Virus record (IMG/VR): IMGVR_UViG_3300042860_001920
Strand: one strand, 5' to 3'
From: a virus
Lineage: Duplodnaviria > Heunggongvirae > Uroviricota > Caudoviricetes
DNA length: 64,000 nt
In this document: in pieces, positions 1 through 64,000 of the stretch
Layout of the letters: each line of letters begins with the position of its first letter
How positions within the stretch are numbered: the first letter of the stretch is position 1
Translations under genes and position numbers: made by a program
Notes under the pieces: generated by a model
What the model was told of the DNA's origin: nothing
Databases searched by the model: none
Seen by the model: the letters and a program-made list of their open reading frames with translations, nothing else

Positions 1-52
1 AGTCCTATTAAATTGGTGCAAAATTATATAAATATTTAAAAGGGATATATTT

Positions 53-592
53 ATGGAACAAGATTATAAAGGCACCGAAAGACGTAAAAATAATGGAGAA
101 CATATCTGTGTAAAGGAAGAAGCTATCGATAGCATTTATGATGATATGAATAATGTAAAAAGTGACATTAATACCATTAAAAATGATAAAATCCATACAA
201 ACGAACTTTTGTCAGGTATTACTAAACAATTATCCAGTATCGATAAGCGATTATTTATTGATAATGGTACGTTAAGTATACAAACTCAATTACGTGATGG
301 TGGTGCGAGAATGGCACAGATTGAAATAAATCTTAGAGCTATGGACGCACAAGTGACATTAAACAACAAGACTATGGCAGATAAAATAGATGATGTTAAA
401 AAAGAACCAAAAAAATATGCTGTATATACCGTAGGATTAATTTCATTGTTAGGTGGATTATGTGGATTGATTATTTGGATTAATGCTCATAGTTTTACAC
501 CCACACCACAATATATTTATCAACCAGTTCCTATTGGTATGCATCAATCCCCACAATCACAAATACCTGCATTAACTAAAACTGAAAAATAA
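53..592 (+). CDS. Hypothetical coiled-coil protein with C-terminal transmembrane anchor
   Basis: 179-aa ORF; hydrophobic segment LISLLGGLCGLIIWI near the C-terminus; first gene of a plus-strand island. Confidence 0.5.
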   Translation: MEQDYKGTERRKNNGEHICVKEEAIDSIYDDMNNVKSDINTIKNDKIHTNELLSGITKQLSSIDKRLFIDNGTLSIQTQLRDGGARMAQIEINLRAMDAQVTLNNKTMADKIDDVKKEPKKYAVYTVGLISLLGGLCGLIIWINAHSFTPTPQYIYQPVPIGMHQSPQSQIPALTKTEK

Positions 593-640
593 CTTGACAT
601 TTCGAATGAATTTGATAAATCATTATAAAGGAAGAAAACT

Positions 641-1207
641 ATGAAAAATGTATTAGTAAGTTTAATGTTGGGTTTAGGTATGATTTATATGTCTGGTTGT
701 GCAGTTCTTATGCCAATTTCGTCATATAATGCCAGTAGAGTGAAAGATAACGCAATTCAAGAACAGATTATCGCAAGAAATAATCCAGACCAAATAAGAG
801 CATTGAATGCTGGTGTGTCACCTAGAAGTGTAGTTAGAATTATTCCTACACAAGACTTAAAGGGTGCTTTTGTTGCTGTAGATTTATTAAATCCCGATAC
901 TTGGAGTGGATTCAGAACATTTAAAGAAGCACCTGTTTCATCTACTTTTGCCTTTTTAGGTGATGCAGGTTTATGGACAACAATTGTATACGGAGCCGTA
1001 AAAGTATTCGATAGCAGTAATAGTAAAGAAGAAACTAATGTTACAGTTAATAATGGTGATGGGACTACTGCTGTAAATGTTAATTCAGATGGAAATAATA
1101 CAACAGTTAATGCAGGTGGTAGTGGTGGTGGAACAACTGTGTTAAATGTAAATTCGGATAATAACAATACTGATGTAGATAATCCCCCTCCACCTGCAAC
1201 ACCTTAA
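641..1207 (+). CDS. Putative lipoprotein with Asn/Thr/Gly-rich repetitive C-terminus
   Basis: Signal peptide plus lipobox-like MSGC at the N-terminus; RBS aaggaag upstream; repeats VNNGDGTT / NSDGNNTT. Confidence 0.55.
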   Translation: MKNVLVSLMLGLGMIYMSGCAVLMPISSYNASRVKDNAIQEQIIARNNPDQIRALNAGVSPRSVVRIIPTQDLKGAFVAVDLLNPDTWSGFRTFKEAPVSSTFAFLGDAGLWTTIVYGAVKVFDSSNSKEETNVTVNNGDGTTAVNVNSDGNNTTVNAGGSGGGTTVLNVNSDNNNTDVDNPPPPATP

Positions 1208-1218
1208 AGGAAATAAAT

Positions 1219-2007
1219 ATGAAATATGCACTTTTGACAGCTTCAAATTATGTAAATACAGCAAATCAACTAGCAGGATGTATTACAGATGTAACACTTA
1301 TGCGTGAACGTCTAGAAAAAATCGGTGTCGAAATTTTTACCGATCTTAGAGATAGTGATTTAACAACTGGAAATTGGAAAGACGCTTTACGTGGTATTGC
1401 GAAAAAAGCCAAAAGTGGTGATGTGATTTTCAGTATGTATTCAGGACACGGTACAACTATGCGTTCTAGTGATAAAATGGGATATGATGAATGTTATTGT
1501 CCTGACGATTTTGATGGTAGTGATGCACACGTAATTAGAGATGATTATATGGCAGCAATAATGAACGAACTAGAAGATGGTGTAAAATGGATACAGTGGA
1601 GTGATTGTTGTCATGCTGGTGGTTCTTTACGTGATTTATGGTATGCAGGTGAACGTCCTCGTTATATCGTAAATACTGAACTGAAAGAAACTAAATTATT
1701 TGGATTTAACACTAATCCGGTAGTTAATCCATTAGTAGTATCTGGTGATAGCTATAAAGGTATTCTATTGGCAGCGTGTCGAAGTAATCAGACAAGTGCT
1801 GATGCTTTTATCGATGGTCAACATTGTGGTGCATTTAGTCATTATTTTATGAAAGCTATGGATGAACGTCCTATGGGAACTTATGAAGATTTAATGCTTC
1901 GTACCACAGAATTGTTAGGTTTAGGTGGATACGATCAGAAACCTGAACTTGATTGTAAAACTGGTGATGAACACGGTAAATTTAAAGACGATATCTTAAC
2001 GGCTTAA
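1219..2007 (+). CDS. Caspase-like (peptidase C14, metacaspase-type) protein
   Basis: N-terminal KYALLTASNY; catalytic His in YSGHGT and catalytic Cys in DCCHAGG, the hallmark C14 dyad. Confidence 0.7.
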   Translation: MKYALLTASNYVNTANQLAGCITDVTLMRERLEKIGVEIFTDLRDSDLTTGNWKDALRGIAKKAKSGDVIFSMYSGHGTTMRSSDKMGYDECYCPDDFDGSDAHVIRDDYMAAIMNELEDGVKWIQWSDCCHAGGSLRDLWYAGERPRYIVNTELKETKLFGFNTNPVVNPLVVSGDSYKGILLAACRSNQTSADAFIDGQHCGAFSHYFMKAMDERPMGTYEDLMLRTTELLGLGGYDQKPELDCKTGDEHGKFKDDILTA

Positions 2008-2031
2008 TAAATTTACTAAAGCTGGTGTACA

Positions 2032-2910
2032 ATGGATATTAACAATAAACAAACACAATTTAGACAAAAAACTTATCATCAAGAATTAATTATAAATGGG
2101 TTTAGTGATAATATTGGTAAATTGACGCTTAATGGTTCCACGGTTACAACATGGCCTACTAGTGCAACAAGTTTTACAAAATGGGGTAATATCGTTGGTG
2201 GTAATATTGACTATCAATTAGATTTGAAAGATAAGTTGGATGGTAAAACTAATTTAACGGATTTTAATATACTTACATCCAATGTTAGTACGTTATCCTC
2301 TAATGTTATTACTTTATCCACAGAAGTTAATACAATGTCGGGTAATATTATAACGTTATCTGGTGCCAATTATGTACCTGCTGGTGCTATAATGCCGTTT
2401 GCAATGGCTACAGCACCCGTAGGCTGGATATCTTGTGATGGTAGCTCTCTGAGTAGGACTACTTATAACACACTCTTTTTAGCCATAGGAACAACTTGGG
2501 GTAATGTTGATATAAACACATTCAATGTTCCAAATCTTAATGGTAAAACATTAGTGCAATATGACGCATCCCAAACTGAGTTTAATGCCATTGCTAAAAC
2601 AGGTGGTGAAAATACACATACATTAGGTGTAACAGAAATACCATCACATAATCATGGTGGTGCCGCAAGTGGTTCTTTTAGTGGAACGACTGATAGTGGT
2701 GGTGCAGGTGGTGATAACGTTTCTTCTAATACTAAAAGAGGAACTTCGGCTGGTAGTTCTTTTAATTCAAGTGAAATTGCAACTACTGGTGATTCCCACA
2801 CCCATTCCTATAGTGGCTCTGTTTCAGTAGGAATTGCATCCCAAGGTGGAAGTGTGGCACATAACAACCTACAACCTTATGCTGTTATCAAATATTGCAT
2901 AAAAACTTAA
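2032..2910 (+). CDS. Phage tail collar domain fibre-like protein
   Basis: Tail-collar motif GAIMPFAMATAPVGWISCDGSSLSRTTYNTLFLAIGTTWG; Gly/Ser-rich C-terminus. Confidence 0.7.
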   Translation: MDINNKQTQFRQKTYHQELIINGFSDNIGKLTLNGSTVTTWPTSATSFTKWGNIVGGNIDYQLDLKDKLDGKTNLTDFNILTSNVSTLSSNVITLSTEVNTMSGNIITLSGANYVPAGAIMPFAMATAPVGWISCDGSSLSRTTYNTLFLAIGTTWGNVDINTFNVPNLNGKTLVQYDASQTEFNAIAKTGGENTHTLGVTEIPSHNHGGAASGSFSGTTDSGGAGGDNVSSNTKRGTSAGSSFNSSEIATTGDSHTHSYSGSVSVGIASQGGSVAHNNLQPYAVIKYCIKT

Positions 2911-2947
2911 TTGTTGACAAATCATACTTTTATGCTAACATATTAGT

Positions 2948-3436
2948 ATGAATAAAGAACAATTAAAATTTGATAAACACGAGGATATGGAAAAATATCT
3001 ATATGATAAATATCCAATTATATTTCAAGACAGAAGTAAGGATATGAGTGAGAGTTGTATGTTTTGGGGCATTAATTGTGGCGTAGGTTGGTTTGACCTC
3101 TTAAACAAGCTTTGTGAAGAGGTTCAAGTTATTGCAGATACCACTGGTATTCAACTAGTTGCAGATCAAGTTAAAGAAAAGTTTGCAACACTCCGTTTCT
3201 ACTGGCACACTAAACAATTAGACGATGTGGGTATTACTTACAACGAAGAAACTGGTAAAATTTGGTATAATATTATTGAAGATATTGTAAGCAGAGCCGA
3301 GGAACGAAGTGCATGTACTTGTGAAGATTGTGGAGAATATGGTAAAATTTGTGGAAGTGGTTGGCTTAAAACCCTTTGCAAGACTTGTGCAGATAAAGAC
3401 CCACGTTATAAATATATGGAAGATGAAGGAATTTAA
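2948..3436 (+). CDS. Hypothetical Cys-rich protein
   Basis: 162-aa ORF containing CTCEDCGEYGKICGSGW...CKTC. Confidence 0.5.
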   Translation: MNKEQLKFDKHEDMEKYLYDKYPIIFQDRSKDMSESCMFWGINCGVGWFDLLNKLCEEVQVIADTTGIQLVADQVKEKFATLRFYWHTKQLDDVGITYNEETGKIWYNIIEDIVSRAEERSACTCEDCGEYGKICGSGWLKTLCKTCADKDPRYKYMEDEGI

Positions 3437-3849
3437 TGAATACGGAAATTTTTAAAACATGTGAAGTTTGTGGTGAAAATATTTTCATCTATAAAGGTAT
3501 CGCACATGATGTAGTAGGGCGAGATGATATTAAAGTATGGCATTATGATTGCCGTGTAAATAATACTAAGCATCCTGATGATCTTGCTGTACGTGTATTT
3601 AATTGTACTGGCCCATTAGGTGGTCGTTTCGTAATCTCCTATATGACAGAAAAGGCAGTTGAAAATATTGATTTAATTTTCCCTAACAGTTATATGGTCG
3701 AAGTTACATCAAGTATTATTCGTACCCCTATACTCAAATTGGAGAAAACTGAATATATTAAGAAATTAGTAGAAGACGTAGCAACTGGTTTAACCCTTGA
3801 TGATATCGTGACACCTGTTGCAAAGAAAATGAAAATGGACTACACATGA
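3436..3849 (+). CDS. Hypothetical protein
   Basis: 137-aa ORF; ATGA overlap with the upstream gene. Confidence 0.5.
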   Translation: MNTEIFKTCEVCGENIFIYKGIAHDVVGRDDIKVWHYDCRVNNTKHPDDLAVRVFNCTGPLGGRFVISYMTEKAVENIDLIFPNSYMVEVTSSIIRTPILKLEKTEYIKKLVEDVATGLTLDDIVTPVAKKMKMDYT

Positions 3850-4367
3850 AAGAAAAATGGGAAAAATTAGTTGATTTTTATTACGTTATATACCACAAGA
3901 TATATAATTTACCCTATGCATTAAAAATGCGTTTCATACGTAAACACCACATCATCAAAACATCTTTGAATCCTTGGTGTGGTCATGATACCGATGATAT
4001 TCTTTTGTACGGTATGATGGATTGTTTCAAAAAATTCTACGATGAAGAAGTCGTTGATGGGGTTGTTAATTATAATGTTGATGATGAACATAAAGTTATT
4101 AGACAATCTATGGAAGAAATTTACCTATGGTGGAAAGATTATCCAAACCGTTTAAAACAAATTGAGGACGCTTTAGATAATTGGTTTGAATTGGAAAGAG
4201 CAACAGGTGGATTCGCACTCGATAAACGTAAAACAGTTCAAATGAAGCGCACTAAAGAGTGTCAAGAAGCATGGGAGCGTTTACCATTACTTGAAGAGTT
4301 ATTGTATATTGAAACACAGGCAGTATTAACAAAATTAGTGAAAATAAGAGGATCATTATGGACATGA
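3846..4367 (+). CDS. Hypothetical protein
   Basis: 173-aa ORF, translationally coupled. Confidence 0.5.
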   Translation: MKEKWEKLVDFYYVIYHKIYNLPYALKMRFIRKHHIIKTSLNPWCGHDTDDILLYGMMDCFKKFYDEEVVDGVVNYNVDDEHKVIRQSMEEIYLWWKDYPNRLKQIEDALDNWFELERATGGFALDKRKTVQMKRTKECQEAWERLPLLEELLYIETQAVLTKLVKIRGSLWT

Positions 4368-4699
4368 ATAAAATACCTAAAGACTTAGACACCGCATTAA
4401 TAATTCTTGAGAGTCTTTTACATAAAGATGATTTGAAACGAATTAAAGAACAAATTGATCAATCAGGCTATCATCAAAATTTAGGTAGAAGTATTCGTAA
4501 TAATTGGAATCTATGGTCTGTCTCAATTTTATCTACATGGTTCAAAGGGGTTGGTATAAACCATCCAGATGATATGAGTGCAATAATCTTAGATTCCTTA
4601 CACCGTAAGCTTAATAATAAACCAATTGAATTGATGGAACAAATTAAGGTTTGTCAAGAATATTGGGGTAATACCAAGATTAAATACAGCCATGAATAA
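4358..4699 (+). CDS. Hypothetical protein
   Basis: 113-aa ORF, last gene of the plus-strand island. Confidence 0.5.
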   Translation: MDMNKIPKDLDTALIILESLLHKDDLKRIKEQIDQSGYHQNLGRSIRNNWNLWSVSILSTWFKGVGINHPDDMSAIILDSLHRKLNNKPIELMEQIKVCQEYWGNTKIKYSHE

Positions 4700-4703
4700 T
4701 GGT

Positions 4704-6179
4704 TTAAAGATTAAGACTTTTCCCTAATTCTTTAATGTATTCTGTAACCTCTTCTGGTTGTACATTAAAGTCCTTTGAAATAATCCACTCACGTACAGCA
4801 TTTTTAATGACTCCAATATCCGTTCCTTTAATCTTAGGAAGGATATTCATAATCATTCGACCATCTACGTAACCAGACATACGCTTTTCAAAAGCTTGTT
4901 TCTCACCAAACTTACTGGCAATGTCTTCAACTTTATTCATCTTGTCAGCATAGGCATTTGCATCAAATCTATCACCTCTAGCCGCATCATCAGCGTAAGT
5001 TGTATCTTTAAGTGTTTCCCAATGAGGACTTTGACGAATATCCAAAATTCGTGACTTCTTCATGTCAGTCATGTGATGTGCTAACATGTGATTCTCAATG
5101 GCAAATAAAATAGCGTCACGTTGATCGTTAGTAAACTTTAAACGCTTTACAACCTTATCAAAGACTTCACTACCAACCTTATCGTGTCCATGATATTTGA
5201 CGTTATGCGTATCAATATCAAAGCTTTGAGAAGCAGGTTTACCAATATCATGAAATAAGATAGCCATGTTTGTAATTGGATTCTTACTAGGGCTTTTTCT
5301 GATAGCTTGAATAGTATGTGCAAATACTCCACCTTCGGGGTGACTTTCAGGTGTATGCTCGTACTTGTCCATAATATCAATTTCAGGTAAAATTAATGCT
5401 AAAAGTCCAACGTCTTTTAAATGTTCAATATAATTAGCCAAAGCTGTACCAGAAGAGGCAGATTTGAACAATTCATCACGAATACGTTCAGGGGAAACCT
5501 TCTTAATAAGGTCTTTTAAATCAATAATAGCCTGTCTAGTCTCAGGATCGAGTTTAAAGCCATATCTAGCCATAAAACGCCCAACCCTCATCATGCGTAG
5601 GGCATCCTCAATAAATCGATCCTTGGGGCTACCAACAGCCTTTATGATGCCATTCTTGATGTCTTCAAGTCCACCCTGATAATCCACGATTTCACCAGAA
5701 GTAGTCAAACCTAACGAATTAATCGTAATATCTCTACGTTCACTGTCAGCTTCAAAGGATTTAGTTAAATTTACTCCAGAAGGATGTCTAGAATCAGTCG
5801 TTCCAGTGTAAACATCCTCTCTGTAATGAGCTACTTCAAAGATTTGACCCTTGTATTGGACAGCTACGATACCAAAATCCTTAGATTTGCCAATATCAGC
5901 ACTATGAAAGTGTGTGGCAATCTTCTCAATATCAACATTTGTAGCAATATCGATATCTTTAGGGGCTTTTTTGAGAATTAAATCACGAACTGAACCACCT
6001 ACGACCAAAGCTTCTGCATTAGGTTCAAGGGCTTCAATTTCTTTGCATAATTCCATAGCAGTAGCTAAATCCGGATTAGTGTGAAGGATTCCTTCAAAAT
6101 TATCCAATTTCTGGCGAATTTCTGCTTCTGTCAAAGAGTTGTAAAGTTTGTTAAAAGTGTTCATATCAATATTTAGCAA
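4704..6179 (-). CDS. cca: CCA-adding tRNA nucleotidyltransferase with C-terminal HD phosphohydrolase domain
   Basis: Class II nucleotidyltransferase head GGSVRDLILKKAPKDIDIAT; HD motif LFHDIGK; 491 aa. The start may be TTG at 6179 or ATG at 6164. Confidence 0.85.
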   Translation of the reverse strand: MLNIDMNTFNKLYNSLTEAEIRQKLDNFEGILHTNPDLATAMELCKEIEALEPNAEALVVGGSVRDLILKKAPKDIDIATNVDIEKIATHFHSADIGKSKDFGIVAVQYKGQIFEVAHYREDVYTGTTDSRHPSGVNLTKSFEADSERRDITINSLGLTTSGEIVDYQGGLEDIKNGIIKAVGSPKDRFIEDALRMMRVGRFMARYGFKLDPETRQAIIDLKDLIKKVSPERIRDELFKSASSGTALANYIEHLKDVGLLALILPEIDIMDKYEHTPESHPEGGVFAHTIQAIRKSPSKNPITNMAILFHDIGKPASQSFDIDTHNVKYHGHDKVGSEVFDKVVKRLKFTNDQRDAILFAIENHMLAHHMTDMKKSRILDIRQSPHWETLKDTTYADDAARGDRFDANAYADKMNKVEDIASKFGEKQAFEKRMSGYVDGRMIMNILPKIKGTDIGVIKNAVREWIISKDFNVQPEEVTEYIKELGKSLNL

Positions 6180-6310
6180 TAATAGTGGATTTTGTTATAC
6201 AAGTCAATAAATAGTTATAGCAGTAATCAAAGAAGGCTGGAATCTTCTTTGAAACAAGTGGAGTGAATACTCGCTGTCCTGCTACCAAAGTATTTATAAG
6301 GAGTGCTATT

Positions 6311-6895
6311 ATGTCAAATAAAACGTATTATCAAGAAAATAAAGAAGAAATTTTAAGAAAAAGTAAAATATATAGAGAACAAAATAAAGAAGCTATAAGT
6401 CTTAGAAATAAATTAAAATATTTAAAAAACAAAGATAAAATTATAGAAAAAGTTAAAGGTTATTATCAAAATAATAGAGATAAAGTTTTAGCTTATCATA
6501 AAACATACGATAAAGAGAATCGTAAAAAGATTACTGAATATCAAACCAAATATACGAGAGATAGAAGACAAACCGATATTGATTATAAATTAAGAAGCAT
6601 TTTGAGTTGTAGGATACGTGATGCTTTAAATGGTAAAAATAAATCTAAAGCAACTAAAGAATTAATCGGATGTGATATTCCTACATTAATGATGCATTTA
6701 GAAAAACAATTTAGAGATGATATGACTTGGGACAATCATGGTAAATTTGGTTGGCATATTGATCATATTTTACCATGTGCTTCATTCGATTTAACTGATC
6801 CTGAACAGCAAAAGAAATGCTTCCATTATACTAATTTACAACCACTATGGGCAGAAGAAAATTTATCTAAAAGTGATACTATTTTAATAAGCTAA
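6311..6895 (+). CDS. HNH homing endonuclease
   Basis: GWHIDHILPCASF...NLQPLWAEENLSKSD matches the HNH motif; AAGGAG RBS before ATG 6311; lone plus-strand gene among minus-strand genes. Confidence 0.75.
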   Translation: MSNKTYYQENKEEILRKSKIYREQNKEAISLRNKLKYLKNKDKIIEKVKGYYQNNRDKVLAYHKTYDKENRKKITEYQTKYTRDRRQTDIDYKLRSILSCRIRDALNGKNKSKATKELIGCDIPTLMMHLEKQFRDDMTWDNHGKFGWHIDHILPCASFDLTDPEQQKKCFHYTNLQPLWAEENLSKSDTILIS

Positions 6896-7175
6896 TTTTA
6901 TCCACCATATAATAAGGAGTACGTATTTTATGATTTAAAATACTTTTTGTGTAGTAAAATTCTATTTTAATTTTACCTAGTTTCCATAATCTCTTTAATC
7001 TTCGTTGGATAGTTCTTTCAGATACTTTTACCATATCAGCATATTCTATAGCAGTATGATAACCCCTTGGTATTATAGTATTATTTATAGGTGTGACATC
7101 AAAGAAGGTATCAATCTCTATTGATTTTAACCTAACCTTCTTTGATGGAGAATTTATATATTCTGATCGGTTCAT
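6879..7175 (-). CDS. Small HTH DNA-binding protein
   Basis: Helix-turn-helix-like VSERTIQRRLKRL. Confidence 0.45.
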   Translation of the reverse strand: MNRSEYINSPSKKVRLKSIEIDTFFDVTPINNTIIPRGYHTAIEYADMVKVSERTIQRRLKRLWKLGKIKIEFYYTKSILNHKIRTPYYMVDKISLLK

Positions 7176-7996
7176 TAATTGAACAAAGTTGCCTTTGCCT
7201 TTTGTGTAGTTAAATTAAGAAAGTGTTTACGCATAATCACAGTTTTATTAGCCAAAATATCGAAAGAAACGAAACCGATAGTTGGTATACCACTACACAT
7301 TTTTGAACCAAACTTTGATCCGAATCCTTGAAGGGCGGGAGTTGTAATTGCTGTCATATCACCATCATCTAAAAGATTGAAGTAATGTATATGGGATCGA
7401 ATTAAATAACTTACAGGCTTAGGAATCAATTCTTTTTCTTGCCACAACTTTGCCCAAATCATTTCTTTAGCAATAGGAGCTTGTCTACTTTGAGGTACAC
7501 TACTACTACCCACATTATGTTTAATATCAAAAATTACTCCATTAATATCTAACCATGCGTGATTTTCAAACTTACCATTAATTTGTTGTGCTAAAATTTC
7601 TTCAAAATCTTCCACATTACCAGTATGATAGGGGGTTCCCGCTACAATTATATTTGTGTTTGCATTAGCCCTTTTAATTGCACTTTTCGCAATTTGAACT
7701 TGCATATTTCTATCAGTAGTTATTAATTCAGTTCCACCAGAACGCCATCCATCACCATCGATTGCATCACCATTAGAAACAAGAATATCAATTTTCTTAT
7801 CTCTTTGTAAATTTGTTATTTCTGTTGCATAAAAATCCCAAATTGCTTTTTGGATATTATTAAGTTTATTACGTTTACCTACATCATCTGATACAATTTT
7901 ACCTTGATAATCTGGATGTGTTAGACCCACTGCGTGACCGCAATGCATGTCACTAACAACCACTAATCGATAATCCTTACGTTTTAGTATATTCAT
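7175..7996 (-). CDS. Calcineurin-like metallophosphoesterase
   Basis: LVVVSDMHCGH and GDAIDGDGW phosphoesterase motifs. Confidence 0.65.
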   Translation of the reverse strand: MNILKRKDYRLVVVSDMHCGHAVGLTHPDYQGKIVSDDVGKRNKLNNIQKAIWDFYATEITNLQRDKKIDILVSNGDAIDGDGWRSGGTELITTDRNMQVQIAKSAIKRANANTNIIVAGTPYHTGNVEDFEEILAQQINGKFENHAWLDINGVIFDIKHNVGSSSVPQSRQAPIAKEMIWAKLWQEKELIPKPVSYLIRSHIHYFNLLDDGDMTAITTPALQGFGSKFGSKMCSGIPTIGFVSFDILANKTVIMRKHFLNLTTQKAKATLFN

Positions 7997-8010
7997 ATGT
8001 TTTCTTTCTT

Positions 8011-8322
8011 CTAACTATTTAAACAATCACACTCATTTACACCACATTCTTTACAACTATCCCATAATAAACTTAATGGCATTGCTTTACTAAGAGTATC
8101 ATGATCCCCGTAGAAATCAAGTAATCTTTTGTATTCTTCATCTGTGCAACCCGGTGTTCCCATTTTTTCAAGATATTTACAAGTTGGGATTAACACATCA
8201 CACAATACCGTATAGTCATAGTACGGGCAGTTTTTTGTGTAGATTTTACTTTCCTTCATATCTACACGACTTATTGTATAGCAGTAATCACCTTTAGGTA
8301 TGACTGATTTATCTTTATGCAT
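8011..8322 (-). CDS. Hypothetical Cys-rich protein
   Basis: 103-aa ORF with multiple Cys pairs. Confidence 0.5.
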   Translation of the reverse strand: MHKDKSVIPKGDYCYTISRVDMKESKIYTKNCPYYDYTVLCDVLIPTCKYLEKMGTPGCTDEEYKRLLDFYGDHDTLSKAMPLSLLWDSCKECGVNECDCLNS

Positions 8323-8323
8323 C

Positions 8324-8461
8324 TCTATCGTCTTTCCAATTTTTACGACCCTTTTTCATATCGGCTTCACGCATACGGTCTTTGGCAGATTTGATCTTCT
8401 TTGTTGGTTTAGGCATATCCTTACGGATTTGTCTGAATAATTCTGTGAATTTTGTTGTCAT
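8324..8461 (-). CDS. Small basic protein (45 aa)
   Basis: ORF MTTKFTELFRQIRKDMPKPTKKIK... absent from the track; its stop overlaps the next ATG (ATGCATAA). Confidence 0.3.
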
Positions 8462-8470
8462 GTTGTACCT

Positions 8471-8719
8471 CTATACAATATTTATCTTAAAGAAGATTGT
8501 ATGAGCGTCATTATCTTTATCAGTAATTTGAACGATACAGAATTCAGTACCTTCCATATCTTTACGCATTTGTTTAGAATGGATACTCCAAGCTCCATTT
8601 TTATCACCAAAAAGACCGTCTAAAATCTTTGCAATATCTTCATCGATATAGGCTAACATACCACCCTTTTTATTGAGTACGAAAGCTGTTTTTCCATCTA
8701 TTCCTCTATGTATAATCAT
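8471..8719 (-). CDS. Hypothetical protein
   Basis: 82-aa ORF. Confidence 0.45.
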   Translation of the reverse strand: MIIHRGIDGKTAFVLNKKGGMLAYIDEDIAKILDGLFGDKNGAWSIHSKQMRKDMEGTEFCIVQITDKDNDAHTIFFKINIV

Positions 8720-9093
8720 TATTTCTCTCCTTCGAAAATGTTTCCAACTACAGTTAGATTACCTGCGGTTTCAAATACAGGCGAATTTAATGCACCTTCA
8801 TTATCCATAATCATCCAACAACCAGTAGCAAATATTACTTCACCTGTTTTACCGTTACAAATTCTACCTGATATATGCTCTACAAGATCACCTTCATAGA
8901 TATCTACACCATTTTTATCAACACTTCCAGTATATTGTTGAACATGTAATGTATCCAAATCTTCAATACGAGTTTGGTTTAATAAATCAAACATTACTGT
9001 CTCGCCAATGATATGAAAGCCAGTGGCTAAGAATTCATTCTTCTTTGTTGACCACGCTCTAAATTTTAATTCTCTGTATTTAAATTGATTCAT
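8719..9093 (-). CDS. YopX-like phage protein
   Basis: LKFRAWSTKKNEF ... IYEGDLV pattern typical of the YopX family. Confidence 0.5.
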   Translation of the reverse strand: MNQFKYRELKFRAWSTKKNEFLATGFHIIGETVMFDLLNQTRIEDLDTLHVQQYTGSVDKNGVDIYEGDLVEHISGRICNGKTGEVIFATGCWMIMDNEGALNSPVFETAGNLTVVGNIFEGEK

Positions 9094-9094
9094 A

Positions 9095-9691
9095 TTAGAC
9101 CATTTCTTTATAAAATAATGTACAAACCCATTTCAAGGTTCTCAACACTCTGCCACCGTCACCTGCCACACCTGCACCCATTGCTTTTATTTCATCTGAA
9201 TTTCTATTTAGAAACGCAGTAATTTCTTCATCTGTGAATTTTCTATCTGTAATATAAGGAGCAAAGTGTTTAATAGCATTAAATAGGATATCTGGTGTAA
9301 TATTCCATACACATAAATTAAGTCTTATTTTTTCACCGTCTTTATTATTTATAAAAGCTTCAATAAGTTGATCTTTAATCTTACATGTACCATCTTCGGT
9401 TAAAAGCTTCTCATACCAAGGAAGTTTCATATATTTCGCATGTTCGGCATATCGCTTTTTATCAGCTTCCATACGCTTCTTTTTATGAATCAACCATGAT
9501 TCGGCTGTAGGAAAATCTTCATAGATAACATATTTATGCTTCTGTTTCTCTTCTTCGGTTACAGTTTCAGCATATTCCTGATAATGTATCCAAGCATCAT
9601 AAGATTCTTGGACTACAAACAAAGGCGTGTTATGGATATCAAAAATCTCCATGTAAACGATGTCAAAATCTTCTAACGATATCTTATTCAT
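9095..9691 (-). CDS. Hypothetical protein
   Basis: 198-aa ORF. Confidence 0.5.
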   Translation of the reverse strand: MNKISLEDFDIVYMEIFDIHNTPLFVVQESYDAWIHYQEYAETVTEEEKQKHKYVIYEDFPTAESWLIHKKKRMEADKKRYAEHAKYMKLPWYEKLLTEDGTCKIKDQLIEAFINNKDGEKIRLNLCVWNITPDILFNAIKHFAPYITDRKFTDEEITAFLNRNSDEIKAMGAGVAGDGGRVLRTLKWVCTLFYKEMV

Positions 9692-9807
9692 AATTTCTCC
9701 ATTATTATTGTATATTCAAGTATTTTAAGAATCTCTTCTTTTGTTTCGTTCCCAGATATTGATATATTTATCCCTAACTTCTTTCATCGACATTTCACTT
9801 AATGGTT

Positions 9808-10299
9808 TCATATTTTTAACTCCCAAGGAAAATTTATCCACGTACCCTTCTTAACAGTCCTACAAAAGAAATCAGGCGTACCATCAGCCTCTTGTTTATG
9901 ATATAACGTTGCGGTAGCAATATTATTCTTAACACCATTTTCTTTCAACACTTTAATAATCTCTGTGATCGTCCTACCTGTATCGTAAATATCATCCACA
10001 ATCAATATTTTAGCATTCTTGTCAATATCACGCTTTATCGATTTAGGTATAAACACCTTAACAGAATCGTGCTTTTTGTCAACACCTAAATAGCCTTTTG
10101 TTTGAATTATGTAGAATAAAGCATCTGGATAATATTGTCCGAGCAAACCAGCAGGAATTAAACCACCTTTAGCAACAGGCATAATAACCTGTGGGGTGTA
10201 TTCCGCTTTCTTCAACATTTCTACCATCTCTAAAATGGTGGTATGAATGTGTTTGTAGGTGAGATGTTTAATAGTACTCATAAAATTTGTAAAGTACAT
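9808..10299 (-). CDS. Type I phosphoribosyltransferase
   Basis: PRPP-binding motif ILIVDDIYDTGRTI. Confidence 0.75.
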   Translation of the reverse strand: MYFTNFMSTIKHLTYKHIHTTILEMVEMLKKAEYTPQVIMPVAKGGLIPAGLLGQYYPDALFYIIQTKGYLGVDKKHDSVKVFIPKSIKRDIDKNAKILIVDDIYDTGRTITEIIKVLKENGVKNNIATATLYHKQEADGTPDFFCRTVKKGTWINFPWELKI

Positions 10300-10763
10300 T
10301 CTACAGTTTCTTGTAGGGTTTTACAAGGATTTCTTTGTGTATATAACTGATAAATTGTATCAAGATACTTCGTGTGAATAGCACCATCCGGTCTTCCGTA
10401 TATTACACTATTATTTTTAATATTCATACCAAATTCGACATTAGTTGTCAATCCGGGTAAAGTTTCCATATTTCTAGGAATCCAAAACATAATAACATTA
10501 CAATAATCTAAGCCATTAAGTTCCCAAGTAATTTGATCGTCATAATTAAATTTAACAGCCCAATCTGCACGTTCTGGTACATACACTATACCATCGAATC
10601 CAAAAGATTCTAGTATTTCTAAAGCTTCTGGTCGCCATCCTTTTACGTCATTACTTCGTGGAGTTGGCCCTGCTAGGAAAATAGCCTTCATATAGGGGTC
10701 AATTTTACCACGACCTTGTGCAGGTTTATTATCTGGTGTAAATATTTTCATTATAAATCCCAA
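10278..10763 (-). CDS. Nucleoside 2-deoxyribosyltransferase-like protein (paralogue A)
   Basis: IFLAGPTPR ... IMFWIPR ... GLTTNVEFG ... YGRPD; paralogous to 26577-27065. Confidence 0.45.
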   Translation of the reverse strand: MGFIMKIFTPDNKPAQGRGKIDPYMKAIFLAGPTPRSNDVKGWRPEALEILESFGFDGIVYVPERADWAVKFNYDDQITWELNGLDYCNVIMFWIPRNMETLPGLTTNVEFGMNIKNNSVIYGRPDGAIHTKYLDTIYQLYTQRNPCKTLQETVECTLQIL

Positions 10764-11188
10764 GAATTAGGTGTTCGTTGATTAGATTCGTGTATTACCT
10801 TTGGAACATCTTTCTTTTTCTTCGATTTTTTAAGATGATCTGGTATAATAGTAGTAATGACACCTTCTTTAATAGGTTCGGTTAAAACTTCAAGAGGGTA
10901 GGGATCACTTGCAGAAGGTGTAGACTTTTCTTTATCTTCGTGTAAAAGTTGCAATTCTCGTTTATAATCAATTCCTATGCCAAAATTTTCCATTAATAGT
11001 GCTTCGCTAAATTTATTAGTGATTAAAACGGTCTGATAGTACGTAGGTGGAAATCCTTGATATATTTCTGCTACCATACCCCCTAATAAAGTTACTTCTT
11101 TGCCAATTTCCTGAATAGCTTGATTTACAAGCCTTTGTACCTCATCTACGGATAATCCTGCTAAAATTTTGTATTCTGGTGTGTTCAT
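10751..11188 (-). CDS. Hypothetical protein
   Basis: 145-aa ORF. Confidence 0.45.
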   Translation of the reverse strand: MNTPEYKILAGLSVDEVQRLVNQAIQEIGKEVTLLGGMVAEIYQGFPPTYYQTVLITNKFSEALLMENFGIGIDYKRELQLLHEDKEKSTPSASDPYPLEVLTEPIKEGVITTIIPDHLKKSKKKKDVPKVIHESNQRTPNSWDL

Positions 11189-11266
11189 ATGTAATAATTT
11201 ACCATATTTTCATAAAATTGCAATCAAATTCGATAAATACTTATAAGAAAACAGGAGAATAATTTT

Positions 11267-12058
11267 ATGGCAATACAAATAACAACAATGGAAGTGATTT
11301 CTGGACAATCTTTAAACTATGGTGCTAGTGGGACATATGAAGGATTAGTACGATTCGGTTTAACAGACAGTCTTAGCGTATCATCAGTAACGGCAGTACG
11401 AATAGACGAAATGACTATGGGGAATGCAGTGTCCTCTAGCCCAACAGCTTATACATTTACTATATCTGGTGCAGCATTGCCACGCACACTAGTTGTAGAT
11501 GGTTCTACAACGGAGTATATTGGTTATACAGTAACAGTTAATAATGACTATTTACATGCAAATACAGATAATCTTATATTATCTTCTTATATGACAGCTT
11601 ATGCAGAAATAAGTGCTGGAACTACCCAAGGTGCAGAAACTTCATCTTATAGAGGTAATTTTATGACATCTAATCCGGGTGTTCTTGTTGTTTTAGGTGA
11701 TTCAGCAGCCCCCGATCCTGTTACAGGATTAACCGCTACAGCAGGTGATAAACAAGTGGCTTTAACTTGGACAAATCCCGCCGCTGATTGGGTTACAGTA
11801 ACAGTTGAACAAAGCATTGTGGCTCCTGTGACAGCCGTTGGTATGGGTACAGCCGTTTATACAGCAACTTCACTTTCTATGAGTGCAGTTGATCTTACAG
11901 TTGCGGCTTATTCTGATGAAACTTATTACTATGGTGTATATGCTACCGATGATGTTGGTAAGACTTCTTTGGTTGTTGAAGCTAGTGCTCAACCTACGTG
12001 GGGTATTTGGACATCCCAACTTGAACATGGACGTTTATACATTCAAGGCGAATTCTAA
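11267..12058 (+). CDS. FN3/Ig-like domain protein (possible Hoc-like decoration or adhesin)
   Basis: FN3-like PDPVTGLTATAGDKQVALTWTNP; Ser/Thr-rich; AGGAG RBS; higher GC than surroundings. Confidence 0.5.
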   Translation: MAIQITTMEVISGQSLNYGASGTYEGLVRFGLTDSLSVSSVTAVRIDEMTMGNAVSSSPTAYTFTISGAALPRTLVVDGSTTEYIGYTVTVNNDYLHANTDNLILSSYMTAYAEISAGTTQGAETSSYRGNFMTSNPGVLVVLGDSAAPDPVTGLTATAGDKQVALTWTNPAADWVTVTVEQSIVAPVTAVGMGTAVYTATSLSMSAVDLTVAAYSDETYYYGVYATDDVGKTSLVVEASAQPTWGIWTSQLEHGRLYIQGEF

Positions 12059-12075
12059 GAAACCTTGATAGATAT

Positions 12076-12107
12076 TAGAAAAGAGTCAGGATTAACGTTC
12101 TGACTCT
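12076..12107. terminator. Bidirectional rho-independent terminator hairpin
   Basis: aagagtcag-gattaacgtt-ctgactctt followed by a T-run, with an A/T run on the other side. Confidence 0.6.
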
Positions 12108-12262
12108 TTTTCTTTCTTTGTTAAGAACGATTTATTGGATGATAATACAGGTAGAATTTTAGCTTTTCATTGGGGTAATTTACAACCTCTATTTATAGAC
12201 GAAAATTTATTAAAGGGTGATTCGATACCCCAAAACACCAACTTTAAATACTAAATACTTTT

Positions 12263-12694
12263 ATGCGTATATTAAATCCATATACAAAATTAGAATTGAT
12301 CCAGGAAATGCCTTGGATTGCAGATACAACTTGTCCACATTGTGGCATAACCTTTGATGCTGATGCACGAGTAGAAACTTGGCCTTATAATACACCTGAT
12401 CTTAAAAAAATCATCAGAATGTATATGAAAACCTTTCTCTATGGCTTAGACTGTCCCGAATGTACCAAACCAATGATTCATGACGCTAAGAAGCATAAAA
12501 GCTATAAGTACGACCCATTAACTTTGAAGAAAATCCCACCAGTTGTACAAAAATTCTTAAAGGACACTAAACCACATTTATCCAGTACTGTCAAGGATCA
12601 ATACGATAAAAATTTTAACATGAAAGAAATTTATAACTTGAAGGAGAAAATGACCTTCAAAGAATTCTGTAAAGTATACGATAGTTTGCATTAA
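12263..12694 (+). CDS. Hypothetical protein
   Basis: 143-aa ORF with CPHCG...CPEC. Confidence 0.45.
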   Translation: MRILNPYTKLELIQEMPWIADTTCPHCGITFDADARVETWPYNTPDLKKIIRMYMKTFLYGLDCPECTKPMIHDAKKHKSYKYDPLTLKKIPPVVQKFLKDTKPHLSSTVKDQYDKNFNMKEIYNLKEKMTFKEFCKVYDSLH

Positions 12695-12712
12695 CCCTTA
12701 TAAAGGGCTATT

Positions 12713-13039
12713 ATGAAAGCTAAGTCACGAGAGGATAAAGAGAAACAGGCTAAGACCCTCATTAAGGCTATCACAATGGCTTTAAAACAACCAAAAGATG
12801 ATATGCCTGACTTCGTATTCAAGAAGCATTTAAAAGGCATTACAGGCTTTTATGACGAGGAAACGATCACACTAGCAGCATTCTATGATGTAATCCCTAC
12901 ACTCTTACACGAGATGGTGCATTATTTACATAAGGATTGGACTGAAACTAAGGTAATTAAGTCAGAAAAGGTTATTAAGCATTACATTACTATGGAAGAA
13001 GTTATAACTATTTTGAAACTTTTTGTGAAGCAGTTATAA
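12713..13039 (+). CDS. Hypothetical protein
   Basis: 108-aa ORF. Confidence 0.45.
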   Translation: MKAKSREDKEKQAKTLIKAITMALKQPKDDMPDFVFKKHLKGITGFYDEETITLAAFYDVIPTLLHEMVHYLHKDWTETKVIKSEKVIKHYITMEEVITILKLFVKQL

Positions 13040-13059
13040 ATAATTGAAAGGTACGGATC

Positions 13060-13500
13060 ATGAATTTGCCATCACCAGAGATTTATTTTATTAGTGAAAA
13101 AGAAGCTTATCTTTTAACTGATTACACTATTGATACAATTATAGGTAAAATTACTATAAAGCGTGGTTTTATTTTTGATGGGGCATCTATCCCTTGGTTT
13201 GCTTGGTCTATTATAGGCGAAACACCTTTTAATGGTAAGATATTACCTGCCGCAATTGTACATGACATCCTTTATCGCACCCATTATGTAGGTGTAATGA
13301 AGGCTAATGATGTTTGGTACGATCTTTGTAAGCGTAATGATATTGCTTGGGGTAAGCGTCAAGTTATGACACAAGTACTCAATGCCTTTGGGTGGGTTGC
13401 TTATAACCGTGTTACACCAAAAGACATTGAGTATTACAAACAATTTTTAGTTGTTAATTATTATCTTAATCTTAGGATGGAAACATCAATTCTACTCTAG
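13060..13500 (+). CDS. DUF1353-like protein
   Basis: FDGASIPWFAW ... AAIVHDILY. Confidence 0.45.
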   Translation: MNLPSPEIYFISEKEAYLLTDYTIDTIIGKITIKRGFIFDGASIPWFAWSIIGETPFNGKILPAAIVHDILYRTHYVGVMKANDVWYDLCKRNDIAWGKRQVMTQVLNAFGWVAYNRVTPKDIEYYKQFLVVNYYLNLRMETSILL

Positions 13501-13990
13501 CCTGTACAATAGCTTCACCTAATAGGTTTCTACCCCATTTCGTATCATTCAAAATATCTGGATTATCTTCACCCATACCAATACCCCAAATTCTATCTGT
13601 AGGAGAAGCTTCGACCAAATGGTAAGGATCAGTCAAGAATAACAATTCTTTCCATCCCTTATTTTGACCAAATTTATCAACATTGATATCTTTGACATAA
13701 TTAAATGCAACCGTTTCCCATGCCATAGGATCAAAATTCTTAACCATACGACCTAAAGCCTTTTGATCTCTAGGATGATCTGTTGCAAGAATGGCATCAT
13801 AGATTTCCTGATCTTTAAAGAATTTTGCCTTATGAAGCATCATCGCTTGTTCAGCACAATTCACTTCAAGGTTTAATGCTGTACAATGGAACTTACATTC
13901 TGCCCATTGTGAGAAGATTCCCCCGTAGAAGAATATTACATCTAATTCAGGATAAACTGTTGCACCTAATAATTCACTTTTGTATTTCAT
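13472..13990 (-). CDS. NADAR/YbiA-like (DUF1768) protein
   Basis: FFYGGIFSQW ... EQAMMLHKAKFF ... LGRMVKNF ... LVEASPTDRIWGIG matches NADAR-domain conservation. Confidence 0.7.
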   Translation of the reverse strand: MKYKSELLGATVYPELDVIFFYGGIFSQWAECKFHCTALNLEVNCAEQAMMLHKAKFFKDQEIYDAILATDHPRDQKALGRMVKNFDPMAWETVAFNYVKDINVDKFGQNKGWKELLFLTDPYHLVEASPTDRIWGIGMGEDNPDILNDTKWGRNLLGEAIVQARVELMFPS

Positions 13991-13992
13991 AA

Positions 13993-14604
13993 TTATATCA
14001 TCCTTGTATCTACACCAATTGATTTATAAATCGGATTCACTTCTTCACTTTTAAAACAACTTTTACCCACGTTTGTAGCACCTGCCACGATATGGAATTC
14101 ACCTGTACTACTACCAAATCCACCTGTACCACGACTCGTATCGCTTAATTCATCGACAACCATTATAGGCATATGGATAGTCTTTCTCAAGACAATTTGA
14201 CCAATCCTATCACCCTTTTTGTAAACAGAATTTGTACCATTTACCATTGGAAACTGGTGAAACCTGAATATCAATTCACCACGATATTCATTATCAATTA
14301 ATCCAATGGAATTTTTCAACATTAAATCCATTTTAGTAATAGATGAACGTGGAAATAATTCACAATGATAACCAATAGGTAATTCTATAGCCAATCCAGT
14401 ACGATACTCTCTGTATATGAAAATTTCTCTTACGTTGGCGACTGGATTATCAGCTATATATTCCCTTCTAATCTCTATTTTTTCTACACCATCATCGATA
14501 GCAAACACATCATAACCTGCGTCTGAATTTGGATGCGCCTGTACTGGACATTTTGCGTCAGGGTGTAAAAGCTTGATTTTCATAACATTTATATCATTAT
14601 CCAT
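13993..14604 (-). CDS. dUTPase/dCTP-deaminase family protein
   Basis: AGYDVFA and GLIDNEYRGEL dUTPase-fold motifs. Confidence 0.65.
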   Translation of the reverse strand: MDNDINVMKIKLLHPDAKCPVQAHPNSDAGYDVFAIDDGVEKIEIRREYIADNPVANVREIFIYREYRTGLAIELPIGYHCELFPRSSITKMDLMLKNSIGLIDNEYRGELIFRFHQFPMVNGTNSVYKKGDRIGQIVLRKTIHMPIMVVDELSDTSRGTGGFGSSTGEFHIVAGATNVGKSCFKSEEVNPIYKSIGVDTRMI

Positions 14605-15133
14605 GTCGAACCTTCATCATTTCTTCTACATCGTTAGCAATCACACTAAAAGAATCTTTACAACTTGGAATCTTAAAGAATGGTACATCATTTGCCATTA
14701 AAAGATCATATACAGTACGATCAATACCCTTCGCTTGTTCCTCTGTCTGTAATCGCCCAGAAGGATTGTAAGCCTTTTTACGTTCCAAGAAATAGTTGAC
14801 ATTATTCTGTCTATGAAACACCTCTAATACAAACTTCTTAAAAGTTTCAGTTTCATGTTTACCATAAACCAATGATAATAGCAAGGGTGAATCTGTAATA
14901 ATCACATCAACCTTTCCCAATAGTCGATGAATAGCGTGTAACTGCTTACCAAAGATATAAATCTGGTTCTCAAGGATGCCTAATGAGCCTTCCCAAACCT
15001 TTTCCTTGGCAAATTCAGGAGCCATTTCACAGTTAATGCCACGCAATTTCAACTCACTGAACACACCTGCCATAGTGGTTGATTTACCAGTTCCCGGACC
15101 TGCAAATAAATTTACTACAATTGTTTTACTCAT
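14597..15133 (-). CDS. P-loop NTPase / small kinase
   Basis: Walker A LFAGPGTGKSTT; 178 aa. Confidence 0.5.
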   Translation of the reverse strand: MSKTIVVNLFAGPGTGKSTTMAGVFSELKLRGINCEMAPEFAKEKVWEGSLGILENQIYIFGKQLHAIHRLLGKVDVIITDSPLLLSLVYGKHETETFKKFVLEVFHRQNNVNYFLERKKAYNPSGRLQTEEQAKGIDRTVYDLLMANDVPFFKIPSCKDSFSVIANDVEEMMKVRHG

Positions 15134-15678
15134 TCATAATCCTTTTCTTGTTCTTTTAATCTAATTAACGCTTCTTCAAATCTTTTTAATGCGTCTTGTG
15201 TGTGCAACAATTCACGTTGTTTGTACTCTATATCAGAAGATATTATGTTGATCGAATTTTTATTATAATTAATTAAGTCTATGGTTTCTTTAACATTCAA
15301 TTTATACGCTTCTGCATCAGTATGTAGTCGTTTAGTACAATCTCCCCTATAATTCATCACTGCCCATCGGACTTTATAGGTGAATCCACATTCTTTATAA
15401 TTAGCTTTATATACCAACTCCAAAAATTCTAGATTTTTTGAAACTTCTAATCTATCTTTTAAATCTACAGATGGTAATTTATATTTGTTACCATAATATT
15501 TGGTTTCATCTCTATGTGATGTAATATCTTGTTCAGTAAAATGAAAGTTTCTCCACGAATCAGAACTATAATTCATCATAGGCAACCATTTATCAACCAA
15601 CTCTTGAGATGCTTCCACTACAATATCAGAAACATCCCAAGATGGATCGATATAATTTTTTACATCAACTTTATTCAT
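15130..15678 (-). CDS. Hypothetical protein
   Basis: 182-aa ORF, translationally coupled to flanking genes. Confidence 0.45.
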   Translation of the reverse strand: MNKVDVKNYIDPSWDVSDIVVEASQELVDKWLPMMNYSSDSWRNFHFTEQDITSHRDETKYYGNKYKLPSVDLKDRLEVSKNLEFLELVYKANYKECGFTYKVRWAVMNYRGDCTKRLHTDAEAYKLNVKETIDLINYNKNSINIISSDIEYKQRELLHTQDALKRFEEALIRLKEQEKDYE

Positions 15679-16019
15679 ATGACTTTACTCAAGAACCAGA
15701 AGATTGTCACATAATGCAACCACTGGTCAAATCCAATCGTTACAAAGAACCAATGACGCTGTTCTTTCACCCACAAGTATGAAGTTATACGTGAGGTGAT
15801 ACCATCAATGATACTATGAGTAACAAAGAGGTATAAGTAGAATCCTATAGCTAATGGAAAAGGTAATCCCACGAGAAAAGCCATAAGACTGTATACACTG
15901 GTATGTGTAAAAAGCCATTTAAACGACTTACTCTTATTAATTGCCATCTTGTCGGTTTGACACATAAAGTCAAATACAAAATGTAGAAATAATACCCAAC
16001 TGATTAGTACAAAACTCAT
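15675..16019 (-). CDS. Polytopic membrane protein (3-4 TM)
   Basis: Hydrophobic segments throughout; lies directly downstream of the five-paralogue array. Confidence 0.5.
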   Translation of the reverse strand: MSFVLISWVLFLHFVFDFMCQTDKMAINKSKSFKWLFTHTSVYSLMAFLVGLPFPLAIGFYLYLFVTHSIIDGITSRITSYLWVKEQRHWFFVTIGFDQWLHYVTIFWFLSKVI

Positions 16020-16020
16020 A

Positions 16021-16353
16021 TTAACCTTTCGTTTTACGTAACTCTGTTAGAATCTCATCTTTAGACATCTTATACTTTTCACGTAAGAATGTCAACTCGT
16101 CACTGTCTGGAAGAACCGAAAGATTACAAATAGGACAACTAGCTCTTGTCACACATTTACCATAATTACGGTCTTCCGTAAATTCAAGATCAAATTTCTT
16201 GACACAATCCTCGTGGAAAATATGCCATTGACCTTCACACTGTATTGCACCCGCTTCTTCAAGCCCATCATAATATGTTTCAGATTCACCACAGACTGAA
16301 CAAATAAATGAAGAACTGCTACTATTACTTACAAAACCGTTTCTAATTTTCAT
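16021..16353 (-). CDS. Tag-family protein 5: MKIRNGFVSNSSSSSF N-terminus, Cys/His-rich zinc-ribbon-like body
   Basis: Shares the invariant 16-aa N-terminus; body contains CSVCGE...CEGQWH...CPIC. Confidence 0.6.
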   Translation of the reverse strand: MKIRNGFVSNSSSSSFICSVCGESETYYDGLEEAGAIQCEGQWHIFHEDCVKKFDLEFTEDRNYGKCVTRASCPICNLSVLPDSDELTFLREKYKMSKDEILTELRKTKG

Positions 16354-16362
16354 ATTTATTCC

Positions 16363-16740
16363 TTAATTATAAGTCTCACCCGAAAAGATTTCTACCTCAT
16401 GGGAATAATCACGATTTAAAATATTATGAATTCTGGTAAGTTCAATAATAAGTTTTTCACCTTTTAATGAAGAATCTGATAAATCTAATCCAATACAAAG
16501 ACTGACACCATCCAAGGACGTTGATACTATATCTAACTTATTCTTTTTAATATAGGCGCATTCTGAAAGCATATCTTGGATATCGCAACTTTCTTCATCA
16601 AAATCTTCACCCTCTTCTTCTTTCATTGCAGCAATTTCTTTTGCTATAAGTGCTTTGTATTCCTTTTCGGTCAACTCGACACCAAAGATACAAAAACTAC
16701 TTGAACTACTATTACTCACAAATCCGTTTCTAATTTTCAT
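16363..16740 (-). CDS. Tag-family protein 4: MKIRNGFVSNSSSSSF N-terminus, acidic body
   Basis: Identical N-terminal 16 aa; divergent 109-aa body. Confidence 0.6.
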   Translation of the reverse strand: MKIRNGFVSNSSSSSFCIFGVELTEKEYKALIAKEIAAMKEEEGEDFDEESCDIQDMLSECAYIKKNKLDIVSTSLDGVSLCIGLDLSDSSLKGEKLIIELTRIHNILNRDYSHEVEIFSGETYN

Positions 16741-16749
16741 AATTTCTCC

Positions 16750-17049
16750 TTAACCGTTATACCAAGACTCTTCGATTGTAGTGGTCTTTTTGGCATCAAG
16801 ACCAAGTTTCGTTACAGCTTCATCAATACCATCCTTGAATGCTTTACCAGTTTCATCATTTCCGATAGAACACCATGAGCGTCCAACACATCGAGTATAC
16901 TCCCCATAATGAACCTCTAATTTTAATCCAAGTTCACCAATCTTCGCTTCAATAGCTTCTGCTTCATCACGATCTTCACCAAGGTACGCACCATAGATGC
17001 AGAACGAACTGCTAGAACTGTTACTTACAAATCCTTGTCTAATTTTCAT
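16750..17049 (-). CDS. Tag-family protein 3: MKIRQGFVSNSSSSSF N-terminus
   Basis: N-terminal motif with one substitution (N to Q); divergent body. Confidence 0.6.
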   Translation of the reverse strand: MKIRQGFVSNSSSSSFCIYGAYLGEDRDEAEAIEAKIGELGLKLEVHYGEYTRCVGRSWCSIGNDETGKAFKDGIDEAVTKLGLDAKKTTTIEESWYNG

Positions 17050-17060
17050 AATTTCCTTTC

Positions 17061-17870
17061 TTAATGCATACTAATACGCTCATGCTCGACATTTCTAAAA
17101 ATATTTCCATGCTCCATCAAGGCTCCAATTGAACCATCATTATCTGAATAAGATGTAGTGAATACAAACTTACCCTTGTACGCCTTCAAAAATGCTTTGG
17201 CATCTACTTTAGCTAACGCATGGCGATATTTATGCTCCAAGTCCCAATCAGACCTATGAATCTTATCTCTCCATTTGATAAAATCTTTGTAAACTTTATC
17301 ATTTTTCTGATAAAAGTCAAGTTCTTTTTCGTATTTCTTATAGGCTTTAATTTGGGTATCAGTATAAGGTACGTCCTTATAATTCTTTCCGTCTTTATAA
17401 GCATATTCAACACGATTCGGTGCATTCTTTTCAACTTCGTTAGCACGTTTCTGAATCATTTTGGAGTTTTTGTCACATTTGATAACGGATTGTTTGTATA
17501 ATTCTAATAACTTCTTATCAGTACCCCAAAAATTATTGGATGCACAGTAAAAGGTTCCACCGTCTTTATCAACGACCTTATTATCCATCATGAGACTATT
17601 AGCGTTGATCCAATAATGATAACGTGCAGAAAATAAGTCAGCAACCTCTTGAACCGTAGCTCTCTTGAATTTAGTATTGACTAAATCCCTATATACGAGT
17701 TCTGAAATTTGATGAGTATCCAATTCACCTAAATACTCTTCTTTGATTATCTCTTTCTTACTATTGAATAACATTTCATAAACTTGTTGACAGTATTCAG
17801 GCTTTTTAGGTAATACTACCACAAAGCTACTAGAACTACTGTTACTCACAAATCCGTTTCTAATTTTCAT
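17061..17870 (-). CDS. Tag-family protein 2: MKIRNGFVSNSSSSSF N-terminus, 269 aa
   Basis: Identical N-terminal 16 aa; Lys/Tyr-rich body. Confidence 0.6.
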   Translation of the reverse strand: MKIRNGFVSNSSSSSFVVVLPKKPEYCQQVYEMLFNSKKEIIKEEYLGELDTHQISELVYRDLVNTKFKRATVQEVADLFSARYHYWINANSLMMDNKVVDKDGGTFYCASNNFWGTDKKLLELYKQSVIKCDKNSKMIQKRANEVEKNAPNRVEYAYKDGKNYKDVPYTDTQIKAYKKYEKELDFYQKNDKVYKDFIKWRDKIHRSDWDLEHKYRHALAKVDAKAFLKAYKGKFVFTTSYSDNDGSIGALMEHGNIFRNVEHERISMH

Positions 17871-17878
17871 AAATCTCC

Positions 17879-18223
17879 TTACAAGTCACTCAAAAATGTG
17901 CTAAAATAATCATCCATACCACTTCTATACGCCTCATCACGGTCATACGGCTCCGAAATGAAATCTGCATCATCCAAATTATCAATACCTAAGATATCAA
18001 TTTGTGATCCATAATAATTATATCCACCACCAAGAAAACTAGGCACATCCTTCATAATCTCAGCTTTAGAGTTTTCAAGTTCTGTAAGCTTTTTATTATA
18101 CTCTTTAAGAGTTTTAACTGAAATGAGTGTTAAACCCATACTTTTAGCACGTTCTACATCACATGCCTGTACGATGAATGAACTACTTGAACTATTACTT
18201 ACAAATCCACTTCGAATTTTCAT
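17879..18223 (-). CDS. Tag-family protein 1: MKIRSGFVSNSSSSSF N-terminus
   Basis: N-terminal motif; AAGGAG RBS; starts 8 nt after the radical SAM stop. Confidence 0.6.
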   Translation of the reverse strand: MKIRSGFVSNSSSSSFIVQACDVERAKSMGLTLISVKTLKEYNKKLTELENSKAEIMKDVPSFLGGGYNYYGSQIDILGIDNLDDADFISEPYDRDEAYRSGMDDYFSTFLSDL

Positions 18224-18231
18224 ACTACTCC

Positions 18232-19329
18232 TTACACATTATACATAGGGCAATTACGACCATTTTTCAAAAGTACGTCCCTAAAAATTTTTGTCTTCTC
18301 ATTATGCCAGATATCCTTGAGGAAATCATCAGCCTTCAACACGCTTAAACCAGTTTCCCAAGACAAGCAACCTTTGCAATGTCCCTCACAGAAGCTACAA
18401 GGATAGAAATCTCCGTTAGCATCAATGTACGAACTGAATAAACTTGACTCACAAGGTTCCGACACCATTTCCATTTCTTTAAAATTAGGATAATCCTTGA
18501 TTACACGTAGAAACTTGTTGCAACCACATGAATCAAACCCAATAGTAATCTTATTATCAAACGCAAAGTCTACAAGCACCTTGAATTTATCATCAGTAAG
18601 GGTGTTATACGCCTCACCACGACCTTTTTGTTTCAAGTTCAAGAGTACGATGGCATTAAGCTTTTCAAGTCGCTTGTCGGTCAATCGGTCTTTAAGAGTT
18701 TCCATAACCATATCATAGGTGTTATCAGACACCAAAATGTGAATATTAATCTGTTCCATACCACGATCCGTTAATTTCTTGACAGAATCATAGCAGAGGT
18801 TTTTATTATCATAACGAGAGACAGCAACAGCCCCACAATATTTCTTCAAATTGTCAGCAGTTTCGTCAGTAATATTAGCTACAGTGATATTAGGCACGAC
18901 ACCCTTCTCACGGCAGTAACCCATCATTTTCCAGATATCAGGATTTGAAGAACACTCTGAATCAGCACCAAAGGCTACTTGAAGCAACCAAGGCATCTTA
19001 TCAAGGATGATCTTGAAATTGGAGAAAGGCATATTGACACCATTCGATGTATTTGACTTGTAACAGAATTTACAAGGGATACGGGGAGTAGGTTTACCCT
19101 CTTTATCAATATGTGGCACACCATAACAAATGGTAGTCACTTCGATATCAAGGATTTCAGGCATCGGTGCGAACTGAGGATCGTCTTCTTTCGTTTTACC
19201 CCAACGAGCGAAGAATCCGTTTGTCTTGTCAAAAACGTAGTTATAATCTTCGCTTTTGCAAATTCGTAGTTTGTCTGTGTTGTATACTTTCATGTGTAAT
19301 AGATTACCCTTTTCGTTATTAAATGTCAA
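18232..19329 (-). CDS. Radical SAM enzyme with C-terminal SPASM/twitch-like Cys cluster
   Basis: N-terminal Cys triad ICYGVPHIDKEGKPTPRIPCKFCYKS (Cx17CxxC); C-terminal GFDSCGCNKF ... EPCESS ... GDFYPCSFCEGHCKGC. Confidence 0.7.
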   Translation of the reverse strand: MTFNNEKGNLLHMKVYNTDKLRICKSEDYNYVFDKTNGFFARWGKTKEDDPQFAPMPEILDIEVTTICYGVPHIDKEGKPTPRIPCKFCYKSNTSNGVNMPFSNFKIILDKMPWLLQVAFGADSECSSNPDIWKMMGYCREKGVVPNITVANITDETADNLKKYCGAVAVSRYDNKNLCYDSVKKLTDRGMEQINIHILVSDNTYDMVMETLKDRLTDKRLEKLNAIVLLNLKQKGRGEAYNTLTDDKFKVLVDFAFDNKITIGFDSCGCNKFLRVIKDYPNFKEMEMVSEPCESSLFSSYIDANGDFYPCSFCEGHCKGCLSWETGLSVLKADDFLKDIWHNEKTKIFRDVLLKNGRNCPMYNV

Positions 19330-19607
19330 ACTGTTTTGTAAAGTTTTTCAACTCTTTTATGAATTCCCTTGTAACAAGCCTCTGCTAACGCTACATCATT
19401 CTCTTCGACACCTTTGGTAAAGAAGATTCCATCTAAGATTAGGTAGATATCTTTCGGGCCAAATTTAATGTCATTGTTTTTAAGTTCTATCTTATCTTTA
19501 ATTTCGGAGATAGGATCAGTAGTCCACAATTGCGCTTCTTTGACATCTTCTTTGGTAAAGCGTTTATTTTGAACCGCTTCTTTCAAACGTGTTTCCCAAG
19601 TTTTCAT
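19326..19607 (-). CDS. Hypothetical protein
   Basis: 93-aa ORF overlapping the radical SAM start by 4 nt. Confidence 0.45.
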   Translation of the reverse strand: MKTWETRLKEAVQNKRFTKEDVKEAQLWTTDPISEIKDKIELKNNDIKFGPKDIYLILDGIFFTKGVEENDVALAEACYKGIHKRVEKLYKTV

Positions 19608-20035
19608 TCATAATCTTTCTTATTTTTAAGAAATTGATAGATGAGTTCCCAATCTTCATTAGGTTCGAATCCTGCTTTATCGTCTAAAATAATATCCATG
19701 TAAAACTTCTTTGAAAAATCACAAAGTTCTGTAGAAGGACATTCTGGATTTTCGTTCACATAATCAACTCGTACATTACGAAAACTTAATTGTTTAACTA
19801 TGGCTTTAAAAGGTTCATCATATGAAGAACTCCATAGAATAATTTTATTGGTAGGGTCAGAAGAAATCATCTGTAAACCCTCAACACCTACTTCGTAAAA
19901 AAATGCACCATCATTATTAAGCTTGTATGTAGGGGTAACGATAACACCATGAACATCTACACACCAGTAAATAAATTGATGTCCACGTTCTCTTTTTTTC
20001 TGCCAAGCAGTAGAAATTGCCTTAGTTATGCTCAT
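19604..20035 (-). CDS. Hypothetical protein
   Basis: 143-aa ORF; first gene of the coupled run. Confidence 0.45.
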   Translation of the reverse strand: MSITKAISTAWQKKRERGHQFIYWCVDVHGVIVTPTYKLNNDGAFFYEVGVEGLQMISSDPTNKIILWSSSYDEPFKAIVKQLSFRNVRVDYVNENPECPSTELCDFSKKFYMDIILDDKAGFEPNEDWELIYQFLKNKKDYE

Positions 20036-20208
20036 AAACGTGTTATCCTTGAAACCTGCACCTCTTGAATATCATAGCCACTTTGAATCATAGCCAAGAT
20101 ATCAATAGCAATCTGTTCTGCTTTATAGATTGTTATCATTTGTGGACTATACATCCAAATTAGATTATTAATCGCCTTCTTTAACTCGGTTGTATCTTCA
20201 TTCATAAA

Positions 20209-20628
20209 TTAATCTTTCTTAATACAAATGATGTTTTGAATAAACATAGGTCTACCGCCCATATATAAGAAACGTCCAAAAATAAGCATAAGATTCCAAA
20301 GTTCAGTCTTAAATAAACGTGTAGTGGGATTGTATCCAGTTGGTATTGTTTGATATGTAGAAATTGGTGCGTGTACTATATTATAATTCATCAATTCTTC
20401 TGCACCCTCAGATGTTAAATAAACCATAACCATATCATTAATATTATAACGTGTAAACGGAGGTTCTGGTGCTACAACCTGTTCTGTGACATATTTTCTA
20501 TATCTAAAATTGCAGAGAGGATTGGCTTTGCAAAATTGTCTTGCTTCCTTTCTAGTAAAGAATACACCGTCAGTAACATTCCATTTATTCTTAAAATATT
20601 GTTCTGTAACCCATATGTAATTTTTCAT
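20209..20628 (-). CDS. Hypothetical protein
   Basis: Start moved to internal ATG 20628 (MKNYIWV), giving an ATGA overlap with the upstream gene. Confidence 0.4.
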   Translation of the reverse strand: MKNYIWVTEQYFKNKWNVTDGVFFTRKEARQFCKANPLCNFRYRKYVTEQVVAPEPPFTRYNINDMVMVYLTSEGAEELMNYNIVHAPISTYQTIPTGYNPTTRLFKTELWNLMLIFGRFLYMGGRPMFIQNIICIKKD

Positions 20629-20978
20629 AAAATAAATCCTAACTGTTCTGAAATTGATAGAAAACTGAAATCTTTCAAATCCTTGCTCCAACAAAAATCA
20701 TACTTACATCCAAAACTTTCAATATCTTTAATACGATCCAATATATTACATTCCTCACTTATGGTATGTGTCTTATATATTGCACCTTTCCCATCTACCT
20801 TACTAAAGAACTGTGTTAGCGTCAAGTCATTTGTATCGACCACTAACAAAGTATATCCAACAGTCTTTGCAAAAAGATTATTTGAACCGTTGTAAGGTCT
20901 GTATCCCATTTGTGCTAAAGGCTTTTCAATTAGCTTACCAAATGGGCTAGATGTCGGTGATGGCATACGTAAATCCAT
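20625..20978 (-). CDS. Hypothetical protein
   Basis: 117-aa ORF. Confidence 0.45.
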   Translation of the reverse strand: MDLRMPSPTSSPFGKLIEKPLAQMGYRPYNGSNNLFAKTVGYTLLVVDTNDLTLTQFFSKVDGKGAIYKTHTISEECNILDRIKDIESFGCKYDFCWSKDLKDFSFLSISEQLGFIL

Positions 20979-20979
20979 G

Positions 20980-21234
20980 TTATTTCACAGTTTTCCAGAT
21001 AGAAAGGTTTAAATCAACTTCGGTTTGATGTTTACGACAAACCATACACGTTCTTTCATTTGTAATATCGTCTAAATTAAATTCATCATTAAATGTACCC
21101 CAATATCCCCAATCATGTTTACCAAAGATACATTTAATTCTATCAAAAAATGATATCTTATACGGCTCACGTTTACAAAATTGCATATCTTCGGTTATAT
21201 TCATAATATTACCCCAATAACGGCAAGTCACCAA
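20980..21234 (-). CDS. Hypothetical Cys-containing protein
   Basis: 84-aa ORF. Confidence 0.4.
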   Translation of the reverse strand: MVTCRYWGNIMNITEDMQFCKREPYKISFFDRIKCIFGKHDWGYWGTFNDEFNLDDITNERTCMVCRKHQTEVDLNLSIWKTVK

Positions 21235-21631
21235 TTATAGCACGAATCTTGTCACTATCACCCAAAAAGGCCACACCTACTAAGCAATCTTCAACCACAA
21301 TCTTTTGTGTTTCAGATACTTTTACATAGATAGTATCTCGCCATTCAGTATAAGGAACTTTAAGTGTATTAGCTTGTGTAATAAAATGACGCAAGACTTC
21401 CATATTTGGTACACCGTGTACAAAAATATACGGACTATCTAACCATTCTAAAATTGACTTATCTATCGTAACTTTAACACTAAAATCATTATCTAACTGT
21501 GATTTAGTAATATCATTTAATAACAATTTTCTAAACATCTCAAAATGAATGTGTGCCACTTGTGCTTCTGATAATCCTTTAGGAAGGTTTAAATCTGTTC
21601 TAACTAAAATACTTTGTCGAATATTTGCCAT
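21209..21631 (-). CDS. Hypothetical protein
   Basis: 140-aa ORF. Confidence 0.45.
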   Translation of the reverse strand: MANIRQSILVRTDLNLPKGLSEAQVAHIHFEMFRKLLLNDITKSQLDNDFSVKVTIDKSILEWLDSPYIFVHGVPNMEVLRHFITQANTLKVPYTEWRDTIYVKVSETQKIVVEDCLVGVAFLGDSDKIRAIIGDLPLLG

Positions 21632-21743
21632 AATTAACCCTTCTTATTCGGTTTATATTCGGTATAGAAGTCAACAGTTTTCTTGTTGACTCCCTTAACC
21701 TTTTTATGCTTTCTGATGTAGTTAAGAATATTGTCCTTTTTCA

Positions 21744-23123
21744 TCACCAAGTTCCAACATTCTTACGAACTTCGTCAAAGGTATATTCTTTAAGGATTTC
21801 ACCATCACGAAACACTTCAACTAATTCGTCAGGACGAGGATCACTTAATCCAACAGTATGAAAATCACCCTTTTCATCTTTAATGAGTTTCAACTTACCT
21901 TTCTTGGAAACCTTACTAACTTCCAAAGGATTTTTAAAGATATCGTACCATACACCCTCACGGCATTGTGCAGAAGATTTAAATGCAAAACGCTGAAAAT
22001 CCCTGTCGATCTTTTGTAGTAAGCCTCCACCTTGACCAAAAACTTGACTATCAGTAGAGTACATATTATTACTCAAACTGAATAAGATGCTACGGATACC
22101 CGCATAATCAATACCGTCACCCCATAGAACACCAAGTTTTGGGTGTAATTCCTTATAACCTTTGTCATTTTTAGTTGTTCCAAAGATATCCGCAACCATA
22201 TTAAACACATCAATTGTTACAGATGTGGGATCGCCCGAATCTGGGCGTAAAACAAGCTTACCATTACGAGCAAGAATCACATCCTTATACTTACGAACAA
22301 TTACATTTACAAAGTTCTTATAGTCGTAAGAATCGATAACCACACTCAAGATACCTTCTGGATATGTACCAAGTAATTCAGCAAAAACTTGTTCTTCGCC
22401 TTCTTTACCCCTAGCTGTCATGACCGAATGTTCAGTAGCCGGGACTGAATATGCCAATCCGTCTAGTGGTGCATTGTAGTATTCCATTGCCACTTCCATA
22501 GCCTTTACGGTATCAGTACCAAGAAAATTTAGCAAATGTCCTGCACCAAGCACACCAGCAGATTCTACAGAGCTAACACCCCTGAATCCAAAATCATGTA
22601 AACCAAACTTAATTCCATTACGTGTTCCTGTGCGATCACGATAAAATTCAATCAATTTATATGTCTCATAGGAAAGACTTGCGACAGTCGAAGCTCCCCA
22701 AATCTGAGACAATAATGTTTCCAAATGATTCGTCAAAGGCGCACACTTAGGATCAGTATTAACAACCGTCATAAGAACGTTTGAAACTGATACAGGAGTA
22801 CCTTCTGGTACTGCCTTGATGCTGATAGGTAGCTTCCCATCATACTTCTCAAGTATGTATTCCCACATCTCACGATTAAAATTCTTTTCAGTACCAAAGT
22901 GAGCCTTACAAAGTTTTGCGGCACTTTCGATACCCTTACGAGTAACTACCGTACCCTGCAAGTATGCTTTAAGGTAATATTGCAAACCGAAAAACACAGT
23001 CTTGTTGTACTTGGCTCCATTACGAGACTCAAAGTATGAGTAAATGTATTCCGTACCTTTGGGATACTGTTGAAAATGCGTAAATTTATAACTATCAGTC
23101 AATGTAATAATGTTGTTTTCCAT
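21744..23123 (-). CDS. nadV: Nicotinamide phosphoribosyltransferase (Nampt/NadV)
   Basis: 459 aa with GLHDFGFRGVSSVESAGVLGAGHLLNFLGTDTV and other Nampt-like blocks. Confidence 0.85.
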   Translation of the reverse strand: MENNIITLTDSYKFTHFQQYPKGTEYIYSYFESRNGAKYNKTVFFGLQYYLKAYLQGTVVTRKGIESAAKLCKAHFGTEKNFNREMWEYILEKYDGKLPISIKAVPEGTPVSVSNVLMTVVNTDPKCAPLTNHLETLLSQIWGASTVASLSYETYKLIEFYRDRTGTRNGIKFGLHDFGFRGVSSVESAGVLGAGHLLNFLGTDTVKAMEVAMEYYNAPLDGLAYSVPATEHSVMTARGKEGEEQVFAELLGTYPEGILSVVIDSYDYKNFVNVIVRKYKDVILARNGKLVLRPDSGDPTSVTIDVFNMVADIFGTTKNDKGYKELHPKLGVLWGDGIDYAGIRSILFSLSNNMYSTDSQVFGQGGGLLQKIDRDFQRFAFKSSAQCREGVWYDIFKNPLEVSKVSKKGKLKLIKDEKGDFHTVGLSDPRPDELVEVFRDGEILKEYTFDEVRKNVGTW

Positions 23124-23176
23124 AATTTTATCCTTTCAATGCTTTTTTCAATTCTTCTCTTCGTTTCAAATATAAC

Positions 23177-23368
23177 TTACAACCCTCTAAAAAATCCAAC
23201 GCTACAGCCACTAGAAACCGAAACGCAAAGAACTGTCCTATCTTCAAAAGAGTTATAACGGTATAATACTGCTTCCGCTATAGCCACTTTAAAGTGGAAA
23301 ATATATTTCCATACATTCTTTTCAGGACTTTCAAAGCATATTGGCTCTTTTTCAAATAAGTCGTTCAT
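23177..23368 (-). CDS. Small hypothetical protein
   Basis: 63-aa ORF whose ATG lies 2 nt after the natV stop. Confidence 0.35.
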   Translation of the reverse strand: MNDLFEKEPICFESPEKNVWKYIFHFKVAIAEAVLYRYNSFEDRTVLCVSVSSGCSVGFFRGL

Positions 23369-23369
23369 T

Positions 23370-24278
23370 TTAAGATTTCTTCAAATATTTTTGTAACATA
23401 TCAAATAATGGCTTATGTTCAGGAATCATATCAGTAGCCGTTAGCTTGTCAATATCAAAGAATTTGACTTCACAGATATCATCATTCGCTTCTGGACGAC
23501 CAAATAAGATTTTTCCAACAAAAAATAGTGTTTTGACTTTATCTATTTCTCGTCTGTAACGAAAATCGTTGATAATAGTACTACCAAGATATTTCAAATC
23601 CCCAATTTCGAGTCCAGTTTCCTCTTGAACCTCTCTACGGGCATCAGTCTCGTAACAGTCTGATTTAGGGTCTGCGAAGCCTCCTACAAAGCGGTAGAGT
23701 GTTTCTTTAGCCTTCCTAGCTAATAGAATCTTACTATAATCTTCATTGAAGATAGCGATATCAACACAAGGAAAACAGGTAGGAAAACGATTTCCAGAAG
23801 CCCAAATCACCCCTGCTCGGAAATCCGCAGAAGATTTAACCTTCTTTGAAATATTCTTACGAATTTCAGAACCAGAAATATAAGTTTCCTGCATCAATTC
23901 TTGTGTACGATACTTACCAGAATAATGTGTAATGAAAGAATCTCTACTTCCGTATAGGACAACGGATTGCGTAGGACTTGCTAAATCTCGGATTTTTTCA
24001 TCTAAATCTTTAGACCAAACTTCATCAGATGGATTATCTTTAATATACATTACAATAACTTTTGGAAAACTCTCTAAAATCATTTGTTTACGGGATTCAA
24101 AGTCTAAAGGGTTATTTGATGTAACCATTAAAGGACTTAATCCAAGAAAGATAATAACTTTCTCATGTTCATTGCAAACACTTTGAATTAAATCTAAATG
24201 TGCAGAATGGAGTTCATGCACCTGAAAACGCCCTATCACAATTCCGATATCCTCGGTAGGTTTCTCTACTTTCTTCAT
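23370..24278 (-). CDS. natV: Bifunctional NMN adenylyltransferase / Nudix hydrolase (NadM-Nudix, NatV)
   Basis: Nucleotidyltransferase motif GRFQVHELHSAHL; Nudix box REVQEETGLE in the C-terminal half. Confidence 0.8.
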   Translation of the reverse strand: MKKVEKPTEDIGIVIGRFQVHELHSAHLDLIQSVCNEHEKVIIFLGLSPLMVTSNNPLDFESRKQMILESFPKVIVMYIKDNPSDEVWSKDLDEKIRDLASPTQSVVLYGSRDSFITHYSGKYRTQELMQETYISGSEIRKNISKKVKSSADFRAGVIWASGNRFPTCFPCVDIAIFNEDYSKILLARKAKETLYRFVGGFADPKSDCYETDARREVQEETGLEIGDLKYLGSTIINDFRYRREIDKVKTLFFVGKILFGRPEANDDICEVKFFDIDKLTATDMIPEHKPLFDMLQKYLKKS

Positions 24279-24346
24279 AATATTTTCCTTTCGATCTTAT
24301 TATTTCAGTTAAACATTGCTTATAACTATTATCTATCGCAATGTTT

Positions 24347-24379
24347 CAATTATTTACTATTTTCGTTACAAAGTCAACA
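24347..24379 (-). promoter_or_regulatory. Sigma70-like promoter repeat (class B, copy 1) upstream of natV
   Basis: Minus strand reads GTTGACT-17nt-AATAAT; 33-bp near-identical repeat of 24606-24638. Confidence 0.5.
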
Positions 24380-24380
24380 A

Positions 24381-24602
24381 CTATTTATACCAATATATTC
24401 TTGTTCCAGACGATTGTTTACATTGTTTACATATGCCCAATTTTGCGGGTGGTTGTGAACCTTCTGTGGTATAACTATCCAAAATACTATCTTTTAAGAT
24501 ATAACCATCAGCACTTTTCTTACACCTTATGCAAAATTGTGGGTCTGGAAGGGTGTCTGCCCATTTTTTCTTATTAGTACAGGATTTTTTACCACGTTTC
24601 AT
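24381..24602 (-). CDS. Small Lys/Cys-rich protein
   Basis: 73-aa ORF with CIRCKK...CKQCK. Confidence 0.45.
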   Translation of the reverse strand: MKRGKKSCTNKKKWADTLPDPQFCIRCKKSADGYILKDSILDSYTTEGSQPPAKLGICKQCKQSSGTRIYWYK

Positions 24603-24605
24603 AAA

Positions 24606-24638
24606 TCAATTGTTTACTATTTTCGTTACAAAGTCAAC
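24606..24638 (-). promoter_or_regulatory. Sigma70-like promoter repeat (class B, copy 2)
   Basis: GTTGACTTTGTAACGAAAATAGTAAACAATTGA on the minus strand. Confidence 0.5.
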
Positions 24639-24645
24639 TAATATT

Positions 24646-24888
24646 TTAATTTTCTTTTTTAACAGGATATACCGTTAATGCGTTGTATCTAAGAAGTTTA
24701 CCTGCGTCAACAATATTCTTGTGAAATATATTAGCATCATCTTCTTTGGTAAAAAACTCTTTACAGTTTCTCCTGTATGCATAATAATCGCCAGTATGTG
24801 ATATCCATTCCACCGACCAACATTCATAAGTGTCAACCTCTTTTTGAATTTCATCTACCGTAATTAACTTTTTATTAAATTTAAACAT
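24646..24888 (-). CDS. Hypothetical protein
   Basis: 80-aa ORF preceded by RBS AAAGGAAAT. Confidence 0.5.
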   Translation of the reverse strand: MFKFNKKLITVDEIQKEVDTYECWSVEWISHTGDYYAYRRNCKEFFTKEDDANIFHKNIVDAGKLLRYNALTVYPVKKEN

Positions 24889-25164
24889 ATTTCCTTTCTA
24901 TTTTATCAATGAATTTCAGAATTGTGTTATTACACCAAAGAGTCTAAAGCTTGGCCTACCGTTACTTTCGTTGTGCTGTAGATTTAATCCAACCTTCTCA
25001 TACACCGTCAACCAAGACTTCTTCATATATCTAATAGTCTATTTATGTTGGACATATTAACGCTTTTGGAACGTGTTAAACGGGATCACCCATTTATGAA
25101 TATGTAACTATTCCTTTTATTCGACTCACTCTTTAAAGGATGGACACTTCTAATCCTACCTCGT

Positions 25165-25206
25165 TCTGAAAGTAATACTCTATGCTATTCTAATTTCAAA
25201 GTCAAC
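25165..25206 (-). promoter_or_regulatory. Sigma70-like promoter (class B variant)
   Basis: Minus strand TTGACT-17nt-TAGAGT; starts a ~300-nt ORF-free leader. Confidence 0.4.
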
Positions 25207-25503
25207 TTATTTCGTATAATCCGCAGGATATTTTTCAGTAGCCTTACCTAATAGATACGCTCTATAGGCCAAAAGTTCTGGAAATGTTCTTGCAGTTGGG
25301 CATTGTTCCAACGTGCATTCAAACATATAATTAAACCATTTAGGTATACGGGTAAGATTTGCATTAGGAAATACCTTCTTCTTTTTGGCAACTTTTGTAA
25401 TAGGTTTCTCTACTAACAAATATCTGCAACTATAACCACAAGTACCCTTATTCAAACGACATTTTGCGTAAGTTTGTATACATTTCATAATTTCACCAAT
25501 CAA
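25207..25503 (-). CDS. Hypothetical Cys-containing protein
   Basis: 98-aa ORF. Confidence 0.45.
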   Translation of the reverse strand: MIGEIMKCIQTYAKCRLNKGTCGYSCRYLLVEKPITKVAKKKKVFPNANLTRIPKWFNYMFECTLEQCPTARTFPELLAYRAYLLGKATEKYPADYTK

Positions 25504-25888
25504 TATTTATCACATAATCACCAGCATCTAATAGACCACGTTCCTGTAAATCGTTTGCAATCATTTGAATATTAGGATAGAAGTTGCGATCCCACCACAT
25601 ATCAATCTCCCATTGTTCTGTGTCACTACCCTCTTCTTCGTCTTTCAATGGTGATTTGGGGTCACGATTAAGCCATGCCTTAAAACTTACACCCATTTCT
25701 TCGTGATTGACCTCTTCTGGAACAGTATCATTTTCATAATCATCTGCAAACTCTGGTACAGTTATAGGAAAAGTTCCTCGATCTTTACACCCATCTTGTT
25801 GTTGGAAGCAATATGGTCGCTTATAAGTATCCTTTACGAGCTTATCCCATTCACTTACATTAATCATATTTACTTTGTTAATTTTCAT
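25493..25888 (-). CDS. Hypothetical acidic protein
   Basis: 131-aa ORF. Confidence 0.45.
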   Translation of the reverse strand: MKINKVNMINVSEWDKLVKDTYKRPYCFQQQDGCKDRGTFPITVPEFADDYENDTVPEEVNHEEMGVSFKAWLNRDPKSPLKDEEEGSDTEQWEIDMWWDRNFYPNIQMIANDLQERGLLDAGDYVINIDW

Positions 25889-25919
25889 AGCGTAACCATA
25901 TACCCCTTCTTATTGAATG

Positions 25920-26345
25920 TCAATTACCAATAGGCCAAATATACGGTAAATTATTGGGAACCTTCCAATTGAATTGTTTATAGTATTCCGGTGCTTTACG
26001 CATTAAATTTGATTTATGTGTGTTATGAAAAGCTTCGTCACCTAACCAAGAAGGATATGTAGTATTTTTGAAATAATTTTTAAATTCTGAAATTTTAGGT
26101 ATTAATGTATCCTTCATACCACGTTTGATACATTCGTTGGCAATAATTAATGAATATTCGATTAATGTTTCCTCATGTGTTCTCCACGCTTTAACAATAG
26201 GATGATTACGCCAACCTTTAGCATTATCACCTAGATGCAATGTTTTTAATATTTGATAACATTCAACCTTCTGTTTATTGAGTCTCCGTTTATCGAGTAT
26301 TTTAGCACATTCGATAAAATCATTAGATGGTAAAAATGTTTGCAT
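25920..26345 (-). CDS. denV: Pyrimidine dimer DNA glycosylase (endonuclease V, DenV-like)
   Basis: LIIANECIKRGMKDT matches T4 DenV IAECLKRGFNIKDT; 141 aa versus 138 aa in T4. Confidence 0.7.
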   Translation of the reverse strand: MQTFLPSNDFIECAKILDKRRLNKQKVECYQILKTLHLGDNAKGWRNHPIVKAWRTHEETLIEYSLIIANECIKRGMKDTLIPKISEFKNYFKNTTYPSWLGDEAFHNTHKSNLMRKAPEYYKQFNWKVPNNLPYIWPIGN

Positions 26346-26346
26346 A

Positions 26347-26580
26347 TTAATCCTTTACAAAGCCACCAAAATTAGCTTCATACATTTCAAACTTATCACC
26401 ATCATGTTCAACAATCCAACTATGTATGGGGATTCTTGATTCGATAGCAGTTACTATATAAGATGGAGTGTTACCATAACCTTTCCAAATAACTACATCA
26501 CCGACTTCAATATCTTCCCAATCTTTAGTCACAACGCCATCACCTTGACAATATGGACAAGTTTTAATATGGTTATTCAT
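26347..26580 (-). CDS. Hypothetical protein
   Basis: 77-aa ORF with CPYCQ. Confidence 0.45.
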   Translation of the reverse strand: MNNHIKTCPYCQGDGVVTKDWEDIEVGDVVIWKGYGNTPSYIVTAIESRIPIHSWIVEHDGDKFEMYEANFGGFVKD

Positions 26581-27065
26581 AAATGTTTTAAAGAGGCATC
26601 AACCGTCTTCTCCAAAGTGTTATAAATTGGACATGACGCACCAACTCGTTGAGCATCTTCCACCCACATGATATCATTATAATTATGTCGAAATGAATCA
26701 TCAGGTCTACCGTAGACAAGTTTTCTACGATGTCGAGCCATCCAATAACCCATTTCAAAATTAGTCGTAAGTCCAATTAATTCTCTTGTTCGTGGTATCC
26801 AAAACATTATCACATGTGAATTCGAAAGTCCACAATTTTCCCACACTGGTAAATCATAGCGATACTTATCAGATTCAGTCTTATCAATAAATTCAGGAAT
26901 GATTAAATTGCCATCAAATCCTTTAGACTTGAATAATTCAATAGCTTCAAAACGCCATGAAGTCAAGTGGGTTTGATTTCCTCTAACAGTCACACCCGCT
27001 AGAAAAATACTAGGTACATCAAATTTTAATGTATGTATATTAGTTTCGTATCTAATTTCTTTCAT
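26577..27065 (-). CDS. Nucleoside 2-deoxyribosyltransferase-like protein (paralogue B)
   Basis: IFLAGVTVRG ... IMFWIPR ... GLTTNFEMG ... YGRPD; paralogue of 10278-10763. Confidence 0.45.
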   Translation of the reverse strand: MKEIRYETNIHTLKFDVPSIFLAGVTVRGNQTHLTSWRFEAIELFKSKGFDGNLIIPEFIDKTESDKYRYDLPVWENCGLSNSHVIMFWIPRTRELIGLTTNFEMGYWMARHRRKLVYGRPDDSFRHNYNDIMWVEDAQRVGASCPIYNTLEKTVDASLKHL

Positions 27066-27117
27066 TTTTATACACTTTCTCCTGTAATTTTTTCATCGTA
27101 TAATGATATGTACAAAC

Positions 27118-27858
27118 CTATTTTACAAGATTAAATTGATATGTTGGATATTCAATCTCATAATCATCATTAAGCAAAGAAACACAATTACTAGTAGTTT
27201 CTGATACCCGTTCAATATTTTCGTTAATATGTGGAATAATTAACGGAGTATGTGAACACTCATGTATGTGACCATAACAAAAATGTTTAGGTTTAGCTCT
27301 AAGTATGTGTTTTCTCAAAGATTTTGAACCGATATGTTCATCTTCTCTGGAATAACTTTTATACGGGCCTTTTAAGATTACATCATTCCAACCATAAGCA
27401 GGGCCATGAGATAAAAGTATATCCAAACCTTCTGGAATCTTAGAATAAATATTATCCAAAGCTTCCTCACAAGTCATAAACGCCCAATTACCAAAGGTCG
27501 GTGTCCACGGTGTACCATAGATTTTAACACCTTCAAGTTCAACGCCAGAATCGTTTAGAAAATGTACATTATCAGGTAACGACATATAGAAATCACCTGT
27601 AGTATTAGTAGTAACCTTTTTAAAGACGAAATCATGGTTCCCCGCAATAAAGACAACATGCTTAACCACTTTATTCTTAATTAACTGGTCAGTCCAAGGT
27701 AGGAAATGGTTTTTAAGCCAATACATCTGATTAGTCGGATTATGTGAGCCATTAACAGGACAGATATCACCACTAATAGTCAAAATATCACCAGAAGGAA
27801 TCTTGAATTCAAGTTCCCCATGTATATCGCTAGTTGCTACTATTTTTACTTCTTTCAT
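27118..27858 (-). CDS. Calcineurin-like metallophosphoesterase
   Basis: IVATSDIHGE and FIAGNHDF motifs. Confidence 0.65.
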   Translation of the reverse strand: MKEVKIVATSDIHGELEFKIPSGDILTISGDICPVNGSHNPTNQMYWLKNHFLPWTDQLIKNKVVKHVVFIAGNHDFVFKKVTTNTTGDFYMSLPDNVHFLNDSGVELEGVKIYGTPWTPTFGNWAFMTCEEALDNIYSKIPEGLDILLSHGPAYGWNDVILKGPYKSYSREDEHIGSKSLRKHILRAKPKHFCYGHIHECSHTPLIIPHINENIERVSETTSNCVSLLNDDYEIEYPTYQFNLVK

Positions 27859-27877
27859 ATTAACTTTCTAATGGAGT

Positions 27878-28912
27878 TTACCCCATATATTCATGTGAAA
27901 AACAAACACGTACTGAATCTCTTAAAAGTGATTCCTTTGTAGTGCCAAATCCTTTATGTGTTCTTGCTTGACCATCCTTTTTAATATAAGACGGTCTAGC
28001 TTTACCATTAGTACTAGTGCCTCTCCACAATTTAGAAGCATTTCGATAATTGCCTAGTACAGGATGCGCTGTTTTAGAGAAATATCTTAACCCTCGATCT
28101 TTATATTCCTGTGCAATAGCATCACTAAGCGTCTTACCAATACCTAAACCTTGAAACTCAGGTAACACGACAATTCGGCTTTCTCTCCAATAGCTTTTAA
28201 TATCTCTACCAGTACCGTGTATCACCCCAACAAAACCAACAGGCTTTTCTCCGATGTAAGCAGTATAACAATGACAGGATGAAGCTAAGTCACCACTTAG
28301 ATAATGATGCTTTTTGAATAAAATCCAATCTTTGACTGTGGATGGATAAATGTCAAGTTTGATTTTTGGTCGCCAAAGATACCTTCTTTCTCTGAACTCT
28401 TGCCTATCAGCGTCATATATAACGTCAGGACATAGCCATTCCTCAACGTCATGGTGGCAAGTTGCTAAAACTAATAACCCATCTTTATACCAATTTTTAA
28501 TAGAAGCTGATAAGGATTTCGCAGTATCACGATCTACAACAGATGTAAATTCATCAATAAAATTTATTCCAGAGTCAATACACTTTGCACAGTAGGCTCG
28601 ATGTGCCTCACCATTTGAAAGAGTGCTAAAAGGGCGAAACCACGTTGGAATGGAACGTAACCCAAACGACTTCAATAGTTTTTCACCATTTTCAAGTGTT
28701 TTGAAATTCTCAATAACGCTAACTTTATTATCGAAGGCGATAGGTTCGACATCAGGAAACCACTTCTTAATGATAGTAGACTTACCACTACCACTATTAC
28801 CCACAATTAAAACTAAACCTTTGGTAGGCTTTTCTGGAATCGGTATTACATATTCTTTAAATTCTGTAACATCATAATTGGCTTTTAATGTTTCTATGCT
28901 TGTTAAGTTCAT
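27878..28912 (-). CDS. P-loop NTPase fused to a GNAT acetyltransferase-like domain
   Basis: Walker A LIVGNSGSGKST at the N-terminus; GNAT-like VLPEFQGLGIGKTLSDA at the C-terminus. Confidence 0.5.
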   Translation of the reverse strand: MNLTSIETLKANYDVTEFKEYVIPIPEKPTKGLVLIVGNSGSGKSTIIKKWFPDVEPIAFDNKVSVIENFKTLENGEKLLKSFGLRSIPTWFRPFSTLSNGEAHRAYCAKCIDSGINFIDEFTSVVDRDTAKSLSASIKNWYKDGLLVLATCHHDVEEWLCPDVIYDADRQEFRERRYLWRPKIKLDIYPSTVKDWILFKKHHYLSGDLASSCHCYTAYIGEKPVGFVGVIHGTGRDIKSYWRESRIVVLPEFQGLGIGKTLSDAIAQEYKDRGLRYFSKTAHPVLGNYRNASKLWRGTSTNGKARPSYIKKDGQARTHKGFGTTKESLLRDSVRVCFSHEYMG

Positions 28913-28941
28913 CTGAATCTCCTTTATTTCGTATAATCATA

Positions 28942-29202
28942 TCATACTTTTACAGGATGTACAGTAATAAATTTGTGAACGAGAAACTTACCAGAAATTT
29001 CCCCCTTCTTAGTAAATTCTTTGTCACCCATTCCTGTCATGTATAAGTGTCGGTGCAATAAACATCGATTTGTCAATAAATTTAAAAGGTTGAATCCTTT
29101 ACGTGTAACCTTAATCATTCTGGTTTTAATAATCTTACCATTATAATAAGATACATCGTAGAACTCACCTAATTTCAAATCAACTGACTGTAGGTTTCTC
29201 AT
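28942..29202 (-). CDS. Hypothetical protein
   Basis: 86-aa ORF. Confidence 0.45.
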   Translation of the reverse strand: MRNLQSVDLKLGEFYDVSYYNGKIIKTRMIKVTRKGFNLLNLLTNRCLLHRHLYMTGMGDKEFTKKGEISGKFLVHKFITVHPVKV

Positions 29203-30362
29203 ATATCAAATCGATCAATATTAACCGCTACACCAAAATGTAACTTACCATACTTGGTGAAATTCTGATAACGAACTGTTGCCTTTTTGCCAATGTAATG
29301 CTTACGATCCTTCAACAACTGAGTGACGTATGCAGTATCACCACGGATACCCGCTTCTGACGTTGAACCATCTTTCAAACGGACTACGATCTTACTAGCC
29401 AACCCTGCATCAGAACCAGTACCTTCAAGAAAATCAACAATCACAAACTCTTCATCAATGAAATGCTTATACTTCAAAAGATACTTACTACGCTTATTGT
29501 AATACGGAGCATTGGCATAACGAAGAATTGCACCTTCAAATCCTTCACCCGCATACTTATCATGTTCAGCTTCAAACGCTTCATGACTGTTGATTACTAC
29601 ATTCTCTACAAACACAAAATACTTTTCAAGTGTTTTAGAATCAATAGTAGCCTTCAATTCTCGTTTAAGGTCTGAAAAACGCTTTGCAAAACCTTCCTTT
29701 GAATCGTCTACAATACCATCGAAAATCCACAATTTACAAAGCTTCTCACTTTCATCAATTTCAGCTTGTGTTGGTTTCTTCTTACGCACAAGACTCATGA
29801 TCTTCTCAAAGAATTGACCGTGTGAATAAATTTCACCATCAACCACACCTTTAGGATGCTTGGCAAAGAAGGGTTTAAGTGCCTTCTGAATATGTGGACA
29901 GCTTAGATAATCTTCACCCTTACGAGTGGTAATAGCTGTAGCTGTATTCACCATTCTTGCACCATCGATCTTACGACTTGCCAAGATGGGGAATACAACA
30001 CTATCCTTAAATTCAATATACTTTTCAGCAAGTTGTGGCTCAAAATACTTTAGACAGGTATCGATATTTGCAATATCTTCACTATAGCCTGTTTTAAGCT
30101 TCTTTTCAATTTTAGCTTCTGCCTCTGCAATAGCCTGTTGTTCATCGGAAGTCTCATTAGCCTTGCCAATGTTCTTACCCTTACACACAGTAGGCGCAGA
30201 TTTGCTCTTAACACCGTCTATTTGACCATCTACGGTATAATAAGTGTTACCCTCGACTATGATCTGCCATGTCTGAATTGCTGACGTTTTAGTTCTTTTG
30301 TAAATAATTGGATATGTTTTATTCATGTTTAATAGACTACATTGTTTAATTGTATTAGTCAA
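29199..30362 (-). CDS. ATP-dependent polynucleotide ligase (DNA-ligase-like, KxDGxR family)
   Basis: Motif I RKIDGARMV; motif III DGEIYSHG; motif IV EGFEGAILRY; motif V LLKYK. Confidence 0.7.
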   Translation of the reverse strand: MTNTIKQCSLLNMNKTYPIIYKRTKTSAIQTWQIIVEGNTYYTVDGQIDGVKSKSAPTVCKGKNIGKANETSDEQQAIAEAEAKIEKKLKTGYSEDIANIDTCLKYFEPQLAEKYIEFKDSVVFPILASRKIDGARMVNTATAITTRKGEDYLSCPHIQKALKPFFAKHPKGVVDGEIYSHGQFFEKIMSLVRKKKPTQAEIDESEKLCKLWIFDGIVDDSKEGFAKRFSDLKRELKATIDSKTLEKYFVFVENVVINSHEAFEAEHDKYAGEGFEGAILRYANAPYYNKRSKYLLKYKHFIDEEFVIVDFLEGTGSDAGLASKIVVRLKDGSTSEAGIRGDTAYVTQLLKDRKHYIGKKATVRYQNFTKYGKLHFGVAVNIDRFDI

Positions 30363-30365
30363 TAA

Positions 30366-30593
30366 TTATTTTCCATCATCAGTATAACGATTTTTGGCAT
30401 CCACCAACTCTTGAATCTTCTCGACAATATGCTCATTACCCTTTGGGAATTTTGATGAAGGAAGACCAACGATCTTACCAATTCTTTCAACTAACCTATA
30501 CCATTCAACAAAATCTGATATCTCTGCATCAAGTTCTGCCATAATTCTATTATTCATTTCATCAATATCATTTCGTAGTGTGTCAAAATCCAT
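30366..30593 (-). CDS. Hypothetical protein
   Basis: 75-aa ORF. Confidence 0.4.
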   Translation of the reverse strand: MDFDTLRNDIDEMNNRIMAELDAEISDFVEWYRLVERIGKIVGLPSSKFPKGNEHIVEKIQELVDAKNRYTDDGK

Positions 30594-30594
30594 A

Positions 30595-30933
30595 TTAATC
30601 CTTTAATTTGAGATAGATTAAACTAGGTTTACGAGACTGTTTCAATTGTTTGCCTAAAGCATATCCCGCAACTCTAGCACTCGCTTGTTCTACAAAATTC
30701 TTAGCTACAATGTAATTTAAGTCACCTTTGATAAGCTTTAGAACCTTTGGTTTCCAACTCTTCCTAACACCAAGTGTATGTGAAGCATAATTTTTACGAT
30801 ACATAGCAATAGTGTTGTAAGGTCGATTGATTACCTGTTCAATTTCTTGATTAGTCAAATGCCAAGGGACACTCGACCAAAATTTAACTGCATCTTCATG
30901 TGATTTCTTAGCTAGTTTTTCAAAGTTATTCAT
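30595..30933 (-). CDS. Hypothetical protein
   Basis: 112-aa ORF. Confidence 0.45.
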   Translation of the reverse strand: MNNFEKLAKKSHEDAVKFWSSVPWHLTNQEIEQVINRPYNTIAMYRKNYASHTLGVRKSWKPKVLKLIKGDLNYIVAKNFVEQASARVAGYALGKQLKQSRKPSLIYLKLKD

Positions 30934-30941
30934 ATTAAGCC

Positions 30942-31175
30942 TTACCCGATACGTAATCTAACTGGTTTCTCAAAATATTCAATTTCATCATCTTTAAGGA
31001 TAATGCCAATTCTGCATATACCTGTTTGACACGCAAACGTACCATCTTCATTTTTAGTCAAAATATCATCATCAAATAACAACCAAGTGTCGTTTTTATC
31101 TCTAGGACATGGTGCAGGATAGCGACCTTCCTTTTTAACTTTGTAATACTTCTCTATTGTAAAATCATATCCCAT
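30942..31175 (-). CDS. Hypothetical Cys-containing protein
   Basis: 77-aa ORF. Confidence 0.4.
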   Translation of the reverse strand: MGYDFTIEKYYKVKKEGRYPAPCPRDKNDTWLLFDDDILTKNEDGTFACQTGICRIGIILKDDEIEYFEKPVRLRIG

Positions 31176-31185
31176 AATTTATCCT

Positions 31186-31764
31186 TTATTTACCGTAGCC
31201 AGTAGTATACGCAATTATTGGTGCAAAGTCAAGATATTGTTTCGGAACATTATCAGTCAACCATACCCCATTCTCGGATTTGTAAAACTTAAACCCATTC
31301 TTATGCATTACACCCGCATGTACCATAAGAATAATAGGTTCTCCATGTCGTGAACCTACTGAATAAGCTGTTTTAAGATTGTCAGATAAATGAACGTGTT
31401 GACGCTCCATTTTCTTCAAACCTTCTTTCATGATACCATTAAGAAAACGTTTAGCTGTTCCATGATATAAAATATCTTCTGGAACACTCTCAGGAAGATT
31501 CAAATTAATATTAATCGAATGTCCCTGAGAGGCACGAATCTTTGTACCATCATCACTATAGGCGAAACGCTTCTTATTGTTCTCTTCAACCACCTTATCA
31601 AGAAAATTCCTATTAAGGTAAGTGTCAGGCTTATAGTAATTATTGTATCTGCGGATTAATTCATTGACATCAACCCAACCTTCGGAATCCATATTCAATT
31701 TCAAAAGTTCTGGTTTATGTCGTAAACTTAAACACAATATTTTACTAACTTTGCGAATGTCCAT
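31186..31764 (-). CDS. kptA: RNA 2'-phosphotransferase (Tpt1/KptA)
   Basis: LRHKPE, EGW, KKRFAYSDDGTKIRASQGHS, LYHGTAKRFL, RQHVHLS, ENGVWLT all align with KptA/Tpt1. Confidence 0.9.
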   Translation of the reverse strand: MDIRKVSKILCLSLRHKPELLKLNMDSEGWVDVNELIRRYNNYYKPDTYLNRNFLDKVVEENNKKRFAYSDDGTKIRASQGHSININLNLPESVPEDILYHGTAKRFLNGIMKEGLKKMERQHVHLSDNLKTAYSVGSRHGEPIILMVHAGVMHKNGFKFYKSENGVWLTDNVPKQYLDFAPIIAYTTGYGK

Positions 31765-31765
31765 A

Positions 31766-31993
31766 TTAATCCTTTATTCGATCATTCCATTGTTTAATAG
31801 CTTTTGGATCACCATCTAAGGTAAAATGTGACAACACACAACGCTTTGCTTCATTATAGTTTGTCTTATATGTAAAGACAGTATAAGGATTGCGATCACT
31901 ATGTTCGTACCACACCCCACCCATTTCATCAATTTGAAATGTAAGAATCTCGCCACAAAAGGGACATGGTAATGGTTTAATATCTTCGTTCAT
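31766..31993 (-). CDS. Hypothetical protein
   Basis: 75-aa ORF with CPFCGE. Confidence 0.4.
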   Translation of the reverse strand: MNEDIKPLPCPFCGEILTFQIDEMGGVWYEHSDRNPYTVFTYKTNYNEAKRCVLSHFTLDGDPKAIKQWNDRIKD

Positions 31994-32120
31994 TTTAATT
32001 TATCCTATGGGTTGGAAATAATTCGGTACTACCCGCTTCTGGTATGTATTTTCTATTATTGTATGTCGAACATCCAGTAATAAATGTAATACAAACTAGA
32101 CATAGTAGTACCTTCATTAT

Positions 32121-33311
32121 TTATTCCTCTTCCGCTTTCACATTGTAAATAGGCTTGATCTGCTTCAACACCGTAACCGTATCCTGAATGTTCTCCAAGA
32201 TTTCAGCAATAGGCTTGTAAGCATCAGGTGCTTCGTCCAACGTAGACGCACCCACCGTAGATGAATAAATATCCTTCATCGTATCCTTGAACCCTTCCAA
32301 AGACAATTCACGCTTCGCCTGTTTACGAGACATTAAACGACCTGCACCATGAGGCGCAGAATAGTTATAATCTTCGTTACCCTTACCAACACAGATTAAC
32401 GAACCATCACGCATATTGATAGGAATTAAGCACACTTCACCCGCTTTCGCAGAGATAGCACCTTTACGCAAAATCATAGCATGAACATCAATGTAGTTAT
32501 GAATCGTTTCAAATTGTTCAGTAGGCTTAATATGCATTGTACGGCACAAGATATCTGCAATAGCCTTACGGTTCTCACTTGCCATCTTCTGAGCAATATG
32601 CATATCGTTTAAGTAACAATCAAACAAGTCACCTTCCAAATAGGTCAAAGCTTCGTTAGCCACGGCATTACGTTTCTTCAATTCAGCAGGAATCATGTGT
32701 TGTAACCCCTTGGCTTTCAACTCGTTAATGATTTCTTGAGTAGACTTCAAACCCTTCTTGGAATGATAATCAACAGCCTTGTTCTGGTAATGTTCAGCAA
32801 CACGCTTACCAAAGTTACGAGAACCCGTATGTACGACTAAATAAAAATTACCCTCATCGTCCTTATCAATTTCGATAAAGTGGTTTCCACCACCCAACGA
32901 ACCAATGGACTTACAAACCTGACGAGGATCAAAAGCTTCCTTACAGATAGCCTTATCCAATTCAGGAGTAAAGTCAACCACCATAGACTGACGAGAATTC
33001 ATACCCATAGGGATGTTACGCTTAACAATTGAGTCAACCTGTTCCAAGGTTAAAGAAAGCGTATCAAATTTAGTCACAAGAACCCCACATCCGATATCAA
33101 CCCCGGTTAAATTAGGAACAATTTTATCAATAATTGTCATAGTAGTACCAATAACACATCCCTTACCAGAATGACAGTCTGCCATAATGCGTATTTTAGA
33201 GTTATATACCCATTCTTCATTACATAACTCTAAAATTTGTGCTTCACAAGAAGGTTCGACTGTTGATGCAAACACCTTCGCAGTATTAAATTGTCCTTTA
33301 ATCTCTTTCAT
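32121..33311 (-). CDS. rtcB: RNA-splicing ligase RtcB
   Basis: 396 aa with CHSGKGCVIGTTM, HTGSRNFG and PHGAGR RtcB-like blocks. Confidence 0.85.
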   Translation of the reverse strand: MKEIKGQFNTAKVFASTVEPSCEAQILELCNEEWVYNSKIRIMADCHSGKGCVIGTTMTIIDKIVPNLTGVDIGCGVLVTKFDTLSLTLEQVDSIVKRNIPMGMNSRQSMVVDFTPELDKAICKEAFDPRQVCKSIGSLGGGNHFIEIDKDDEGNFYLVVHTGSRNFGKRVAEHYQNKAVDYHSKKGLKSTQEIINELKAKGLQHMIPAELKKRNAVANEALTYLEGDLFDCYLNDMHIAQKMASENRKAIADILCRTMHIKPTEQFETIHNYIDVHAMILRKGAISAKAGEVCLIPINMRDGSLICVGKGNEDYNYSAPHGAGRLMSRKQAKRELSLEGFKDTMKDIYSSTVGASTLDEAPDAYKPIAEILENIQDTVTVLKQIKPIYNVKAEEE

Positions 33312-33350
33312 GTGTAATAATCTACATTATTTCGTAGCTATTGTCAACAA

Positions 33351-34046
33351 TTATATTGGTTTTTCTAATTTATATAGTGTCCAACCTTTAAGATTTCTTC
33401 GTCCACCGTCAGGTAATATTAAAGCGTGTTTAAATTGTTGATAGTCTGAACCACATTCTTTAATTTTCTTTTTGATTCCACCTTCTATTATAAAAATTTC
33501 ACCTATGGGCGATACTAATTTCCATAAATTTGAGTGTGGATTATTTAAACCTAATTTCGTATCTGATAATTTTTTTCTAGTTTCAGGATTCTTTGTATAG
33601 TGTTCACCAGTTTTAGGATCAATTCCTATAGGATTTAATTTTACTCTTTCTGATGCTTTTCTTTTCTGTTCATCAGTCCATCGATTACCATAATTACCAT
33701 TCTTCTTGCCACGATTAGATTCACTAAGTTTTTTGCGCCATTCTTCTTTATTAGGATGATTAGTCCAATTGTCACCCCATGTTCCACCCTCACAAATATT
33801 ATAACCCACATTGCGGTCATTAGCTTTTAATGTGGCTATCCAGTATCTTTCTCGTTCTAATAGCTGTTCCTGTGTAGAACATTCTTCTAAAATAACTTTT
33901 ACAAAATTCTCTGCACCATAACATTCAATAGCTTTCTTTAAGATATAACCAGAACCTAAATACTCTGGATTTTCTTGTGGCGCAAACTTTGAAAGTCCGA
34001 TATAAATTTTACCATTTAATTTGTTAGTTGTCTTGTAAATGTACAT
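33351..34046 (-). CDS. GIY-YIG homing endonuclease (Seg/I-TevI-like with NUMOD repeats)
   Basis: IYKTTNKLNGKIYIGLS ... RERYW ... NVGYN; C-terminal NUMOD-like KKLSESNRGKKNGNYGNRWT. Confidence 0.8.
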   Translation of the reverse strand: MYIYKTTNKLNGKIYIGLSKFAPQENPEYLGSGYILKKAIECYGAENFVKVILEECSTQEQLLERERYWIATLKANDRNVGYNICEGGTWGDNWTNHPNKEEWRKKLSESNRGKKNGNYGNRWTDEQKRKASERVKLNPIGIDPKTGEHYTKNPETRKKLSDTKLGLNNPHSNLWKLVSPIGEIFIIEGGIKKKIKECGSDYQQFKHALILPDGGRRNLKGWTLYKLEKPI

Positions 34047-34112
34047 AATTGTATTACTCCTACAATTATTTAGTCTACAAGCTGATAAAACAATACCACA
34101 ACCTAAACAAAT

Positions 34113-34499
34113 TTATTTCAAACATTTAATTGAATCTGCGCCATATGTTCCACTTGGAGCCATCCAACTAAAGCAACCAACACCTTTTTTGGATTTTTTA
34201 AGCTTCCAAAAATCATCAATTTGCATTAAATTAGAAACTATTTTAATTTTTGAAGCCCCTTGTGCAATACAAGGAACAATAAAAAGTTCGTTATAATCTT
34301 TACTATTTATATCTCGAAAGATTTCGGCGTGTACTAATTTTTTGAAAAATAATATCTTAGTACCCGCTACTTTAGGTTTAACTGTAACACCTACAGGGTA
34401 ATGTAAAATATACTTTCCTTGCTCTGTGCAACCCATTGTCGTAACTGCCGACCTTCTATCTTTTACTCTAATTACTTTCCAACCCTTTATAGTTTTCAT
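34113..34499 (-). CDS. Hypothetical protein
   Basis: 128-aa ORF. Confidence 0.45.
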   Translation of the reverse strand: MKTIKGWKVIRVKDRRSAVTTMGCTEQGKYILHYPVGVTVKPKVAGTKILFFKKLVHAEIFRDINSKDYNELFIVPCIAQGASKIKIVSNLMQIDDFWKLKKSKKGVGCFSWMAPSGTYGADSIKCLK

Positions 34500-34999
34500 A
34501 TTACCTTTCCTTCTTTATATCCAATTTCATTTTCAACCCATGCTCTGGTAACAGGCGCAATAATCATTTTCAACCTATTTTTAGTATACCACGCTAGAAC
34601 CTCATCCTTACTATTGATAGCCATCCCTGCACCTCTCCAATCTGCTACCATCTCCTGACGGTATACCAATGGCATTTCTAAGGGGCGTAGCTTACCATCA
34701 TCATTCTTCAATAGCCAATATTGGGGATGATGTTTATTACATTTCTGGTGAGACTTCCAAGCATAATCAAAGTTTGTTGCACATTCATCAGTATTGCTTA
34801 AATCTCCATAAAAGTATTCACGATAAGGTATAAACTCTGATGGACGCAATTTTGATAAATCGTGTACAAGCCCTCGCCAAACCAATCCATATTTTAGACA
34901 GGCTTTAAAAACGTAGTACTTATGTATTAAAATGTATCTTAGATATTTTAGATTAATATTCATTTTTCTTTCCTGCCTGTCTTGCTGACTTCTTATCAA
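34496..34999 (-). CDS. Hypothetical protein
   Basis: 167-aa ORF. Confidence 0.45.
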   Translation of the reverse strand: MIRSQQDRQERKMNINLKYLRYILIHKYYVFKACLKYGLVWRGLVHDLSKLRPSEFIPYREYFYGDLSNTDECATNFDYAWKSHQKCNKHHPQYWLLKNDDGKLRPLEMPLVYRQEMVADWRGAGMAINSKDEVLAWYTKNRLKMIIAPVTRAWVENEIGYKEGKVI

Positions 35000-35086
35000 C
35001 TCTTAATGATCGTCTACGATGTGCAGTATTCTTTGACTTCCTACGACCTGACATACCTTTAGGATTAATTTTATCACTATATGGTT

Positions 35087-35422
35087 TCATTTAGCCTCAA
35101 AATCCTTACATTCGTTAAACCATAACATCATGTTGGTGGTTTTTAAACATTGTCCTCTTGAAGGATAGTCTGGATATAGATTGCAATATTCTTGAAAATG
35201 TTTACACGTTCTACAACATTTTACTATAGTATAAGCCTCTACAGAATATTCACCACTTGATGGCATAGGTACTAATCGAGCATTGGGATTACTTTTCTTC
35301 CATGCCAATATAGCCTTACTCTTACTAGTGTGGTGAACTATCACCTGTTTAATTGCATCTGAACCCTGTTCAGTATATTTAATCAATACTTCTTTACAAG
35401 ATTTCTTATACTGCTTCTTCAT
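35087..35422 (-). CDS. Hypothetical Cys-rich protein
   Basis: 111-aa ORF with CCRTCKHF...C. Confidence 0.45.
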   Translation of the reverse strand: MKKQYKKSCKEVLIKYTEQGSDAIKQVIVHHTSKSKAILAWKKSNPNARLVPMPSSGEYSVEAYTIVKCCRTCKHFQEYCNLYPDYPSRGQCLKTTNMMLWFNECKDFEAK

Positions 35423-35508
35423 GTTTATAGTCTCTCATAAAAACGTGATACTGTCAACAAAAAATCCACCACCCTTTCGGGCAGGGGACTTCTAACTTCT
35501 GGTTAAAG

Positions 35509-36804
35509 TTATTTCTTAGGCATTACAGGTGCTACTTCATCCTTTTGGGACAATCCTACCCATGTCTGCGCCCCTGCTCCTGCAACGGTGCTAGGATACG
35601 TGCCATTCCACTTGTCGATACGTGCCTTCTCAACCTCAATTTGACGCAACTCAATCAACTGAGGGTTGTTATTAGCCTTGGCAAGTGCGACATTGATAAA
35701 CTCAATACCATCAGCTTCACCCTTGGCTTTTGAACGTGACGCTTCTGCAAGTGCCGTAGCCTCGCTATTAATACGAGCATTCTTATCCTTCTGTGCATCC
35801 AAGAAAGCTGACGCATTAACCTTTTCCTGCTGACTTACAAAGGTCTGATCGATAGCATCCTGAATCTTAGGATTTTCATAGGTCATACCACCGAACATAC
35901 CAACCATTGTAATAGTGATACCACGAGTCTTGAAGAACTCAATAACATCTTCCTGAACCTTCTTTGCCATTTCATTCTTCTTATTACGCAAATCGTCAAG
36001 CTTATACTGAGCAGAGAAGTTAGCAGAAGTCATTTGAACCCTTCCACGAATTTCACTATTCATAACAGCTTTCAAACCAGAACTAGGGTAGAAGTACAAG
36101 AAATTAGAAGCATCCTCTTCCTTGATATAAGCGGTACAAGTCCAACCCATGCTGAATCCAACTGAATCCATACTTTCAGTCCAGATAGCATTATCTTTAC
36201 CCTTTACCTGACCTTCTTTTGCAACCCATTCCTCTGTAACAGGTTGACGATCAACGATAATCAATACAGAAGTCGGAATATACTTACCATCAGCGATCAA
36301 GCGACCTTCCTGTACCCAACGATGCATAACCTGAATACGCTTAGATGCAACCTTTTTCGTTTCCAAGAATGATGCAGAGTTGAACTTCACTTGACCGTTT
36401 CCGTCAATATCCAAAGGAATGACGAAAGCTGTCTCATTAGGCTTAACATCCCTGTATTCAGGAATATCGTAAGGTCGCATACAACCAGTAGTATTCAAAC
36501 CAATGATAAGCATACCAATAACAATACTCACGTTCTTACCAGTATTCTTAGGAAGGAACATAAACATTGCCACGATGCCAAGCAAAGCCACTAATACAGT
36601 CTTAATCAAGAACTTATTAGCTGTAAACACGTTCAAGGTCTGCCAATCGCCATCAGTTCCATTCACATTGGCAAGAGCCAACTTCGTAGAAATGACAGGT
36701 TCAACAGCCTGACCCCACAACGCACAAATACACACTACCACCAACGTCAACAATCCCAACACAATCAACTTTGTTTTCATTTTTATTCTTTCTTTTACTA
36801 ACAT
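35509..36804 (-). CDS. SPFH (band 7 / prohibitin-like) membrane protein
   Basis: Two N-terminal TM segments; central SPFH-like region; Ala/Lys-rich coiled coil. Confidence 0.55.
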   Translation of the reverse strand: MLVKERIKMKTKLIVLGLLTLVVVCICALWGQAVEPVISTKLALANVNGTDGDWQTLNVFTANKFLIKTVLVALLGIVAMFMFLPKNTGKNVSIVIGMLIIGLNTTGCMRPYDIPEYRDVKPNETAFVIPLDIDGNGQVKFNSASFLETKKVASKRIQVMHRWVQEGRLIADGKYIPTSVLIIVDRQPVTEEWVAKEGQVKGKDNAIWTESMDSVGFSMGWTCTAYIKEEDASNFLYFYPSSGLKAVMNSEIRGRVQMTSANFSAQYKLDDLRNKKNEMAKKVQEDVIEFFKTRGITITMVGMFGGMTYENPKIQDAIDQTFVSQQEKVNASAFLDAQKDKNARINSEATALAEASRSKAKGEADGIEFINVALAKANNNPQLIELRQIEVEKARIDKWNGTYPSTVAGAGAQTWVGLSQKDEVAPVMPKK

Positions 36805-36877
36805 TTATTTAATACATTTACTATCAACACTTTATCCAACATATTCACACACTTTATCTTTATTATCTAGCGCATGT

Positions 36878-37687
36878 TTATCCTTTCGTTTTAATATAAA
36901 CAATCCAACCAATCACTCCAAATACTGCCAACACGATCAATACTAGCATACCCACGTTGAAAAGCATAACACTATTTTTACTTTGTTCAACTTTTCTTGC
37001 TGTCTCATCAGACACGGTATAAGTTCCATTGACTCTTTCATCGGCTTCAACTGTTCCAAGATACTGTGTATTACATAGATATGCAGGAACGGTCGTTACC
37101 ACATTTGAACGAGTTGTTACAAGTGTAGGTGCAACTGGATATGCGTTATTTACATAACTTTTTGTAGAGTTGTTATTATGATTGCCAAAAATCATATACA
37201 ACATCAAATAATCAGTCATTCCAAACCCTGATGAATGATGTGTGGTATAGGAAGGACGGTCATAGGAATATGATCGATGATAATTAGGAACCATTCGACT
37301 TGTTGAGTGACTTGGAGTAGACTTATTAAACCAACTACGGGAAGAGGTTTTAATAGGTGCAGGAGTATATTTAGGAGTAATTTTACTTGAAGATGAGTTA
37401 TATTTTGGCATCGTCAATGGTGCGGGTGTAGACCTTGGAGTAATGCTAGGGGTTCTGACAGACTTACTAGGTGTTGCAGACCTACTAGAAGAGTTATATG
37501 ATTTACTAGAGGTAGAACTCTTACTACTATAAGAGCGTGATCCAGATGAACGTGAACTAGAACTTGAACCTCTAGCATCAGCATACGAGACACACATCAA
37601 CACTGCCAACACCATTACAATAATTTTCTTCATTCTTTTATCCCTTTTGTTTGTTATTATTTCCACCACTGCTAAATACGATACCAA
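36878..37687 (-). CDS. Ser/Arg/Pro-rich membrane-anchored protein
   Basis: Signal peptide; SSSSSRSSGSRSYSSKSS low-complexity region; C-terminal TM. Confidence 0.5.
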   Translation of the reverse strand: MVSYLAVVEIITNKRDKRMKKIIVMVLAVLMCVSYADARGSSSSSRSSGSRSYSSKSSTSSKSYNSSSRSATPSKSVRTPSITPRSTPAPLTMPKYNSSSSKITPKYTPAPIKTSSRSWFNKSTPSHSTSRMVPNYHRSYSYDRPSYTTHHSSGFGMTDYLMLYMIFGNHNNNSTKSYVNNAYPVAPTLVTTRSNVVTTVPAYLCNTQYLGTVEADERVNGTYTVSDETARKVEQSKNSVMLFNVGMLVLIVLAVFGVIGWIVYIKTKG

Positions 37688-37708
37688 ACAAAGATAGCAT
37701 AGTCAACA

Positions 37709-38827
37709 TTAAAGTGTGTAATAAATCAACTTTTTGTAAATCTCGCTAATTGCGTAATTATCAACAGCATATCGAAGCTTAGTAGTATCCTTTAATACTT
37801 CCAATTCCTTCATCTTTTCTTCAACAGCGTTCATAATAAAATTATATTCAAACTTACCTGCACGAATGTCACGTAGATACTGCAACTGTTCACCATCAAA
37901 TCGAACAAGTGGCACACCATTTGTCAAGATGTTCTTTCCACTTAACATTAGTCTCATGCAATGCATCATATTCTTTTGATCGTAGTCAAGCAATCCCTTT
38001 TCCTGATCCACCCAACGTGCATCATTACGATTATTCTTCCACTCCCAATAAGACTTCCATTCAGCTACATCACGCTTATAGGCATCTTCATTCCAAATGA
38101 GTAAGCCATAAAACTTAGTAACTTCGTCTTCCAATGGGATAGACTCTGGCACAAGATTTTCATCACCACGAAACACACCTTTAGCTTCATCACCGTAGTA
38201 ATAAAGTCTATAGATATGTGCAGTTTGTTCAAGTCTAGCACAATTAAATTTACTCAAATCAAAAGGAACTACTTCGGTACTGCCACCATAAGTACTAGTA
38301 ATTTCAGTAAGTTTAATAGGTCTAGCAGGTGGAAGATTGTATATCCTTCCCTCTGGAATTACAAAGCAGTAATCTTCCTTGACAGGACGCTCTACAGGCT
38401 TCGGATTATTCACCTTCTTATTCTTACCCTTTGCCTTTTGAATCTGTGCATAAGCGTATCCATTAAAACTATGGTAAGACTTCTGACTTACAAACAATTC
38501 ATTATTGGTAAGTAATACATCCATTCGGGCATCCTTATAAATGATGCACTCAGCGGGAGTAAACAATAGCTCTAACACATTGGGATTATTTTCAGCGCAA
38601 AGTTGCATGAACTTCTGTAGTTCAAAAAACTTGATATCCTGTTTATCATCAGCGACTTCCAATTGGTGATCGTCAAATAAAGTCTTTTCACTTTCAGGAA
38701 AAATATAGATACCCCTGATATCGGTATCAGAGGTTTCAATATTGGTTCCATAAGCATGTGAACCACTGATACATTCAAAGATGATGTATCCTGTCTTTCG
38801 CAAATCTTCAACAGTCATTTTCTTCAT
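37709..38827 (-). CDS. Pol-beta-superfamily nucleotidyltransferase
   Basis: N-terminal ISGSHAYGTNIETSDTDIRG (GS ... DxD). Confidence 0.55.
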   Translation of the reverse strand: MKKMTVEDLRKTGYIIFECISGSHAYGTNIETSDTDIRGIYIFPESEKTLFDDHQLEVADDKQDIKFFELQKFMQLCAENNPNVLELLFTPAECIIYKDARMDVLLTNNELFVSQKSYHSFNGYAYAQIQKAKGKNKKVNNPKPVERPVKEDYCFVIPEGRIYNLPPARPIKLTEITSTYGGSTEVVPFDLSKFNCARLEQTAHIYRLYYYGDEAKGVFRGDENLVPESIPLEDEVTKFYGLLIWNEDAYKRDVAEWKSYWEWKNNRNDARWVDQEKGLLDYDQKNMMHCMRLMLSGKNILTNGVPLVRFDGEQLQYLRDIRAGKFEYNFIMNAVEEKMKELEVLKDTTKLRYAVDNYAISEIYKKLIYYTL

Positions 38828-38829
38828 AA

Positions 38830-39291
38830 TTAATCTTCCGCAATCAAAATTTTATCGGCTTTATCGATACAAGAGATATTAGGTCGTTGTAAGATGTTAC
38901 CCATTCGTTCAATCACTTCTTCTGGAACCTTATCTTCTACTCGCTTACTATTACGAGAATAGCACTTCATAATGGGTATGTCAATAAAAACAATTTTGGT
39001 AGTATATTCGTATTCATCAGCCATATTCACCCACTCATTACGAATTTGTGCCACCAAACCAGTTGAATTTATAATCACATCTTTGCCTTGTGATAAAAGC
39101 ATTCTGGTAATACTTTTCGCCATACCGATGATAAATGGTTCAGCTTCTTTATGATACTGATGTCCAAAGATATGTCTACGAATCCAATCAAGTTCAACTA
39201 CAACGTGAGACTTCTTGTTATTTTTAATCCAAGTGTTCTTACCACAAGCGGGTAAGCCCATCATTATAATCATTTCAGGCTTCTTTTTCAT
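38830..39291 (-). CDS. Polynucleotide 5'-kinase (Pnk kinase-domain-like, no phosphatase domain)
   Basis: Walker A GLPACGKNTW; SRNSKRVEDKVPEEVIERM matches T4 Pnk KRNSKRGTKAVPIDVLRSM. Confidence 0.65.
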   Translation of the reverse strand: MKKKPEMIIMMGLPACGKNTWIKNNKKSHVVVELDWIRRHIFGHQYHKEAEPFIIGMAKSITRMLLSQGKDVIINSTGLVAQIRNEWVNMADEYEYTTKIVFIDIPIMKCYSRNSKRVEDKVPEEVIERMGNILQRPNISCIDKADKILIAED

Positions 39292-39800
39292 TTTGGTATC
39301 TTTTTAGTTATAGCGGGACATTCACCGCAATGACATTTATAATATCCGTGACTAACATTCTTAGTTAGATATCCACACTTTTTACAACTTCTCTCAAATT
39401 TTTCTTTACTAATTGAAGGTTTATAATGAGTTTTTTCTTCAGGTGGTGCAATTGATTTCTTATCAACTGTCCACACTGAAATTAAGCGAGGAACCTTATA
39501 AATCCTACGATCTTTTTTCATCGCTTCAAATGTTATAGATTCTTCACTAATAGTTTCTACTATTTGATTCAAAACGTCTTCCTCAGTATTACCATTAGCC
39601 ACAACACCACTCAATATAGAAGGACGAATAATTTCACAGAGTGTACTAATATTATTCTGTAATCCACCATAATAGCGAGTCAAGTTGCCGTTTCCTGTCG
39701 CTCTACCATTAGGACGTTCATGGATGATAATTTCAATATCATTTTCATCACAGAACTCTTCAAGCGAAACCTCTCTTAGAAAGTCACGTACAATTTTCAT
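39288..39800 (-). CDS. Hypothetical protein with C-terminal zinc ribbon
   Basis: CKKCGYL...CHCGEC. Confidence 0.45.
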   Translation of the reverse strand: MKIVRDFLREVSLEEFCDENDIEIIIHERPNGRATGNGNLTRYYGGLQNNISTLCEIIRPSILSGVVANGNTEEDVLNQIVETISEESITFEAMKKDRRIYKVPRLISVWTVDKKSIAPPEEKTHYKPSISKEKFERSCKKCGYLTKNVSHGYYKCHCGECPAITKKIPK

Positions 39801-40096
39801 ACTTCCTCAACTCTATAGATAGAATTATCTGTAAATACAAACAACTTACCATAATTTTTACCAGTTTTTTTAACCGTTGAAGAAACAAACATTCCATCAA
39901 CTTTAACACCATTTCGACAATCACGCTCCAATAGGATAGATTCGCCTACGACAATTGGTTTAACCAATTTCCCTGTAACCCAATACCCATCAAACGGTGA
40001 CAAGTCATTAAGATGTCCACACTCATACTGTTCAACACTTGCAGTAGGTACAAGCGGATTATCAACAGCACTAATTTTAGTTATTTTAGTTTTCAT
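39797..40096 (-). CDS. Hypothetical protein
   Basis: 99-aa ORF. Confidence 0.45.
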   Translation of the reverse strand: MKTKITKISAVDNPLVPTASVEQYECGHLNDLSPFDGYWVTGKLVKPIVVGESILLERDCRNGVKVDGMFVSSTVKKTGKNYGKLFVFTDNSIYRVEEV

Positions 40097-40256
40097 ATTT
40101 ACCTCAAGTAATTACTATGTGAAAATGATGCCATAACCAGATGATAATGTCAACACATTTCCATATACCTAATGGGACAAATATTACACACGCTATCATC
40201 ATCGTTGCAATAACTTCACCCATACCGCTGAATGCTGAACCGTCCATATATATACC

Positions 40257-40742
40257 TCACTTCAAAGCATTGGCAATCAACGCTTTAGCCTTAGTGTTGA
40301 TAGCATCTTTACACAATTCGTTCATACGAAGCGTCATAATACGGTCTGCATACGCACCAATATCAATACTAGCAATAGACTCTTTCACCTTATCATCAAT
40401 AATAGTGTAAACCATAGTATCAACATGTGAACGAATAAGACTTTTAAGATGCTTCTCAAACTCCGTATTCAATTTGATTGCATAGCCATAACCAGTACTA
40501 GACATGTTACCAAATTCCTTGGCAACGATCTTATCAGCCTCACCATTAATCTTCTTGGTGATTTCCTCAATCTTAGCCTTGATAAGTTCATCCTTCAAAA
40601 GAACTCTAAGATGTTTGTCAACGAAATTCGCAATGACTCCATCCTTCAACTTCAATTCGAATTCTTTATCATCGCCAATCAATCGTTCCAATGCAGGTAT
40701 ATCTAATTGTAAATTAATCATATTATTTCCTTTTCTGTCCAA
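40257..40742 (-). CDS. Hypothetical protein
   Basis: 161-aa ORF. Confidence 0.45.
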   Translation of the reverse strand: MDRKGNNMINLQLDIPALERLIGDDKEFELKLKDGVIANFVDKHLRVLLKDELIKAKIEEITKKINGEADKIVAKEFGNMSSTGYGYAIKLNTEFEKHLKSLIRSHVDTMVYTIIDDKVKESIASIDIGAYADRIMTLRMNELCKDAINTKAKALIANALK

Positions 40743-40995
40743 CCCATTTAAATTCCACTCGTCCTGAATAGTCTACCACATCCCAATAAGCAAAGCCACC
40801 TTTAATTGCTTGAATTTGAAAGTTTTTTACCGCTTCACTAATCTCTGCCTGATGTCTCACTTGTTCTTCAATGGCATGTTGCCTACTATACATTAAAATC
40901 AATGCTTCATGGTCAGCGTTATCAAATGGATATCCCGCACACCCACCAGAATAAAGTAACACAATCGATAGTAGGACACTTTGTAATAGTTTCAT
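40723..40995 (-). CDS. Putative lipoprotein
   Basis: Signal peptide with lipobox LYSGGC. Confidence 0.45.
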   Translation of the reverse strand: MKLLQSVLLSIVLLYSGGCAGYPFDNADHEALILMYSRQHAIEEQVRHQAEISEAVKNFQIQAIKGGFAYWDVVDYSGRVEFKWVGQKRK

Positions 40996-41059
40996 ATAAC
41001 ACGCACATTAGCAACATTTTACACCAAATAGTAAAAGGATTACAATGATAATAATAGCT

Positions 41060-41245
41060 TTATCCGAATTTTTCATTTTCAAGTCTTTCTGACAACTCGG
41101 TTAATTTCTTACTTAACACTACCATACGGGCATCCATTTCGACAAGTGTTAATTTCTTGTCGTTATAATCATCCAACACTTCATTGCATAACGTTCTAAT
41201 GTTAGCAGTTTGTAATAATAGTTCGGTTCTTACTTTATTTTCCAC
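41060..41245 (-). CDS. Hypothetical protein
   Basis: 61-aa ORF. Confidence 0.35.
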   Translation of the reverse strand: MENKVRTELLLQTANIRTLCNEVLDDYNDKKLTLVEMDARMVVLSKKLTELSERLENEKFG

Positions 41246-41636
41246 GATAACCTATAATCTTAAATTGTTCCTGATAATATTCAGGAGGCTGTTGTGCAAT
41301 TTTATTCCACAAATCTTTGATAATGACTTTACGTTTTTCTAACGTATCTTCATCGTATACTCGTTCCTCTACTTCAATAGCCTTACCAAGGTCTGGATTG
41401 ATCGGGGGAAGTACTTGTGTAGTATCTGAGGCATCTTCCTCAATGTGTTTACCCTCTCGGCTCACATAATTTGACAAATACTCTTCAATAGTTTTACCGT
41501 TCTTTTGGAGTTGTCTACGCAAAAGTGTTACATTAATTTTACTTTGTTTCCCTGTCACACGACATGTAACAAATGTAGGAAATGTATTATCTTTTGGGCG
41601 ACCTTGCTTACGTTTTTCTGCATTTTCAATATTCAT
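41235..41636 (-). CDS. Hypothetical protein
   Basis: 133-aa ORF. Confidence 0.45.
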   Translation of the reverse strand: MNIENAEKRKQGRPKDNTFPTFVTCRVTGKQSKINVTLLRRQLQKNGKTIEEYLSNYVSREGKHIEEDASDTTQVLPPINPDLGKAIEVEERVYDEDTLEKRKVIIKDLWNKIAQQPPEYYQEQFKIIGYRGK

Positions 41637-41801
41637 ACTTCAAATACCCTTCCTTGCTTAACGACTAATTGTTTAGCACTAAATCCATTCCAGTATCTAT
41701 AATCCTTAATAGTATCTCTGGCTTGTTGTCTTGTGAACGTATACCATCTATGTTCACCAGATTCCTTCTCTTTGATAATCCATAACGTTTTTATTTTCAT
41801 A

Positions 41802-42332
41802 TTAACCTTTCAACTTATAGACTACCACAGCGATATCATTTTTGCAAAGGATATCTTCAACCATCTGTACAATTTTGTTCCAATCACCTCTGGCACGATC
41901 TGCACCCATTTTATAAGGCATATGTACAGAAAATTCAAATCTTTCTGCATAATTCTTAACATGCGTTAAACAACTATCCAAGGCATCATAGCGGATAGGT
42001 GGATTACCATGTTCATCAGCACCAACCATGTGTTGACCTACCATATTAGCTACCACGATATCATATAGTGATGGTGGGGATACAGTCACAAATTGTGTCT
42101 TACCTAGTCGGAAAGCTGTATCAACATCAAAAGTATTCGGTTCATTAAACCATCGAATGTATTCACTACGAACTTTAGGCCATTTTTCATACAAAGCTCT
42201 AGCAACGCCAGAACCCATCATACCTTGATCGTTCACTATATGCATAATAAGCGTACTAACTAATATTCCATTATCACTAACAAGTGAAATAGGATCAGTA
42301 AGATCACCCTCAACATATTTTATTTTAACCAT
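41802..42332 (-). CDS. Macro domain protein (ADP-ribose binding/processing)
   Basis: KYVEGDLTDP ... HIVNDQGMMGSGVARAL resembles the macro-domain GDIT ... VNAAN ... GGGV core. Confidence 0.6.
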   Translation of the reverse strand: MVKIKYVEGDLTDPISLVSDNGILVSTLIMHIVNDQGMMGSGVARALYEKWPKVRSEYIRWFNEPNTFDVDTAFRLGKTQFVTVSPPSLYDIVVANMVGQHMVGADEHGNPPIRYDALDSCLTHVKNYAERFEFSVHMPYKMGADRARGDWNKIVQMVEDILCKNDIAVVVYKLKG

Positions 42333-42609
42333 AATATTCCTGCCATTCTTTACCTATAATACGTTCTCTTCGACGTTCCAAAGATGCTTTAGCTTCTTCA
42401 CTATCACATGGTTGGAATGGTGACAAGTTTAATATACCGTTTTGTCTACGTTCAATCTCACGCAATAAACATAGATTACCATATTCCATAGCATCATTAC
42501 CTTTATACATATGACAGAAGGCATCCCTTGCCACTTTCGGCACAGGACACCCACCGCACATAGCAAAGGCGATATCTTCACCGTATGCAGTTATCATATT
42601 AAATACCAA
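42325..42609 (-). CDS. Hypothetical Cys-rich protein
   Basis: 94-aa ORF. Confidence 0.4.
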   Translation of the reverse strand: MVFNMITAYGEDIAFAMCGGCPVPKVARDAFCHMYKGNDAMEYGNLCLLREIERRQNGILNLSPFQPCDSEEAKASLERRRERIIGKEWQEYYG

Positions 42610-42848
42610 ATAGAACTATGAATCCACAACCAGAAGTGAACAACATTACAAAGATAATTAATAGTATTAAGATTATTGCTGTATGTTTCATATTATTCCC
42701 CTTGTCTGATAAAGATAGCCCATCCCATTAAAAAGATTGCGATATCTCGGAATTTTGATCCATCATCTCCACTAGTTCCGAATCCTATTAAACCGAATGC
42801 TAGGTAAAAAATCACATAAGATGCTATTGTCATTGATTTGTTCATAAT

Positions 42849-43982
42849 TTATTCCTCATGTTTAATTAAGTAATCAGGACTACGTGCCTTGACTGATACG
42901 CTAGGATTCTCATTTAATCGTAAAACAACACCCTCACGCATAGTCTTGTATAACACAGATGTCCCATTACTGTATCCAAGTAAGTAATGTACAATAACAT
43001 CCTTGGTATTGCAAACTATTTCTTTAGAAGGAACGAAGTTTGCATCAAGTACAGGCACAGTCGTTAAACCATGCTTATCACAAAATGCCTTCAATTCATC
43101 TACACCTAAACGTTTACCATCCATATACACGTTGAATACAAATAGATCAACACCAGTAAGTTTATAGATATTACCCTGAATACCCTCACCTACTTGCTCA
43201 CCCTGAATAGCAACACGGCACTTGTAAGACTTTAAAACCTTCTCAAGATCATATCGCTTTGCGGTCTGCCAGTACTTAGAGTTGTCAGGTTTCTCAAGTT
43301 TGATATTACGAGAGCATACACCAAACACCTTACGATTGAAACCCCAATGTTTCTCAAACGTGGTATAGAATGTCGCACTCTGTCCCTCTAACTTCTCAGT
43401 CACATAAAAACTCTTCTCAAAGTTCTCAGAAATGACATTGTACATATTCTGGATATTCTCTTCATCAGTCTTAGAGACAACACCGACAGGCCAACCGTTC
43501 TCCTTTTGATTTAATTTTAAGTAAACCGTTCTAAAGGCTTTGAAGTTCATAAGGTATCTAAGCACCTTGTTCTGGTGTTTAGGGACGCTAAGAGCTTTCT
43601 CTTCCTGTGCCTGTGGATCATACTTAGTGATACCCATAAGTGCTGTAACATCATCACCCTCTTCAATAGTCTTTAATGAAATTAGAGCATGACGTAAATT
43701 AGAAATAGTATCAATAGGAACGATAAGACCTTGTGAAAGCTGTTTACGAAGCTTGATAGTTCTTACACGGAACTTACGCTCACGAAGGAATTCAAATTCA
43801 GGACGATCAGGTACTAGTGAATCAATTTCGATATAGACGACTAAATCACCAATCTTGAATCCATCCTTCTTAGCCACAACAACTTGCCAACCCTTGACAA
43901 AGGCTAGTTCGATTTTATCAGCACCGTCAATGGCTTTAACATCAATAATTTTCTGAATACTTGCTAATTTTCTCTCACTCAT
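42849..43982 (-). CDS. RNA ligase (Rnl2/Rnl5-like; N-terminal OB-like module plus nucleotidyltransferase)
   Basis: Candidate motif I TEKLEGQSATFY, compare T4 Rnl2 EKIHGTNFS. Confidence 0.5.
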   Translation of the reverse strand: MSERKLASIQKIIDVKAIDGADKIELAFVKGWQVVVAKKDGFKIGDLVVYIEIDSLVPDRPEFEFLRERKFRVRTIKLRKQLSQGLIVPIDTISNLRHALISLKTIEEGDDVTALMGITKYDPQAQEEKALSVPKHQNKVLRYLMNFKAFRTVYLKLNQKENGWPVGVVSKTDEENIQNMYNVISENFEKSFYVTEKLEGQSATFYTTFEKHWGFNRKVFGVCSRNIKLEKPDNSKYWQTAKRYDLEKVLKSYKCRVAIQGEQVGEGIQGNIYKLTGVDLFVFNVYMDGKRLGVDELKAFCDKHGLTTVPVLDANFVPSKEIVCNTKDVIVHYLLGYSNGTSVLYKTMREGVVLRLNENPSVSVKARSPDYLIKHEE

Positions 43983-43993
43983 TTTAATTCTCC

Positions 43994-44158
43994 TTATTTA
44001 CAAAAATGATATATCAATCCACCGACGATTACAAGCAAAATAATAATACCAAATATAGGCATCATATCTTCAATCTCATCATCAGTAGCGTACATCTTAA
44101 ATACGATTAGATTCCAAAATCGTTGTGAATCTTTATCATCCCCACCTAGACCGAGCAT
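43994..44158 (-). CDS. Small membrane protein
   Basis: C-terminal TM IFGIIILLVIVGGLIY; start trimmed to the internal ATG to remove the overlap. Confidence 0.35.
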   Translation of the reverse strand: MLGLGGDDKDSQRFWNLIVFKMYATDDEIEDMMPIFGIIILLVIVGGLIYHFCK

Positions 44159-44159
44159 A

Positions 44160-44486
44160 TTAGATATCCTCTCCTGCCATTTCATTGTAAGCACTATCCA
44201 AATCTTTTTCCAATTCTGCCACACGCTTACGTAACTCTTTATTCTCTTCCTCAATCTTACGCATAGGATGCTTTTCACATACCTTGATGTGCTCTGTCAA
44301 GACTTCTGAACCGTGTGTAGGTGTGTTAGGTGGATACATTTGCCCACAATACACACAAGTCAACGTCTGTGTAGTACGTTGAAGCTTTTGAACCCATTCC
44401 CTAGCTTCATTACGCTCTTTGGTAAGAGTTTCAATTTGAGTATTCAACCCATTAAAAGCACCTTCAACCATTTCAACTATCTTCAC
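44160..44486 (-). CDS. Coiled-coil protein with CxxC/HxxxC pair
   Basis: 108-aa ORF. Confidence 0.45.
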   Translation of the reverse strand: MKIVEMVEGAFNGLNTQIETLTKERNEAREWVQKLQRTTQTLTCVYCGQMYPPNTPTHGSEVLTEHIKVCEKHPMRKIEEENKELRKRVAELEKDLDSAYNEMAGEDI

Positions 44487-44808
44487 AATTCTCTCCTTTA
44501 ATCGTTGTTACTTTAATATTATTCTCTTCTAAAAGTTTCGCACATACTGGACAACATTCAATTGGTCTAAGTATGCCACTCTTCCCTGTTCTTAGCAAGA
44601 CAATACTGAATAATCTTTGTCCATACTTACGTAAGGCTTGAATTTCGGCATGAAAACCTCCACCCTTACGATTAAACCGTTGGCTATTAACCACCACACC
44701 AAGCAATTTACCACGCTTATCAAAGCATATCACAGCTACCTTAGTGTGACAATGACTTTTTAAAGCTTTACGTATTCCTTGTTGCACCAATTCGGGTGAA
44801 GCTGTCAT
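44473..44808 (-). CDS. CDA-fold zinc deaminase (TadA/dCMP-deaminase-like)
   Basis: GFHAEIQAL and PIECCPVCAKLL match the HAE ... PCxxC deaminase signature. Confidence 0.6.
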   Translation of the reverse strand: MTASPELVQQGIRKALKSHCHTKVAVICFDKRGKLLGVVVNSQRFNRKGGGFHAEIQALRKYGQRLFSIVLLRTGKSGILRPIECCPVCAKLLEENNIKVTTIKGENCEDS

Positions 44809-45002
44809 TACTTAATCTCTTCTGTGTCAACTAGTCCAATACCAGTATCTTCACCAGACTCTTCAATACGTTTAATACGATCTTTCAAAGCTTTAAGTAA
44901 AACTTCTCGTGGAATGGACTCATAACCAATATTAGTATCCACGGTAAAACAAAAATCTAACACATGTTTATATTGTTTCATAAGTCCTTTCAAATGGTAC
45001 AC
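44808..45002 (-). CDS. Hypothetical protein
   Basis: 64-aa ORF; start may be shorter to avoid the tRNA. Confidence 0.35.
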   Translation of the reverse strand: MYHLKGLMKQYKHVLDFCFTVDTNIGYESIPREVLLKALKDRIKRIEESGEDTGIGLVDTEEIK

Positions 45003-45078
45003 CCGACAGGATTCGAACCTGTAGTTGCAGTTCCAATTACGGTTACATAGGGTAGAAACCTAGTCCGACTACGGGTGC
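44995..45078 (-). tRNA. tRNA-like gene (84 nt, long variable region, encoded CCA); anticodon not resolved
   Basis: T-arm ACAGG-TTCGAAT-CCTGT; 7-bp acceptor GCACCCG/CGGGTGT; discriminator A then CCA; no canonical anticodon stem found by hand. Confidence 0.55.
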
Positions 45079-45091
45079 AATATTAAAATCC

Positions 45092-45131
45092 CTTCCCCTG
45101 TCTGATGATATTGTAAACCACCAGACAGGGG
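45092..45131 (-). terminator. Stem-loop terminator
   Basis: 9-bp stem ccctgtctg / cagacaggg directly after the stop of 45143-45373. Confidence 0.45.
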
Positions 45132-45142
45132 TTGGATACTAC

Positions 45143-45373
45143 TTACGCACCGATGCCGACAGACTCGGCAACAGGCGCAGTAGGGGCTTCAACAGGTGTG
45201 GAAACCTGTGCGACAACTTTCTTAGCCTTACGAAGTTCCTTGGCAAAGAGCTTACCTTCGGGAGTAACCTTAATCCACTCCTTCAACATAATCTCGCTAC
45301 CATCAGTAAACTTCACCAACTTAGCAGGACGACCCTTCTTACCACTCTTCACATCAACAATACTATAGTTCAT
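45143..45373 (-). CDS. Small basic DNA-binding-like protein
   Basis: 76-aa Lys-rich ORF. Confidence 0.45.
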   Translation of the reverse strand: MNYSIVDVKSGKKGRPAKLVKFTDGSEIMLKEWIKVTPEGKLFAKELRKAKKVVAQVSTPVEAPTAPVAESVGIGA

Positions 45374-45447
45374 TTCTTTCTCCTTCTCTCACATTTAAAC
45401 ACACGTTTACCAACACATCTCTCACTTACAGATAATAGGTTACACTA

Positions 45448-45708
45448 TTAATCCGCTTCTGTCAATAATTTCTTCAAAGATTTTTTACCACTCATAAAAT
45501 ATTTCCAATGTGCAACCATATCACATACACGAACTATAGCCCACATAAGCATAGCAACAGCAAAAGCAACTATACTGAAAATTCTAAAGGGTGGTGCATA
45601 GATCATTAAACCAATAATCACAAATATAAAAAAACTTCCCAATGTACCCGTAACCAATAATGCAACTAAATTCTTAAATAATATCTTTTTACTCATAAAT
45701 CCTTTCAA
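45448..45708 (-). CDS. Small membrane protein
   Basis: Two TM segments. Confidence 0.45.
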   Translation of the reverse strand: MKGFMSKKILFKNLVALLVTGTLGSFFIFVIIGLMIYAPPFRIFSIVAFAVAMLMWAIVRVCDMVAHWKYFMSGKKSLKKLLTEAD

Positions 45709-46595
45709 GCAAACATCTTAGAGAAATCCATCGCAATCTTCTCAGCCTTAACAACCGCATCCTTACGGACATCAGCACTAACTTTCAAAGTTTCCTTGTC
45801 CAAGTTGCCGAAACTCTCTTTCAAAGCGTCAAACATCTTTGAAACTTCTGGATCATTATTAATATTATACTGTGGCAAAACCTCAGTAATATGCTTGATC
45901 TTATCCACAAGTGTCTTCCAAACAACCTTGGAATCATCTTCACCACGGTTACAACGATCTTGGATATCCTTAATCAAAGCTTTGACAGGATTCAAGATAG
46001 TTTCCATGATAGCCTTTTGTTGATCACGTACACTAGCTTCCGCACTAGCCTTAACATCTTCCACAAGCTTATCCTTAATATCGTTACCTAACACTTTCAA
46101 AGCTGTCTGTGTACGCTCAGACTCAAAATTCACATTAACATTGATATCAACTCCGTAGCCTGTACGAATCTCTTCAACGCTAGGCAACTTGATATTTTCC
46201 TTGTCAGTAATTTTACTCAATTGTTTCTTAGCGACTTCATAAAGTTCACCCGTTTCAGCCACTTTAAGCAAAGCTTCGACTTTGATATAATGTTCTGAAA
46301 GTAACATATCCAAGTCATGTTTAAACTTAGGGTAAGTTGTGATAGGAACTGCATACATGTTACCAATTTGGATAGCATGTAGGTTAAAATGATTACGAAT
46401 CTTCCCTTCGATTGTACGGATAGGTTTAGCCCAAATCTTAGGGATAATGGATACCATAGCTGATACAGTTCCATTATCAGAAGTATTAAACTCTTCTGTC
46501 TCTTTGGAAATGGTTTTAGCTTTCTTTGCGCTAGAGCATGAATGAATACTAAAATCATACCATACTACAGGAATCTCATTTTTTGATACGTTCAT
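45705..46595 (-). CDS. Hypothetical protein
   Basis: 296-aa ORF. Confidence 0.5.
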   Translation of the reverse strand: MNVSKNEIPVVWYDFSIHSCSSAKKAKTISKETEEFNTSDNGTVSAMVSIIPKIWAKPIRTIEGKIRNHFNLHAIQIGNMYAVPITTYPKFKHDLDMLLSEHYIKVEALLKVAETGELYEVAKKQLSKITDKENIKLPSVEEIRTGYGVDINVNVNFESERTQTALKVLGNDIKDKLVEDVKASAEASVRDQQKAIMETILNPVKALIKDIQDRCNRGEDDSKVVWKTLVDKIKHITEVLPQYNINNDPEVSKMFDALKESFGNLDKETLKVSADVRKDAVVKAEKIAMDFSKMFA

Positions 46596-46596
46596 A

Positions 46597-46827
46597 TTAA
46601 TCCTCTACTGTCAATGTAAGTTTTTTAGGTGTCAAATCGAAAAACCCATGACCTAAATTTCTAGCACCTTCTCTGGTATGACACAAAACTAATCCGCGAT
46701 GTGTTATATCACCAACCTCAAAACTATCATCGACACAGTTAAGATACATTCTATTTTTAATATCGCTATATTCTGGTTTCTTAGTAGCTAAAACCCATTT
46801 TGTAACTTTTATCATATTATACCTCAA
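46597..46827 (-). CDS. Hypothetical protein
   Basis: 76-aa ORF. Confidence 0.4.
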   Translation of the reverse strand: MRYNMIKVTKWVLATKKPEYSDIKNRMYLNCVDDSFEVGDITHRGLVLCHTREGARNLGHGFFDLTPKKLTLTVED

Positions 46828-47206
46828 TCGAAATCTTTTTCTTAGCTTTCTTCACAACCTTGGGAACATCTGCAACCACAGGTTCCACAGTATCTTCAAC
46901 CTCTTCCACCTTCTGCTTCTTGACCTTTGCTCCCTTGGCCTTTTTAACACGCTTCACATCCTCTACAACGGCTTCATCCTGTGAAGTTGAGGGTTTACCT
47001 GCCTTGGCAACTTTCCACTCTTTCTTCGCCACATAAGCCCAACCCTGTTTAACAAGGTAGGTAGCTGAATCATTCTTCACACGCTTTACAACATTCTCTT
47101 TCTTAATACATTTCATAATTTTATTCCTTTCACTAACGTTTTCAACACTAAATTGCACCAAAGTCGTGTTCAGCAATACAGTAAGCGTTGTACACCTACT
47201 TACCAA
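46817..47206 (-). CDS. Lys/Ala-rich histone-H1-like protein
   Basis: C-terminal KKAKGAKVKKQKVEE...VVKKAKKK. Confidence 0.45.
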   Translation of the reverse strand: MVSRCTTLTVLLNTTLVQFSVENVSERNKIMKCIKKENVVKRVKNDSATYLVKQGWAYVAKKEWKVAKAGKPSTSQDEAVVEDVKRVKKAKGAKVKKQKVEEVEDTVEPVVADVPKVVKKAKKKISIEV

Positions 47207-47363
47207 TCCCCGTTCACTTTATGAGGTATTAGCGACCTCTTATTCGTTACTATGTTCGCCTCATAGGGAGACTTTGGAACTCCCCCTGTCGCATTAATCT
47301 GTGTGGATTTATTTACCGAATCTACTTCGTTGTATCCGAACCACACAAACCCATCTGCATTCT

Positions 47364-47564
47364 TTACATTACATCTTTAATATCTTTTATTCGAAACTCG
47401 TTATGACATCTTGCACAACTGATTTGATCGTTAGTCCAAACAACTTCCCAATTCTGTTTAACCTCATCCCAACTAAGATCAGCTTTGATATAAACATCAT
47501 ACCCACATTTAGGACAAACTTTCTGCTTAATCATCTTTATCTCCTGTGTTGTTACTTCTCGCAC
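47364..47564 (-). CDS. Zinc-ribbon protein
   Basis: CPKCGYD...CARCHNEF. Confidence 0.45.
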   Translation of the reverse strand: MREVTTQEIKMIKQKVCPKCGYDVYIKADLSWDEVKQNWEVVWTNDQISCARCHNEFRIKDIKDVM

Positions 47565-47607
47565 TCAATGTAAATACTCTAACACACCTTTATTAATCCG
47601 TCAACAA

Positions 47608-47826
47608 TTATTTTACCAAAGTCGATAAAAATAATTGAACAGAATACTGACCAATAATCAACAACGCTGACACAATGATAGCATCAACAAGAATACCCTT
47701 ATAAAAGTAAACTTTATTCAAAAATTCGTGCTTTGGTGTAAATTGATAATTCTTAAAAACACTTAAAATCCCTGCCAAAGGAATTACGATACCAATCAAA
47801 CATACCATTAATATTACAATTTTCAT
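47608..47826 (-). CDS. Small membrane protein
   Basis: 72 aa with 2 TM segments. Confidence 0.45.
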   Translation of the reverse strand: MKIVILMVCLIGIVIPLAGILSVFKNYQFTPKHEFLNKVYFYKGILVDAIIVSALLIIGQYSVQLFLSTLVK

Positions 47827-47827
47827 A

Positions 47828-48100
47828 TTATTCCTCTAATTTCAATTTAAGTTGTTCACCGACATATCCATTCAAATAATCATATACCATTTCATTGCTA
47901 CCGTCAATATCAGAAACAATCATTTTAGGATTATTCTTCTTACACCAGTTAATCACCTTATGTGGTGCAATAGATACATTCTGTGTTACCAATCGTTCAA
48001 TGGTATTATTAGTAGTAAATTCCTTCACAGGTGAAATAATACCAATATCAATACGCATTTTCACATTAGGGTAGTCAATTAAATATGCTATTAAAATCAT
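47828..48100 (-). CDS. Hypothetical protein
   Basis: Start moved to internal ATG 48100, giving an ATGA overlap with the upstream gene. Confidence 0.4.
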   Translation of the reverse strand: MILIAYLIDYPNVKMRIDIGIISPVKEFTTNNTIERLVTQNVSIAPHKVINWCKKNNPKMIVSDIDGSNEMVYDYLNGYVGEQLKLKLEE

Positions 48101-48402
48101 TTTTTCACCTTTACAAAAGCTCCTGCAATTAAGATCAAGATCATCAATACGCCTTCGATCACATGCCAACCCATCATATACTGAAAGAATATTGGATGTA
48201 CAGGAATTATCCAAGAACCCAACTGACTCAATATAATAACACGAGACACCCAACAAAGTAAAGCGCAAAAGTATTCATTCTTCAAATAACTTAATAGAAA
48301 CTTATAGGCTTCATTATTGACATTCCAACCCGCTATGAAGATAGCCACTGCAAATACTGTACTCCAAGTTATCATTTTTTCACCGTTAAATAATAGTGGC
48401 AA
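48097..48402 (-). CDS. Membrane protein
   Basis: 101 aa, hydrophobic. Confidence 0.45.
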   Translation of the reverse strand: MPLLFNGEKMITWSTVFAVAIFIAGWNVNNEAYKFLLSYLKNEYFCALLCWVSRVIILSQLGSWIIPVHPIFFQYMMGWHVIEGVLMILILIAGAFVKVKK

Positions 48403-48749
48403 CGCTTCGGATTAAGTACACCCATCATCTGCATAAATTCTTTCCAATGCTTCTTATGTCCAATTGATCGGTATATAGACCATTCATAAAGATGTGCGAC
48501 TTCGTGCGGTACAGTGTCACGTAGAAAATCATTAAGATTGTGTTCAATAAAATACATATTGAACTTTATCACATTATCTTCTACATAAGTCTTCCCTGCG
48601 GTTTTACCCTTTAAGTTAAATTTAATGTAAGGTAATGATGGTTGTAAGTACGAACCACCTAAGAATAGTTTATTCATAAGCACATAAAACATTTCATGTG
48701 TCTTATTAATCACACGCTCTTGAAGCTGTTCTGTAATTATATCATCCAT
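48372..48749 (-). CDS. SprT-like zinc metallopeptidase
   Basis: HExxH motif VPHEVAHLYEW. Confidence 0.55.
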   Translation of the reverse strand: MDDIITEQLQERVINKTHEMFYVLMNKLFLGGSYLQPSLPYIKFNLKGKTAGKTYVEDNVIKFNMYFIEHNLNDFLRDTVPHEVAHLYEWSIYRSIGHKKHWKEFMQMMGVLNPKRCHYYLTVKK

Positions 48750-48957
48750 GTATCACCCTTAAAAGCCTAGTTAAAATGTTCTTATCAGTACATAGATTAC
48801 CAACAATTCGTCTACTGTCAATCTCTTCTTTCACCATTTTAAGACGAGGGATTAAAGGGTTATCATTCATGACATCACCTTTATTTAAAATTTCATACAA
48901 ACGTGTTTGTTCGGTAAGTAATGTCGATACGTCCATATTGTCAATATCATCATTCAA
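48742..48957 (-). CDS. Hypothetical protein
   Basis: 71-aa ORF. Confidence 0.4.
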   Translation of the reverse strand: MNDDIDNMDVSTLLTEQTRLYEILNKGDVMNDNPLIPRLKMVKEEIDSRRIVGNLCTDKNILTRLLRVIHG

Positions 48958-49289
48958 AATTGTATTTCCCCTGACTTGGCTTTCATTTCATCTTTGACAA
49001 TATCCATTGTAAGTTTAAATATTGCCAAGACTTCATCGTTCTCATTATAAGCTGTAGCAAATGCCTTTGCGTACCCATCAGATACCCACCGCATACCAGT
49101 AGCTTCCCAACCTATATCTTTACCTATTTCGGAACTCCAAGTCCATTTAGCGATTTCAATACATTTTAATTGAACTACTACACGTTCACTAGGATGTTGC
49201 TTCATGAAGAACATCTTTAAGAAACAATACGGATGTGTACACTCTGATGTACAACTCTTCAACAATTTCTCGTATTGTAAATCGTTCAT
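48954..49289 (-). CDS. Hypothetical protein
   Basis: 111-aa ORF. Confidence 0.45.
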   Translation of the reverse strand: MNDLQYEKLLKSCTSECTHPYCFLKMFFMKQHPSERVVVQLKCIEIAKWTWSSEIGKDIGWEATGMRWVSDGYAKAFATAYNENDEVLAIFKLTMDIVKDEMKAKSGEIQF

Positions 49290-49291
49290 AA

Positions 49292-49486
49292 CTAAGCACT
49301 TCTGCCAGTATATTGAGCGTGTTTATCAAGGAATTCAATGCGTCCGTCTTTACGTGTAGCCATGATGAAATCCCCATTCACCTGTACACTGACATAACCA
49401 CTCCCAACTGATGCACGACCATTACCCTGACCACGCTCATTCAAAATTATCACACGACCATTCTCAAGCTTTGCAAATATACTCAT
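49292..49486 (-). CDS. Hypothetical protein
   Basis: 64-aa ORF. Confidence 0.4.
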   Translation of the reverse strand: MSIFAKLENGRVIILNERGQGNGRASVGSGYVSVQVNGDFIMATRKDGRIEFLDKHAQYTGRSA

Positions 49487-49488
49487 TA

Positions 49489-50004
49489 TTATTTTCCTTC
49501 CTTTAATTTATTTTTAGAACCTTTTGGACGACCTCTACGTTTAATTTCGCCTTGAATTTGTTGATTAATCTGTTCAACACTATCTGGTGTAATCTTCTCA
49601 TCAACCTTCAATGACATAATTTTCTTCTCACTTTCTTTCTCAATTGTACCAACACTGAAATTATCTTCTGGAGTAATTTTATTCTCAATCTTTGGAATGT
49701 TTGTATATTCTTTCTCAAACTGTTCCCAAGCACCGATTGATTTTAAAAAATTCTCTCCATCTTTGATATCACGCACATTAACTAATCTTGATACCAATTG
49801 GGTTTTATCTACGACTTCCCATGCATGTAAACCTCTGGTCAAAGCCTTTATGAATAAAAATTTATAATGACTTGATGTGACCTCAAACTCTTTATATCCT
49901 GAGTACATATATACCTCAAACGAAACGGCAGGGAGTGGGTGAGGGTAACACCACACTCCCCGCAGGGAACTATTAGCGACTAACGAAACGACCCTTACTA
50001 TCAC
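49489..50004 (-). CDS. Hypothetical protein with C-terminal AT-hook-like tail
   Basis: KRRGRPKGSKNK. Confidence 0.45.
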   Translation of the reverse strand: MIVRVVSLVANSSLRGVWCYPHPLPAVSFEVYMYSGYKEFEVTSSHYKFLFIKALTRGLHAWEVVDKTQLVSRLVNVRDIKDGENFLKSIGAWEQFEKEYTNIPKIENKITPEDNFSVGTIEKESEKKIMSLKVDEKITPDSVEQINQQIQGEIKRRGRPKGSKNKLKEGK

Positions 50005-51061
50005 GCACGTTGTGATAAGTAGTCACAACACTATCGGACTTGGAACGATCAAACTCAATCTCACCTTGTGTATCCTCGCCACCATCATCTTCTTCATCTT
50101 CTTCCTCGTCATAAGCAGAACAATCGTTTTCTGCGTCTTGATAACCTTCAAACCACGTATCATAATCATCCGTACCAAATTCGTAAGGATTCATATCATC
50201 ATCCACACCACGATCAAAGGCATCACTACCAAGTTCATACGGATCAGCACCTTCCACAGGACTATTAACTTTCGTTACAGCTTGAGCGACTTCACCCTTT
50301 GCAGTGTACAAGGGAGCAGTGAAGTATTCCTTGCTATTAGGTTCCTCAATAGTCTTAGGAATTTCTGCCACAACCGTATACTCACAGCAACGCATCTTGG
50401 TGTTCTTATAATCCACAGGAACAGCAACCACATCCTTCGGATTAATTTTAACAATAATCATTCGACCCTGACCACCCTGATAGTAGGGAAGATAATCTTT
50501 TGAACACACATGCAAACCCGTAGAACACGTAACGTGCATATCATCGTTACACTGGTTACGAGGCATCTTGACAACTGCACCAACGCTGTTATCAAATTTA
50601 CCACTAAAAAAGTCTTTGAACTCTTCCGTCACACGCTTGTAAGCGAAGAAACAACCATCTTCACAGATAGGGAGTGCATTAAACTCCAAGAACGTGTAAA
50701 TTTGATCGCAAGTATTCTTGCTCGGATTAAGCATAAGATTCTCAAAGAACTTAACCATAGGTGCAAAAGGCATCTTCTGGTTCATCAAAGAGATGATACG
50801 ATTAGTCAAAGCCGAATGTACGGGCATAGAATCATAATAAATGATCCCATCGATAACCTGCACTTTACCTTCACCAAACTTATTAATCTGCTTACCCACT
50901 TCCAAAAGGTTTTCCAATTCAGAATAATCTTTAGTACGAAGCGCACCAAGGATGTCCTGATATGATACATGATCGGTTTCAACGGTATAAACCTTTGAAC
51001 CAATGATGATCGTAATCTTACCACTGCCACTAATCATAGAACCAACTGTTTGCATTTTCAT
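49973..51061 (-). CDS. Hypothetical protein with highly acidic C-terminus
   Basis: 362 aa ending DEEEDEEDDGGEDTQGE. Confidence 0.5.
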   Translation of the reverse strand: MKMQTVGSMISGSGKITIIIGSKVYTVETDHVSYQDILGALRTKDYSELENLLEVGKQINKFGEGKVQVIDGIIYYDSMPVHSALTNRIISLMNQKMPFAPMVKFFENLMLNPSKNTCDQIYTFLEFNALPICEDGCFFAYKRVTEEFKDFFSGKFDNSVGAVVKMPRNQCNDDMHVTCSTGLHVCSKDYLPYYQGGQGRMIIVKINPKDVVAVPVDYKNTKMRCCEYTVVAEIPKTIEEPNSKEYFTAPLYTAKGEVAQAVTKVNSPVEGADPYELGSDAFDRGVDDDMNPYEFGTDDYDTWFEGYQDAENDCSAYDEEEDEEDDGGEDTQGEIEFDRSKSDSVVTTYHNVRDSKGRFVSR

Positions 51062-51102
51062 TCTCCTTTGTTATTATTGTCTCACTCGTTACTAATACTT
51101 TA

Positions 51103-53286
51103 TCACGCTACCGCAGGATTGTCAATAAGCATTCCTGAATTTTTAATCATTATTTCAATATAGTCTTTCACAATCTGTAAACCATTGGCATTGAAGTTAT
51201 CCGCAAAACGAATCATTGGGAAATCCATCTCGATACTTTCAAACATACTTTTGAACGTTTCACGATACTTACCAATCTTATCAATGTCAAGCGTTACATA
51301 CGGTGTCAAGAAAGGAATAATTTCTTTATTCGTAAAAAGTTCAAGAATCGTTTCGATATTATCTTTATACTTTACAAGATTTTTAAGTGAATCAATGTAA
51401 GTTTCGAAGTATGTTCGGTTTTGAGCAGTTTGATTGTGATAACCATTCAAATCAGTCGTACACTTCACGGAATCACTATTATACGCCTTACTGATATTCA
51501 CAATCTCTTCAAGTTCATTGTCTTTGATATAATCCTTAACCAAAGTTTCCGTATAGGTCTTCAACGGAACCCAATTGGTCAAAGGTGCAAAAGTAGCTGA
51601 ATACTCATTCGACTTGATACCATAGATCGTGACAGGTTCATCACTAATCTTTTCGAATAAATTTACATATTCGTCAAGGTAGCTTTGTGCCTTCTCACCG
51701 TCAATGCGATATCGGTTAATGATAACATAGACACCACCATCATCTAACTCTGGTTCAGCCACTTCCCAATTGTCACCATCGCTATAACCACCACCAACAT
51801 ACTTGAAAATCTTCTTGGTATTCTTATAGTTATACACACCACCACCGCTAGACTGACTAGAGCAACGCACAACCTTATCAAAAGGTAACTCACTGACAGG
51901 CGTAATCACAACATCATCTGCCATACCAATTTTAACTTTGAACGCTTTAACAGCTTCGTTAAGTAAATCAGGGTGAGCAGAGTGAATAAGATTTACGATA
52001 ACCTTTTCCACACCCAAAGCTTTCTGTTCCTGTATGTACTTGGTAATACGTGCTTTAACATTCTTTGTGGTATCACCTGCAAAGAATTTCTGTGACTTTG
52101 TAGCAACAAGATAATGAAGCGTATTGAAGCCATAACGATCACGATTAGAACGTCTAGTTTTCGTGAAAAGATGTGAAGTAACATTGAATGAATGATAATC
52201 TGTCTCACCGAAACAAATTTCCTCTTTACCGACAGGTTCACCATTGAATGTGACGGAAATATTTTCCACAATATTACGGAAAACTTTCATGGAACCACTG
52301 GTCAATTCATGCAACAAAATCTTAGCATCCCAAAGACTTTTGCAGTTGGCAATCTCATTATTAAGTTCTTCTGCCAACTCTTTAACAATAAGAGTTAGTT
52401 TATCCTTAATGTTTTTCTTGGTTTGTGTGTTGTATGAAAGTTTTTCACGACTAGCGGCAACATCCAATTCACCGATATTGAAAAAGATATCGATATTCAA
52501 CTTCAAGATAGCCTTTTCTTCTGTCGTAAGCGTATCAAAGTCGGCTCCACCCATGCTATAAGCAACATTACCCATAACTGCATTGGCATTACCCCAACTA
52601 TCAGCATCACGCAAACCCCACTTACCATCACGTTTCTGAATGTAGGTCACTTCGGGAATGTCGCAGGTACGTCCAATGAAATTGGGTTTCGTCTTGAAGT
52701 AGGTATAGGTACTTCGTGCTTTGGAATAAAATGTATAGATATCCTGCTGTTTCACAGAGAAACTTATTTCAAGTCCATTGTGTTCAGTGGTTTCCTCAGT
52801 CAACAAAGTTGCGTAAGCAGGGATATCATTCTCATTCAAGAACATGTTATACACCGTCTTGACACCATTGAAATACGAGATAACAGTGAAGTTATCAGTG
52901 TACGAGAAAGGAGACTTAGAACCCAATCCAAGGCATCCAACTTGGTCATTGGAATTAGTCTTGGTGGATTTGAACAAGATCGTGTAGATAGTCACAATGT
53001 CTTCATGTGCCAACCCGATACCATAGTCACGGAGCATGAAAAATGGTTCAAGTGTACTAGGAAGATGTACATCAAACTTAAAGTCTGCCTTACCTGCCGT
53101 GACATGTGCATCATAGGCATTACAACCCAATTCACGCATGATTGCAGTGGGCTTGTCAGAGTACAAACCATCAAACAGAATACGAAAAGCTTTTGCTGAT
53201 GCCTCAATTTGGAAAGTCTTTTCTGGAAAACTATCTGAACGCTCGATCACATTTCTAATCTCATTTTGAATCATAACTAATCTCAC
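51103..53286 (-). CDS. GHKL (HATPase_c, Hsp90/MORC-like) ATPase, 727 aa
   Basis: N box ELGCNAYDA; G1 box DYGIGL; G2 box GCLGLGSKS. Confidence 0.6.
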   Translation of the reverse strand: MRLVMIQNEIRNVIERSDSFPEKTFQIEASAKAFRILFDGLYSDKPTAIMRELGCNAYDAHVTAGKADFKFDVHLPSTLEPFFMLRDYGIGLAHEDIVTIYTILFKSTKTNSNDQVGCLGLGSKSPFSYTDNFTVISYFNGVKTVYNMFLNENDIPAYATLLTEETTEHNGLEISFSVKQQDIYTFYSKARSTYTYFKTKPNFIGRTCDIPEVTYIQKRDGKWGLRDADSWGNANAVMGNVAYSMGGADFDTLTTEEKAILKLNIDIFFNIGELDVAASREKLSYNTQTKKNIKDKLTLIVKELAEELNNEIANCKSLWDAKILLHELTSGSMKVFRNIVENISVTFNGEPVGKEEICFGETDYHSFNVTSHLFTKTRRSNRDRYGFNTLHYLVATKSQKFFAGDTTKNVKARITKYIQEQKALGVEKVIVNLIHSAHPDLLNEAVKAFKVKIGMADDVVITPVSELPFDKVVRCSSQSSGGGVYNYKNTKKIFKYVGGGYSDGDNWEVAEPELDDGGVYVIINRYRIDGEKAQSYLDEYVNLFEKISDEPVTIYGIKSNEYSATFAPLTNWVPLKTYTETLVKDYIKDNELEEIVNISKAYNSDSVKCTTDLNGYHNQTAQNRTYFETYIDSLKNLVKYKDNIETILELFTNKEIIPFLTPYVTLDIDKIGKYRETFKSMFESIEMDFPMIRFADNFNANGLQIVKDYIEIMIKNSGMLIDNPAVA

Positions 53287-53313
53287 CTTGTTTTACGTTT
53301 GATGCCTTATGCA

Positions 53314-53388
53314 CTCAACTTCAATAAGTATGAACTATCCCCTGTGACTTGTCAACTACTGCGTGAAATTTTAATGTTTTCTTATCGC
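53314..53388 (-). promoter_or_regulatory. Early-promoter repeat family, copy 1
   Basis: Minus strand GTAGTTGACAAG-17nt-CATACTTATTGAAGTTGAG; conserved ~75-bp element. Confidence 0.55.
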
Positions 53389-53645
53389 CCTACGAAAGGA
53401 AGCAATGTTTCAGCGGGTGGATTACCTTCTGCCATGTGGTTTTCAATGATATCAGGACTCCACTTTGTACGCTCAATCTGGTCAGCACGTTTATACAATT
53501 CACTATCTTGATTGTAATAACGCTTGATAAACTTTAAGGTAACTTCCTTCATGATACGCATTTCGCCTTCATAACGAAGAATCTTACCCCACATGTAATA
53601 CTGTGATACAGTTAGTACACCTATAACTAGAATTAATAGGAACAT
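53382..53645 (-). CDS. Hypothetical protein
   Basis: 87-aa ORF with N-terminal TM. Confidence 0.4.
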   Translation of the reverse strand: MFLLILVIGVLTVSQYYMWGKILRYEGEMRIMKEVTLKFIKRYYNQDSELYKRADQIERTKWSPDIIENHMAEGNPPAETLLPFVGR

Positions 53646-53654
53646 ATTGTACTC

Positions 53655-53849
53655 TTAAACTTTCTCATATGAAAGAGATACGATATCTTTACCAAGTTTC
53701 TCATTATCATCACCACAATCCATGTCCTTGATTACCAACGAGATACATTTATCTTTCCTTACAATATTAGGAACTCCACCACGAACTTCAATCACAACAG
53801 TAGGAATACGGAAAGAAGGGTCATTCTTAGTTTTAAACGTTTTGCTCAT
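53655..53849 (-). CDS. Hypothetical protein
   Basis: 64-aa ORF. Confidence 0.4.
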   Translation of the reverse strand: MSKTFKTKNDPSFRIPTVVIEVRGGVPNIVRKDKCISLVIKDMDCGDDNEKLGKDIVSLSYEKV

Positions 53850-54096
53850 CTTTTTCTCCTTTATTTACTATTTCTTTTACTTCTTCAACCATCGGTACAA
53901 CACTAACAGAAGGCACTTCACTTGTCAAGACCTCAATTGTACCAGTTACAGGGTTCACATTAAATTTAATCTGATCGTCAAGGGGCTGTGATGCACCAAT
54001 GATAAGGTCTGCATCACCTGTGATGTTCTTCGCCTTGCTGAAACGAATCTGCTGACGAAAGACTTCAATTGGCATACCGTTAATGTGCATACTCAT
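53833..54096 (-). CDS. Hypothetical protein
   Basis: 87-aa ORF. Confidence 0.4.
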   Translation of the reverse strand: MSMHINGMPIEVFRQQIRFSKAKNITGDADLIIGASQPLDDQIKFNVNPVTGTIEVLTSEVPSVSVVPMVEEVKEIVNKGEKDEQNV

Positions 54097-54326
54097 TTGC
54101 TTACAACTCCTGTCAAAGTTACTGGCACAACTCGATACCCATCTTCATACAAATCATTCCAACAAATATAATCAAGATATGGATCATCTTCATTAAGTTT
54201 AGTGAAGATATTAAACTTATACATAAATCTGCCGATACATTCAGTAGGATCATTATCAAACGTTGAATCGAGTGTATCACCGTCTGGTGTCTCAATCACA
54301 TAACCAGTTACTTTAATTTTTTTCAT
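54093..54326 (-). CDS. Hypothetical protein
   Basis: 77-aa ORF. Confidence 0.4.
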   Translation of the reverse strand: MKKIKVTGYVIETPDGDTLDSTFDNDPTECIGRFMYKFNIFTKLNEDDPYLDYICWNDLYEDGYRVVPVTLTGVVSK

Positions 54327-54508
54327 AATTCACTCTTCAAGTTCTTATTAAATTTATTCCAATATCCTCTAGCCCTCACCTTATTCTTATATAAAGGTGT
54401 GCATAAGAAGCACTTAGGACATTCATACCTGAACTGGTTAGACGCTCGTTTCAATTCAGGCACTACTTCACAAAACTTACAAACTTTTGGTATTGGTTTG
54501 GCTTTCAT
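54323..54508 (-). CDS. Zinc-ribbon protein
   Basis: CKFCE...CPKCFLC. Confidence 0.4.
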   Translation of the reverse strand: MKAKPIPKVCKFCEVVPELKRASNQFRYECPKCFLCTPLYKNKVRARGYWNKFNKNLKSEL

Positions 54509-54778
54509 TTACTTGTTACATCACAATTTATCCTTAAAACAATTCAATCTCTTGATGGGTTACATCGATAACACCATCATATTTATTACATACTTCAAAT
54601 AACACCTTATCTGCCGACAATGGCATAGTGTTTAGCACAGTTGACAAACAACCATTCACCAACACCGATTCACCGATACGCACCTCTTTAGCATCTTGTA
54701 TAGTCATAATTAATACTTTACACCTTTCTGATTAAATTGTCAATATTGTTTTAAAATGCTCAAGTTTTCTTTTCAAGT

Positions 54779-54898
54779 TGGCAGGAACGGGAAGAGTCGA
54801 ACTTCCACATATTGGGTATATCTACCCCTTTTCACCTATCTACCATTATAGAATTAATATGTCCAGTACTAAACATATCTATCATATAGGTCGTTCCC
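54779..54898 (-). tRNA. tRNA-like gene with canonical T-arm and encoded CCA; 5' boundary uncertain
   Basis: GGAAG-TTCGACT-CTTCC then CGTTCCT-G-CCA; the only 7-nt acceptor partner (GGGAACG) lies 120 nt upstream. Confidence 0.35.
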
Positions 54899-54904
54899 AT
54901 AAAT

Positions 54905-54987
54905 TGGTGGCTACGAAGGGAGTCGAACCCTTATGCCGAAGCGAGGGATTTTAAGTCCCTTGTGTATGCCAATTCCACCACGTAGCC
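54905..54987 (-). tRNA. tRNA-Leu(UAA), type II, CCA encoded
   Basis: Acceptor GGCTACG/CGTAGCC; D GTG-GAATTGGCATA-CAC; anticodon arm AGGGA-CTTAAAA-TCCCT; 11-nt variable arm; T-arm AAGGG-TTCGACT-CCCTT; A+CCA. Confidence 0.8.
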
Positions 54988-54990
54988 AAA

Positions 54991-55314
54991 TTAAAATCCT
55001 TTAAAACTGAGTGTTTGCTTTATAATTTCTGCATCATCAGGAAGTGAATCGAGTCCTAGACTGACCGATTTTCCCCAAACCTTCACAATAACATCATCTT
55101 CAAAACACCTATCTTCTCCGCTATGGTCTATGCTACAGAACCCTGCACTCGTGATACGCATACCACAACGAACCTTGTCATGTGAAATAGCTTCATTAAA
55201 AATTACTGCAAAAAGATCATCACCGATAACATATTTCATATTAAATTTAATCCTTATGTAGTTCATCCCATACTCGATATGCGAGAGATTTAGCGAGAAA
55301 TGTAGCATTCTCAA
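54991..55314 (-). CDS. Hypothetical protein
   Basis: 107-aa ORF. Confidence 0.4.
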   Translation of the reverse strand: MRMLHFSLNLSHIEYGMNYIRIKFNMKYVIGDDLFAVIFNEAISHDKVRCGMRITSAGFCSIDHSGEDRCFEDDVIVKVWGKSVSLGLDSLPDDAEIIKQTLSFKGF

Positions 55315-55535
55315 TTGCTCGTTTAGTATCTACATAACTTTGAGTCCCAATATTGGTGTTAGCGAACTTAATAGCGGTATAGTTTAGCACAAACTGTTTA
55401 ATAAATTCTTCTCGATTCATAACATTCCTTAAAGTGTGAGTAACCCTGTCTCATTCACAACAACACTAATGAGCCTATGAATGTGTTGCTTCGTTTATCC
55501 CTACCACGTTACTCTTGGGGATTCTTGGATTGTTT

Positions 55536-55610
55536 TGGTACTCCTATTCAGACTTGAACTGAATTAACCAGATTAAAAGTCTGGTACTTCACCATAAAAG
55601 TTTTAGGAGC
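55536..55610 (-). tRNA. tRNA-Lys(UUU), CCA encoded
   Basis: Acceptor GCTCCTA/TAGGAGT (G1-U72 wobble); anticodon arm CCAGA-CTTTTAA-TCTGG; T-arm TTCAG-TTCAAGT-CTGAA; A+CCA; 75 nt. Confidence 0.75.
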
Positions 55611-55627
55611 ATTACATTAAATTTTAT

Positions 55628-55891
55628 TTATTCTCCACAAAGGGTACAACCCTCACAAGGATTAACATCATTAGGATCATCTTCACATCCCGTATAATCA
55701 GGTTCAATAACATCCTCTGGAATACTGGCATTGAGTGCCTGAATCTCTTCCATCGTGAGAGTACCATCATCATCAGGATACATGTCAATGAAATCCGCAC
55801 AAATAACCATTTCACGCTTCTCAGCCTTCTTGTGACAGGGGATGAGTTTCTTGCATTCCAAACATGTTTTAACTTCGCACATAATCTTCAC
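55628..55891 (-). CDS. Cys-rich protein
   Basis: 87 aa with 8 Cys. Confidence 0.45.
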   Translation of the reverse strand: MKIMCEVKTCLECKKLIPCHKKAEKREMVICADFIDMYPDDDGTLTMEEIQALNASIPEDVIEPDYTGCEDDPNDVNPCEGCTLCGE

Positions 55892-55917
55892 ACTTTCGTT
55901 TTGATTTGTTACTAATG

Positions 55918-55995
55918 ACGTTCAACTGTTAATAAGTATGCACTACAGCCGTTCCATTGTCAACTACTCTATGAAATACTCAAGTTTTTTATAAG
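55918..55995 (-). promoter_or_regulatory. Early-promoter repeat family, copy 2
   Basis: Minus strand TTGACA-17nt-CATACTTATTAACAGTTGAA. Confidence 0.55.
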
Positions 55996-56101
55996 GAGGT
56001 TGCGAGGCTTAATACCCGCTTTCCAGTTTCAGGGGAGATTTACTGGCGATTGATTTGTTAATTTGTCAATCCATTCGTCTAGCTGTTACTAATATTTATT
56101 C

Positions 56102-56428
56102 TCAATCTTTGTAATGCAATACCGTATATCGAATTGAATCCCAATTGAATCCAACATTTGCATCATGATCGCCCAACATTAGATCAAGTATCTCATTGGC
56201 TTCATCATCGGTCATTACGATGCCTTCACCTTTTGCCACGGACTGAACATCTTCCACCGTCCAGATCACTGCAATCTGATTCTTGAAGAATAATTCAATA
56301 CCATCTTTGACCAAGGTTTGCATCAATTCATCTTGATCTTTTGAAGATGTGTGAGTGATTTGTGATTCGTGTTCACGCAACACACCCATAATCGTATTCG
56401 TCAAATTAACAATTTCATGGTCTAACAT
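56102..56428 (-). CDS. Hypothetical acidic protein
   Basis: 108-aa ORF. Confidence 0.45.
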   Translation of the reverse strand: MLDHEIVNLTNTIMGVLREHESQITHTSSKDQDELMQTLVKDGIELFFKNQIAVIWTVEDVQSVAKGEGIVMTDDEANEILDLMLGDHDANVGFNWDSIRYTVLHYKD

Positions 56429-56437
56429 AATATTCTC

Positions 56438-56752
56438 CTATTTACATTTACAAGCATATTTCTTTTCAGTTGATTCTCCACCCAAAGCCCAAATCCAACT
56501 AATCACACACAAAATCGGATTAGTGTGAAAGTACATGAATGTAGCAATAACGGCTACAGTCAATCGAGGTGCTAACACCCACCCAAACCAATATAACAAT
56601 CCTGCATACGGCATGAATGCAATACCCGTAACTAACATTGTCAATCGTGGAAAGAGTGCCATGAAGAATACGAACCAAAATCCATGCAAATTCCAAAAGT
56701 TTATCCTAATTTTATTTAACTTCCTCAACGCTCCAATCGTCTGAACCCTCAC
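56438..56752 (-). CDS. Membrane protein
   Basis: 104 aa with 3 TM. Confidence 0.45.
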   Translation of the reverse strand: MRVQTIGALRKLNKIRINFWNLHGFWFVFFMALFPRLTMLVTGIAFMPYAGLLYWFGWVLAPRLTVAVIATFMYFHTNPILCVISWIWALGGESTEKKYACKCK

Positions 56753-56879
56753 CCAACTCTGTGTTAAGCTTGGTCATGACTTCCTTCTCCGTCATACCCC
56801 AAATCTTGTAGGTATCAATGATATCCTCTGGATTCTTGTCACCATCAATGTTATAAATATACACCCGAAAACTCTTCAT
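56712..56879 (-). CDS. Small hypothetical protein
   Basis: Start trimmed to ATG 56879 (RBS AGGA) so it does not run into the promoter repeat. Confidence 0.4.
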   Translation of the reverse strand: MKSFRVYIYNIDGDKNPEDIIDTYKIWGMTEKEVMTKLNTELGEGSDDWSVEEVK

Positions 56880-56914
56880 CTTTATTACTATCCTGTTAAT
56901 GTGTTGCTGTTTAC

Positions 56915-56990
56915 TTCCAACTATTAATAAGTATCTCACAGAGTAATCGATTTGTCAACTACTCTGTGAAATACTCAGGTTTTCTTATCC
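56915..56990 (-). promoter_or_regulatory. Early-promoter repeat family, copy 3
   Basis: Minus strand TTGACA-17nt-GATACTTATTAATAGTTGGAA; -35 hexamer bracketed by inverted repeat CACAGAGTA / TACTCTGTG. Confidence 0.55.
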
Positions 56991-57168
56991 ACGATTCACA
57001 ATCAACCACGCAACTGACACAAGGAACCAATAGAGTACAAAGTTATACGGTACATCCTTTGACCTAATGAAACGCAAGATAATCCAAAATCCATGAATCA
57101 CTGCGATCATCCACGCCATAATCAACGACCAATTGTAAAAAATCTCAAGCATCTTAATATCCTTCTTC

Positions 57169-57882
57169 TTACTTCAAAAGCTGTTCACACTTGAAGTAAC
57201 GCTGACAACGACCTTGGAAGTACTGGTAGTAATCCAAAAGTGAATCAGGAACTTCGGCAATCTTCTGTTCATAAGGCTTAGACTCTTGCGCTCGATTAAG
57301 AGCGATATTAAATCCTTCATACTTATCGAACACATCACCTGCGTTCACATTAACTTTACTCCAACCGATATCGAACCCTGAATCACAGACACCAATACCA
57401 ACGAACACACCAACACGGTTATCATCAACATCCTTGATATACTCGTGGATACTGCAAACCATAGGCTTTGCCACAGGCTGTTCAACAGGCTTCACAAGAC
57501 CTTGGTAATCCGCTTCGGTACAATCCTTCCAATCACCACTCTCAGGAAGATAAGGAATATCCTTGATGATAAGACCGTTGACCACTTCACCAAGATTCAC
57601 ACCATCTTCCTTAATCTCTGCAAACTTACCATCAACAATCTTGGCAAAACGCTTCGCATCATACTTAGATTGTAGATAACGCACATTGGATGCATTAGCA
57701 CCTTTGTACATTGACTTAATGAGACTAACGTTATACTCAAACTTGGCAAGATAAATCGTGCTAAGTTTTCCGTAACGATCGTTAGCTTCCTTGATACCCT
57801 GCTCATCAGGCGTATAGCCATAGAGTGCCACAACGCTATTATCCTTTGTAACTACCACACTAATCGTACTCGACTCTTTCAT
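57169..57882 (-). CDS. Hypothetical protein
   Basis: 237-aa ORF. Confidence 0.5.
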   Translation of the reverse strand: MKESSTISVVVTKDNSVVALYGYTPDEQGIKEANDRYGKLSTIYLAKFEYNVSLIKSMYKGANASNVRYLQSKYDAKRFAKIVDGKFAEIKEDGVNLGEVVNGLIIKDIPYLPESGDWKDCTEADYQGLVKPVEQPVAKPMVCSIHEYIKDVDDNRVGVFVGIGVCDSGFDIGWSKVNVNAGDVFDKYEGFNIALNRAQESKPYEQKIAEVPDSLLDYYQYFQGRCQRYFKCEQLLK

Positions 57883-57901
57883 AATTTTATTCCTTTCTTA
57901 A

Positions 57902-58090
57902 TTAACCTTTAACATTAAACTTCTTGAAAACAACTTTCTTTGCCTGTTCATCAGCTTCGTAACCACTATCAAACAACTCCGACTTCAAACGCATATAGGT
58001 CATTAATTGTCTATGTCCATAACAATCACCAATGATAAGATTATAATACATCTTTGCCAACTGAATCTTTTCTTGTGTCTTAGTTTTCAT
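57902..58090 (-). CDS. Hypothetical protein
   Basis: 62-aa ORF. Confidence 0.35.
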   Translation of the reverse strand: MKTKTQEKIQLAKMYYNLIIGDCYGHRQLMTYMRLKSELFDSGYEADEQAKKVVFKKFNVKG

Positions 58091-58091
58091 G

Positions 58092-58355
58092 TTAATTTTC
58101 CATCACCAATTTACCTTCAAAACGTTCAAATACCCCTTCAATCCAATCAGTACGCCATTCACCCAATTTCTTACTTCTACTATAAGTCTTATTATGATCT
58201 TCACCCACATACATAACTACCCCGCATTTCGGCGCAACAAACAACACTACTACCATTGTCGATGGTAAAAAATCTGGACGCATCATATGTTTTCCCAAAT
58301 AAGGGTAAACAGTTTTTAGACTCTCTGACATTGCTACTTCTAGTTCCGATTTCAT
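58092..58355 (-). CDS. Hypothetical protein
   Basis: 87-aa ORF. Confidence 0.4.
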   Translation of the reverse strand: MKSELEVAMSESLKTVYPYLGKHMMRPDFLPSTMVVVLFVAPKCGVVMYVGEDHNKTYSRSKKLGEWRTDWIEGVFERFEGKLVMEN

Positions 58356-58385
58356 AAACTCCTTTGTTACTTACTTGTTAATACT

Positions 58386-58634
58386 CTACACGATTAAGTG
58401 AACTGTGTCAAATGGTTTCTCAATCTTTTTACGAAAAAATGGCATGTTATAATCTGAATGAAATTTTGTACCAACGTGCCAACGATCCGCATCATGCAAA
58501 CGATGGTCAGTATTGGCGATATAAACATCATTGTATTCTATAATCATACCTTCTTTCAAGACTTCAAGATCATCAGGAATATCAATCGTTACGTGTTCAA
58601 GATACTTCTTCTCATAGCTGAATGTAAATTTCAT
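58386..58634 (-). CDS. Hypothetical protein
   Basis: 82-aa ORF. Confidence 0.4.
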   Translation of the reverse strand: MKFTFSYEKKYLEHVTIDIPDDLEVLKEGMIIEYNDVYIANTDHRLHDADRWHVGTKFHSDYNMPFFRKKIEKPFDTVHLIV

Positions 58635-58712
58635 TTATTTGTATTGCTGTTCTCTGTACCATTCCAAATCGTACTCACAACACTCTTCCACATAATAATA
58701 AATGCTAACATA

Positions 58713-59441
58713 TTAACCTTTCTGAATCAAAGCTTTCTTAACACTTAATTTAATGCCAAACGTCTTAGCCTTCTTAGATACCATACGTGCCTCTTTACGT
58801 GTGTAGTATATAACGGGAATAGCTTTACCATCCTTAACAACTACCCAAAGATTAATCGGTTTGATACGTTTAACCTGTACAGGTTCCTGTACATCAACTT
58901 CTGGTGCTTCATAATCAGTACCATCATATCCACCAGAGTAATCAAAATCTTTGACACCTTCATCATGACCCCAAACATCAAAACTTAGACTATATTTATC
59001 AGCAAATTTCTGGAAAATCACTTCTTGCGGTGGACACCAAGCTGAATTAAAATACATGCATCCATTTCTAAAAGATGCATCATAGGTTCCCCACTTCGTA
59101 CCCCAATTCTTATTAGCCCAATCATACCAGTTATCAACACCTTCTCGCACAAAGATAAAACGTTCTTCTGCTGTAAACTCACGCACACCAATTTTAATAC
59201 CACACTTAGGATATTGTGGATCATCTTCACAATACATTCCATTGGAAGGTGATTGAGTGTGATTAAAAATGTCAGGCATTGGCATCACATCACGACAGAT
59301 TTCATAATCCTTATTCTTGTACAAAGCTTTAACAATAGCCAATTGTGCAGGGTGTGTAAACTCTAACTTTGTTGCATAATGATTTGGCATAATTTTATTC
59401 CTTTCAATTTTCAATATAAATAGCTGACGCAAGACACGCAA
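58713..59441 (-). CDS. Hypothetical Trp/Cys-containing protein
   Basis: 242-aa ORF; true start may be ATG 59390 (MPNHYATK). Confidence 0.45.
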   Translation of the reverse strand: MRVLRQLFILKIERNKIMPNHYATKLEFTHPAQLAIVKALYKNKDYEICRDVMPMPDIFNHTQSPSNGMYCEDDPQYPKCGIKIGVREFTAEERFIFVREGVDNWYDWANKNWGTKWGTYDASFRNGCMYFNSAWCPPQEVIFQKFADKYSLSFDVWGHDEGVKDFDYSGGYDGTDYEAPEVDVQEPVQVKRIKPINLWVVVKDGKAIPVIYYTRKEARMVSKKAKTFGIKLSVKKALIQKG

Positions 59442-59607
59442 TTCCTAACCCAATAAAACTTCCTGCAATTACATGGTCAGTTAGATAACCTATTGAACCA
59501 CAGATAAAAACGAATCCTAATCCAACCAACACAATAACCTTAACCGCATTAAATTTTCCACCAAAATTCATAATTTCGTCTTCCATTTTATTCCTTCGTT
59601 TACACAA
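59404..59607 (-). CDS. Small membrane protein
   Basis: 67 aa with 2 TM. Confidence 0.4.
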   Translation of the reverse strand: MCKRRNKMEDEIMNFGGKFNAVKVIVLVGLGFVFICGSIGYLTDHVIAGSFIGLGIACLASAIYIEN

Positions 59608-59641
59608 CTCAAAATTAAAAAATAAGGGATTTCACAAATTG

Positions 59642-59725
59642 TTCCAAGGGCAGGAATCGAACCTGCTATTCACCTTGATAAAAGGTGCGTGTTTCCCATT
59701 ACACTACCAAACGTCTATCCTTAAT
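59642..59725 (-). tRNA. tRNA-like element (T-arm, anticodon-like and D-like hairpins); acceptor stem noncanonical, CCA not encoded
   Basis: GCAGG-TTCGATT-CCTGC; CACCT-TTTATCA-AGGTG; GTGT-AATGGGAA-ACAC; no clean 7-bp acceptor partner. Confidence 0.35.
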
Positions 59726-59896
59726 TCTGCGCTAGTTGTACAGAGATTTCACTATTGTTCCATCCGACAGGCCGACCAATTCCTGCTTTCGACTCCTGTA
59801 ATGGAGTTGCACATAGTCTAATCGTGCTACGAATGTCTTTCTGCATCCAACTTAAATCAGTGTCTCATAAATTCTTTAAAACGTCAACAACAATTT

Positions 59897-60103
59897 TCAG
59901 ATTTTCTTTTCACCAATCAACTTTTTAATATCCCACGGATGAATACCAACTTCATCATCGATATACACACTAAAACTCTTCTTTGTACCTAAATTCTTTA
60001 CAAAGATGCTTTTAGCAAACCTGCCAGTTACACAATACTCATAACTAGCTTTGTCAATGGTCAACGTTCTACGAATCTTCTTAGGTATCATATTAAGCTC
60101 CAA
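59897..60103 (-). CDS. Hypothetical protein
   Basis: 68-aa ORF. Confidence 0.4.
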   Translation of the reverse strand: MELNMIPKKIRRTLTIDKASYEYCVTGRFAKSIFVKNLGTKKSFSVYIDDEVGIHPWDIKKLIGEKKI

Positions 60104-60311
60104 TCAACGGAATGCGACCACAATTAATACAAATAGGTGTATAATTGTACTGTTCTTTACACACTGGACAAGCATCTTTAAGATCAATAAACACACCTTC
60201 ATTAAAACGGGTTTTAAGAGTCTTAATCAATGATTCTTGTGTCATGAACTGTGAAGACTTCTTATCAAACCATTCATCAACTACTTTATCAATTATTTCA
60301 TCAGTTGTCAT
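60093..60311 (-). CDS. Zinc-ribbon protein
   Basis: CPVCKE...CINCG. Confidence 0.4.
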   Translation of the reverse strand: MTTDEIIDKVVDEWFDKKSSQFMTQESLIKTLKTRFNEGVFIDLKDACPVCKEQYNYTPICINCGRIPLIGA

Positions 60312-60442
60312 AAATCCTTTTCAAAGCTTTATAAAGCTCTCTTAATCTTAATACTCTGCTTATCCTCTTTACTGTTCTTAATAGTCTTTAAAACTTCTTC
60401 ATAACGTCTTAAAAATTATTCACTTCGTTCAGAAGAAAATAA

Positions 60443-60643
60443 TTATAACAAGCTTCTTTCAGATGTCAAATCGTACTGTTTCTTTTTCACTCGTTCCAAC
60501 AATACTTTTGACTCTTCAAGATGTTGATTATAATCTATTTGCGACAAATACGGATTGTCTAAAGAAAATTTCAACAATCTTGCCAATTCAGTGATTATTT
60601 TATCATCTATGCAGTATTTCATATCCCTTCTCCACATCCACAA
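60443..60643 (-). CDS. Hypothetical protein
   Basis: 66-aa ORF. Confidence 0.35.
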   Translation of the reverse strand: MWMWRRDMKYCIDDKIITELARLLKFSLDNPYLSQIDYNQHLEESKVLLERVKKKQYDLTSERSLL

Positions 60644-60673
60644 CCTGAACTACCACAAGATATTGAAGAATAA

Positions 60674-60967
60674 TTAATTATAATCATTACTATATTGACG
60701 TTCCAGTTCAGGAACTTTTAATGCTTTTAGTTTTGATTCTCTTTGTTTATCAATACCACGCAACGTATTATTTTTATTCCATCTTAATATTTCTTTTACT
60801 CTTTCATCCCGAACCTGTGCGTATTCATACATTTGATCTTTTATTTCTTTATTTAATTCTACAATTTTAATATTATATTCCATTGTCATTCTAGTTCTAG
60901 TTTTAACCATAATGGGGTCGTTACTAGTCATTAATTCCTTTGCATTATTATAATATCCTTCCTTCAA
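60674..60967 (-). CDS. Hypothetical coiled-coil protein
   Basis: 97-aa ORF. Confidence 0.4.
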   Translation of the reverse strand: MKEGYYNNAKELMTSNDPIMVKTRTRMTMEYNIKIVELNKEIKDQMYEYAQVRDERVKEILRWNKNNTLRGIDKQRESKLKALKVPELERQYSNDYN

Positions 60968-61039
60968 GCCATGTCGTTCCTGTAAAAAGGAAATTCGTTT
61001 ATAGTATTTATTTTTAAGTTTAATTATTTCTTGATCATA

Positions 61040-61516
61040 TTAATTACTAACAGATAAGCATTGTAAAATTACATATGGAGGTGATTTATAATTCACATCA
61101 GCGTTAGATAATATTGAGTTATATTTGACATTAATGTTAATATATTCCGCATCATAGTCATTCTTTTTAGTTTGATATTCCGCTTGTTTTTGTAATTTTA
61201 TTCTTTCTTTTTCTTCCCGTTCTGCTTTCCATTTTCTATCATTTTTTAAAAATTCTTCATAATATTGACCAGATTTAGCATCTATTTGTCTCTGAATTTC
61301 AGCACTTCTTTTTTGATCAGCTTTGACATCAGAATCATAATAAACATTACCATTATCATCAATATGATGTATTTTATCCTGATGTACGGGAATTGAAATA
61401 AACCAGAACCCCTTCCCATATGAAATATTCGCCAAGATTATAATAGAAATTATTAAAATTAGTTTATTCATCTTTGATATCCTTTTTAATCTCTCTTTTA
61501 CTCGCAAGACGCTCAC
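61040..61516 (-). CDS. Secreted/periplasmic protein
   Basis: N-terminal signal peptide; Lys/Glu-rich. Confidence 0.45.
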   Translation of the reverse strand: MSVLRVKERLKRISKMNKLILIISIIILANISYGKGFWFISIPVHQDKIHHIDDNGNVYYDSDVKADQKRSAEIQRQIDAKSGQYYEEFLKNDRKWKAEREEKERIKLQKQAEYQTKKNDYDAEYININVKYNSILSNADVNYKSPPYVILQCLSVSN

Positions 61517-61616
61517 GCTTTGCTGTATTACGCTTACCGAATGGACGCAAATGTTTCCACCATTCTTTCGCCACTACCAATGTACCTTTACGTTTTGTTG
61601 CCATATTTAACCTTTG

Positions 61617-61685
61617 TGTTTCAACTGTTAAAAGTATGCCACAAGGTAGAATGGTTGTCTATAAATACTCAGGTTTTCTTTTGAA
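61617..61685 (-). promoter_or_regulatory. Early-promoter repeat family, copy 4 (variant -35 TAGACA)
   Basis: Minus strand TAGACA-17nt-CATACTTTTAACAGTTGAAAC. Confidence 0.45.
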
Positions 61686-61829
61686 TAAGCTTCTGATATC
61701 GCTTAACGATACTGGTATACTGCTTTTTAATAAGCTTATATTCAGCTTTGTAGGGGGATTTGTGAGCAAAAGTTAGTGCTTCCTCACTCAGATTTAACAT
61801 CTCACGAAATAGCTTATGTTCGATGGTGT

Positions 61830-62039
61830 TCATGACTTCTTCTCAAATTTCTTATAAACGAACCATACACCCTTTTCGGAATCCGTTGTGCATTCTATAG
61901 GCATCTTACCACATAAGGGTAATCCATCAGCTACGCACCCCGCACACACATCAACATCGTCACCCACTGGTTCAGTAATAGCTTCTGTGATGAAGGTTCC
62001 CTCACCCTCTACATTAAATTTCTGTCCAATCTTCATCAT
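61830..62039 (-). CDS. Hypothetical Cys-containing protein
   Basis: 69-aa ORF. Confidence 0.4.
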   Translation of the reverse strand: MMKIGQKFNVEGEGTFITEAITEPVGDDVDVCAGCVADGLPLCGKMPIECTTDSEKGVWFVYKKFEKKS

Positions 62040-62302
62040 GCTTCCTCATAAACTTTATGTTGAATATATTTATCAGAGTAATCGCCATAGTGTTTAGGAA
62101 TCTCTAGTACACGACTGTCAGGCATCTCTTCCATAAATTTATTACAATTTGGACAATAGTTACCAGAAGATTTCTTATGAATGTAATTGTTATCACAAGA
62201 GCAATCCCAATATTCACTATCCGTGAAGAATCCGTTAAGCGTTGTTCCATGAAGTTCGTACATAAATTTAACATCCACAAGGCGCATGAATACTTGCACC
62301 AA
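62036..62302 (-). CDS. Zinc-ribbon protein
   Basis: CSCDNNY...CPNC. Confidence 0.4.
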   Translation of the reverse strand: MVQVFMRLVDVKFMYELHGTTLNGFFTDSEYWDCSCDNNYIHKKSSGNYCPNCNKFMEEMPDSRVLEIPKHYGDYSDKYIQHKVYEEA

Positions 62303-62642
62303 AATTAATCAAAACCTTCTCACACGCTTTGACAGGTGAATCGAATCCCAAGGTTTCCCAATTATCAATGGCACAGGTCAAAGCTTCCAAAAGCCCTTTC
62401 GTATCAGGCTTGAAGAATGGTTCAAAGTAAGCCACAGCACTACTATAATCAATGTACATCTGACCTTGAGGATTACGCTTTGCACAATTCTGATCGATTG
62501 CATCCTTTGCTTCCTTCAACATCGCACCAGTGATAGAACGATACGTCTTGATAGCTTCGATGTAATTCCCTTGATTCAAAATGAACTTCACACGCTCAAA
62601 TGTCAATTCCGTTCCGTTATAAGCTTTGTAACTCTTTTGCAT
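62268..62642 (-). CDS. Hypothetical protein
   Basis: 124-aa ORF. Confidence 0.45.
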   Translation of the reverse strand: MQKSYKAYNGTELTFERVKFILNQGNYIEAIKTYRSITGAMLKEAKDAIDQNCAKRNPQGQMYIDYSSAVAYFEPFFKPDTKGLLEALTCAIDNWETLGFDSPVKACEKVLINFGASIHAPCGC

Positions 62643-62667
62643 TTTATTATCCTTTGTTAGTAGTTTT

Positions 62668-62740
62668 CGTTCAACTTCAATAAGTCTCTCATATCCCTAT
62701 CAACTTGTCAATAGGATTATGAAATTTTAATGTTTTCTTA
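62668..62740 (-). promoter_or_regulatory. Early-promoter repeat family, copy 5
   Basis: Minus strand TTGACA-17nt-GAGACTTATTGAAGTTGAACG; -35 bracketed by CCTAT / ATAGG. Confidence 0.5.
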
Positions 62741-62944
62741 AACGGCTGATTCAGAGTCCACAAAGTGAAAACATTCGCCATGTGAGTACATGATACGCCC
62801 ATCACCAGTAGGTTCCAAGTGAATCAATTCACCAGTAGTGATAGGTTGACCACAGATAGGACACGCAGGGTTACTCAATTGCTCAAATAATCGATGTGTG
62901 TGAAACAACAGAAAACATTGATTGCATACTTCTGACTTTTCCAT
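62738..62944 (-). CDS. Zinc-ribbon protein
   Basis: Trimmed to ATG 62944 (MEKSEVCNQC ... CPICG) to remove overlap with the upstream gene. Confidence 0.4.
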   Translation of the reverse strand: MEKSEVCNQCFLLFHTHRLFEQLSNPACPICGQPITTGELIHLEPTGDGRIMYSHGECFHFVDSESAV

Positions 62945-62948
62945 AATT

Positions 62949-63203
62949 TTATCCTTTAAGTTTGAAAATTTCGTAATCAGTAAACACAAAAGCTTTATAC
63001 AAAGGTCTATTATCAGATTCATCAAATCCATCACGTTCAACTTCTATCATCCTATTGCCTGAACTAACACAGGCAATTTCAAGCGTTGGATAAATTTGAA
63101 GTTCCTTAATAGAGCGTTCAATCCACTGCATAACATCCGTTTCGGATACCGCTACTGCTTTTGGTGCTTTCCAAAAATCATCACTTCTTTTCAAGATTTC
63201 CAT
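62949..63203 (-). CDS. Hypothetical protein
   Basis: 84-aa ORF. Confidence 0.4.
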   Translation of the reverse strand: MEILKRSDDFWKAPKAVAVSETDVMQWIERSIKELQIYPTLEIACVSSGNRMIEVERDGFDESDNRPLYKAFVFTDYEIFKLKG

Positions 63204-63229
63204 AATATTAATCCTTTATTTAACAAACC

Positions 63230-63484
63230 TTATGAACATTGACAAGTACCATAATCCTGACAACAATGTGATAAATAGGTTTGACAACACGAACACCAAG
63301 TTGCACGACCTCCGCACATATGACAAGTCTCGTGATCCGAACAGAAATAGCCATCATAATTCCAAGCTAATTCTTTTTGAGACATACAAGACCAACAAAG
63401 ACTTACTTCATCACCTTCACACTCAATTTTACCAGTATGTTCCGCTTCACGATCTTTACAACAACTACAGATTACTTTATCCAT
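63230..63484 (-). CDS. Cys-rich (18 Cys) small protein
   Basis: 84-aa ORF with CSCCKD...CWSC...CHMCGG...CSCCQ...CC. Confidence 0.45.
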   Translation of the reverse strand: MDKVICSCCKDREAEHTGKIECEGDEVSLCWSCMSQKELAWNYDGYFCSDHETCHMCGGRATWCSCCQTYLSHCCQDYGTCQCS

Positions 63485-63497
63485 GACACGCTCCTTT

Positions 63498-63578
63498 GTG
63501 TTTCAACTTCAATAAGTATGCACCATGTGTACTAAGATGTCAATAGGCTTGTGAAATACTTAACTTTTCTTATCAAGA
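63498..63578 (-). promoter_or_regulatory. Early-promoter repeat family, copy 6
   Basis: Minus strand TTGACA-17nt-CATACTTATTGAAGTTGAAAC. Confidence 0.55.
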
Positions 63579-63814
63579 CGTTCCCACACATCACGCAATC
63601 TGGAACGTTCTGACCATTCAATAGTTCTAATTAAATCTTGAACAGCCTCATCATAACTCTTAAACATATCATAAGAGTAATCGGCTGAACTACGTCCTGT
63701 TTTAGTGTTCTCCCACTTATATTCACCGATACCATTCTTCAAAATGACGTAACCCTTTGGAACGGTGAGAACTACTTCCACCTTCTTTTTCTTAAATATA
63801 TTAAATAAATTCAT
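63560..63814 (-). CDS. Hypothetical protein
   Basis: 84-aa ORF. Confidence 0.4.
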   Translation of the reverse strand: MNLFNIFKKKKVEVVLTVPKGYVILKNGIGEYKWENTKTGRSSADYSYDMFKSYDEAVQDLIRTIEWSERSRLRDVWERLDKKS

Positions 63815-64000
63815 TTTAATCCTCTCGCTAGAACCTCTGCTTCTGTAATCTTCTTAACATACCCACGATCAAAAGACCAGATATACCATTCGCCAGTATG
63901 CTTATGCTTCCAAGGATAAGGCGCACCTTTTACAAACTCCATTGAAAGACCTCGTGCCTCAATCTCCTTATAAATCTCATGCTGAATAGTTATCGGATAT

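Follow-up and report, generated by a model that had tools for sequence, protein, structure and literature searches.

A metacaspase gene and an adjoining lipoprotein gene, a putative accessory cassette in a jumbo bacteriophage

Gene organization of the plus-strand block

The window, the whole stretch of 64,000 nucleotides analysed here, comes from a jumbo bacteriophage genome of ~250 kb, and the region around positions 53–4699 is T4-like with mostly minus-strand genes. Eight co-directional ORFs are located on the plus strand (53–592, 641–1207, 1219–2007, 2032–2910, 2948–3436, 3436–3849, 3846–4367 and 4358–4699, here p1 to p8), at the same coordinates as in an earlier reading made from the sequence alone, and most of the remaining ~100 genes of the window are on the minus strand as that reading had said. 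In the relatives L246 and L003 the plus-strand block extends further upstream with large fibre-like genes, so that the count of eight is probably curtailed by the left edge of the window. The strand switch and GC had been proposed as places to look for signs of acquisition; within the window the GC skew is positive over 1–5 kb only. The overall GC matches that of the genome, giving no sign of recent host capture. The GC3 of p1–p4 is atypically low, with homing endonucleases near this block, and that of p5–p8 is typical of the genome.

The metacaspase

The ORF at 1219–2007 (plus strand) encodes a true C14 metacaspase of 262 residues with intact catalytic residues. It matches Pfam Peptidase_C14 (PF00656) over residues 2–247 with E=8.6e-24 and 84.9 bits, the gathering threshold being 21.4 bits, and the sequence matches in the PDB are Yca1 (4e-22), AtMC9, AtMC4 and TbMCA2. 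The p20-like part carries the motifs SGHG and DCCHAGG, in which H77 and C131 line up with the catalytic positions of Yca1 and AtMC9, and the p10-like part has QTSAD at residues 191–195. H77 and C131 are invariant in an alignment of 31 sequences and, together with D129 and S193, are kept in 202 of 202 homologues, with D24 in 200 and the Q191–D195 motif in at least 201 of them, so the intact His/Cys dyad noticed earlier stands. The AF2 model (pLDDT 81.6, pTM 0.81) has AtMC9 as its best Foldseek match (1.7e-17, TM 0.73), followed by AtMC4, TbMCA2 and Yca1, showing the caspase-haemoglobinase fold of a metacaspase and not the different His/Cys fold that had been allowed for. An acidic S1 pocket and the p10 QTSAD motif, features separating metacaspases from caspases and orthocaspases, are both present. 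The acidic S1 residues D24 and D129 predict cleavage after Arg/Lys by analogy with the published structures of TbMCA2 and Yca1, and the conserved motifs suggest that the enzyme is catalytically competent. The gene shows a dN/dS of 0.15–0.23, indicating purifying selection.

The protein begins at the first p20 strand in the AF2 model, and neither a type I metacaspase prodomain (Pro/Gln-rich or LSD1 zinc finger) nor a signal peptide is found in it. Some relatives have an N-terminal Trp/Phe-rich segment followed by a Thr-rich linker, a segment absent from the window's own caspase. Candidate Ca2+ or autoprocessing sites are E91, D108, D109 and D139, along with a conserved R148 in the predicted disordered linker 135–180; the four acidic residues would fall, roughly, where TbMCA2 has its Ca2+ ligands. 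No Pfam match to CHAT, the other family that had been proposed for comparison, was obtained, the score to NCBIfam caspase_w_EACC1 is 20.8 bits and far under the cutoff of 140, and the PADLOC caspase model gives a weak partial match (1.3e-9). Gasdermin, sensor NTPase and CRISPR type III partners are absent among the neighbours at the caspase loci.

The lipoprotein, the membrane protein and transcription signals

Gene p2 (641–1207, plus strand) encodes a lipoprotein of 188 residues having a signal peptide with the lipobox MSGC (Cys20), conserved as M-S/T-G-C in its relatives, and an Asn/Thr/Gly-rich tail ending in PPPPATP. C20, P98, A104 and D108 are invariant in the family alignment A7. A profile search recovered 35 members of the family and an exhaustive one 416 representative clusters, and the family has no match in Pfam, PHROG or PDB; p2 would thus appear to belong to an undescribed family of small exported lipoproteins. 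Its AF2 model is poor (pLDDT 53.6) and gives no structural clue.

The product of p1 (53–592, plus strand; 179 residues) is by hydropathy a single-pass membrane protein with a TM segment at 122–147 and a short Pro/Gln-rich tail, and its N-terminal ~120 residues form a coiled coil that is predicted to be cytoplasmic from the Lys-rich KKEPKK flank. The membrane-anchored coiled-coil protein and the lipoprotein with an Asn/Thr-rich region had both been recognized correctly. p1 shows a dN/dS of 0.17–0.27, has no family in Pfam, PHROG or NCBIfam, and is limited to the close lineage (L003, L246). A two-component spanin made up of p1 and p2 was rejected: the lipobox of p2 fits, but the TM segment of p1 lies at 122–147 of 179 residues, the coiled coil is predicted to be cytoplasmic, and p1 is absent in a second lineage of loci (lineage B, below).

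A putative σ70-like promoter found by a promoter scan is located upstream of p2 (594–623, plus strand), with a perfect TTGACA -35 box, an 18-nt spacer and AATCAT. The TTGAC(A/T) box is kept in L003 and L246, and is like the early promoter class of this genome found upstream of rIIA and rIIB. A TATAAATA box at 27–34 (plus strand), 26 nt before the start codon of p1, resembles a T4 late promoter and might function as one, and the block ATAAATATTTAAAAGG is conserved in the window, L003, L246 and L247. Over the whole window the TATAAATA motif shows no enrichment, with 12 copies against an expected 10; all three copies located 25–29 nt upstream of start codons precede plus-strand genes. Another σ70-like promoter, with an extended -10 region (2914–2941, plus strand; TTGACA-16-TGcTAACAT), is placed for p5–p8; L003 and L246 retain it, directly after the terminator hairpin of the caspase gene. 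Genes p5–p8 (2948–4699, plus strand) all encode small proteins; two of the four have Cys-rich motifs resembling zinc ribbons, and the last one, p8, is a DUF6794 protein (Pfam, E=1.8e-23). They are syntenic in L003 and L246 and absent from all other caspase loci, and are probably a separate transcription unit outside the cassette proposed below.

The tail-collar gene

Directly downstream of the caspase, as had been noticed, the ORF at 2032–2910 (plus strand) encodes a protein of 292 residues with a unique N-terminal region, a coiled coil, and a Collar domain with a Gp10_C-like HxH tip. It matches Pfam Collar (PF07484, E=3.3e-19), Gp10_C (E=4.8e-7) and 20 tail PHROGs, its tail is Gly/Ser-rich and contains the HxH, and at least 557 IMG/VR contigs encode minor tail proteins with 35–50% identity to its C-terminal domain, so by domain content it is predicted to be a tail-collar fibre protein. 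The gene is an insertion specific to the window: it is absent at the same position in the closest relatives L003 and L246, which retain the caspase, and it fills precisely the interval from the stop codon of the caspase gene to the following promoter, in place of the terminator hairpin of L003 and L246. It has no paralogue within the window.

A functional link between caspase and fibre had been suggested, in which cleavage by the metacaspase would mature the collar protein or some other fibre-like product of the plus-strand block. No promoter is recognizable in the 24-nt gap between the two genes, nor a terminator, so they are probably co-transcribed, and the relatives do have large fibre-like genes upstream in the block. 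In addition, a collar-domain ORF is located directly downstream of the caspase in the giant-virus MAG L083, but this is a single case, the only collar-domain ORF among caspase and lipoprotein loci totalling 1.93 Mb, with a chance probability of ~0.1 by rough estimate. The closest relatives manage without a collar gene there, the caspase is found alone among replication or metabolism genes elsewhere (L001, L002, L004), and none of 80 loci with collar homologues has a caspase. The intramolecular chaperone or autoproteolysis module asked about earlier is also missing, the collar protein having no Pfam match to Peptidase_S74 at E≤0.1 and ending 6 residues past the Gp10_C match. The suggested link is not supported, and maturation of a fibre by the metacaspase is very improbable.

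Distribution of the caspase and pairing with the lipoprotein

Caspase-like proteases are unusual in phages, as had been remarked: tblastn with the caspase against 50,697 GenBank phage records found one record, an uncultured 485-kb phage. All 25 significant matches of a BFVD fold search are giant-virus or ascovirus proteins, and many giant-virus MAGs in IMG/VR carry relatives of the window caspase. Its own clade is monophyletic in a neighbour-joining tree and confined to phage-like contigs, and the nearest relatives outside it are bacterial, with an identity of the best cellular relatives from 36% (tblastn) to 41% (trimmed alignment). In L001, L002 and L004 the caspase is the lone opposite-strand gene amid minus-strand replication or metabolism genes, and in L002 it adjoins a gene resembling the anti-Pycsar nuclease Apyc1. 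The idea of an acquired, host-like cassette holds in that the gene behaves as accessory cargo, but its clade is phage-like only and cellular proteins are no closer than the identities just given.

A p2-family gene lies directly beside the caspase in the window, L003, L246/L247, L004, L250/L251, L252, L254 and L255, and the gap between the two genes is 11 nt in the window lineage. The order is lipoprotein followed by caspase in lineage A (the window, L003, L246/L247 and the P0003/P0043 contig), and also in lineage B (L250/L251, L252, L254, L255), whose caspases are 26% identical to that of the window. The phage status of the lineage-B contigs rests on gene content only, and tblastx of these loci against the 64-kb window found no further shared gene. 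In L004 a lipoprotein of the lineage-B type (61% identity to that of L252) is joined by a window-type caspase (55%); the arrangement is inverted, yet the two genes remain neighbours. A p2-family gene is thus found immediately beside a metacaspase gene in unrelated phage-like genomes, and since adjacency within each lineage is partly inherited synteny, the independent evidence consists of two lineages and the L004 swap.

A caspase is present in five of the eight lipoprotein-family loci outside the window lineage. In phage-clade loci predicted lipoproteins occupy 9 of 54 positions within two genes of the caspase, a count biased by the five lineage-B pair loci that came from a lipoprotein-based search, and 0 of 133 further off; the corresponding counts elsewhere are 0 of 289 positions for the other IMG/VR loci and 1 of 175 for the cellular ones. 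The p2-family HMM had no match in 157 metacaspase loci outside the clade (80 from cells and 77 from other viruses, most of them giant viruses). Either gene also occurs without the other, the caspase in L001, L002, L005 and L008 and the lipoprotein in L248/L249, L253 and L256; in L006 and L007 the caspase has lipoproteins of other, unrelated kinds as neighbours, and further lipoproteins come after the family member in L248, L253 and L256. The distribution suggests that the conserved partner of the caspase is the upstream lipoprotein rather than the collar gene.

Comparison with known systems

Type I metacaspases (Yca1/Mca1, T. brucei MCA2) and Arabidopsis MC4/MC9 share with the window protein the fold, the dyad in SGHG and D-x-C-H-x-G, the acidic S1 residues (here D24 and D129), QTSAD in the p10-like region, and the order p20 then p10 with a flexible linker between. 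The window protein is only 22–27% identical to them, short and phage-encoded, and unlike the type I enzymes it has no N-terminal Pro/Gln-rich or zinc-finger prodomain. Metacaspases are also encoded by giant viruses (Nucleocytoviricota; Wilson 2017 and Moniruzzaman 2020, as cited in PMC10583209), medusavirus included (PMC6450098). These are likewise virus-encoded and stand-alone and give the best viral fold matches, but identity is at most ~30%, the tree keeps the phage clade apart from them, their hosts are eukaryotic, and none of the 289 adjacent genes is a lipoprotein gene. The nearest non-phage relatives, stand-alone bacterial and archaeal metacaspases of ~260 residues (for example GSU0716, PDB 3bij, and the L166–L245 set), are similar in length, architecture and QTSADA with 30–41% identity, but are chromosomal with no p2-family lipoprotein nearby. 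Defence caspase-like proteases (gasdermin-activating, TPR-CHAT/Craspase, EACC1-associated) belong to the same C14/CHAT superfamily and a phage-host conflict setting; the window caspase is phage-encoded, falls under the family cutoffs, and has no sensor or repeat domains and no gasdermin or CRISPR neighbours. Like T5 Llp, Cor, Rz1-type outer-membrane spanin subunits and T1 gp11, p2 is a small phage lipoprotein with a Pro-rich end and a σ70-like promoter upstream, but neither sequence nor profile comparison relates it to a known family, and no description of a protease paired with those lipoproteins was found in the literature searched.

Proposed function

The pair could also be two independent accessory genes at a common insertion hot spot, a host-directed caspase and an unrelated superinfection-exclusion or envelope protein. 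The occurrence of each gene alone, the unrelated or additional lipoproteins at some loci, the low GC3 of p1–p4 and the homing endonucleases close by are all consistent with this, as is the lone opposite-strand caspase of L001, L002 and L004, which looks like a self-contained insert. It is nevertheless unlikely, because one lipoprotein family accompanies two caspase subclades only 26% identical in genomes that otherwise share nothing detectable, the two genes stayed adjacent in L004 even though the caspase was inverted or replaced, the gap is just 11 nt in the window lineage, and the pair is found in 0 of 157 control loci. The role of such an independent caspase would be takeover or cell-death manipulation, which has been proposed for the metacaspases of giant viruses.

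Caspase-like proteases serve in bacterial defence, and proteases of eukaryotic viruses commonly cleave immune adaptors. The metacaspase may cleave part of the host's immune machinery, such as a membrane-associated abortive-infection effector, or disturb caspase-like or gasdermin-type immunity, and the weak PADLOC match, the Apyc1-like neighbour in L002 and the early expression suggested by the σ70-like promoter point the same way. Such a counter-defence role as the whole explanation is improbable: no defence or anti-defence gene is consistently adjacent across the caspase and lipoprotein loci, the score to the defence-associated NCBIfam family is far too low, and the lipoprotein partner is left unexplained. 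A lysis module, with p1 and p2 holin- or spanin-like and a Ca2+-dependent metacaspase that is activated by late membrane permeabilisation and helps to dismantle envelope or cytoplasm, would agree with the conserved T4-late-like TATAAATA box ahead of p1, with the lipobox and Pro-rich C-terminus of p2, which recall outer-membrane spanin subunits, and, roughly, with the acidic residues near the presumed Ca2+-ligand positions. The block also comes after fibre-like genes in the relatives, and lysis genes are commonly placed after fibre genes in phage genomes. This too is quite improbable, since the topology of p1 does not suit an inner-membrane spanin subunit and p1 is missing from lineage B, no endolysin is located nearby, p2 has its own early-type promoter, and neither p1 nor p2 matches a known lysis family.

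To the reading that lipoprotein and Arg/Lys-specific metacaspase constitute an accessory two-gene cassette with a σ70-like promoter, acting on the infected cell, we give an even chance. The collar gene would have been inserted later, displacing the terminator of the cassette, and its co-transcription with the caspase would probably be a mere accident of position. Host RNA polymerase would transcribe the pair, possibly supplemented late in infection by read-through that starts at the TATAAATA box ahead of p1, and in the relatives the terminator hairpin would end the unit. The lipoprotein is expected to be exported and lipid-anchored in the envelope and the protease to remain cytoplasmic; as p2 is predicted to be extracytoplasmic, direct contact between the two is left unexplained. 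In many relatives the Trp/Phe-rich N-terminal segment and Thr-rich linker may tether the protease to the inner membrane.

Lipoprotein and caspase as a unit had been overlooked in the sequence-only reading. Together they may condition the infected cell at the envelope through limited proteolysis of host or competing-phage proteins, and the result could be takeover, exclusion of superinfecting phages, counter-defence or control over when the cell dies.

Genome setting and layout of the island

By gene content the window is part of the T4-like region of a large phage, and among its other genes are rIIA, rIIB, two RNA ligases, RtcB, a CCA-adding enzyme, NAMPT and two tRNAs. The caspase protein is found with identical sequence on 20 public contigs, the longest being 249,720 bp, indicating a jumbo phage. 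Megablast of positions 1–7000 against GenBank phages gave no match, the GenBank phage searches revealed no close cultured or deposited relative, and the best match of rIIA is only 32% identical and found in a 595-kb uncultured phage.

The island at positions 53–4699 consists of eight co-directional ORFs on the plus strand, with the coordinates and strand already noted in the sequence-only reading, and the GC skew is positive over it and negative over nearly all of the remaining window. In relatives the plus-strand block extends upstream with large fibre-like genes, and the island is therefore probably truncated by the window edge. A 1125-aa fibre-like protein encoded upstream of the first gene in the related locus L246 has a signal-like N-terminus, which is unexpected for a virion protein. 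The single-pass membrane protein with an N-terminal coiled coil (p1, 53–592), the lipoprotein with an Asn/Thr-rich tail (p2, 641–1207) and, downstream of the caspase gene, the collar and Gp10_C protein with a Gly/Ser-rich HxH tail (2032–2910) are all present as described earlier. The four small ORFs at the end of the island (p5–p8, 2948–4699) include p5 and p6 (2948–3849) with Cys-rich zinc-ribbon-like motifs, CxCxxC...CxxC and CxxC...C, and p8 (4358–4699), which is a DUF6794 protein. An HNH endonuclease is encoded just past the island (6263–6895), with a GC3 of 0.14 that is the minimum of the window.

The metacaspase

The ORF at 1219–2007 matches Pfam PF00656 with E=8.6e-24 and is a true metacaspase. 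The nearest solved structures are yeast Yca1, Arabidopsis MC9 and MC4, and T. brucei MCA2, and the same four are matched by Foldseek with the AlphaFold model (pLDDT 81.6). H77 and C131 correspond by alignment to the catalytic dyad, and both are kept without exception in 31 homologues, close as well as distant. In a set of 202 phage, giant-virus and cellular relatives H77, C131, D129 and S193 are invariant, D24 is found in 200, and at least 201 have the QTSAD motif. The proposal of a Peptidase_C14 protein with an intact SGHG/DCCHAGG dyad is thus borne out by the HMM match, by the conservation of the residues and by the fold. Judged from published metacaspase structures, D24 and D129 are predicted to form an acidic S1 pocket, which should give specificity for Arg/Lys. 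Neither a prodomain, a signal peptide nor a sensor domain was found in the protein. The dN/dS against two relatives is 0.15–0.23, indicating that the gene is under purifying selection. Membership in a defence system was rejected, as the scores stay under the cutoffs set for defence-associated caspase families. At the N-terminus many relatives have a short Trp/Phe-rich segment with a Thr/Pro-rich linker behind it, and this segment is missing from the window protein. Such an extension might tether the protease at the membrane interface, but this is a suggestion only, since the amphipathic moment of the extensions is no more than moderate (0.5–0.67).

Rarity and origin

Caspase-like proteases were expected to be unusual in phages, and tblastn against 50,697 GenBank phage records gave indeed a single match, in an uncultured 485-kb phage. 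Relatives are present on 392 IMG/VR contigs, many of them giant-virus MAGs, and all significant fold matches in BFVD (25/25) come from giant viruses or ascoviruses. By neighbour joining the window protein groups in a clade of 27 members found exclusively on metagenomic contigs of phage-like type; its nearest relatives beyond that clade are bacterial proteins, with 37–41% identity over trimmed columns, and the best cellular tblastn matches (30–36%) are scattered over many phyla. Of the suggestion that the island is an acquired host-like effector cassette, the accessory effector stands. A recent capture from the host is unsupported, since the cellular relatives reach at most 36–41% identity and the overall GC is that of the genome. 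The first four genes (53–2910) have a GC3 of 0.16–0.20, among the lowest 1–9% of about 100 window genes, and p5–p8 are typical of the window; expression class or a separate origin may account for the low values.

Two distant settings are recorded here. On a 512-kb contig (L002, 7031–8945) a lone opposite-strand caspase gene adjoins an NMN transporter gene and a gene with a metallo-beta-lactamase fold that is similar to the anti-Pycsar nuclease Apyc1. A distant relative on a 262-kb contig (L007, 4789–9975), which has the CCA enzyme in common with the window, groups several genes of exported or envelope type, which encode a 507-aa fibre-like protein whose N-terminus resembles a signal peptide, three lipoproteins of a different type, the caspase and a patatin-like phospholipase. 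Virus-encoded metacaspases have been described in giant viruses, where their role is undefined (PMC10583209, PMC6450098). In the literature searched, those of phages appear only in passing as annotated auxiliary genes (bioRxiv 10.64898/2026.01.21.700432).

The collar gene

The position of the collar gene next to the caspase gene had suggested processing of a fibre or adhesin. The two closest relatives with DNA are L003 (caspase 78% identical) and L246 (lipoprotein 87% identical); in both, the neighbouring genes are syntenic with the window and the caspase is kept, but the collar gene is missing, which argues against a metacaspase that matures a fibre-type protein. In the DNA alignment the caspase stop codon of these relatives is followed by a hairpin terminator (GAAGCGAAG...CTTCGCTTTTTT) and then by the conserved TTGACA-16-TGnTAACAT promoter of the next gene, and the collar ORF of the window occupies exactly the interval between stop codon and promoter, in place of the terminator. 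The collar gene is thus an insertion in the window. No association was seen from the collar side either, as none of 80 collar-homologue loci has a caspase. A collar HMM run over 1.93 Mb of caspase and lipoprotein loci detected one collar ORF only, in a giant-virus MAG (L083, 1440–3131), where it is located directly downstream of a metacaspase gene. This coincidence favours fibre maturation; being a single instance the adjacency is taken as chance, and on its account the idea is given a small probability rather than none. The gene that follows in L083 encodes a eukaryotic-type Ser/Thr kinase. An intramolecular chaperone had also been considered for the collar protein, and no S74-type domain was detected by Pfam. 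In three more distant loci (L001, L002 and L004) the caspase gene stands alone on the opposite strand, surrounded by genes for replication or metabolism.

The lipoprotein family and its pairing with the metacaspase

A profile search enlarged the p2 family to 35 proteins. In an exhaustive HMM search it grew to 416 representative clusters, of which 260 have E≤1e-10, and none has a match in Pfam, PHROGs or solved structures. The lipobox Cys is invariant, the tail is rich in Asn, Gly and Thr, and the conserved core reads AIRAV..GGVGIGIDVSN..EAL.EQP..QLGAA..DAA..YG.Y.GV. Single-sequence and single-member scans of IMG/VR gave no matches, and the full-family alignment is too divergent for pattern scanning; a sub-alignment gave only three further loci. 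The AF2 model of p2 (pLDDT 53.6) is too poor for a structural clue. A hydrophobic Gly/Ala-rich helix (residues 98–125) is under the transmembrane threshold and is treated as periplasmic. A spanin pair of p1 and p2 was rejected, p1 having the wrong topology.

Among nine loci, the window and eight recruited via the caspase, a predicted lipoprotein gene adjoins the caspase in five and is found nowhere else within those loci; the one in L004 is a weak homologue of p2. In the window the gap between the two genes is 11 nt. Four distant p2 members were examined, and those in L250/L251 and L252 directly precede a Peptidase_C14 gene of the same orientation, those in L248/L249 and L253 having no adjoining caspase. 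The three further loci contain pairs in L254 and L255 and a lipoprotein alone in L256. The caspases of this second lineage (L250/L251, L252, L254 and L255) are 26% identical to that of the window, its loci have phage-like gene content, and tblastx against the 64-kb window revealed no other common gene. L004 combines a lipoprotein 61% identical to that of L252 with a window-type caspase (55% identity to that of the window), which is inverted and still adjoins the lipoprotein gene. None of the control loci, 77 with other viral metacaspases and 80 with cellular ones, has a p2-type neighbour. Because the pairs recur with unrelated flanks, partners are swapped in L004 and the controls are negative, we conclude with moderate confidence, from gene arrangement, that lipoprotein and metacaspase constitute a putative functional cassette. 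Five pairs were ascertained through lipoprotein searches, either gene also occurs alone, and part of the adjacency is inherited synteny.

In L003 a GIY-YIG/NUMOD3 homing endonuclease gene (2991–3533) is located between the lipoprotein and caspase genes, and the CCA-adding enzyme gene (6325–8783) is split by a 291-aa NUMOD3 ORF in the manner of a homing-endonuclease insertion; that of the window (4704–6179) is intact. The closest pair among the window, L003 and L246 differs for p2, the caspase and p5, which suggests recombination at the junctions of these genes. L250 encodes (8944–12426) two tandem sigma-70-like factors, a RuvB/clamp-loader-like AAA protein and a TnpB/Cas12f-like gene.

Expression signals

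The early promoter class of the genome is TTGACA-N17-nATACT, found for instance upstream of rIIA and rIIB. A perfect TTGACA box, shared with relatives, precedes both p2 and p5, and a conserved block containing TATAAATA precedes p1. Three TATAAATA copies are located 25–29 nt before start codons, all on plus-strand genes, but over the whole window the motif shows no enrichment, and late expression is therefore a mere possibility. From the conserved box of p2 and the block before p1, the promoter of the pair itself may drive early transcription, with late read-through possibly adding a second round. A strong motif resembling an early promoter, TTGACA-N17-(C/G)ATACTTATT(G/A)A.GTTGA, is shared by minus-strand positions 53355, 55963, 56958, 62711 and 63543, ahead of rIIA and a number of small genes on that strand; the conservation continues past the -10 box, which suggests that they have a leader or regulatory element in common.

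Possible role of the pair

Metacaspases play a central part in the regulated cell death of plants, fungi and protists, and related proteases drive bacterial anti-phage suicide systems. In sequence p2 has the signature of an exported lipoprotein, and the metacaspase active site is intact. The enzyme would carry out Arg/Lys-directed limited proteolysis within the infected cell, with some form of coupling to the envelope lipoprotein, and candidate roles are takeover, superinfection exclusion, counter-defence, or timing of cell death or lysis. A bolder and rather unlikely possibility is that the pair is an unrecognised phage two-component system, in which a lipoprotein anchored in the envelope and a death-type protease close to the membrane would jointly decide what becomes of the infected bacterium, for example through proteolytic killing at a set time or under set conditions, superinfection exclusion or the disarming of membrane-based immunity.

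As an enzyme the caspase is a new member of the metacaspase family; the novelty lies in a phage-restricted clade with a conserved orphan-lipoprotein partner. The clade is limited to phage-like contigs, with catalytic residues intact and under purifying selection, its recurring partner belongs to an undescribed lipoprotein family of 416 sequence clusters, and the obvious tail-fibre reading is clearly rejected. The finding should surprise specialists and is directly testable, as a small two-gene unit with which to ask why a lytic virus of bacteria carries a death-type protease. If the two-component system is real, it would be the phage-side counterpart of the caspase-based cell-death systems of bacteria and eukaryotes.

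What the first reader, a model, noticed from the sequence alone, without database searches (positions are those of the whole stretch)
9808..42332. NAD+ reconstitution and ADP-ribose processing module spread over the region
The relevant genes are:
- Nampt (21744-23123).
- A bifunctional Nmnat-Nudix (23370-24278).
- A type I PRTase (9808-10299).
- A NADAR/YbiA-like protein (13472-13990).
- A macro domain protein (41802-42332).
- Tpt1, which consumes NAD+ and produces ADP-ribose 1''-2'' cyclic phosphate.

The Nampt plus Nmnat pair is the published phage NARP2 pathway, which restores NAD+ depleted by host defence systems. NADAR and macro domains are known to remove or process ADP-ribose adducts.

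Taken together the gene set looks like a broad anti-NAD-depletion and anti-ADP-ribosylation toolkit.
Basis: partly seen in the sequence, partly recalled or inferred. Interest (0 to 1): 0.6.

Follow-up and report, generated by a model that had tools for sequence, protein, structure and literature searches.

The report
Phage NAD salvage beside RNA repair
A large uncultured phage carries the known two-gene NAD+ rebuilding pathway (NARP2), but most of the other listed "NAD/ADP-ribose" genes sit in a tRNA/RNA-repair island and in nucleotide-salvage operons, a known jumbo-phage pattern and not one new module.

Summary
All six genes exist where stated; Tpt1, listed without coordinates, is at 31186-31764(-). 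Domain calls hold. Nampt (2e-116 to human NAMPT) and an adjacent NadM-type Nmnat-Nudix form a NARP2-type pair. NADAR is real but of the YbiA (Glu) subtype. The macro protein is missed by Pfam but is a confident SCO6735/Bt_1257-type macrodomain. Tpt1 has its full catalytic tetrad. The PRTase is a purine-type type I enzyme, not an NAD enzyme.

They are not one module. About 60 other genes separate them. Tpt1 and the macro lie in a 17-kb RNA-repair island (RtcB, two ligases, RlaP, AAA_33 kinase, Metallophos). PRTase and NADAR lie in nucleotide-metabolism operons.

The macro carries a conserved Asp where SCO6735 needs Gly128. Relatives with this Asp loop sit next to RNA ligases of three families and never next to Nampt in the loci read. 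Canonical Gly-loop relatives often directly follow Nampt and Nmnat in other phages, and one lineage has Nampt-like, PF15891, NADAR and Macro as consecutive genes.

So the "toolkit" theme is real at family level and already published (Iyer et al. 2021, 2022; NARP2; AdfN). Verdict: a new member of known kinds. The Asp-loop macro variant is the only modestly new item.

The parts
21744..23123 (-). Nampt (NadV-type nicotinamide phosphoribosyltransferase), first NARP2 enzyme
   Evidence: NAMPT_N 6e-39 plus NAPRTase 4e-36. NF006629 539 bits, above the 405 cutoff. 2e-116 to human NAMPT, with HDFG (D177), GH196LLNF, R293-P-D295-SG and GGGLLQK aligned.
23177..23368 (-). 63-codon ORF between Nmnat-Nudix and Nampt, function unknown
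   Evidence: Called in all contigs that carry this Nampt. A 64%-identical copy occurs in L073.
23370..24278 (-). Bifunctional NadM-type NMN adenylyltransferase plus Nudix (ADP-ribose pyrophosphatase-type), second NARP2 enzyme
   Evidence: NUDIX 5e-13. NF003791 9e-12; PDB 2qjt and 2qjo. Motifs H24SAH27, ISGSEIR and REVQEETG are shared with L103 and L031 homologues. It is adjacent to Nampt here and also in LR756502 and Tunturi_5.
31186..31764 (-). Tpt1/KptA NAD+-dependent RNA 2'-phosphotransferase
   Evidence: PF01885 2.5e-48. NF002014 231.5 bits, just under its 239 cutoff. 6e-48 to Runella Tpt1 7kw8, with R15-H16, R77 and R121 aligned.
32121..33311 (-). RtcB RNA ligase, one small ORF upstream of Tpt1
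   Evidence: PF01139 7e-59.
41802..42332 (-). SCO6735/Bt_1257-type (ALC1-like class) macrodomain, Asp-loop variant (G143-A-D145-R-A-R148-G)
   Evidence: PDB hits 2e-25 and 2e-21. Model pLDDT 92.8 and Foldseek TM 0.95. N34 and Q100 are conserved while the Gly128 equivalent is Asp145. The variant is conserved in the subfamily.
42849..43982 (-). PHA02142-type RNA ligase (Rnl), two genes upstream of the macro
   Evidence: PF21189 1.5e-30 plus PF09414 7e-22. It co-travels with the Asp-loop macro in L007, L010 and L117.
37709..38827 (-). RlaP RNA-repair nucleotidyltransferase
   Evidence: PF10127 5e-23. 79% identical in L007, next to the macro.
38830..39291 (-). AAA_33 polynucleotide-kinase-like P-loop kinase
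   Evidence: PF13671 3e-21. Recurs near Asp-loop macros in L007, L010, L117 and L118.
29199..30362 (-). ATP-dependent ligase (DNA_ligase_A_M plus OB); DNA or RNA sealing role unresolved
   Evidence: PF01068 8e-15. Co-travels with the repair set in L007 and L010.
27118..27858 (-). Calcineurin-like metallophosphoesterase, candidate RNA end-healing phosphoesterase
   Evidence: PF00149 8e-8; phrog_1649. A Metallophos gene also lies near Asp-loop macros in L117 and L118.
13472..13990 (-). NADAR domain protein, YbiA subfamily (Glu127)
   Evidence: PF08719 3e-42. TIGR02464 126 bits, above the 73.7 cutoff. E47, K54, R81, W91, E127, D132 and W135 align to PnNADAR 8bau.
9808..10299 (-). Type I purine/xanthine-type phosphoribosyltransferase (nucleotide salvage, not NAD synthesis)
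   Evidence: PF00156 4e-17. PDB 1vdm 1.6e-19 and 4z1o 2e-16. NF006613 XPRT 1.4e-14. Its start overlaps the PF15891 gene 10278-10763 by 22 nt.
26577..27065 (-). PF15891 nucleoside-2-deoxyribosyltransferase-like protein, a possible overlooked member of the NAD/ADPr set
   Evidence: PF15891 1.7e-6, which is 28.7 bits and below the gathering cutoff of 30. It is 55% identical to the gene lying between Nampt-like and NADAR in L103.
14597..15133 (-). AAA_28 P-loop nucleoside/nucleotide kinase (NadR-RNK-like or dNMP-kinase-like; unresolved)
   Evidence: PF13521 5e-8. phrog_2107 'thymidylate kinase' 9e-14. The best fold match is NadR 8x7f, TMq 0.70, only just ahead of thymidylate kinases.

Best explanation
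The region holds three separate functional units of a jumbo-class phage. They share the metabolites NAD+, ADP-ribose and PRPP, but they are not one module.

**1. NARP2-type NAD+ salvage pair.**
- Nampt makes NMN from nicotinamide and PRPP.
- The NadM-type enzyme adenylylates NMN to NAD+.
- Its Nudix half splits ADP-ribose into AMP and ribose-5-phosphate.
- Together these rebuild NAD+ when host NADase defences deplete it. The enzyme identities are shown; the anti-defence role is inferred from KVP40.

**2. A roughly 17-kb RNA-repair island (27.1-44.0 kb).**
- Host anticodon nucleases leave 2',3'-cyclic-phosphate and 5'-OH ends.
- RtcB can seal these ends directly.
- Alternatively the Metallophos phosphoesterase and the AAA_33 kinase heal the ends, RlaP replaces lost nucleotides and Rnl seals.
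- Tpt1 then uses one NAD+ per event to remove a residual 2'-phosphate, releasing ADP-ribose 1''-2'' cyclic phosphate.
- The Asp-loop macrodomain most likely clears an ADP-ribose-phosphate by-product or an ADP-ribosylated RNA end. This step is inferred.
- A CCA-adding enzyme, PTH2 and phage tRNA-Lys/Leu genes elsewhere in the window fit the same theme.

**3. Nucleotide-salvage operons.** These hold the purine PRTase with a PF15891 enzyme, and the YbiA-type NADAR with a dUTPase-like protein and an AAA_28 kinase. The NADAR is an N-glycosidase whose substrate here is unknown: ADP-ribosyl-guanine or a ribosylamine metabolite.

The NAD+ pair plausibly also feeds the NAD+-consuming Tpt1.
For: **Enzyme identities and active-site residues:**

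**Organisation**
- Only Nampt and Nmnat-Nudix are neighbours.
- Tpt1 lies one small ORF from RtcB.
- The macro lies two genes from Rnl.
- RlaP abuts the AAA_33 kinase.
- The PRTase start overlaps the PF15891 gene.
- NADAR, the dUTPase-like gene, AAA_28 and the next ORF are packed with 2-nt gaps to 8-nt overlaps.

**Comparative evidence**
- The Asp-loop macro recurs with RlaP, Rnl, the ATP ligase, AAA_33, DUF5662 and P-loop-GNAT in shuffled order in L007 and L010. It also recurs with other ligase families: an HNH-Rnl, Metallophos and HD-AAA_33 run in L118, and T4-type Rnl1 in L120.
- Cluster-level counts within 7 kb: Asp-loop macros have RNA-repair neighbours in 5 of 10 clusters and NARP2 neighbours in 0 of 10. 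Gly-loop macros have 5 of 58 and 13 of 58. Fisher p = 0.004 for the RNA-repair difference.
- The Nampt/Nmnat-Nudix adjacency is conserved in LR756502 and Tunturi_5.
- The macro model also resembles yeast Poa1p, the Appr1p phosphatase of tRNA splicing.
- tRNA-Lys(UUU) and tRNA-Leu(UAA) genes and a CCA-adding enzyme lie in the window.

**Literature**
- NARP2: bioRxiv 10.1101/2024.02.11.579819.
- KptA with 2H and Macro in jumbo-phage RNA repair, plus RlaP, CCA-adding enzyme and calcineurin-like phosphatases: PMC7824862, PMC9503650.
Against: - No 2H cyclic phosphodiesterase was found in the window, so the canonical route to a 2'-PO4 substrate is incomplete. It rests on the uncharacterised Metallophos protein or on the unseen roughly 155 kb of the genome.
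- Asp-loop macro contigs showed no Tpt1 within 7-10 kb. The macro is therefore not obligatorily tied to Tpt1's product.
- Most Asp-loop loci were reached through the window's nearest homologues, so shared ancestry inflates the association.
- In other phages, Gly-loop macros and NADARs of the same families sit directly beside Nampt and Nmnat.
- SCO6735, TARG1 and DarG, the macro's relatives, do remove ADP-ribose from DNA. All tested NADAR subfamilies remove it from guanine in vitro (PMC9411070, PMC11125620).
- Early-gene regions of big phages are dense mosaics, so proximity alone is weak evidence.
- Promoter and terminator scans were at chance level, so operon boundaries are not established.
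Confidence: 0.6

Rival explanations
1. One reading: one dispersed counter-defence toolkit. NARP2 restores NAD+. The NADAR and the macro mainly strip host-inflicted ADP-ribose from phage DNA or RNA, acting against DarTG1 (guanine) and DarTG2 (thymine) or similar systems. Tpt1 is just another NAD+ user.
For: - The NADAR catalytic set is intact. All four tested NADAR subtypes hydrolyse G-ADPr in vitro, and T4 AdfN and other phage NADAR clades neutralise DarTG1 (PMC11125620, PMC11825919).
- The macro keeps the Asn27 and Gln85 equivalents of SCO6735, which removes T-ADPr and rescues DarT toxicity (PMC9411070).
- In other phages, macro and NADAR genes are contiguous with Nampt and Nmnat.
- Published work reports co-occurrence of Macro, NADAR and Nudix (PMC9503650).
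Against: - The macro has Asp145 at the Gly128 position, where G128E gives a substantial loss of SCO6735 activity and is argued to repel DNA (PMC9411070). It also has Arg148 in place of the next conserved Gly.
- Asp-loop relatives neighbour RNA ligases and were not found near NAD genes.
- The NADAR is YbiA-type (Glu127). E. coli YbiA failed to protect against DarT1 in vivo, and only one distant YbiA-like phage NADAR was noted among the anti-DarTG1 sets (PMC11125620, PMC11825919).
- The PRTase is unrelated to NAD.
- In this genome the genes lie 3-10 kb apart in different local contexts.
Confidence: 0.22
2. Auxiliary metabolism without a specific anti-defence role. The phage simply boosts NAD+ and nucleotide pools for its own NAD+-dependent and replication enzymes during a large burst, as first proposed for KVP40. 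The NADAR, macro and Nudix proteins are house-cleaning enzymes for by-products.
For: - NARP2 raises NAD+ even in cells without a defence system (bioRxiv 10.1101/2024.02.11.579819).
- YbiA-type NADARs are described as housekeeping N-glycosidases in riboflavin metabolism (PMC11825919), and TIGR02464 scores above its cutoff.
- NADAR and the PRTase sit among dUTPase-like, kinase and PF15891 nucleotide enzymes.
Against: - NARP2 from KVP40 abolishes Thoeris and DSR2 defence, and it is costly because it drains PRPP (same preprint). That cost argues for selection by defence pressure.
- The surrounding RNA-repair island, the tRNA genes and rIIA/rIIB are classic conflict genes.
Confidence: 0.13
3. The macro and NADAR degrade soluble ADP-ribose-derived immune signals or toxins, such as cADPR isomers from Thoeris TIR proteins or ADPr-1''-phosphate. 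They would not act on macromolecular adducts or repair by-products.
For: [quoted passage not shown]
- Gly-loop macros follow Nampt and Nmnat, often with a DSP-like phosphatase between.
- The extra Arg residues in the window's loop could bind an additional phosphate (inference).
Against: - No experimental support exists for this macro subclass.
- The window's copy has RNA-repair neighbours and not NAD-salvage neighbours.
- Sequence alone cannot separate this reading from by-product clearance.
Confidence: 0.15

Closest known systems
NARP2 of Vibrio phage KVP40 (NadV Nampt plus NatV Nmnat-Nudix)
   Same: Same two enzymes and the same domain architecture: a NAMPT_N plus type II PRTase barrel, and NMNAT fused to Nudix. 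The genes are adjacent. The expected chemistry is nicotinamide plus PRPP giving NMN, then NAD+ (bioRxiv 10.1101/2024.02.11.579819; PMC13464706).
   Different: The Nmnat-Nudix is very divergent. A tblastn search of 50,697 phage records found only 16 matches, the best at 44% identity (uncultured huge phages and Tunturi_5), and none among them was KVP40. It has a two-residue insertion in the GRFQ..HxxH motif, shared with L103. A 63-codon ORF lies between the two genes. Direct identity to the KVP40 proteins was not measured.
SCO6735 (S. coelicolor) and Bt_1257 macrodomains, ALC1-like class (with TARG1 and DarG)
   Same: Same fold (TM 0.95 to 2afc) at 34-37% identity. The Asn27 and Gln85 equivalents and the long mobile loop are conserved.
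   Different: Gly128 is Asp145 and the following Gly is Arg148, with a one-residue insertion (PYKMGADRARG against P-RIGCGLAGG). This variant is conserved in a phage subfamily. The host and context differ too: phage RNA-repair islands, as opposed to a DNA-damage-induced bacterial gene (PMC9411070).
T4 AdfN (gp30.3) and other phage NADARs that neutralise DarTG1; E. coli YbiA
   Same: NADAR fold with the conserved Glu and Lys pair (E47, K54) and the ADPr-contacting Arg, Trp and Asp residues.
   Different: The diagnostic last-strand residue is Glu127 (YbiA family), not His (gp30.3/AdfN) or Asp (DarG1). It scores above the cutoff for the YbiA-type riboflavin-intermediate N-glycosidase model. Unlike bacterial YbiA it is phage-borne, and relatives sit beside Nampt and Macro in L103.
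Tpt1/KptA in RNA-repair clusters (Runella slithyformis Tpt1; yeast Tpt1 to Poa1 by-product pathway; jumbo-phage KptA noted by Iyer et al.)
   Same: Full-length Tpt1 with the R-H-R-R tetrad; the closest solved relative is Runella Tpt1. It is flanked by RNA ligases, as described for jumbo phages (PMC7824862, PMC9503650). A macro that structurally resembles Poa1p is present.
   Different: No 2H phosphoesterase was detected in the window. The nearest ligase is RtcB, which does not leave a 2'-PO4. The macro lies 10 kb away, and in relatives it occurs without a nearby Tpt1.
Viral NAD+-ADPr networks (Iyer, Burroughs, Anantharaman, Aravind 2021/2022)
   Same: The same inventory (NadV, NadM-Nudix, KptA, Macro, NADAR, TIR/DrHyd/SLOG-class Rossmannoid proteins) and the same reasoning. 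NADAR next to NadM and NadV is explicitly described (PMC9503650).
   Different: Within the SCO6735-type macros, I found no text describing the split into a Gly-loop form linked to Nampt and Nmnat (often with a DSP-like phosphatase) and an Asp-loop form linked to RNA ligases. The figures of that paper could not be inspected.

Membership tests
NARP2 (phage NAD+ reconstitution pathway 2) | Nampt-clade nicotinamide phosphoribosyltransferase with intact active site | tested here: met
   PF18127 plus PF04095. NF006629 539 bits against a 405 cutoff. 2e-116 to human NAMPT, with the D219, H247, R311 and D313 equivalents (D177, H196, R293, D295) aligned.
NARP2 (phage NAD+ reconstitution pathway 2) | Nmnat encoded by the same phage (94% of Nampt phages), in KVP40 fused to a Nudix module | tested here: met
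   An adjacent gene with NadM-type NMNAT (NF003791 9e-12; 2qjt, 2qjo) plus NUDIX 5e-13. The HxxH and ISxxxxR motifs are present.
NARP2 (phage NAD+ reconstitution pathway 2) | Homology to the KVP40 NadV and NatV proteins by the authors' search criterion | not tested
   The KVP40 genes were not in the one region fetched. tblastn with the window Nmnat-Nudix at E<=1e-5 listed 9 Vibrio-phage records, with none of the displayed rows being KVP40.
NARP2 (phage NAD+ reconstitution pathway 2) | No Adps/Namat (NARP1) in the same genome | tested here: inconclusive
   No Prs-like gene is present in the 64-kb window, but about 155 kb of the 219-kb contig was not seen.
NARP2 (phage NAD+ reconstitution pathway 2) | Restores NAD+ and phage growth against NAD+-depleting defences | not testable with these tools
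   Requires infection assays and NAD+ measurement.
SCO6735/Bt_1257 subclass of ALC1-like macrodomains (thymidine-ADPr DNA hydrolases) | Macrodomain fold closest to Bt_1257 and SCO6735 | tested here: met
   phmmer 2e-25 and 2e-21. AF2 pLDDT 92.8. Foldseek 3.6e-17, TM 0.95.
SCO6735/Bt_1257 subclass of ALC1-like macrodomains (thymidine-ADPr DNA hydrolases) | Asn27 and Gln85 (Gln in place of the TARG1/DarG catalytic Lys) | tested here: met
   N34 and Q100. Both are invariant in all 89 sequences aligned.
SCO6735/Bt_1257 subclass of ALC1-like macrodomains (thymidine-ADPr DNA hydrolases) | Gly128 in the phosphate-binding loop (conserved in SCO6735, Bt_1257, DarG and TARG1; G128E gives a substantial loss of activity) | tested here: not met
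   Asp145 occupies this position and the next conserved Gly is Arg148. No placement of the gap restores a Gly there (PMC9411070).
DarG antitoxin | Catalytic Lys80 and a C-terminal DarT-binding domain | tested here: not met
   It is a 176-aa single domain with Gln at the Lys position. Only a 30-40-residue match to the DarG models was found (E 3e-4 and 2e-5).
NADAR superfamily, YbiA subfamily | NADAR domain with the conserved Glu and Lys, and Glu in the last beta-strand | tested here: met
   PF08719 3e-42. TIGR02464 126 bits against a 73.7 cutoff. E47, K54 and E127 align to PnNADAR E43, K50 and E125.
Phage AdfN/gp30.3-type NADAR (anti-DarTG1) | His in the last-strand position; membership of the T4-like gp30.3 cluster | tested here: not met
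   The residue is Glu127. All 14 viral relatives retrieved also have Glu ('VEASPxDRIWG').
Phage AdfN/gp30.3-type NADAR (anti-DarTG1) | Removes ADP-ribose from guanine in DNA and neutralises DarT1 during infection | not testable with these tools
   Needs biochemical and plaque assays.
Tpt1/KptA RNA 2'-phosphotransferase | PTS_2-RNA domain with the Arg-His-Arg-Arg catalytic tetrad | tested here: met
   PF01885 164.9 bits against a cutoff of 26. R15, H16, R77 and R121 align to Runella Tpt1 R16, H17, R64 and R119. The NCBIfam equivalog scores 231.5 bits, just below its 239 cutoff.
Canonical 2H to Tpt1 to 2H/Macro RNA 2'-phosphate clean-up pathway | A 2H cyclic phosphodiesterase that generates the 2'-PO4 and opens Appr>p | tested here: not met
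   No real ORF carries paired HxT/S motifs, and there was no 2H hit in any Pfam or PHROG scan of the window. Only a Metallophos candidate is present. The rest of the genome was not seen.
NAD-pathway phosphoribosyltransferase (as implied for the type I PRTase) | Type II PRTase fold (NAPRT/NAMPT/QAPRT) or Prs/Adps-like PRPP synthetase | tested here: not met
   It is a 163-aa type I PRTase. Its best matches are archaeal purine PRTs (1vdm 1.6e-19; 4z1o, 4trb) and XPRT. Prs models match only the PRPP loop.

The most novel reading that the evidence does not exclude
The Asp-loop, one-residue-insertion form of the SCO6735/Bt_1257 macrodomain (PY-K-M-G-A-D-R-A-G/R-G) may be a distinct, phage-borne RNA-repair enzyme. 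It would clear ADP-ribose-phosphate by-products (Appr>p or Appr1p) or remove ADP-ribose from RNA phosphate ends before ligation. Its Gly-loop sisters would form the third or fourth gene of extended 'NARP2-plus' operons (Nmnat-Nudix, Nampt, DSP-like phosphatase, Macro). In this phage the NARP2 pair would then also serve as the NAD+ supply for Tpt1-driven tRNA repair. That would link counter-defence against NADases to counter-defence against anticodon nucleases.
Probability: 0.25. Interest if true: 0.6.

Novelty: new member of a known kind. Interest (0 to 1): 0.33.

Why it matters
If the reading is right, this phage is a compact natural example of how large phages couple NAD+ supply to NAD+-consuming RNA repair. 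NARP2 is experimentally validated in only one phage.

Two testable leads come out of the analysis.
- A single loop change (Gly to Asp, plus Arg) in a well-studied macrodomain family tracks with a switch of genomic partners, from NAD salvage genes to RNA ligases. This is a ready-made hypothesis about substrate specificity.
- Many phages extend the two-gene NARP2 with a macrodomain, and often a Cys-phosphatase, that the defining study did not include.

Neither lead overturns current understanding. The overall gene inventory and its logic were already laid out by comparative-genomic surveys in 2021-2022.

Tried and rejected
- **Close DNA relatives:** megablast of 6 kb around the NAD genes against 50,697 phage records found no match.
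- **Pfam on the macro ORF:** no hit. It was rescued by PDB sequence search and by fold search.
- **Operon boundaries:** the promoter/terminator consensus scan of 20.9-25.6 kb gave 22 promoter-like sites against 20 expected and 2 terminator-like sites against 2.2 expected, so it says nothing about boundaries.
- **2H phosphoesterase:** the motif search hit only the PRTase and off-frame ORFs. PHROG scans of unknown ORFs (39288-39800, 36878-37687, 15130-15678, 9095-9691) gave nothing.
- **Nmnat-Nudix in viral contigs:** a single-sequence scan returned nothing because the patterns were too specific.
- **KVP40 comparison:** the 195-245 kb region I fetched held only structural genes. I did not page through the rest, so identity to the validated NARP2 proteins is unmeasured. 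The original KVP40 paper is not in the library.
- **AAA_28 protein as an NR kinase (a NARP3-like step):** unresolved. There is no PDB sequence hit, and NadR is the best fold match only marginally ahead of thymidylate kinases.
- **Loop classification:** my first regex-based attempt failed on about 40% of sequences and was replaced by alignment-column classification.
- **Model geometry:** model coordinates are not exposed, so I could not measure where Asp145, Arg146 and Arg148 sit relative to the ADP-ribose pocket.
- **PADLOC:** nothing decisive beyond NADAR matching candidate PDC-M42C and PRPP-loop-only matches for the PRTase.
- **Other NAD users:** no ADP-ribosyltransferase, sirtuin or NAD-dependent ligase appeared among the other large ORFs tested.

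Full report
**What the window is.** The window is about 35% GC and almost all genes are tightly packed on the minus strand. It carries rIIA and rIIB, a CCA-adding tRNA nucleotidyltransferase and tail-fibre genes, and two tRNA genes. The exact Nampt protein is encoded on a 219-kb JGI metagenome contig and on several shorter contigs. Megablast finds no near relative among 50,697 phage records. By protein similarity the nearest relatives are uncultured huge phages and large soil or plant-pathogen phages, at 40-46% identity. So this is the early/auxiliary region of an uncultured jumbo-class myovirus-like phage.

**Checking the six genes.**
- **Nampt (21744-23123).** NAMPT_N and NAPRTase domains are present. 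NCBIfam NF006629 scores 539 bits (cutoff 405). It matches human NAMPT at 2e-116, and the signature active-site segments align (HDFG, GH196LLNF, R293-P-D295-SG, GGGLLQK).
- **Nmnat-Nudix (23370-24278).** Pfam recognises only the Nudix half. The N-terminal 125 residues match NadM-type bifunctional NMNAT/Nudix models (NF003791 9e-12) and the Francisella and Synechocystis NadM-Nudix structures (2qjt 3e-6, 2qjo 1e-5). The nucleotidyltransferase motifs are present as GRFQ-VH-ELH24SAH27 and I134SGSEIR, and the Nudix core as REVQEETG. The two-residue insertion is shared with a 43%-identical viral homologue in L103. Ala in place of Gly in HxGH also occurs in a canonical homologue in L031.
- **PRTase (9808-10299).** This is a genuine type I PRTase, but its best relatives are archaeal purine PRTases (1vdm 1.6e-19; Sulfolobus GpT-1 and GpT-2) and xanthine PRTase. 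PRPP-synthetase models match only the PRPP loop. It is not an NAD enzyme.
- **NADAR (13472-13990).** PF08719 scores 3e-42. It also exceeds the cutoff of TIGR02464, the YbiA-type N-glycosidase model. Aligned to the ADP-ribose-bound Phytophthora NADAR (8bau), it keeps E47, K54, R81, W91, E127, D132 and W135. The last-strand residue that separates the subfamilies is Glu in YbiA, Asp in DarT1-linked NADARs and His in phage gp30.3/AdfN (PMC11125620, PMC11543638). Here it is Glu127.
- **Macro (41802-42332).** It has no Pfam hit. It matches Bt_1257 (2e-25) and S. coelicolor SCO6735 (2e-21). The AlphaFold model (pLDDT 92.8) superposes on Bt_1257 with TM 0.95. The next matches are the ALC1 macro, yeast Poa1p, TARG1 and DarG.
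- **Tpt1.** The finding gave no coordinates. It is 31186-31764, with PF01885 at 2.5e-48 and 6e-48 to Runella Tpt1. The Arg-His-Arg-Arg tetrad aligns.

**How the genes are arranged.** Only Nampt and Nmnat-Nudix are neighbours, with a 63-codon ORF between them. The other genes belong to different local contexts.
- **Tpt1 and the macro.** Tpt1 is one small ORF from RtcB. The stretch 27.1-44.0 kb also holds a Metallophos phosphoesterase, a P-loop-GNAT protein, an ATP-dependent ligase, DUF5662, RlaP abutting an AAA_33 polynucleotide-kinase-like protein, the macro, and a PHA02142-type RNA ligase two genes from the macro. PTH2 flanks Nampt, and a CCA-adding enzyme and tRNA-Lys(UUU) and tRNA-Leu(UAA) genes lie elsewhere in the window.
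- **The PRTase.** Its start overlaps a PF15891 nucleoside-deoxyribosyltransferase-like gene by 22 nt.
- **The NADAR.** It is packed head-to-tail with a dUTPase/dCTP-deaminase-like gene, an AAA_28 kinase and an unknown ORF.

Promoter and terminator scans were at chance level.

**An unexpected feature of the macro.** Mapped onto SCO6735 (chain offset 20), Asn27 and Gln85 are conserved (N34, Q100). These are the residues on which its unusual mechanism depends. Gly128 is different. It is conserved in SCO6735, Bt_1257, DarG and TARG1, and its G128E mutation causes a substantial loss of activity (PMC9411070). In the window it is Asp145. The next conserved Gly is Arg148, and there is a one-residue insertion: PYKMGADRARGDW against P-RIGCGLAGGxW. 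This is not decay. The closest homologues share PY/F-K-M-G-A-D-R-A-G/R-G. In an alignment of 89 family members, all keep the Asn and Gln, while the Gly128 column holds 71 Gly, 11 Asp and 7 other residues.

**Comparative neighbourhoods.**
- **Asp-loop macros (from contigs encoding the window macro's homologues).**
  - L007: next to RlaP (79% identical to the window's), the ligase, Rnl, DUF5662, P-loop-GNAT and AAA_33, in a different order.
  - L010 and L117: next to Rnl, an RlaP/Gad2-like nucleotidyltransferase, AAA_33, the ligase or Metallophos.
  - L118: directly after an HNH-Rnl, Metallophos and HD-AAA_33 run.
  - L120: 1.4 kb from a T4 Rnl1-type ligase, and directly after an isochorismatase/nicotinamidase-family gene.
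  - L119: shows a 163-aa PRTase instead.
  - Sources.
- **Gly-loop macros (from 80 IMG/VR loci).** Most are Gly-loop. In 12 loci the macro is the gene right after Nampt, usually with Nmnat-Nudix before Nampt. A DSP-like Cys phosphatase often lies between Nampt and the macro, as in L031.
- **Counts by loop type.** Clusters were collapsed at 80% macro identity, and neighbours within 7 kb were scored by phmmer using several ligase families.

| Loop type | Clusters | RNA-repair neighbours | NARP2 neighbours |
|---|---|---|---|
| Asp-loop | 10 | 5 | 0 |
| Gly-loop | 58 | 5 | 13 |

  Fisher p = 0.004 for the RNA-repair difference. The caveat is that Asp-loop loci were mostly reached through the window's own homologues, so relatedness inflates the contrast.
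- **NADAR relatives.** All 14 viral relatives carry the YbiA-type Glu. One lineage (L103-L105) has Nampt-like, PF15891 (55% identical to window 26577-27065), NADAR, Macro and dCMP deaminase as consecutive genes, with Nmnat-Nudix 2.5 kb upstream.
- **Tpt1 relatives.** Ten viral loci showed RlaP or RtcB nearby in four, and never Nampt within 10 kb.

**Most likely mechanism.** I read the region as three units linked by shared metabolites.
1. **A NARP2-type pair.** Nampt converts nicotinamide and PRPP to NMN. The NMNAT domain makes NAD+. The NadM-type Nudix domain, by homology to the ADP-ribose pyrophosphatases 2qjo and 2qjt, splits ADP-ribose to AMP and ribose-5-phosphate. The anti-defence role is inferred from KVP40, where the pair abolishes Thoeris and DSR2 defence (bioRxiv 10.1101/2024.02.11.579819).
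2. **An RNA-repair island.** Cleaved tRNAs are sealed by RtcB directly. Alternatively they are healed (Metallophos, AAA_33 kinase), patched (RlaP; activity shown for bacterial RlaP in PMC12776372) and sealed (Rnl). Tpt1 spends one NAD+ to remove a 2'-phosphate. The Asp-loop macro plausibly clears Appr>p or Appr1p, or removes ADP-ribose from RNA phosphate ends. This scheme follows published proposals for jumbo phages (PMC7824862, PMC9503650). The macro step and the link from the NAD+ pair to Tpt1 are my inference.
3. **Nucleotide-salvage operons.** These contain the purine PRTase and the YbiA-type NADAR, whose substrate here is open.

Confidence in this reading is about 0.6.

The main weaknesses are as follows. 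No 2H phosphodiesterase is present in the window. Asp-loop macros occur without a nearby Tpt1. Gly-loop macros and NADARs demonstrably cluster with Nampt elsewhere, so a real functional tie between NAD salvage and ADPr processing exists at family level.

**Rivals.**
It has biochemical precedent. All NADAR subtypes remove guanine-ADPr in vitro, T4 AdfN defeats DarTG1, and SCO6735 removes thymine-ADPr (PMC11125620, PMC11825919, PMC9411070). Against it here are the macro's Asp145, its RNA-ligase company, the YbiA subtype of the NADAR (E. coli YbiA did not protect against DarT1 in vivo) and the irrelevant PRTase.
- **Housekeeping metabolism, about 0.13.**
- **Degradation of soluble ADPr-derived signals, about 0.15.**

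Neither of the last two can be excluded.

**Comparison with what is known, and novelty.** NARP2 is published. NadM-Nudix with NadV in phages, KptA with Macro in jumbo-phage RNA repair, NADAR next to NadM and NadV, and co-occurrence of Macro, NADAR and Nudix are all described (PMC9503650, PMC7824862). This locus is a new, divergent member of known kinds. The modestly new points are the Asp-loop subfamily of SCO6735-type macros tied to RNA ligases, and the recurrent Nmnat, Nampt, (DSP phosphatase), Macro arrangement. I found no text describing either, but I could not inspect the figures.

**Also examined.** The AAA_28 protein (14597-15133) could be a nicotinamide-riboside kinase. It belongs to the Pfam family that contains NadR's kinase domain. 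JGI names two homologues that way. NadR (8x7f) is its best fold match, with TM 0.70. Thymidylate kinases score almost as well, and PHROGs calls the family a thymidylate kinase. It remains unresolved.

**Scores.** Interest is 0.33. The finding is correct in substance but largely ordinary for a jumbo phage and already explained in the literature. It carries one specific, testable biochemical lead.

Noticed in passing
window 54905-54987 (-) and 55536-55610 (-): The phage encodes tRNA-Leu(UAA) and tRNA-Lys(UUU). From my own knowledge, tRNA-Lys(UUU) is the classic target of the PrrC anticodon nuclease, so these genes fit the RNA-repair theme of the neighbouring island.
   Followed up: no
L029-L031, L038-L040, L042, L043, L051, L061, L066, L067 (e.g. 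L031 6808-10564): In other viral contigs a Gly-loop SCO6735-type macro is the gene directly after Nampt, usually with Nmnat-Nudix before Nampt. A DSP-like Cys phosphatase is often inserted between Nampt and the macro (7 of 58 clusters). This is an extended 3-4-gene 'NARP2-plus' operon. I found no text describing it in the papers read.
   Followed up: partly
L103 4321-11598 (same in L104, L105): This lineage has a compact cluster: Nmnat-Nudix, then a 553-aa Nampt-like gene, a PF15891 protein, NADAR, Macro (PF01661) and dCMP deaminase as consecutive genes. It is a contiguous version of the set that is dispersed in the window.
   Followed up: partly
window 27878-28912 (-): This 344-aa protein has an N-terminal P-loop and a C-terminal GNAT acetyltransferase (phrog_11143, unknown function; weak PADLOC mad3 hit). 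It is 81% identical in L007 and travels with the RNA-repair genes. It may be an RNA-modifying or repair-associated enzyme.
   Followed up: partly
window 10278-10763 (-) and 26577-27065 (-): There are two paralogous PF15891 (nucleoside 2-deoxyribosyltransferase-like) genes. The first overlaps the PRTase start by 22 nt. The second, which scores just under the Pfam gathering cutoff, is 55% identical to the gene wedged between Nampt-like and NADAR in L103, so it may belong to the NAD/ADPr set.
   Followed up: partly
window 14597-15133 (-): This AAA_28 P-loop kinase belongs to a very large, highly conserved metagenomic family: about 2000 homologues, with the best 120 listed at 54-95% identity. Its best fold match is E. 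coli NadR (8x7f), the structure that contains the NR-kinase domain, only just ahead of thymidylate kinases. It sits near NADAR here and in L121, and next to Tpt1 in L017.
   Followed up: partly
L120 1944-2961: An isochorismatase/nicotinamidase-family gene lies directly upstream of an Asp-loop macro, with a T4 Rnl1-type RNA ligase 1.4 kb downstream. This contig mixes the NAD-salvage and RNA-repair themes.
   Followed up: no
window 33351-34046 (-); L010 6928-8487 and 13632-14495: A GIY-YIG/NUMOD3 homing endonuclease sits next to RtcB in the window. In a related contig the RNA ligase and the ATP ligase carry intein-like insertions. The repair island is a hotspot for selfish elements.
   Followed up: no
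window 35509-36804 (-): A 431-aa SPFH/Band-7 domain protein lies inside the RNA-repair island and is 65% identical in L010. Its role is unknown.
   Followed up: no
window 18232-19329 (-): This 365-aa protein has a weak SPASM (radical-SAM accessory) match. Distant homologues (22-26% identity) lie about 1.3 kb from NADAR in L109-L113.
   Followed up: no
window 25920-26345 (-), 21209-21631 (-), 48372-48749 (-), 44473-44808 (-): Other auxiliary genes are a DenV-like pyrimidine-dimer glycosylase, a PTH2 peptidyl-tRNA hydrolase immediately downstream of Nampt, a SprT-like protein and a small dCMP-deaminase-like protein.
   Followed up: no
L119 5280-6764: A 163-aa type I PRTase, related to the window's at 1e-16, lies about 1 kb from an Asp-loop macro. 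This was the only hint that the PRTase family might associate with the ADPr genes, and it is too sparse to interpret (2 of 73 clusters).
   Followed up: partly
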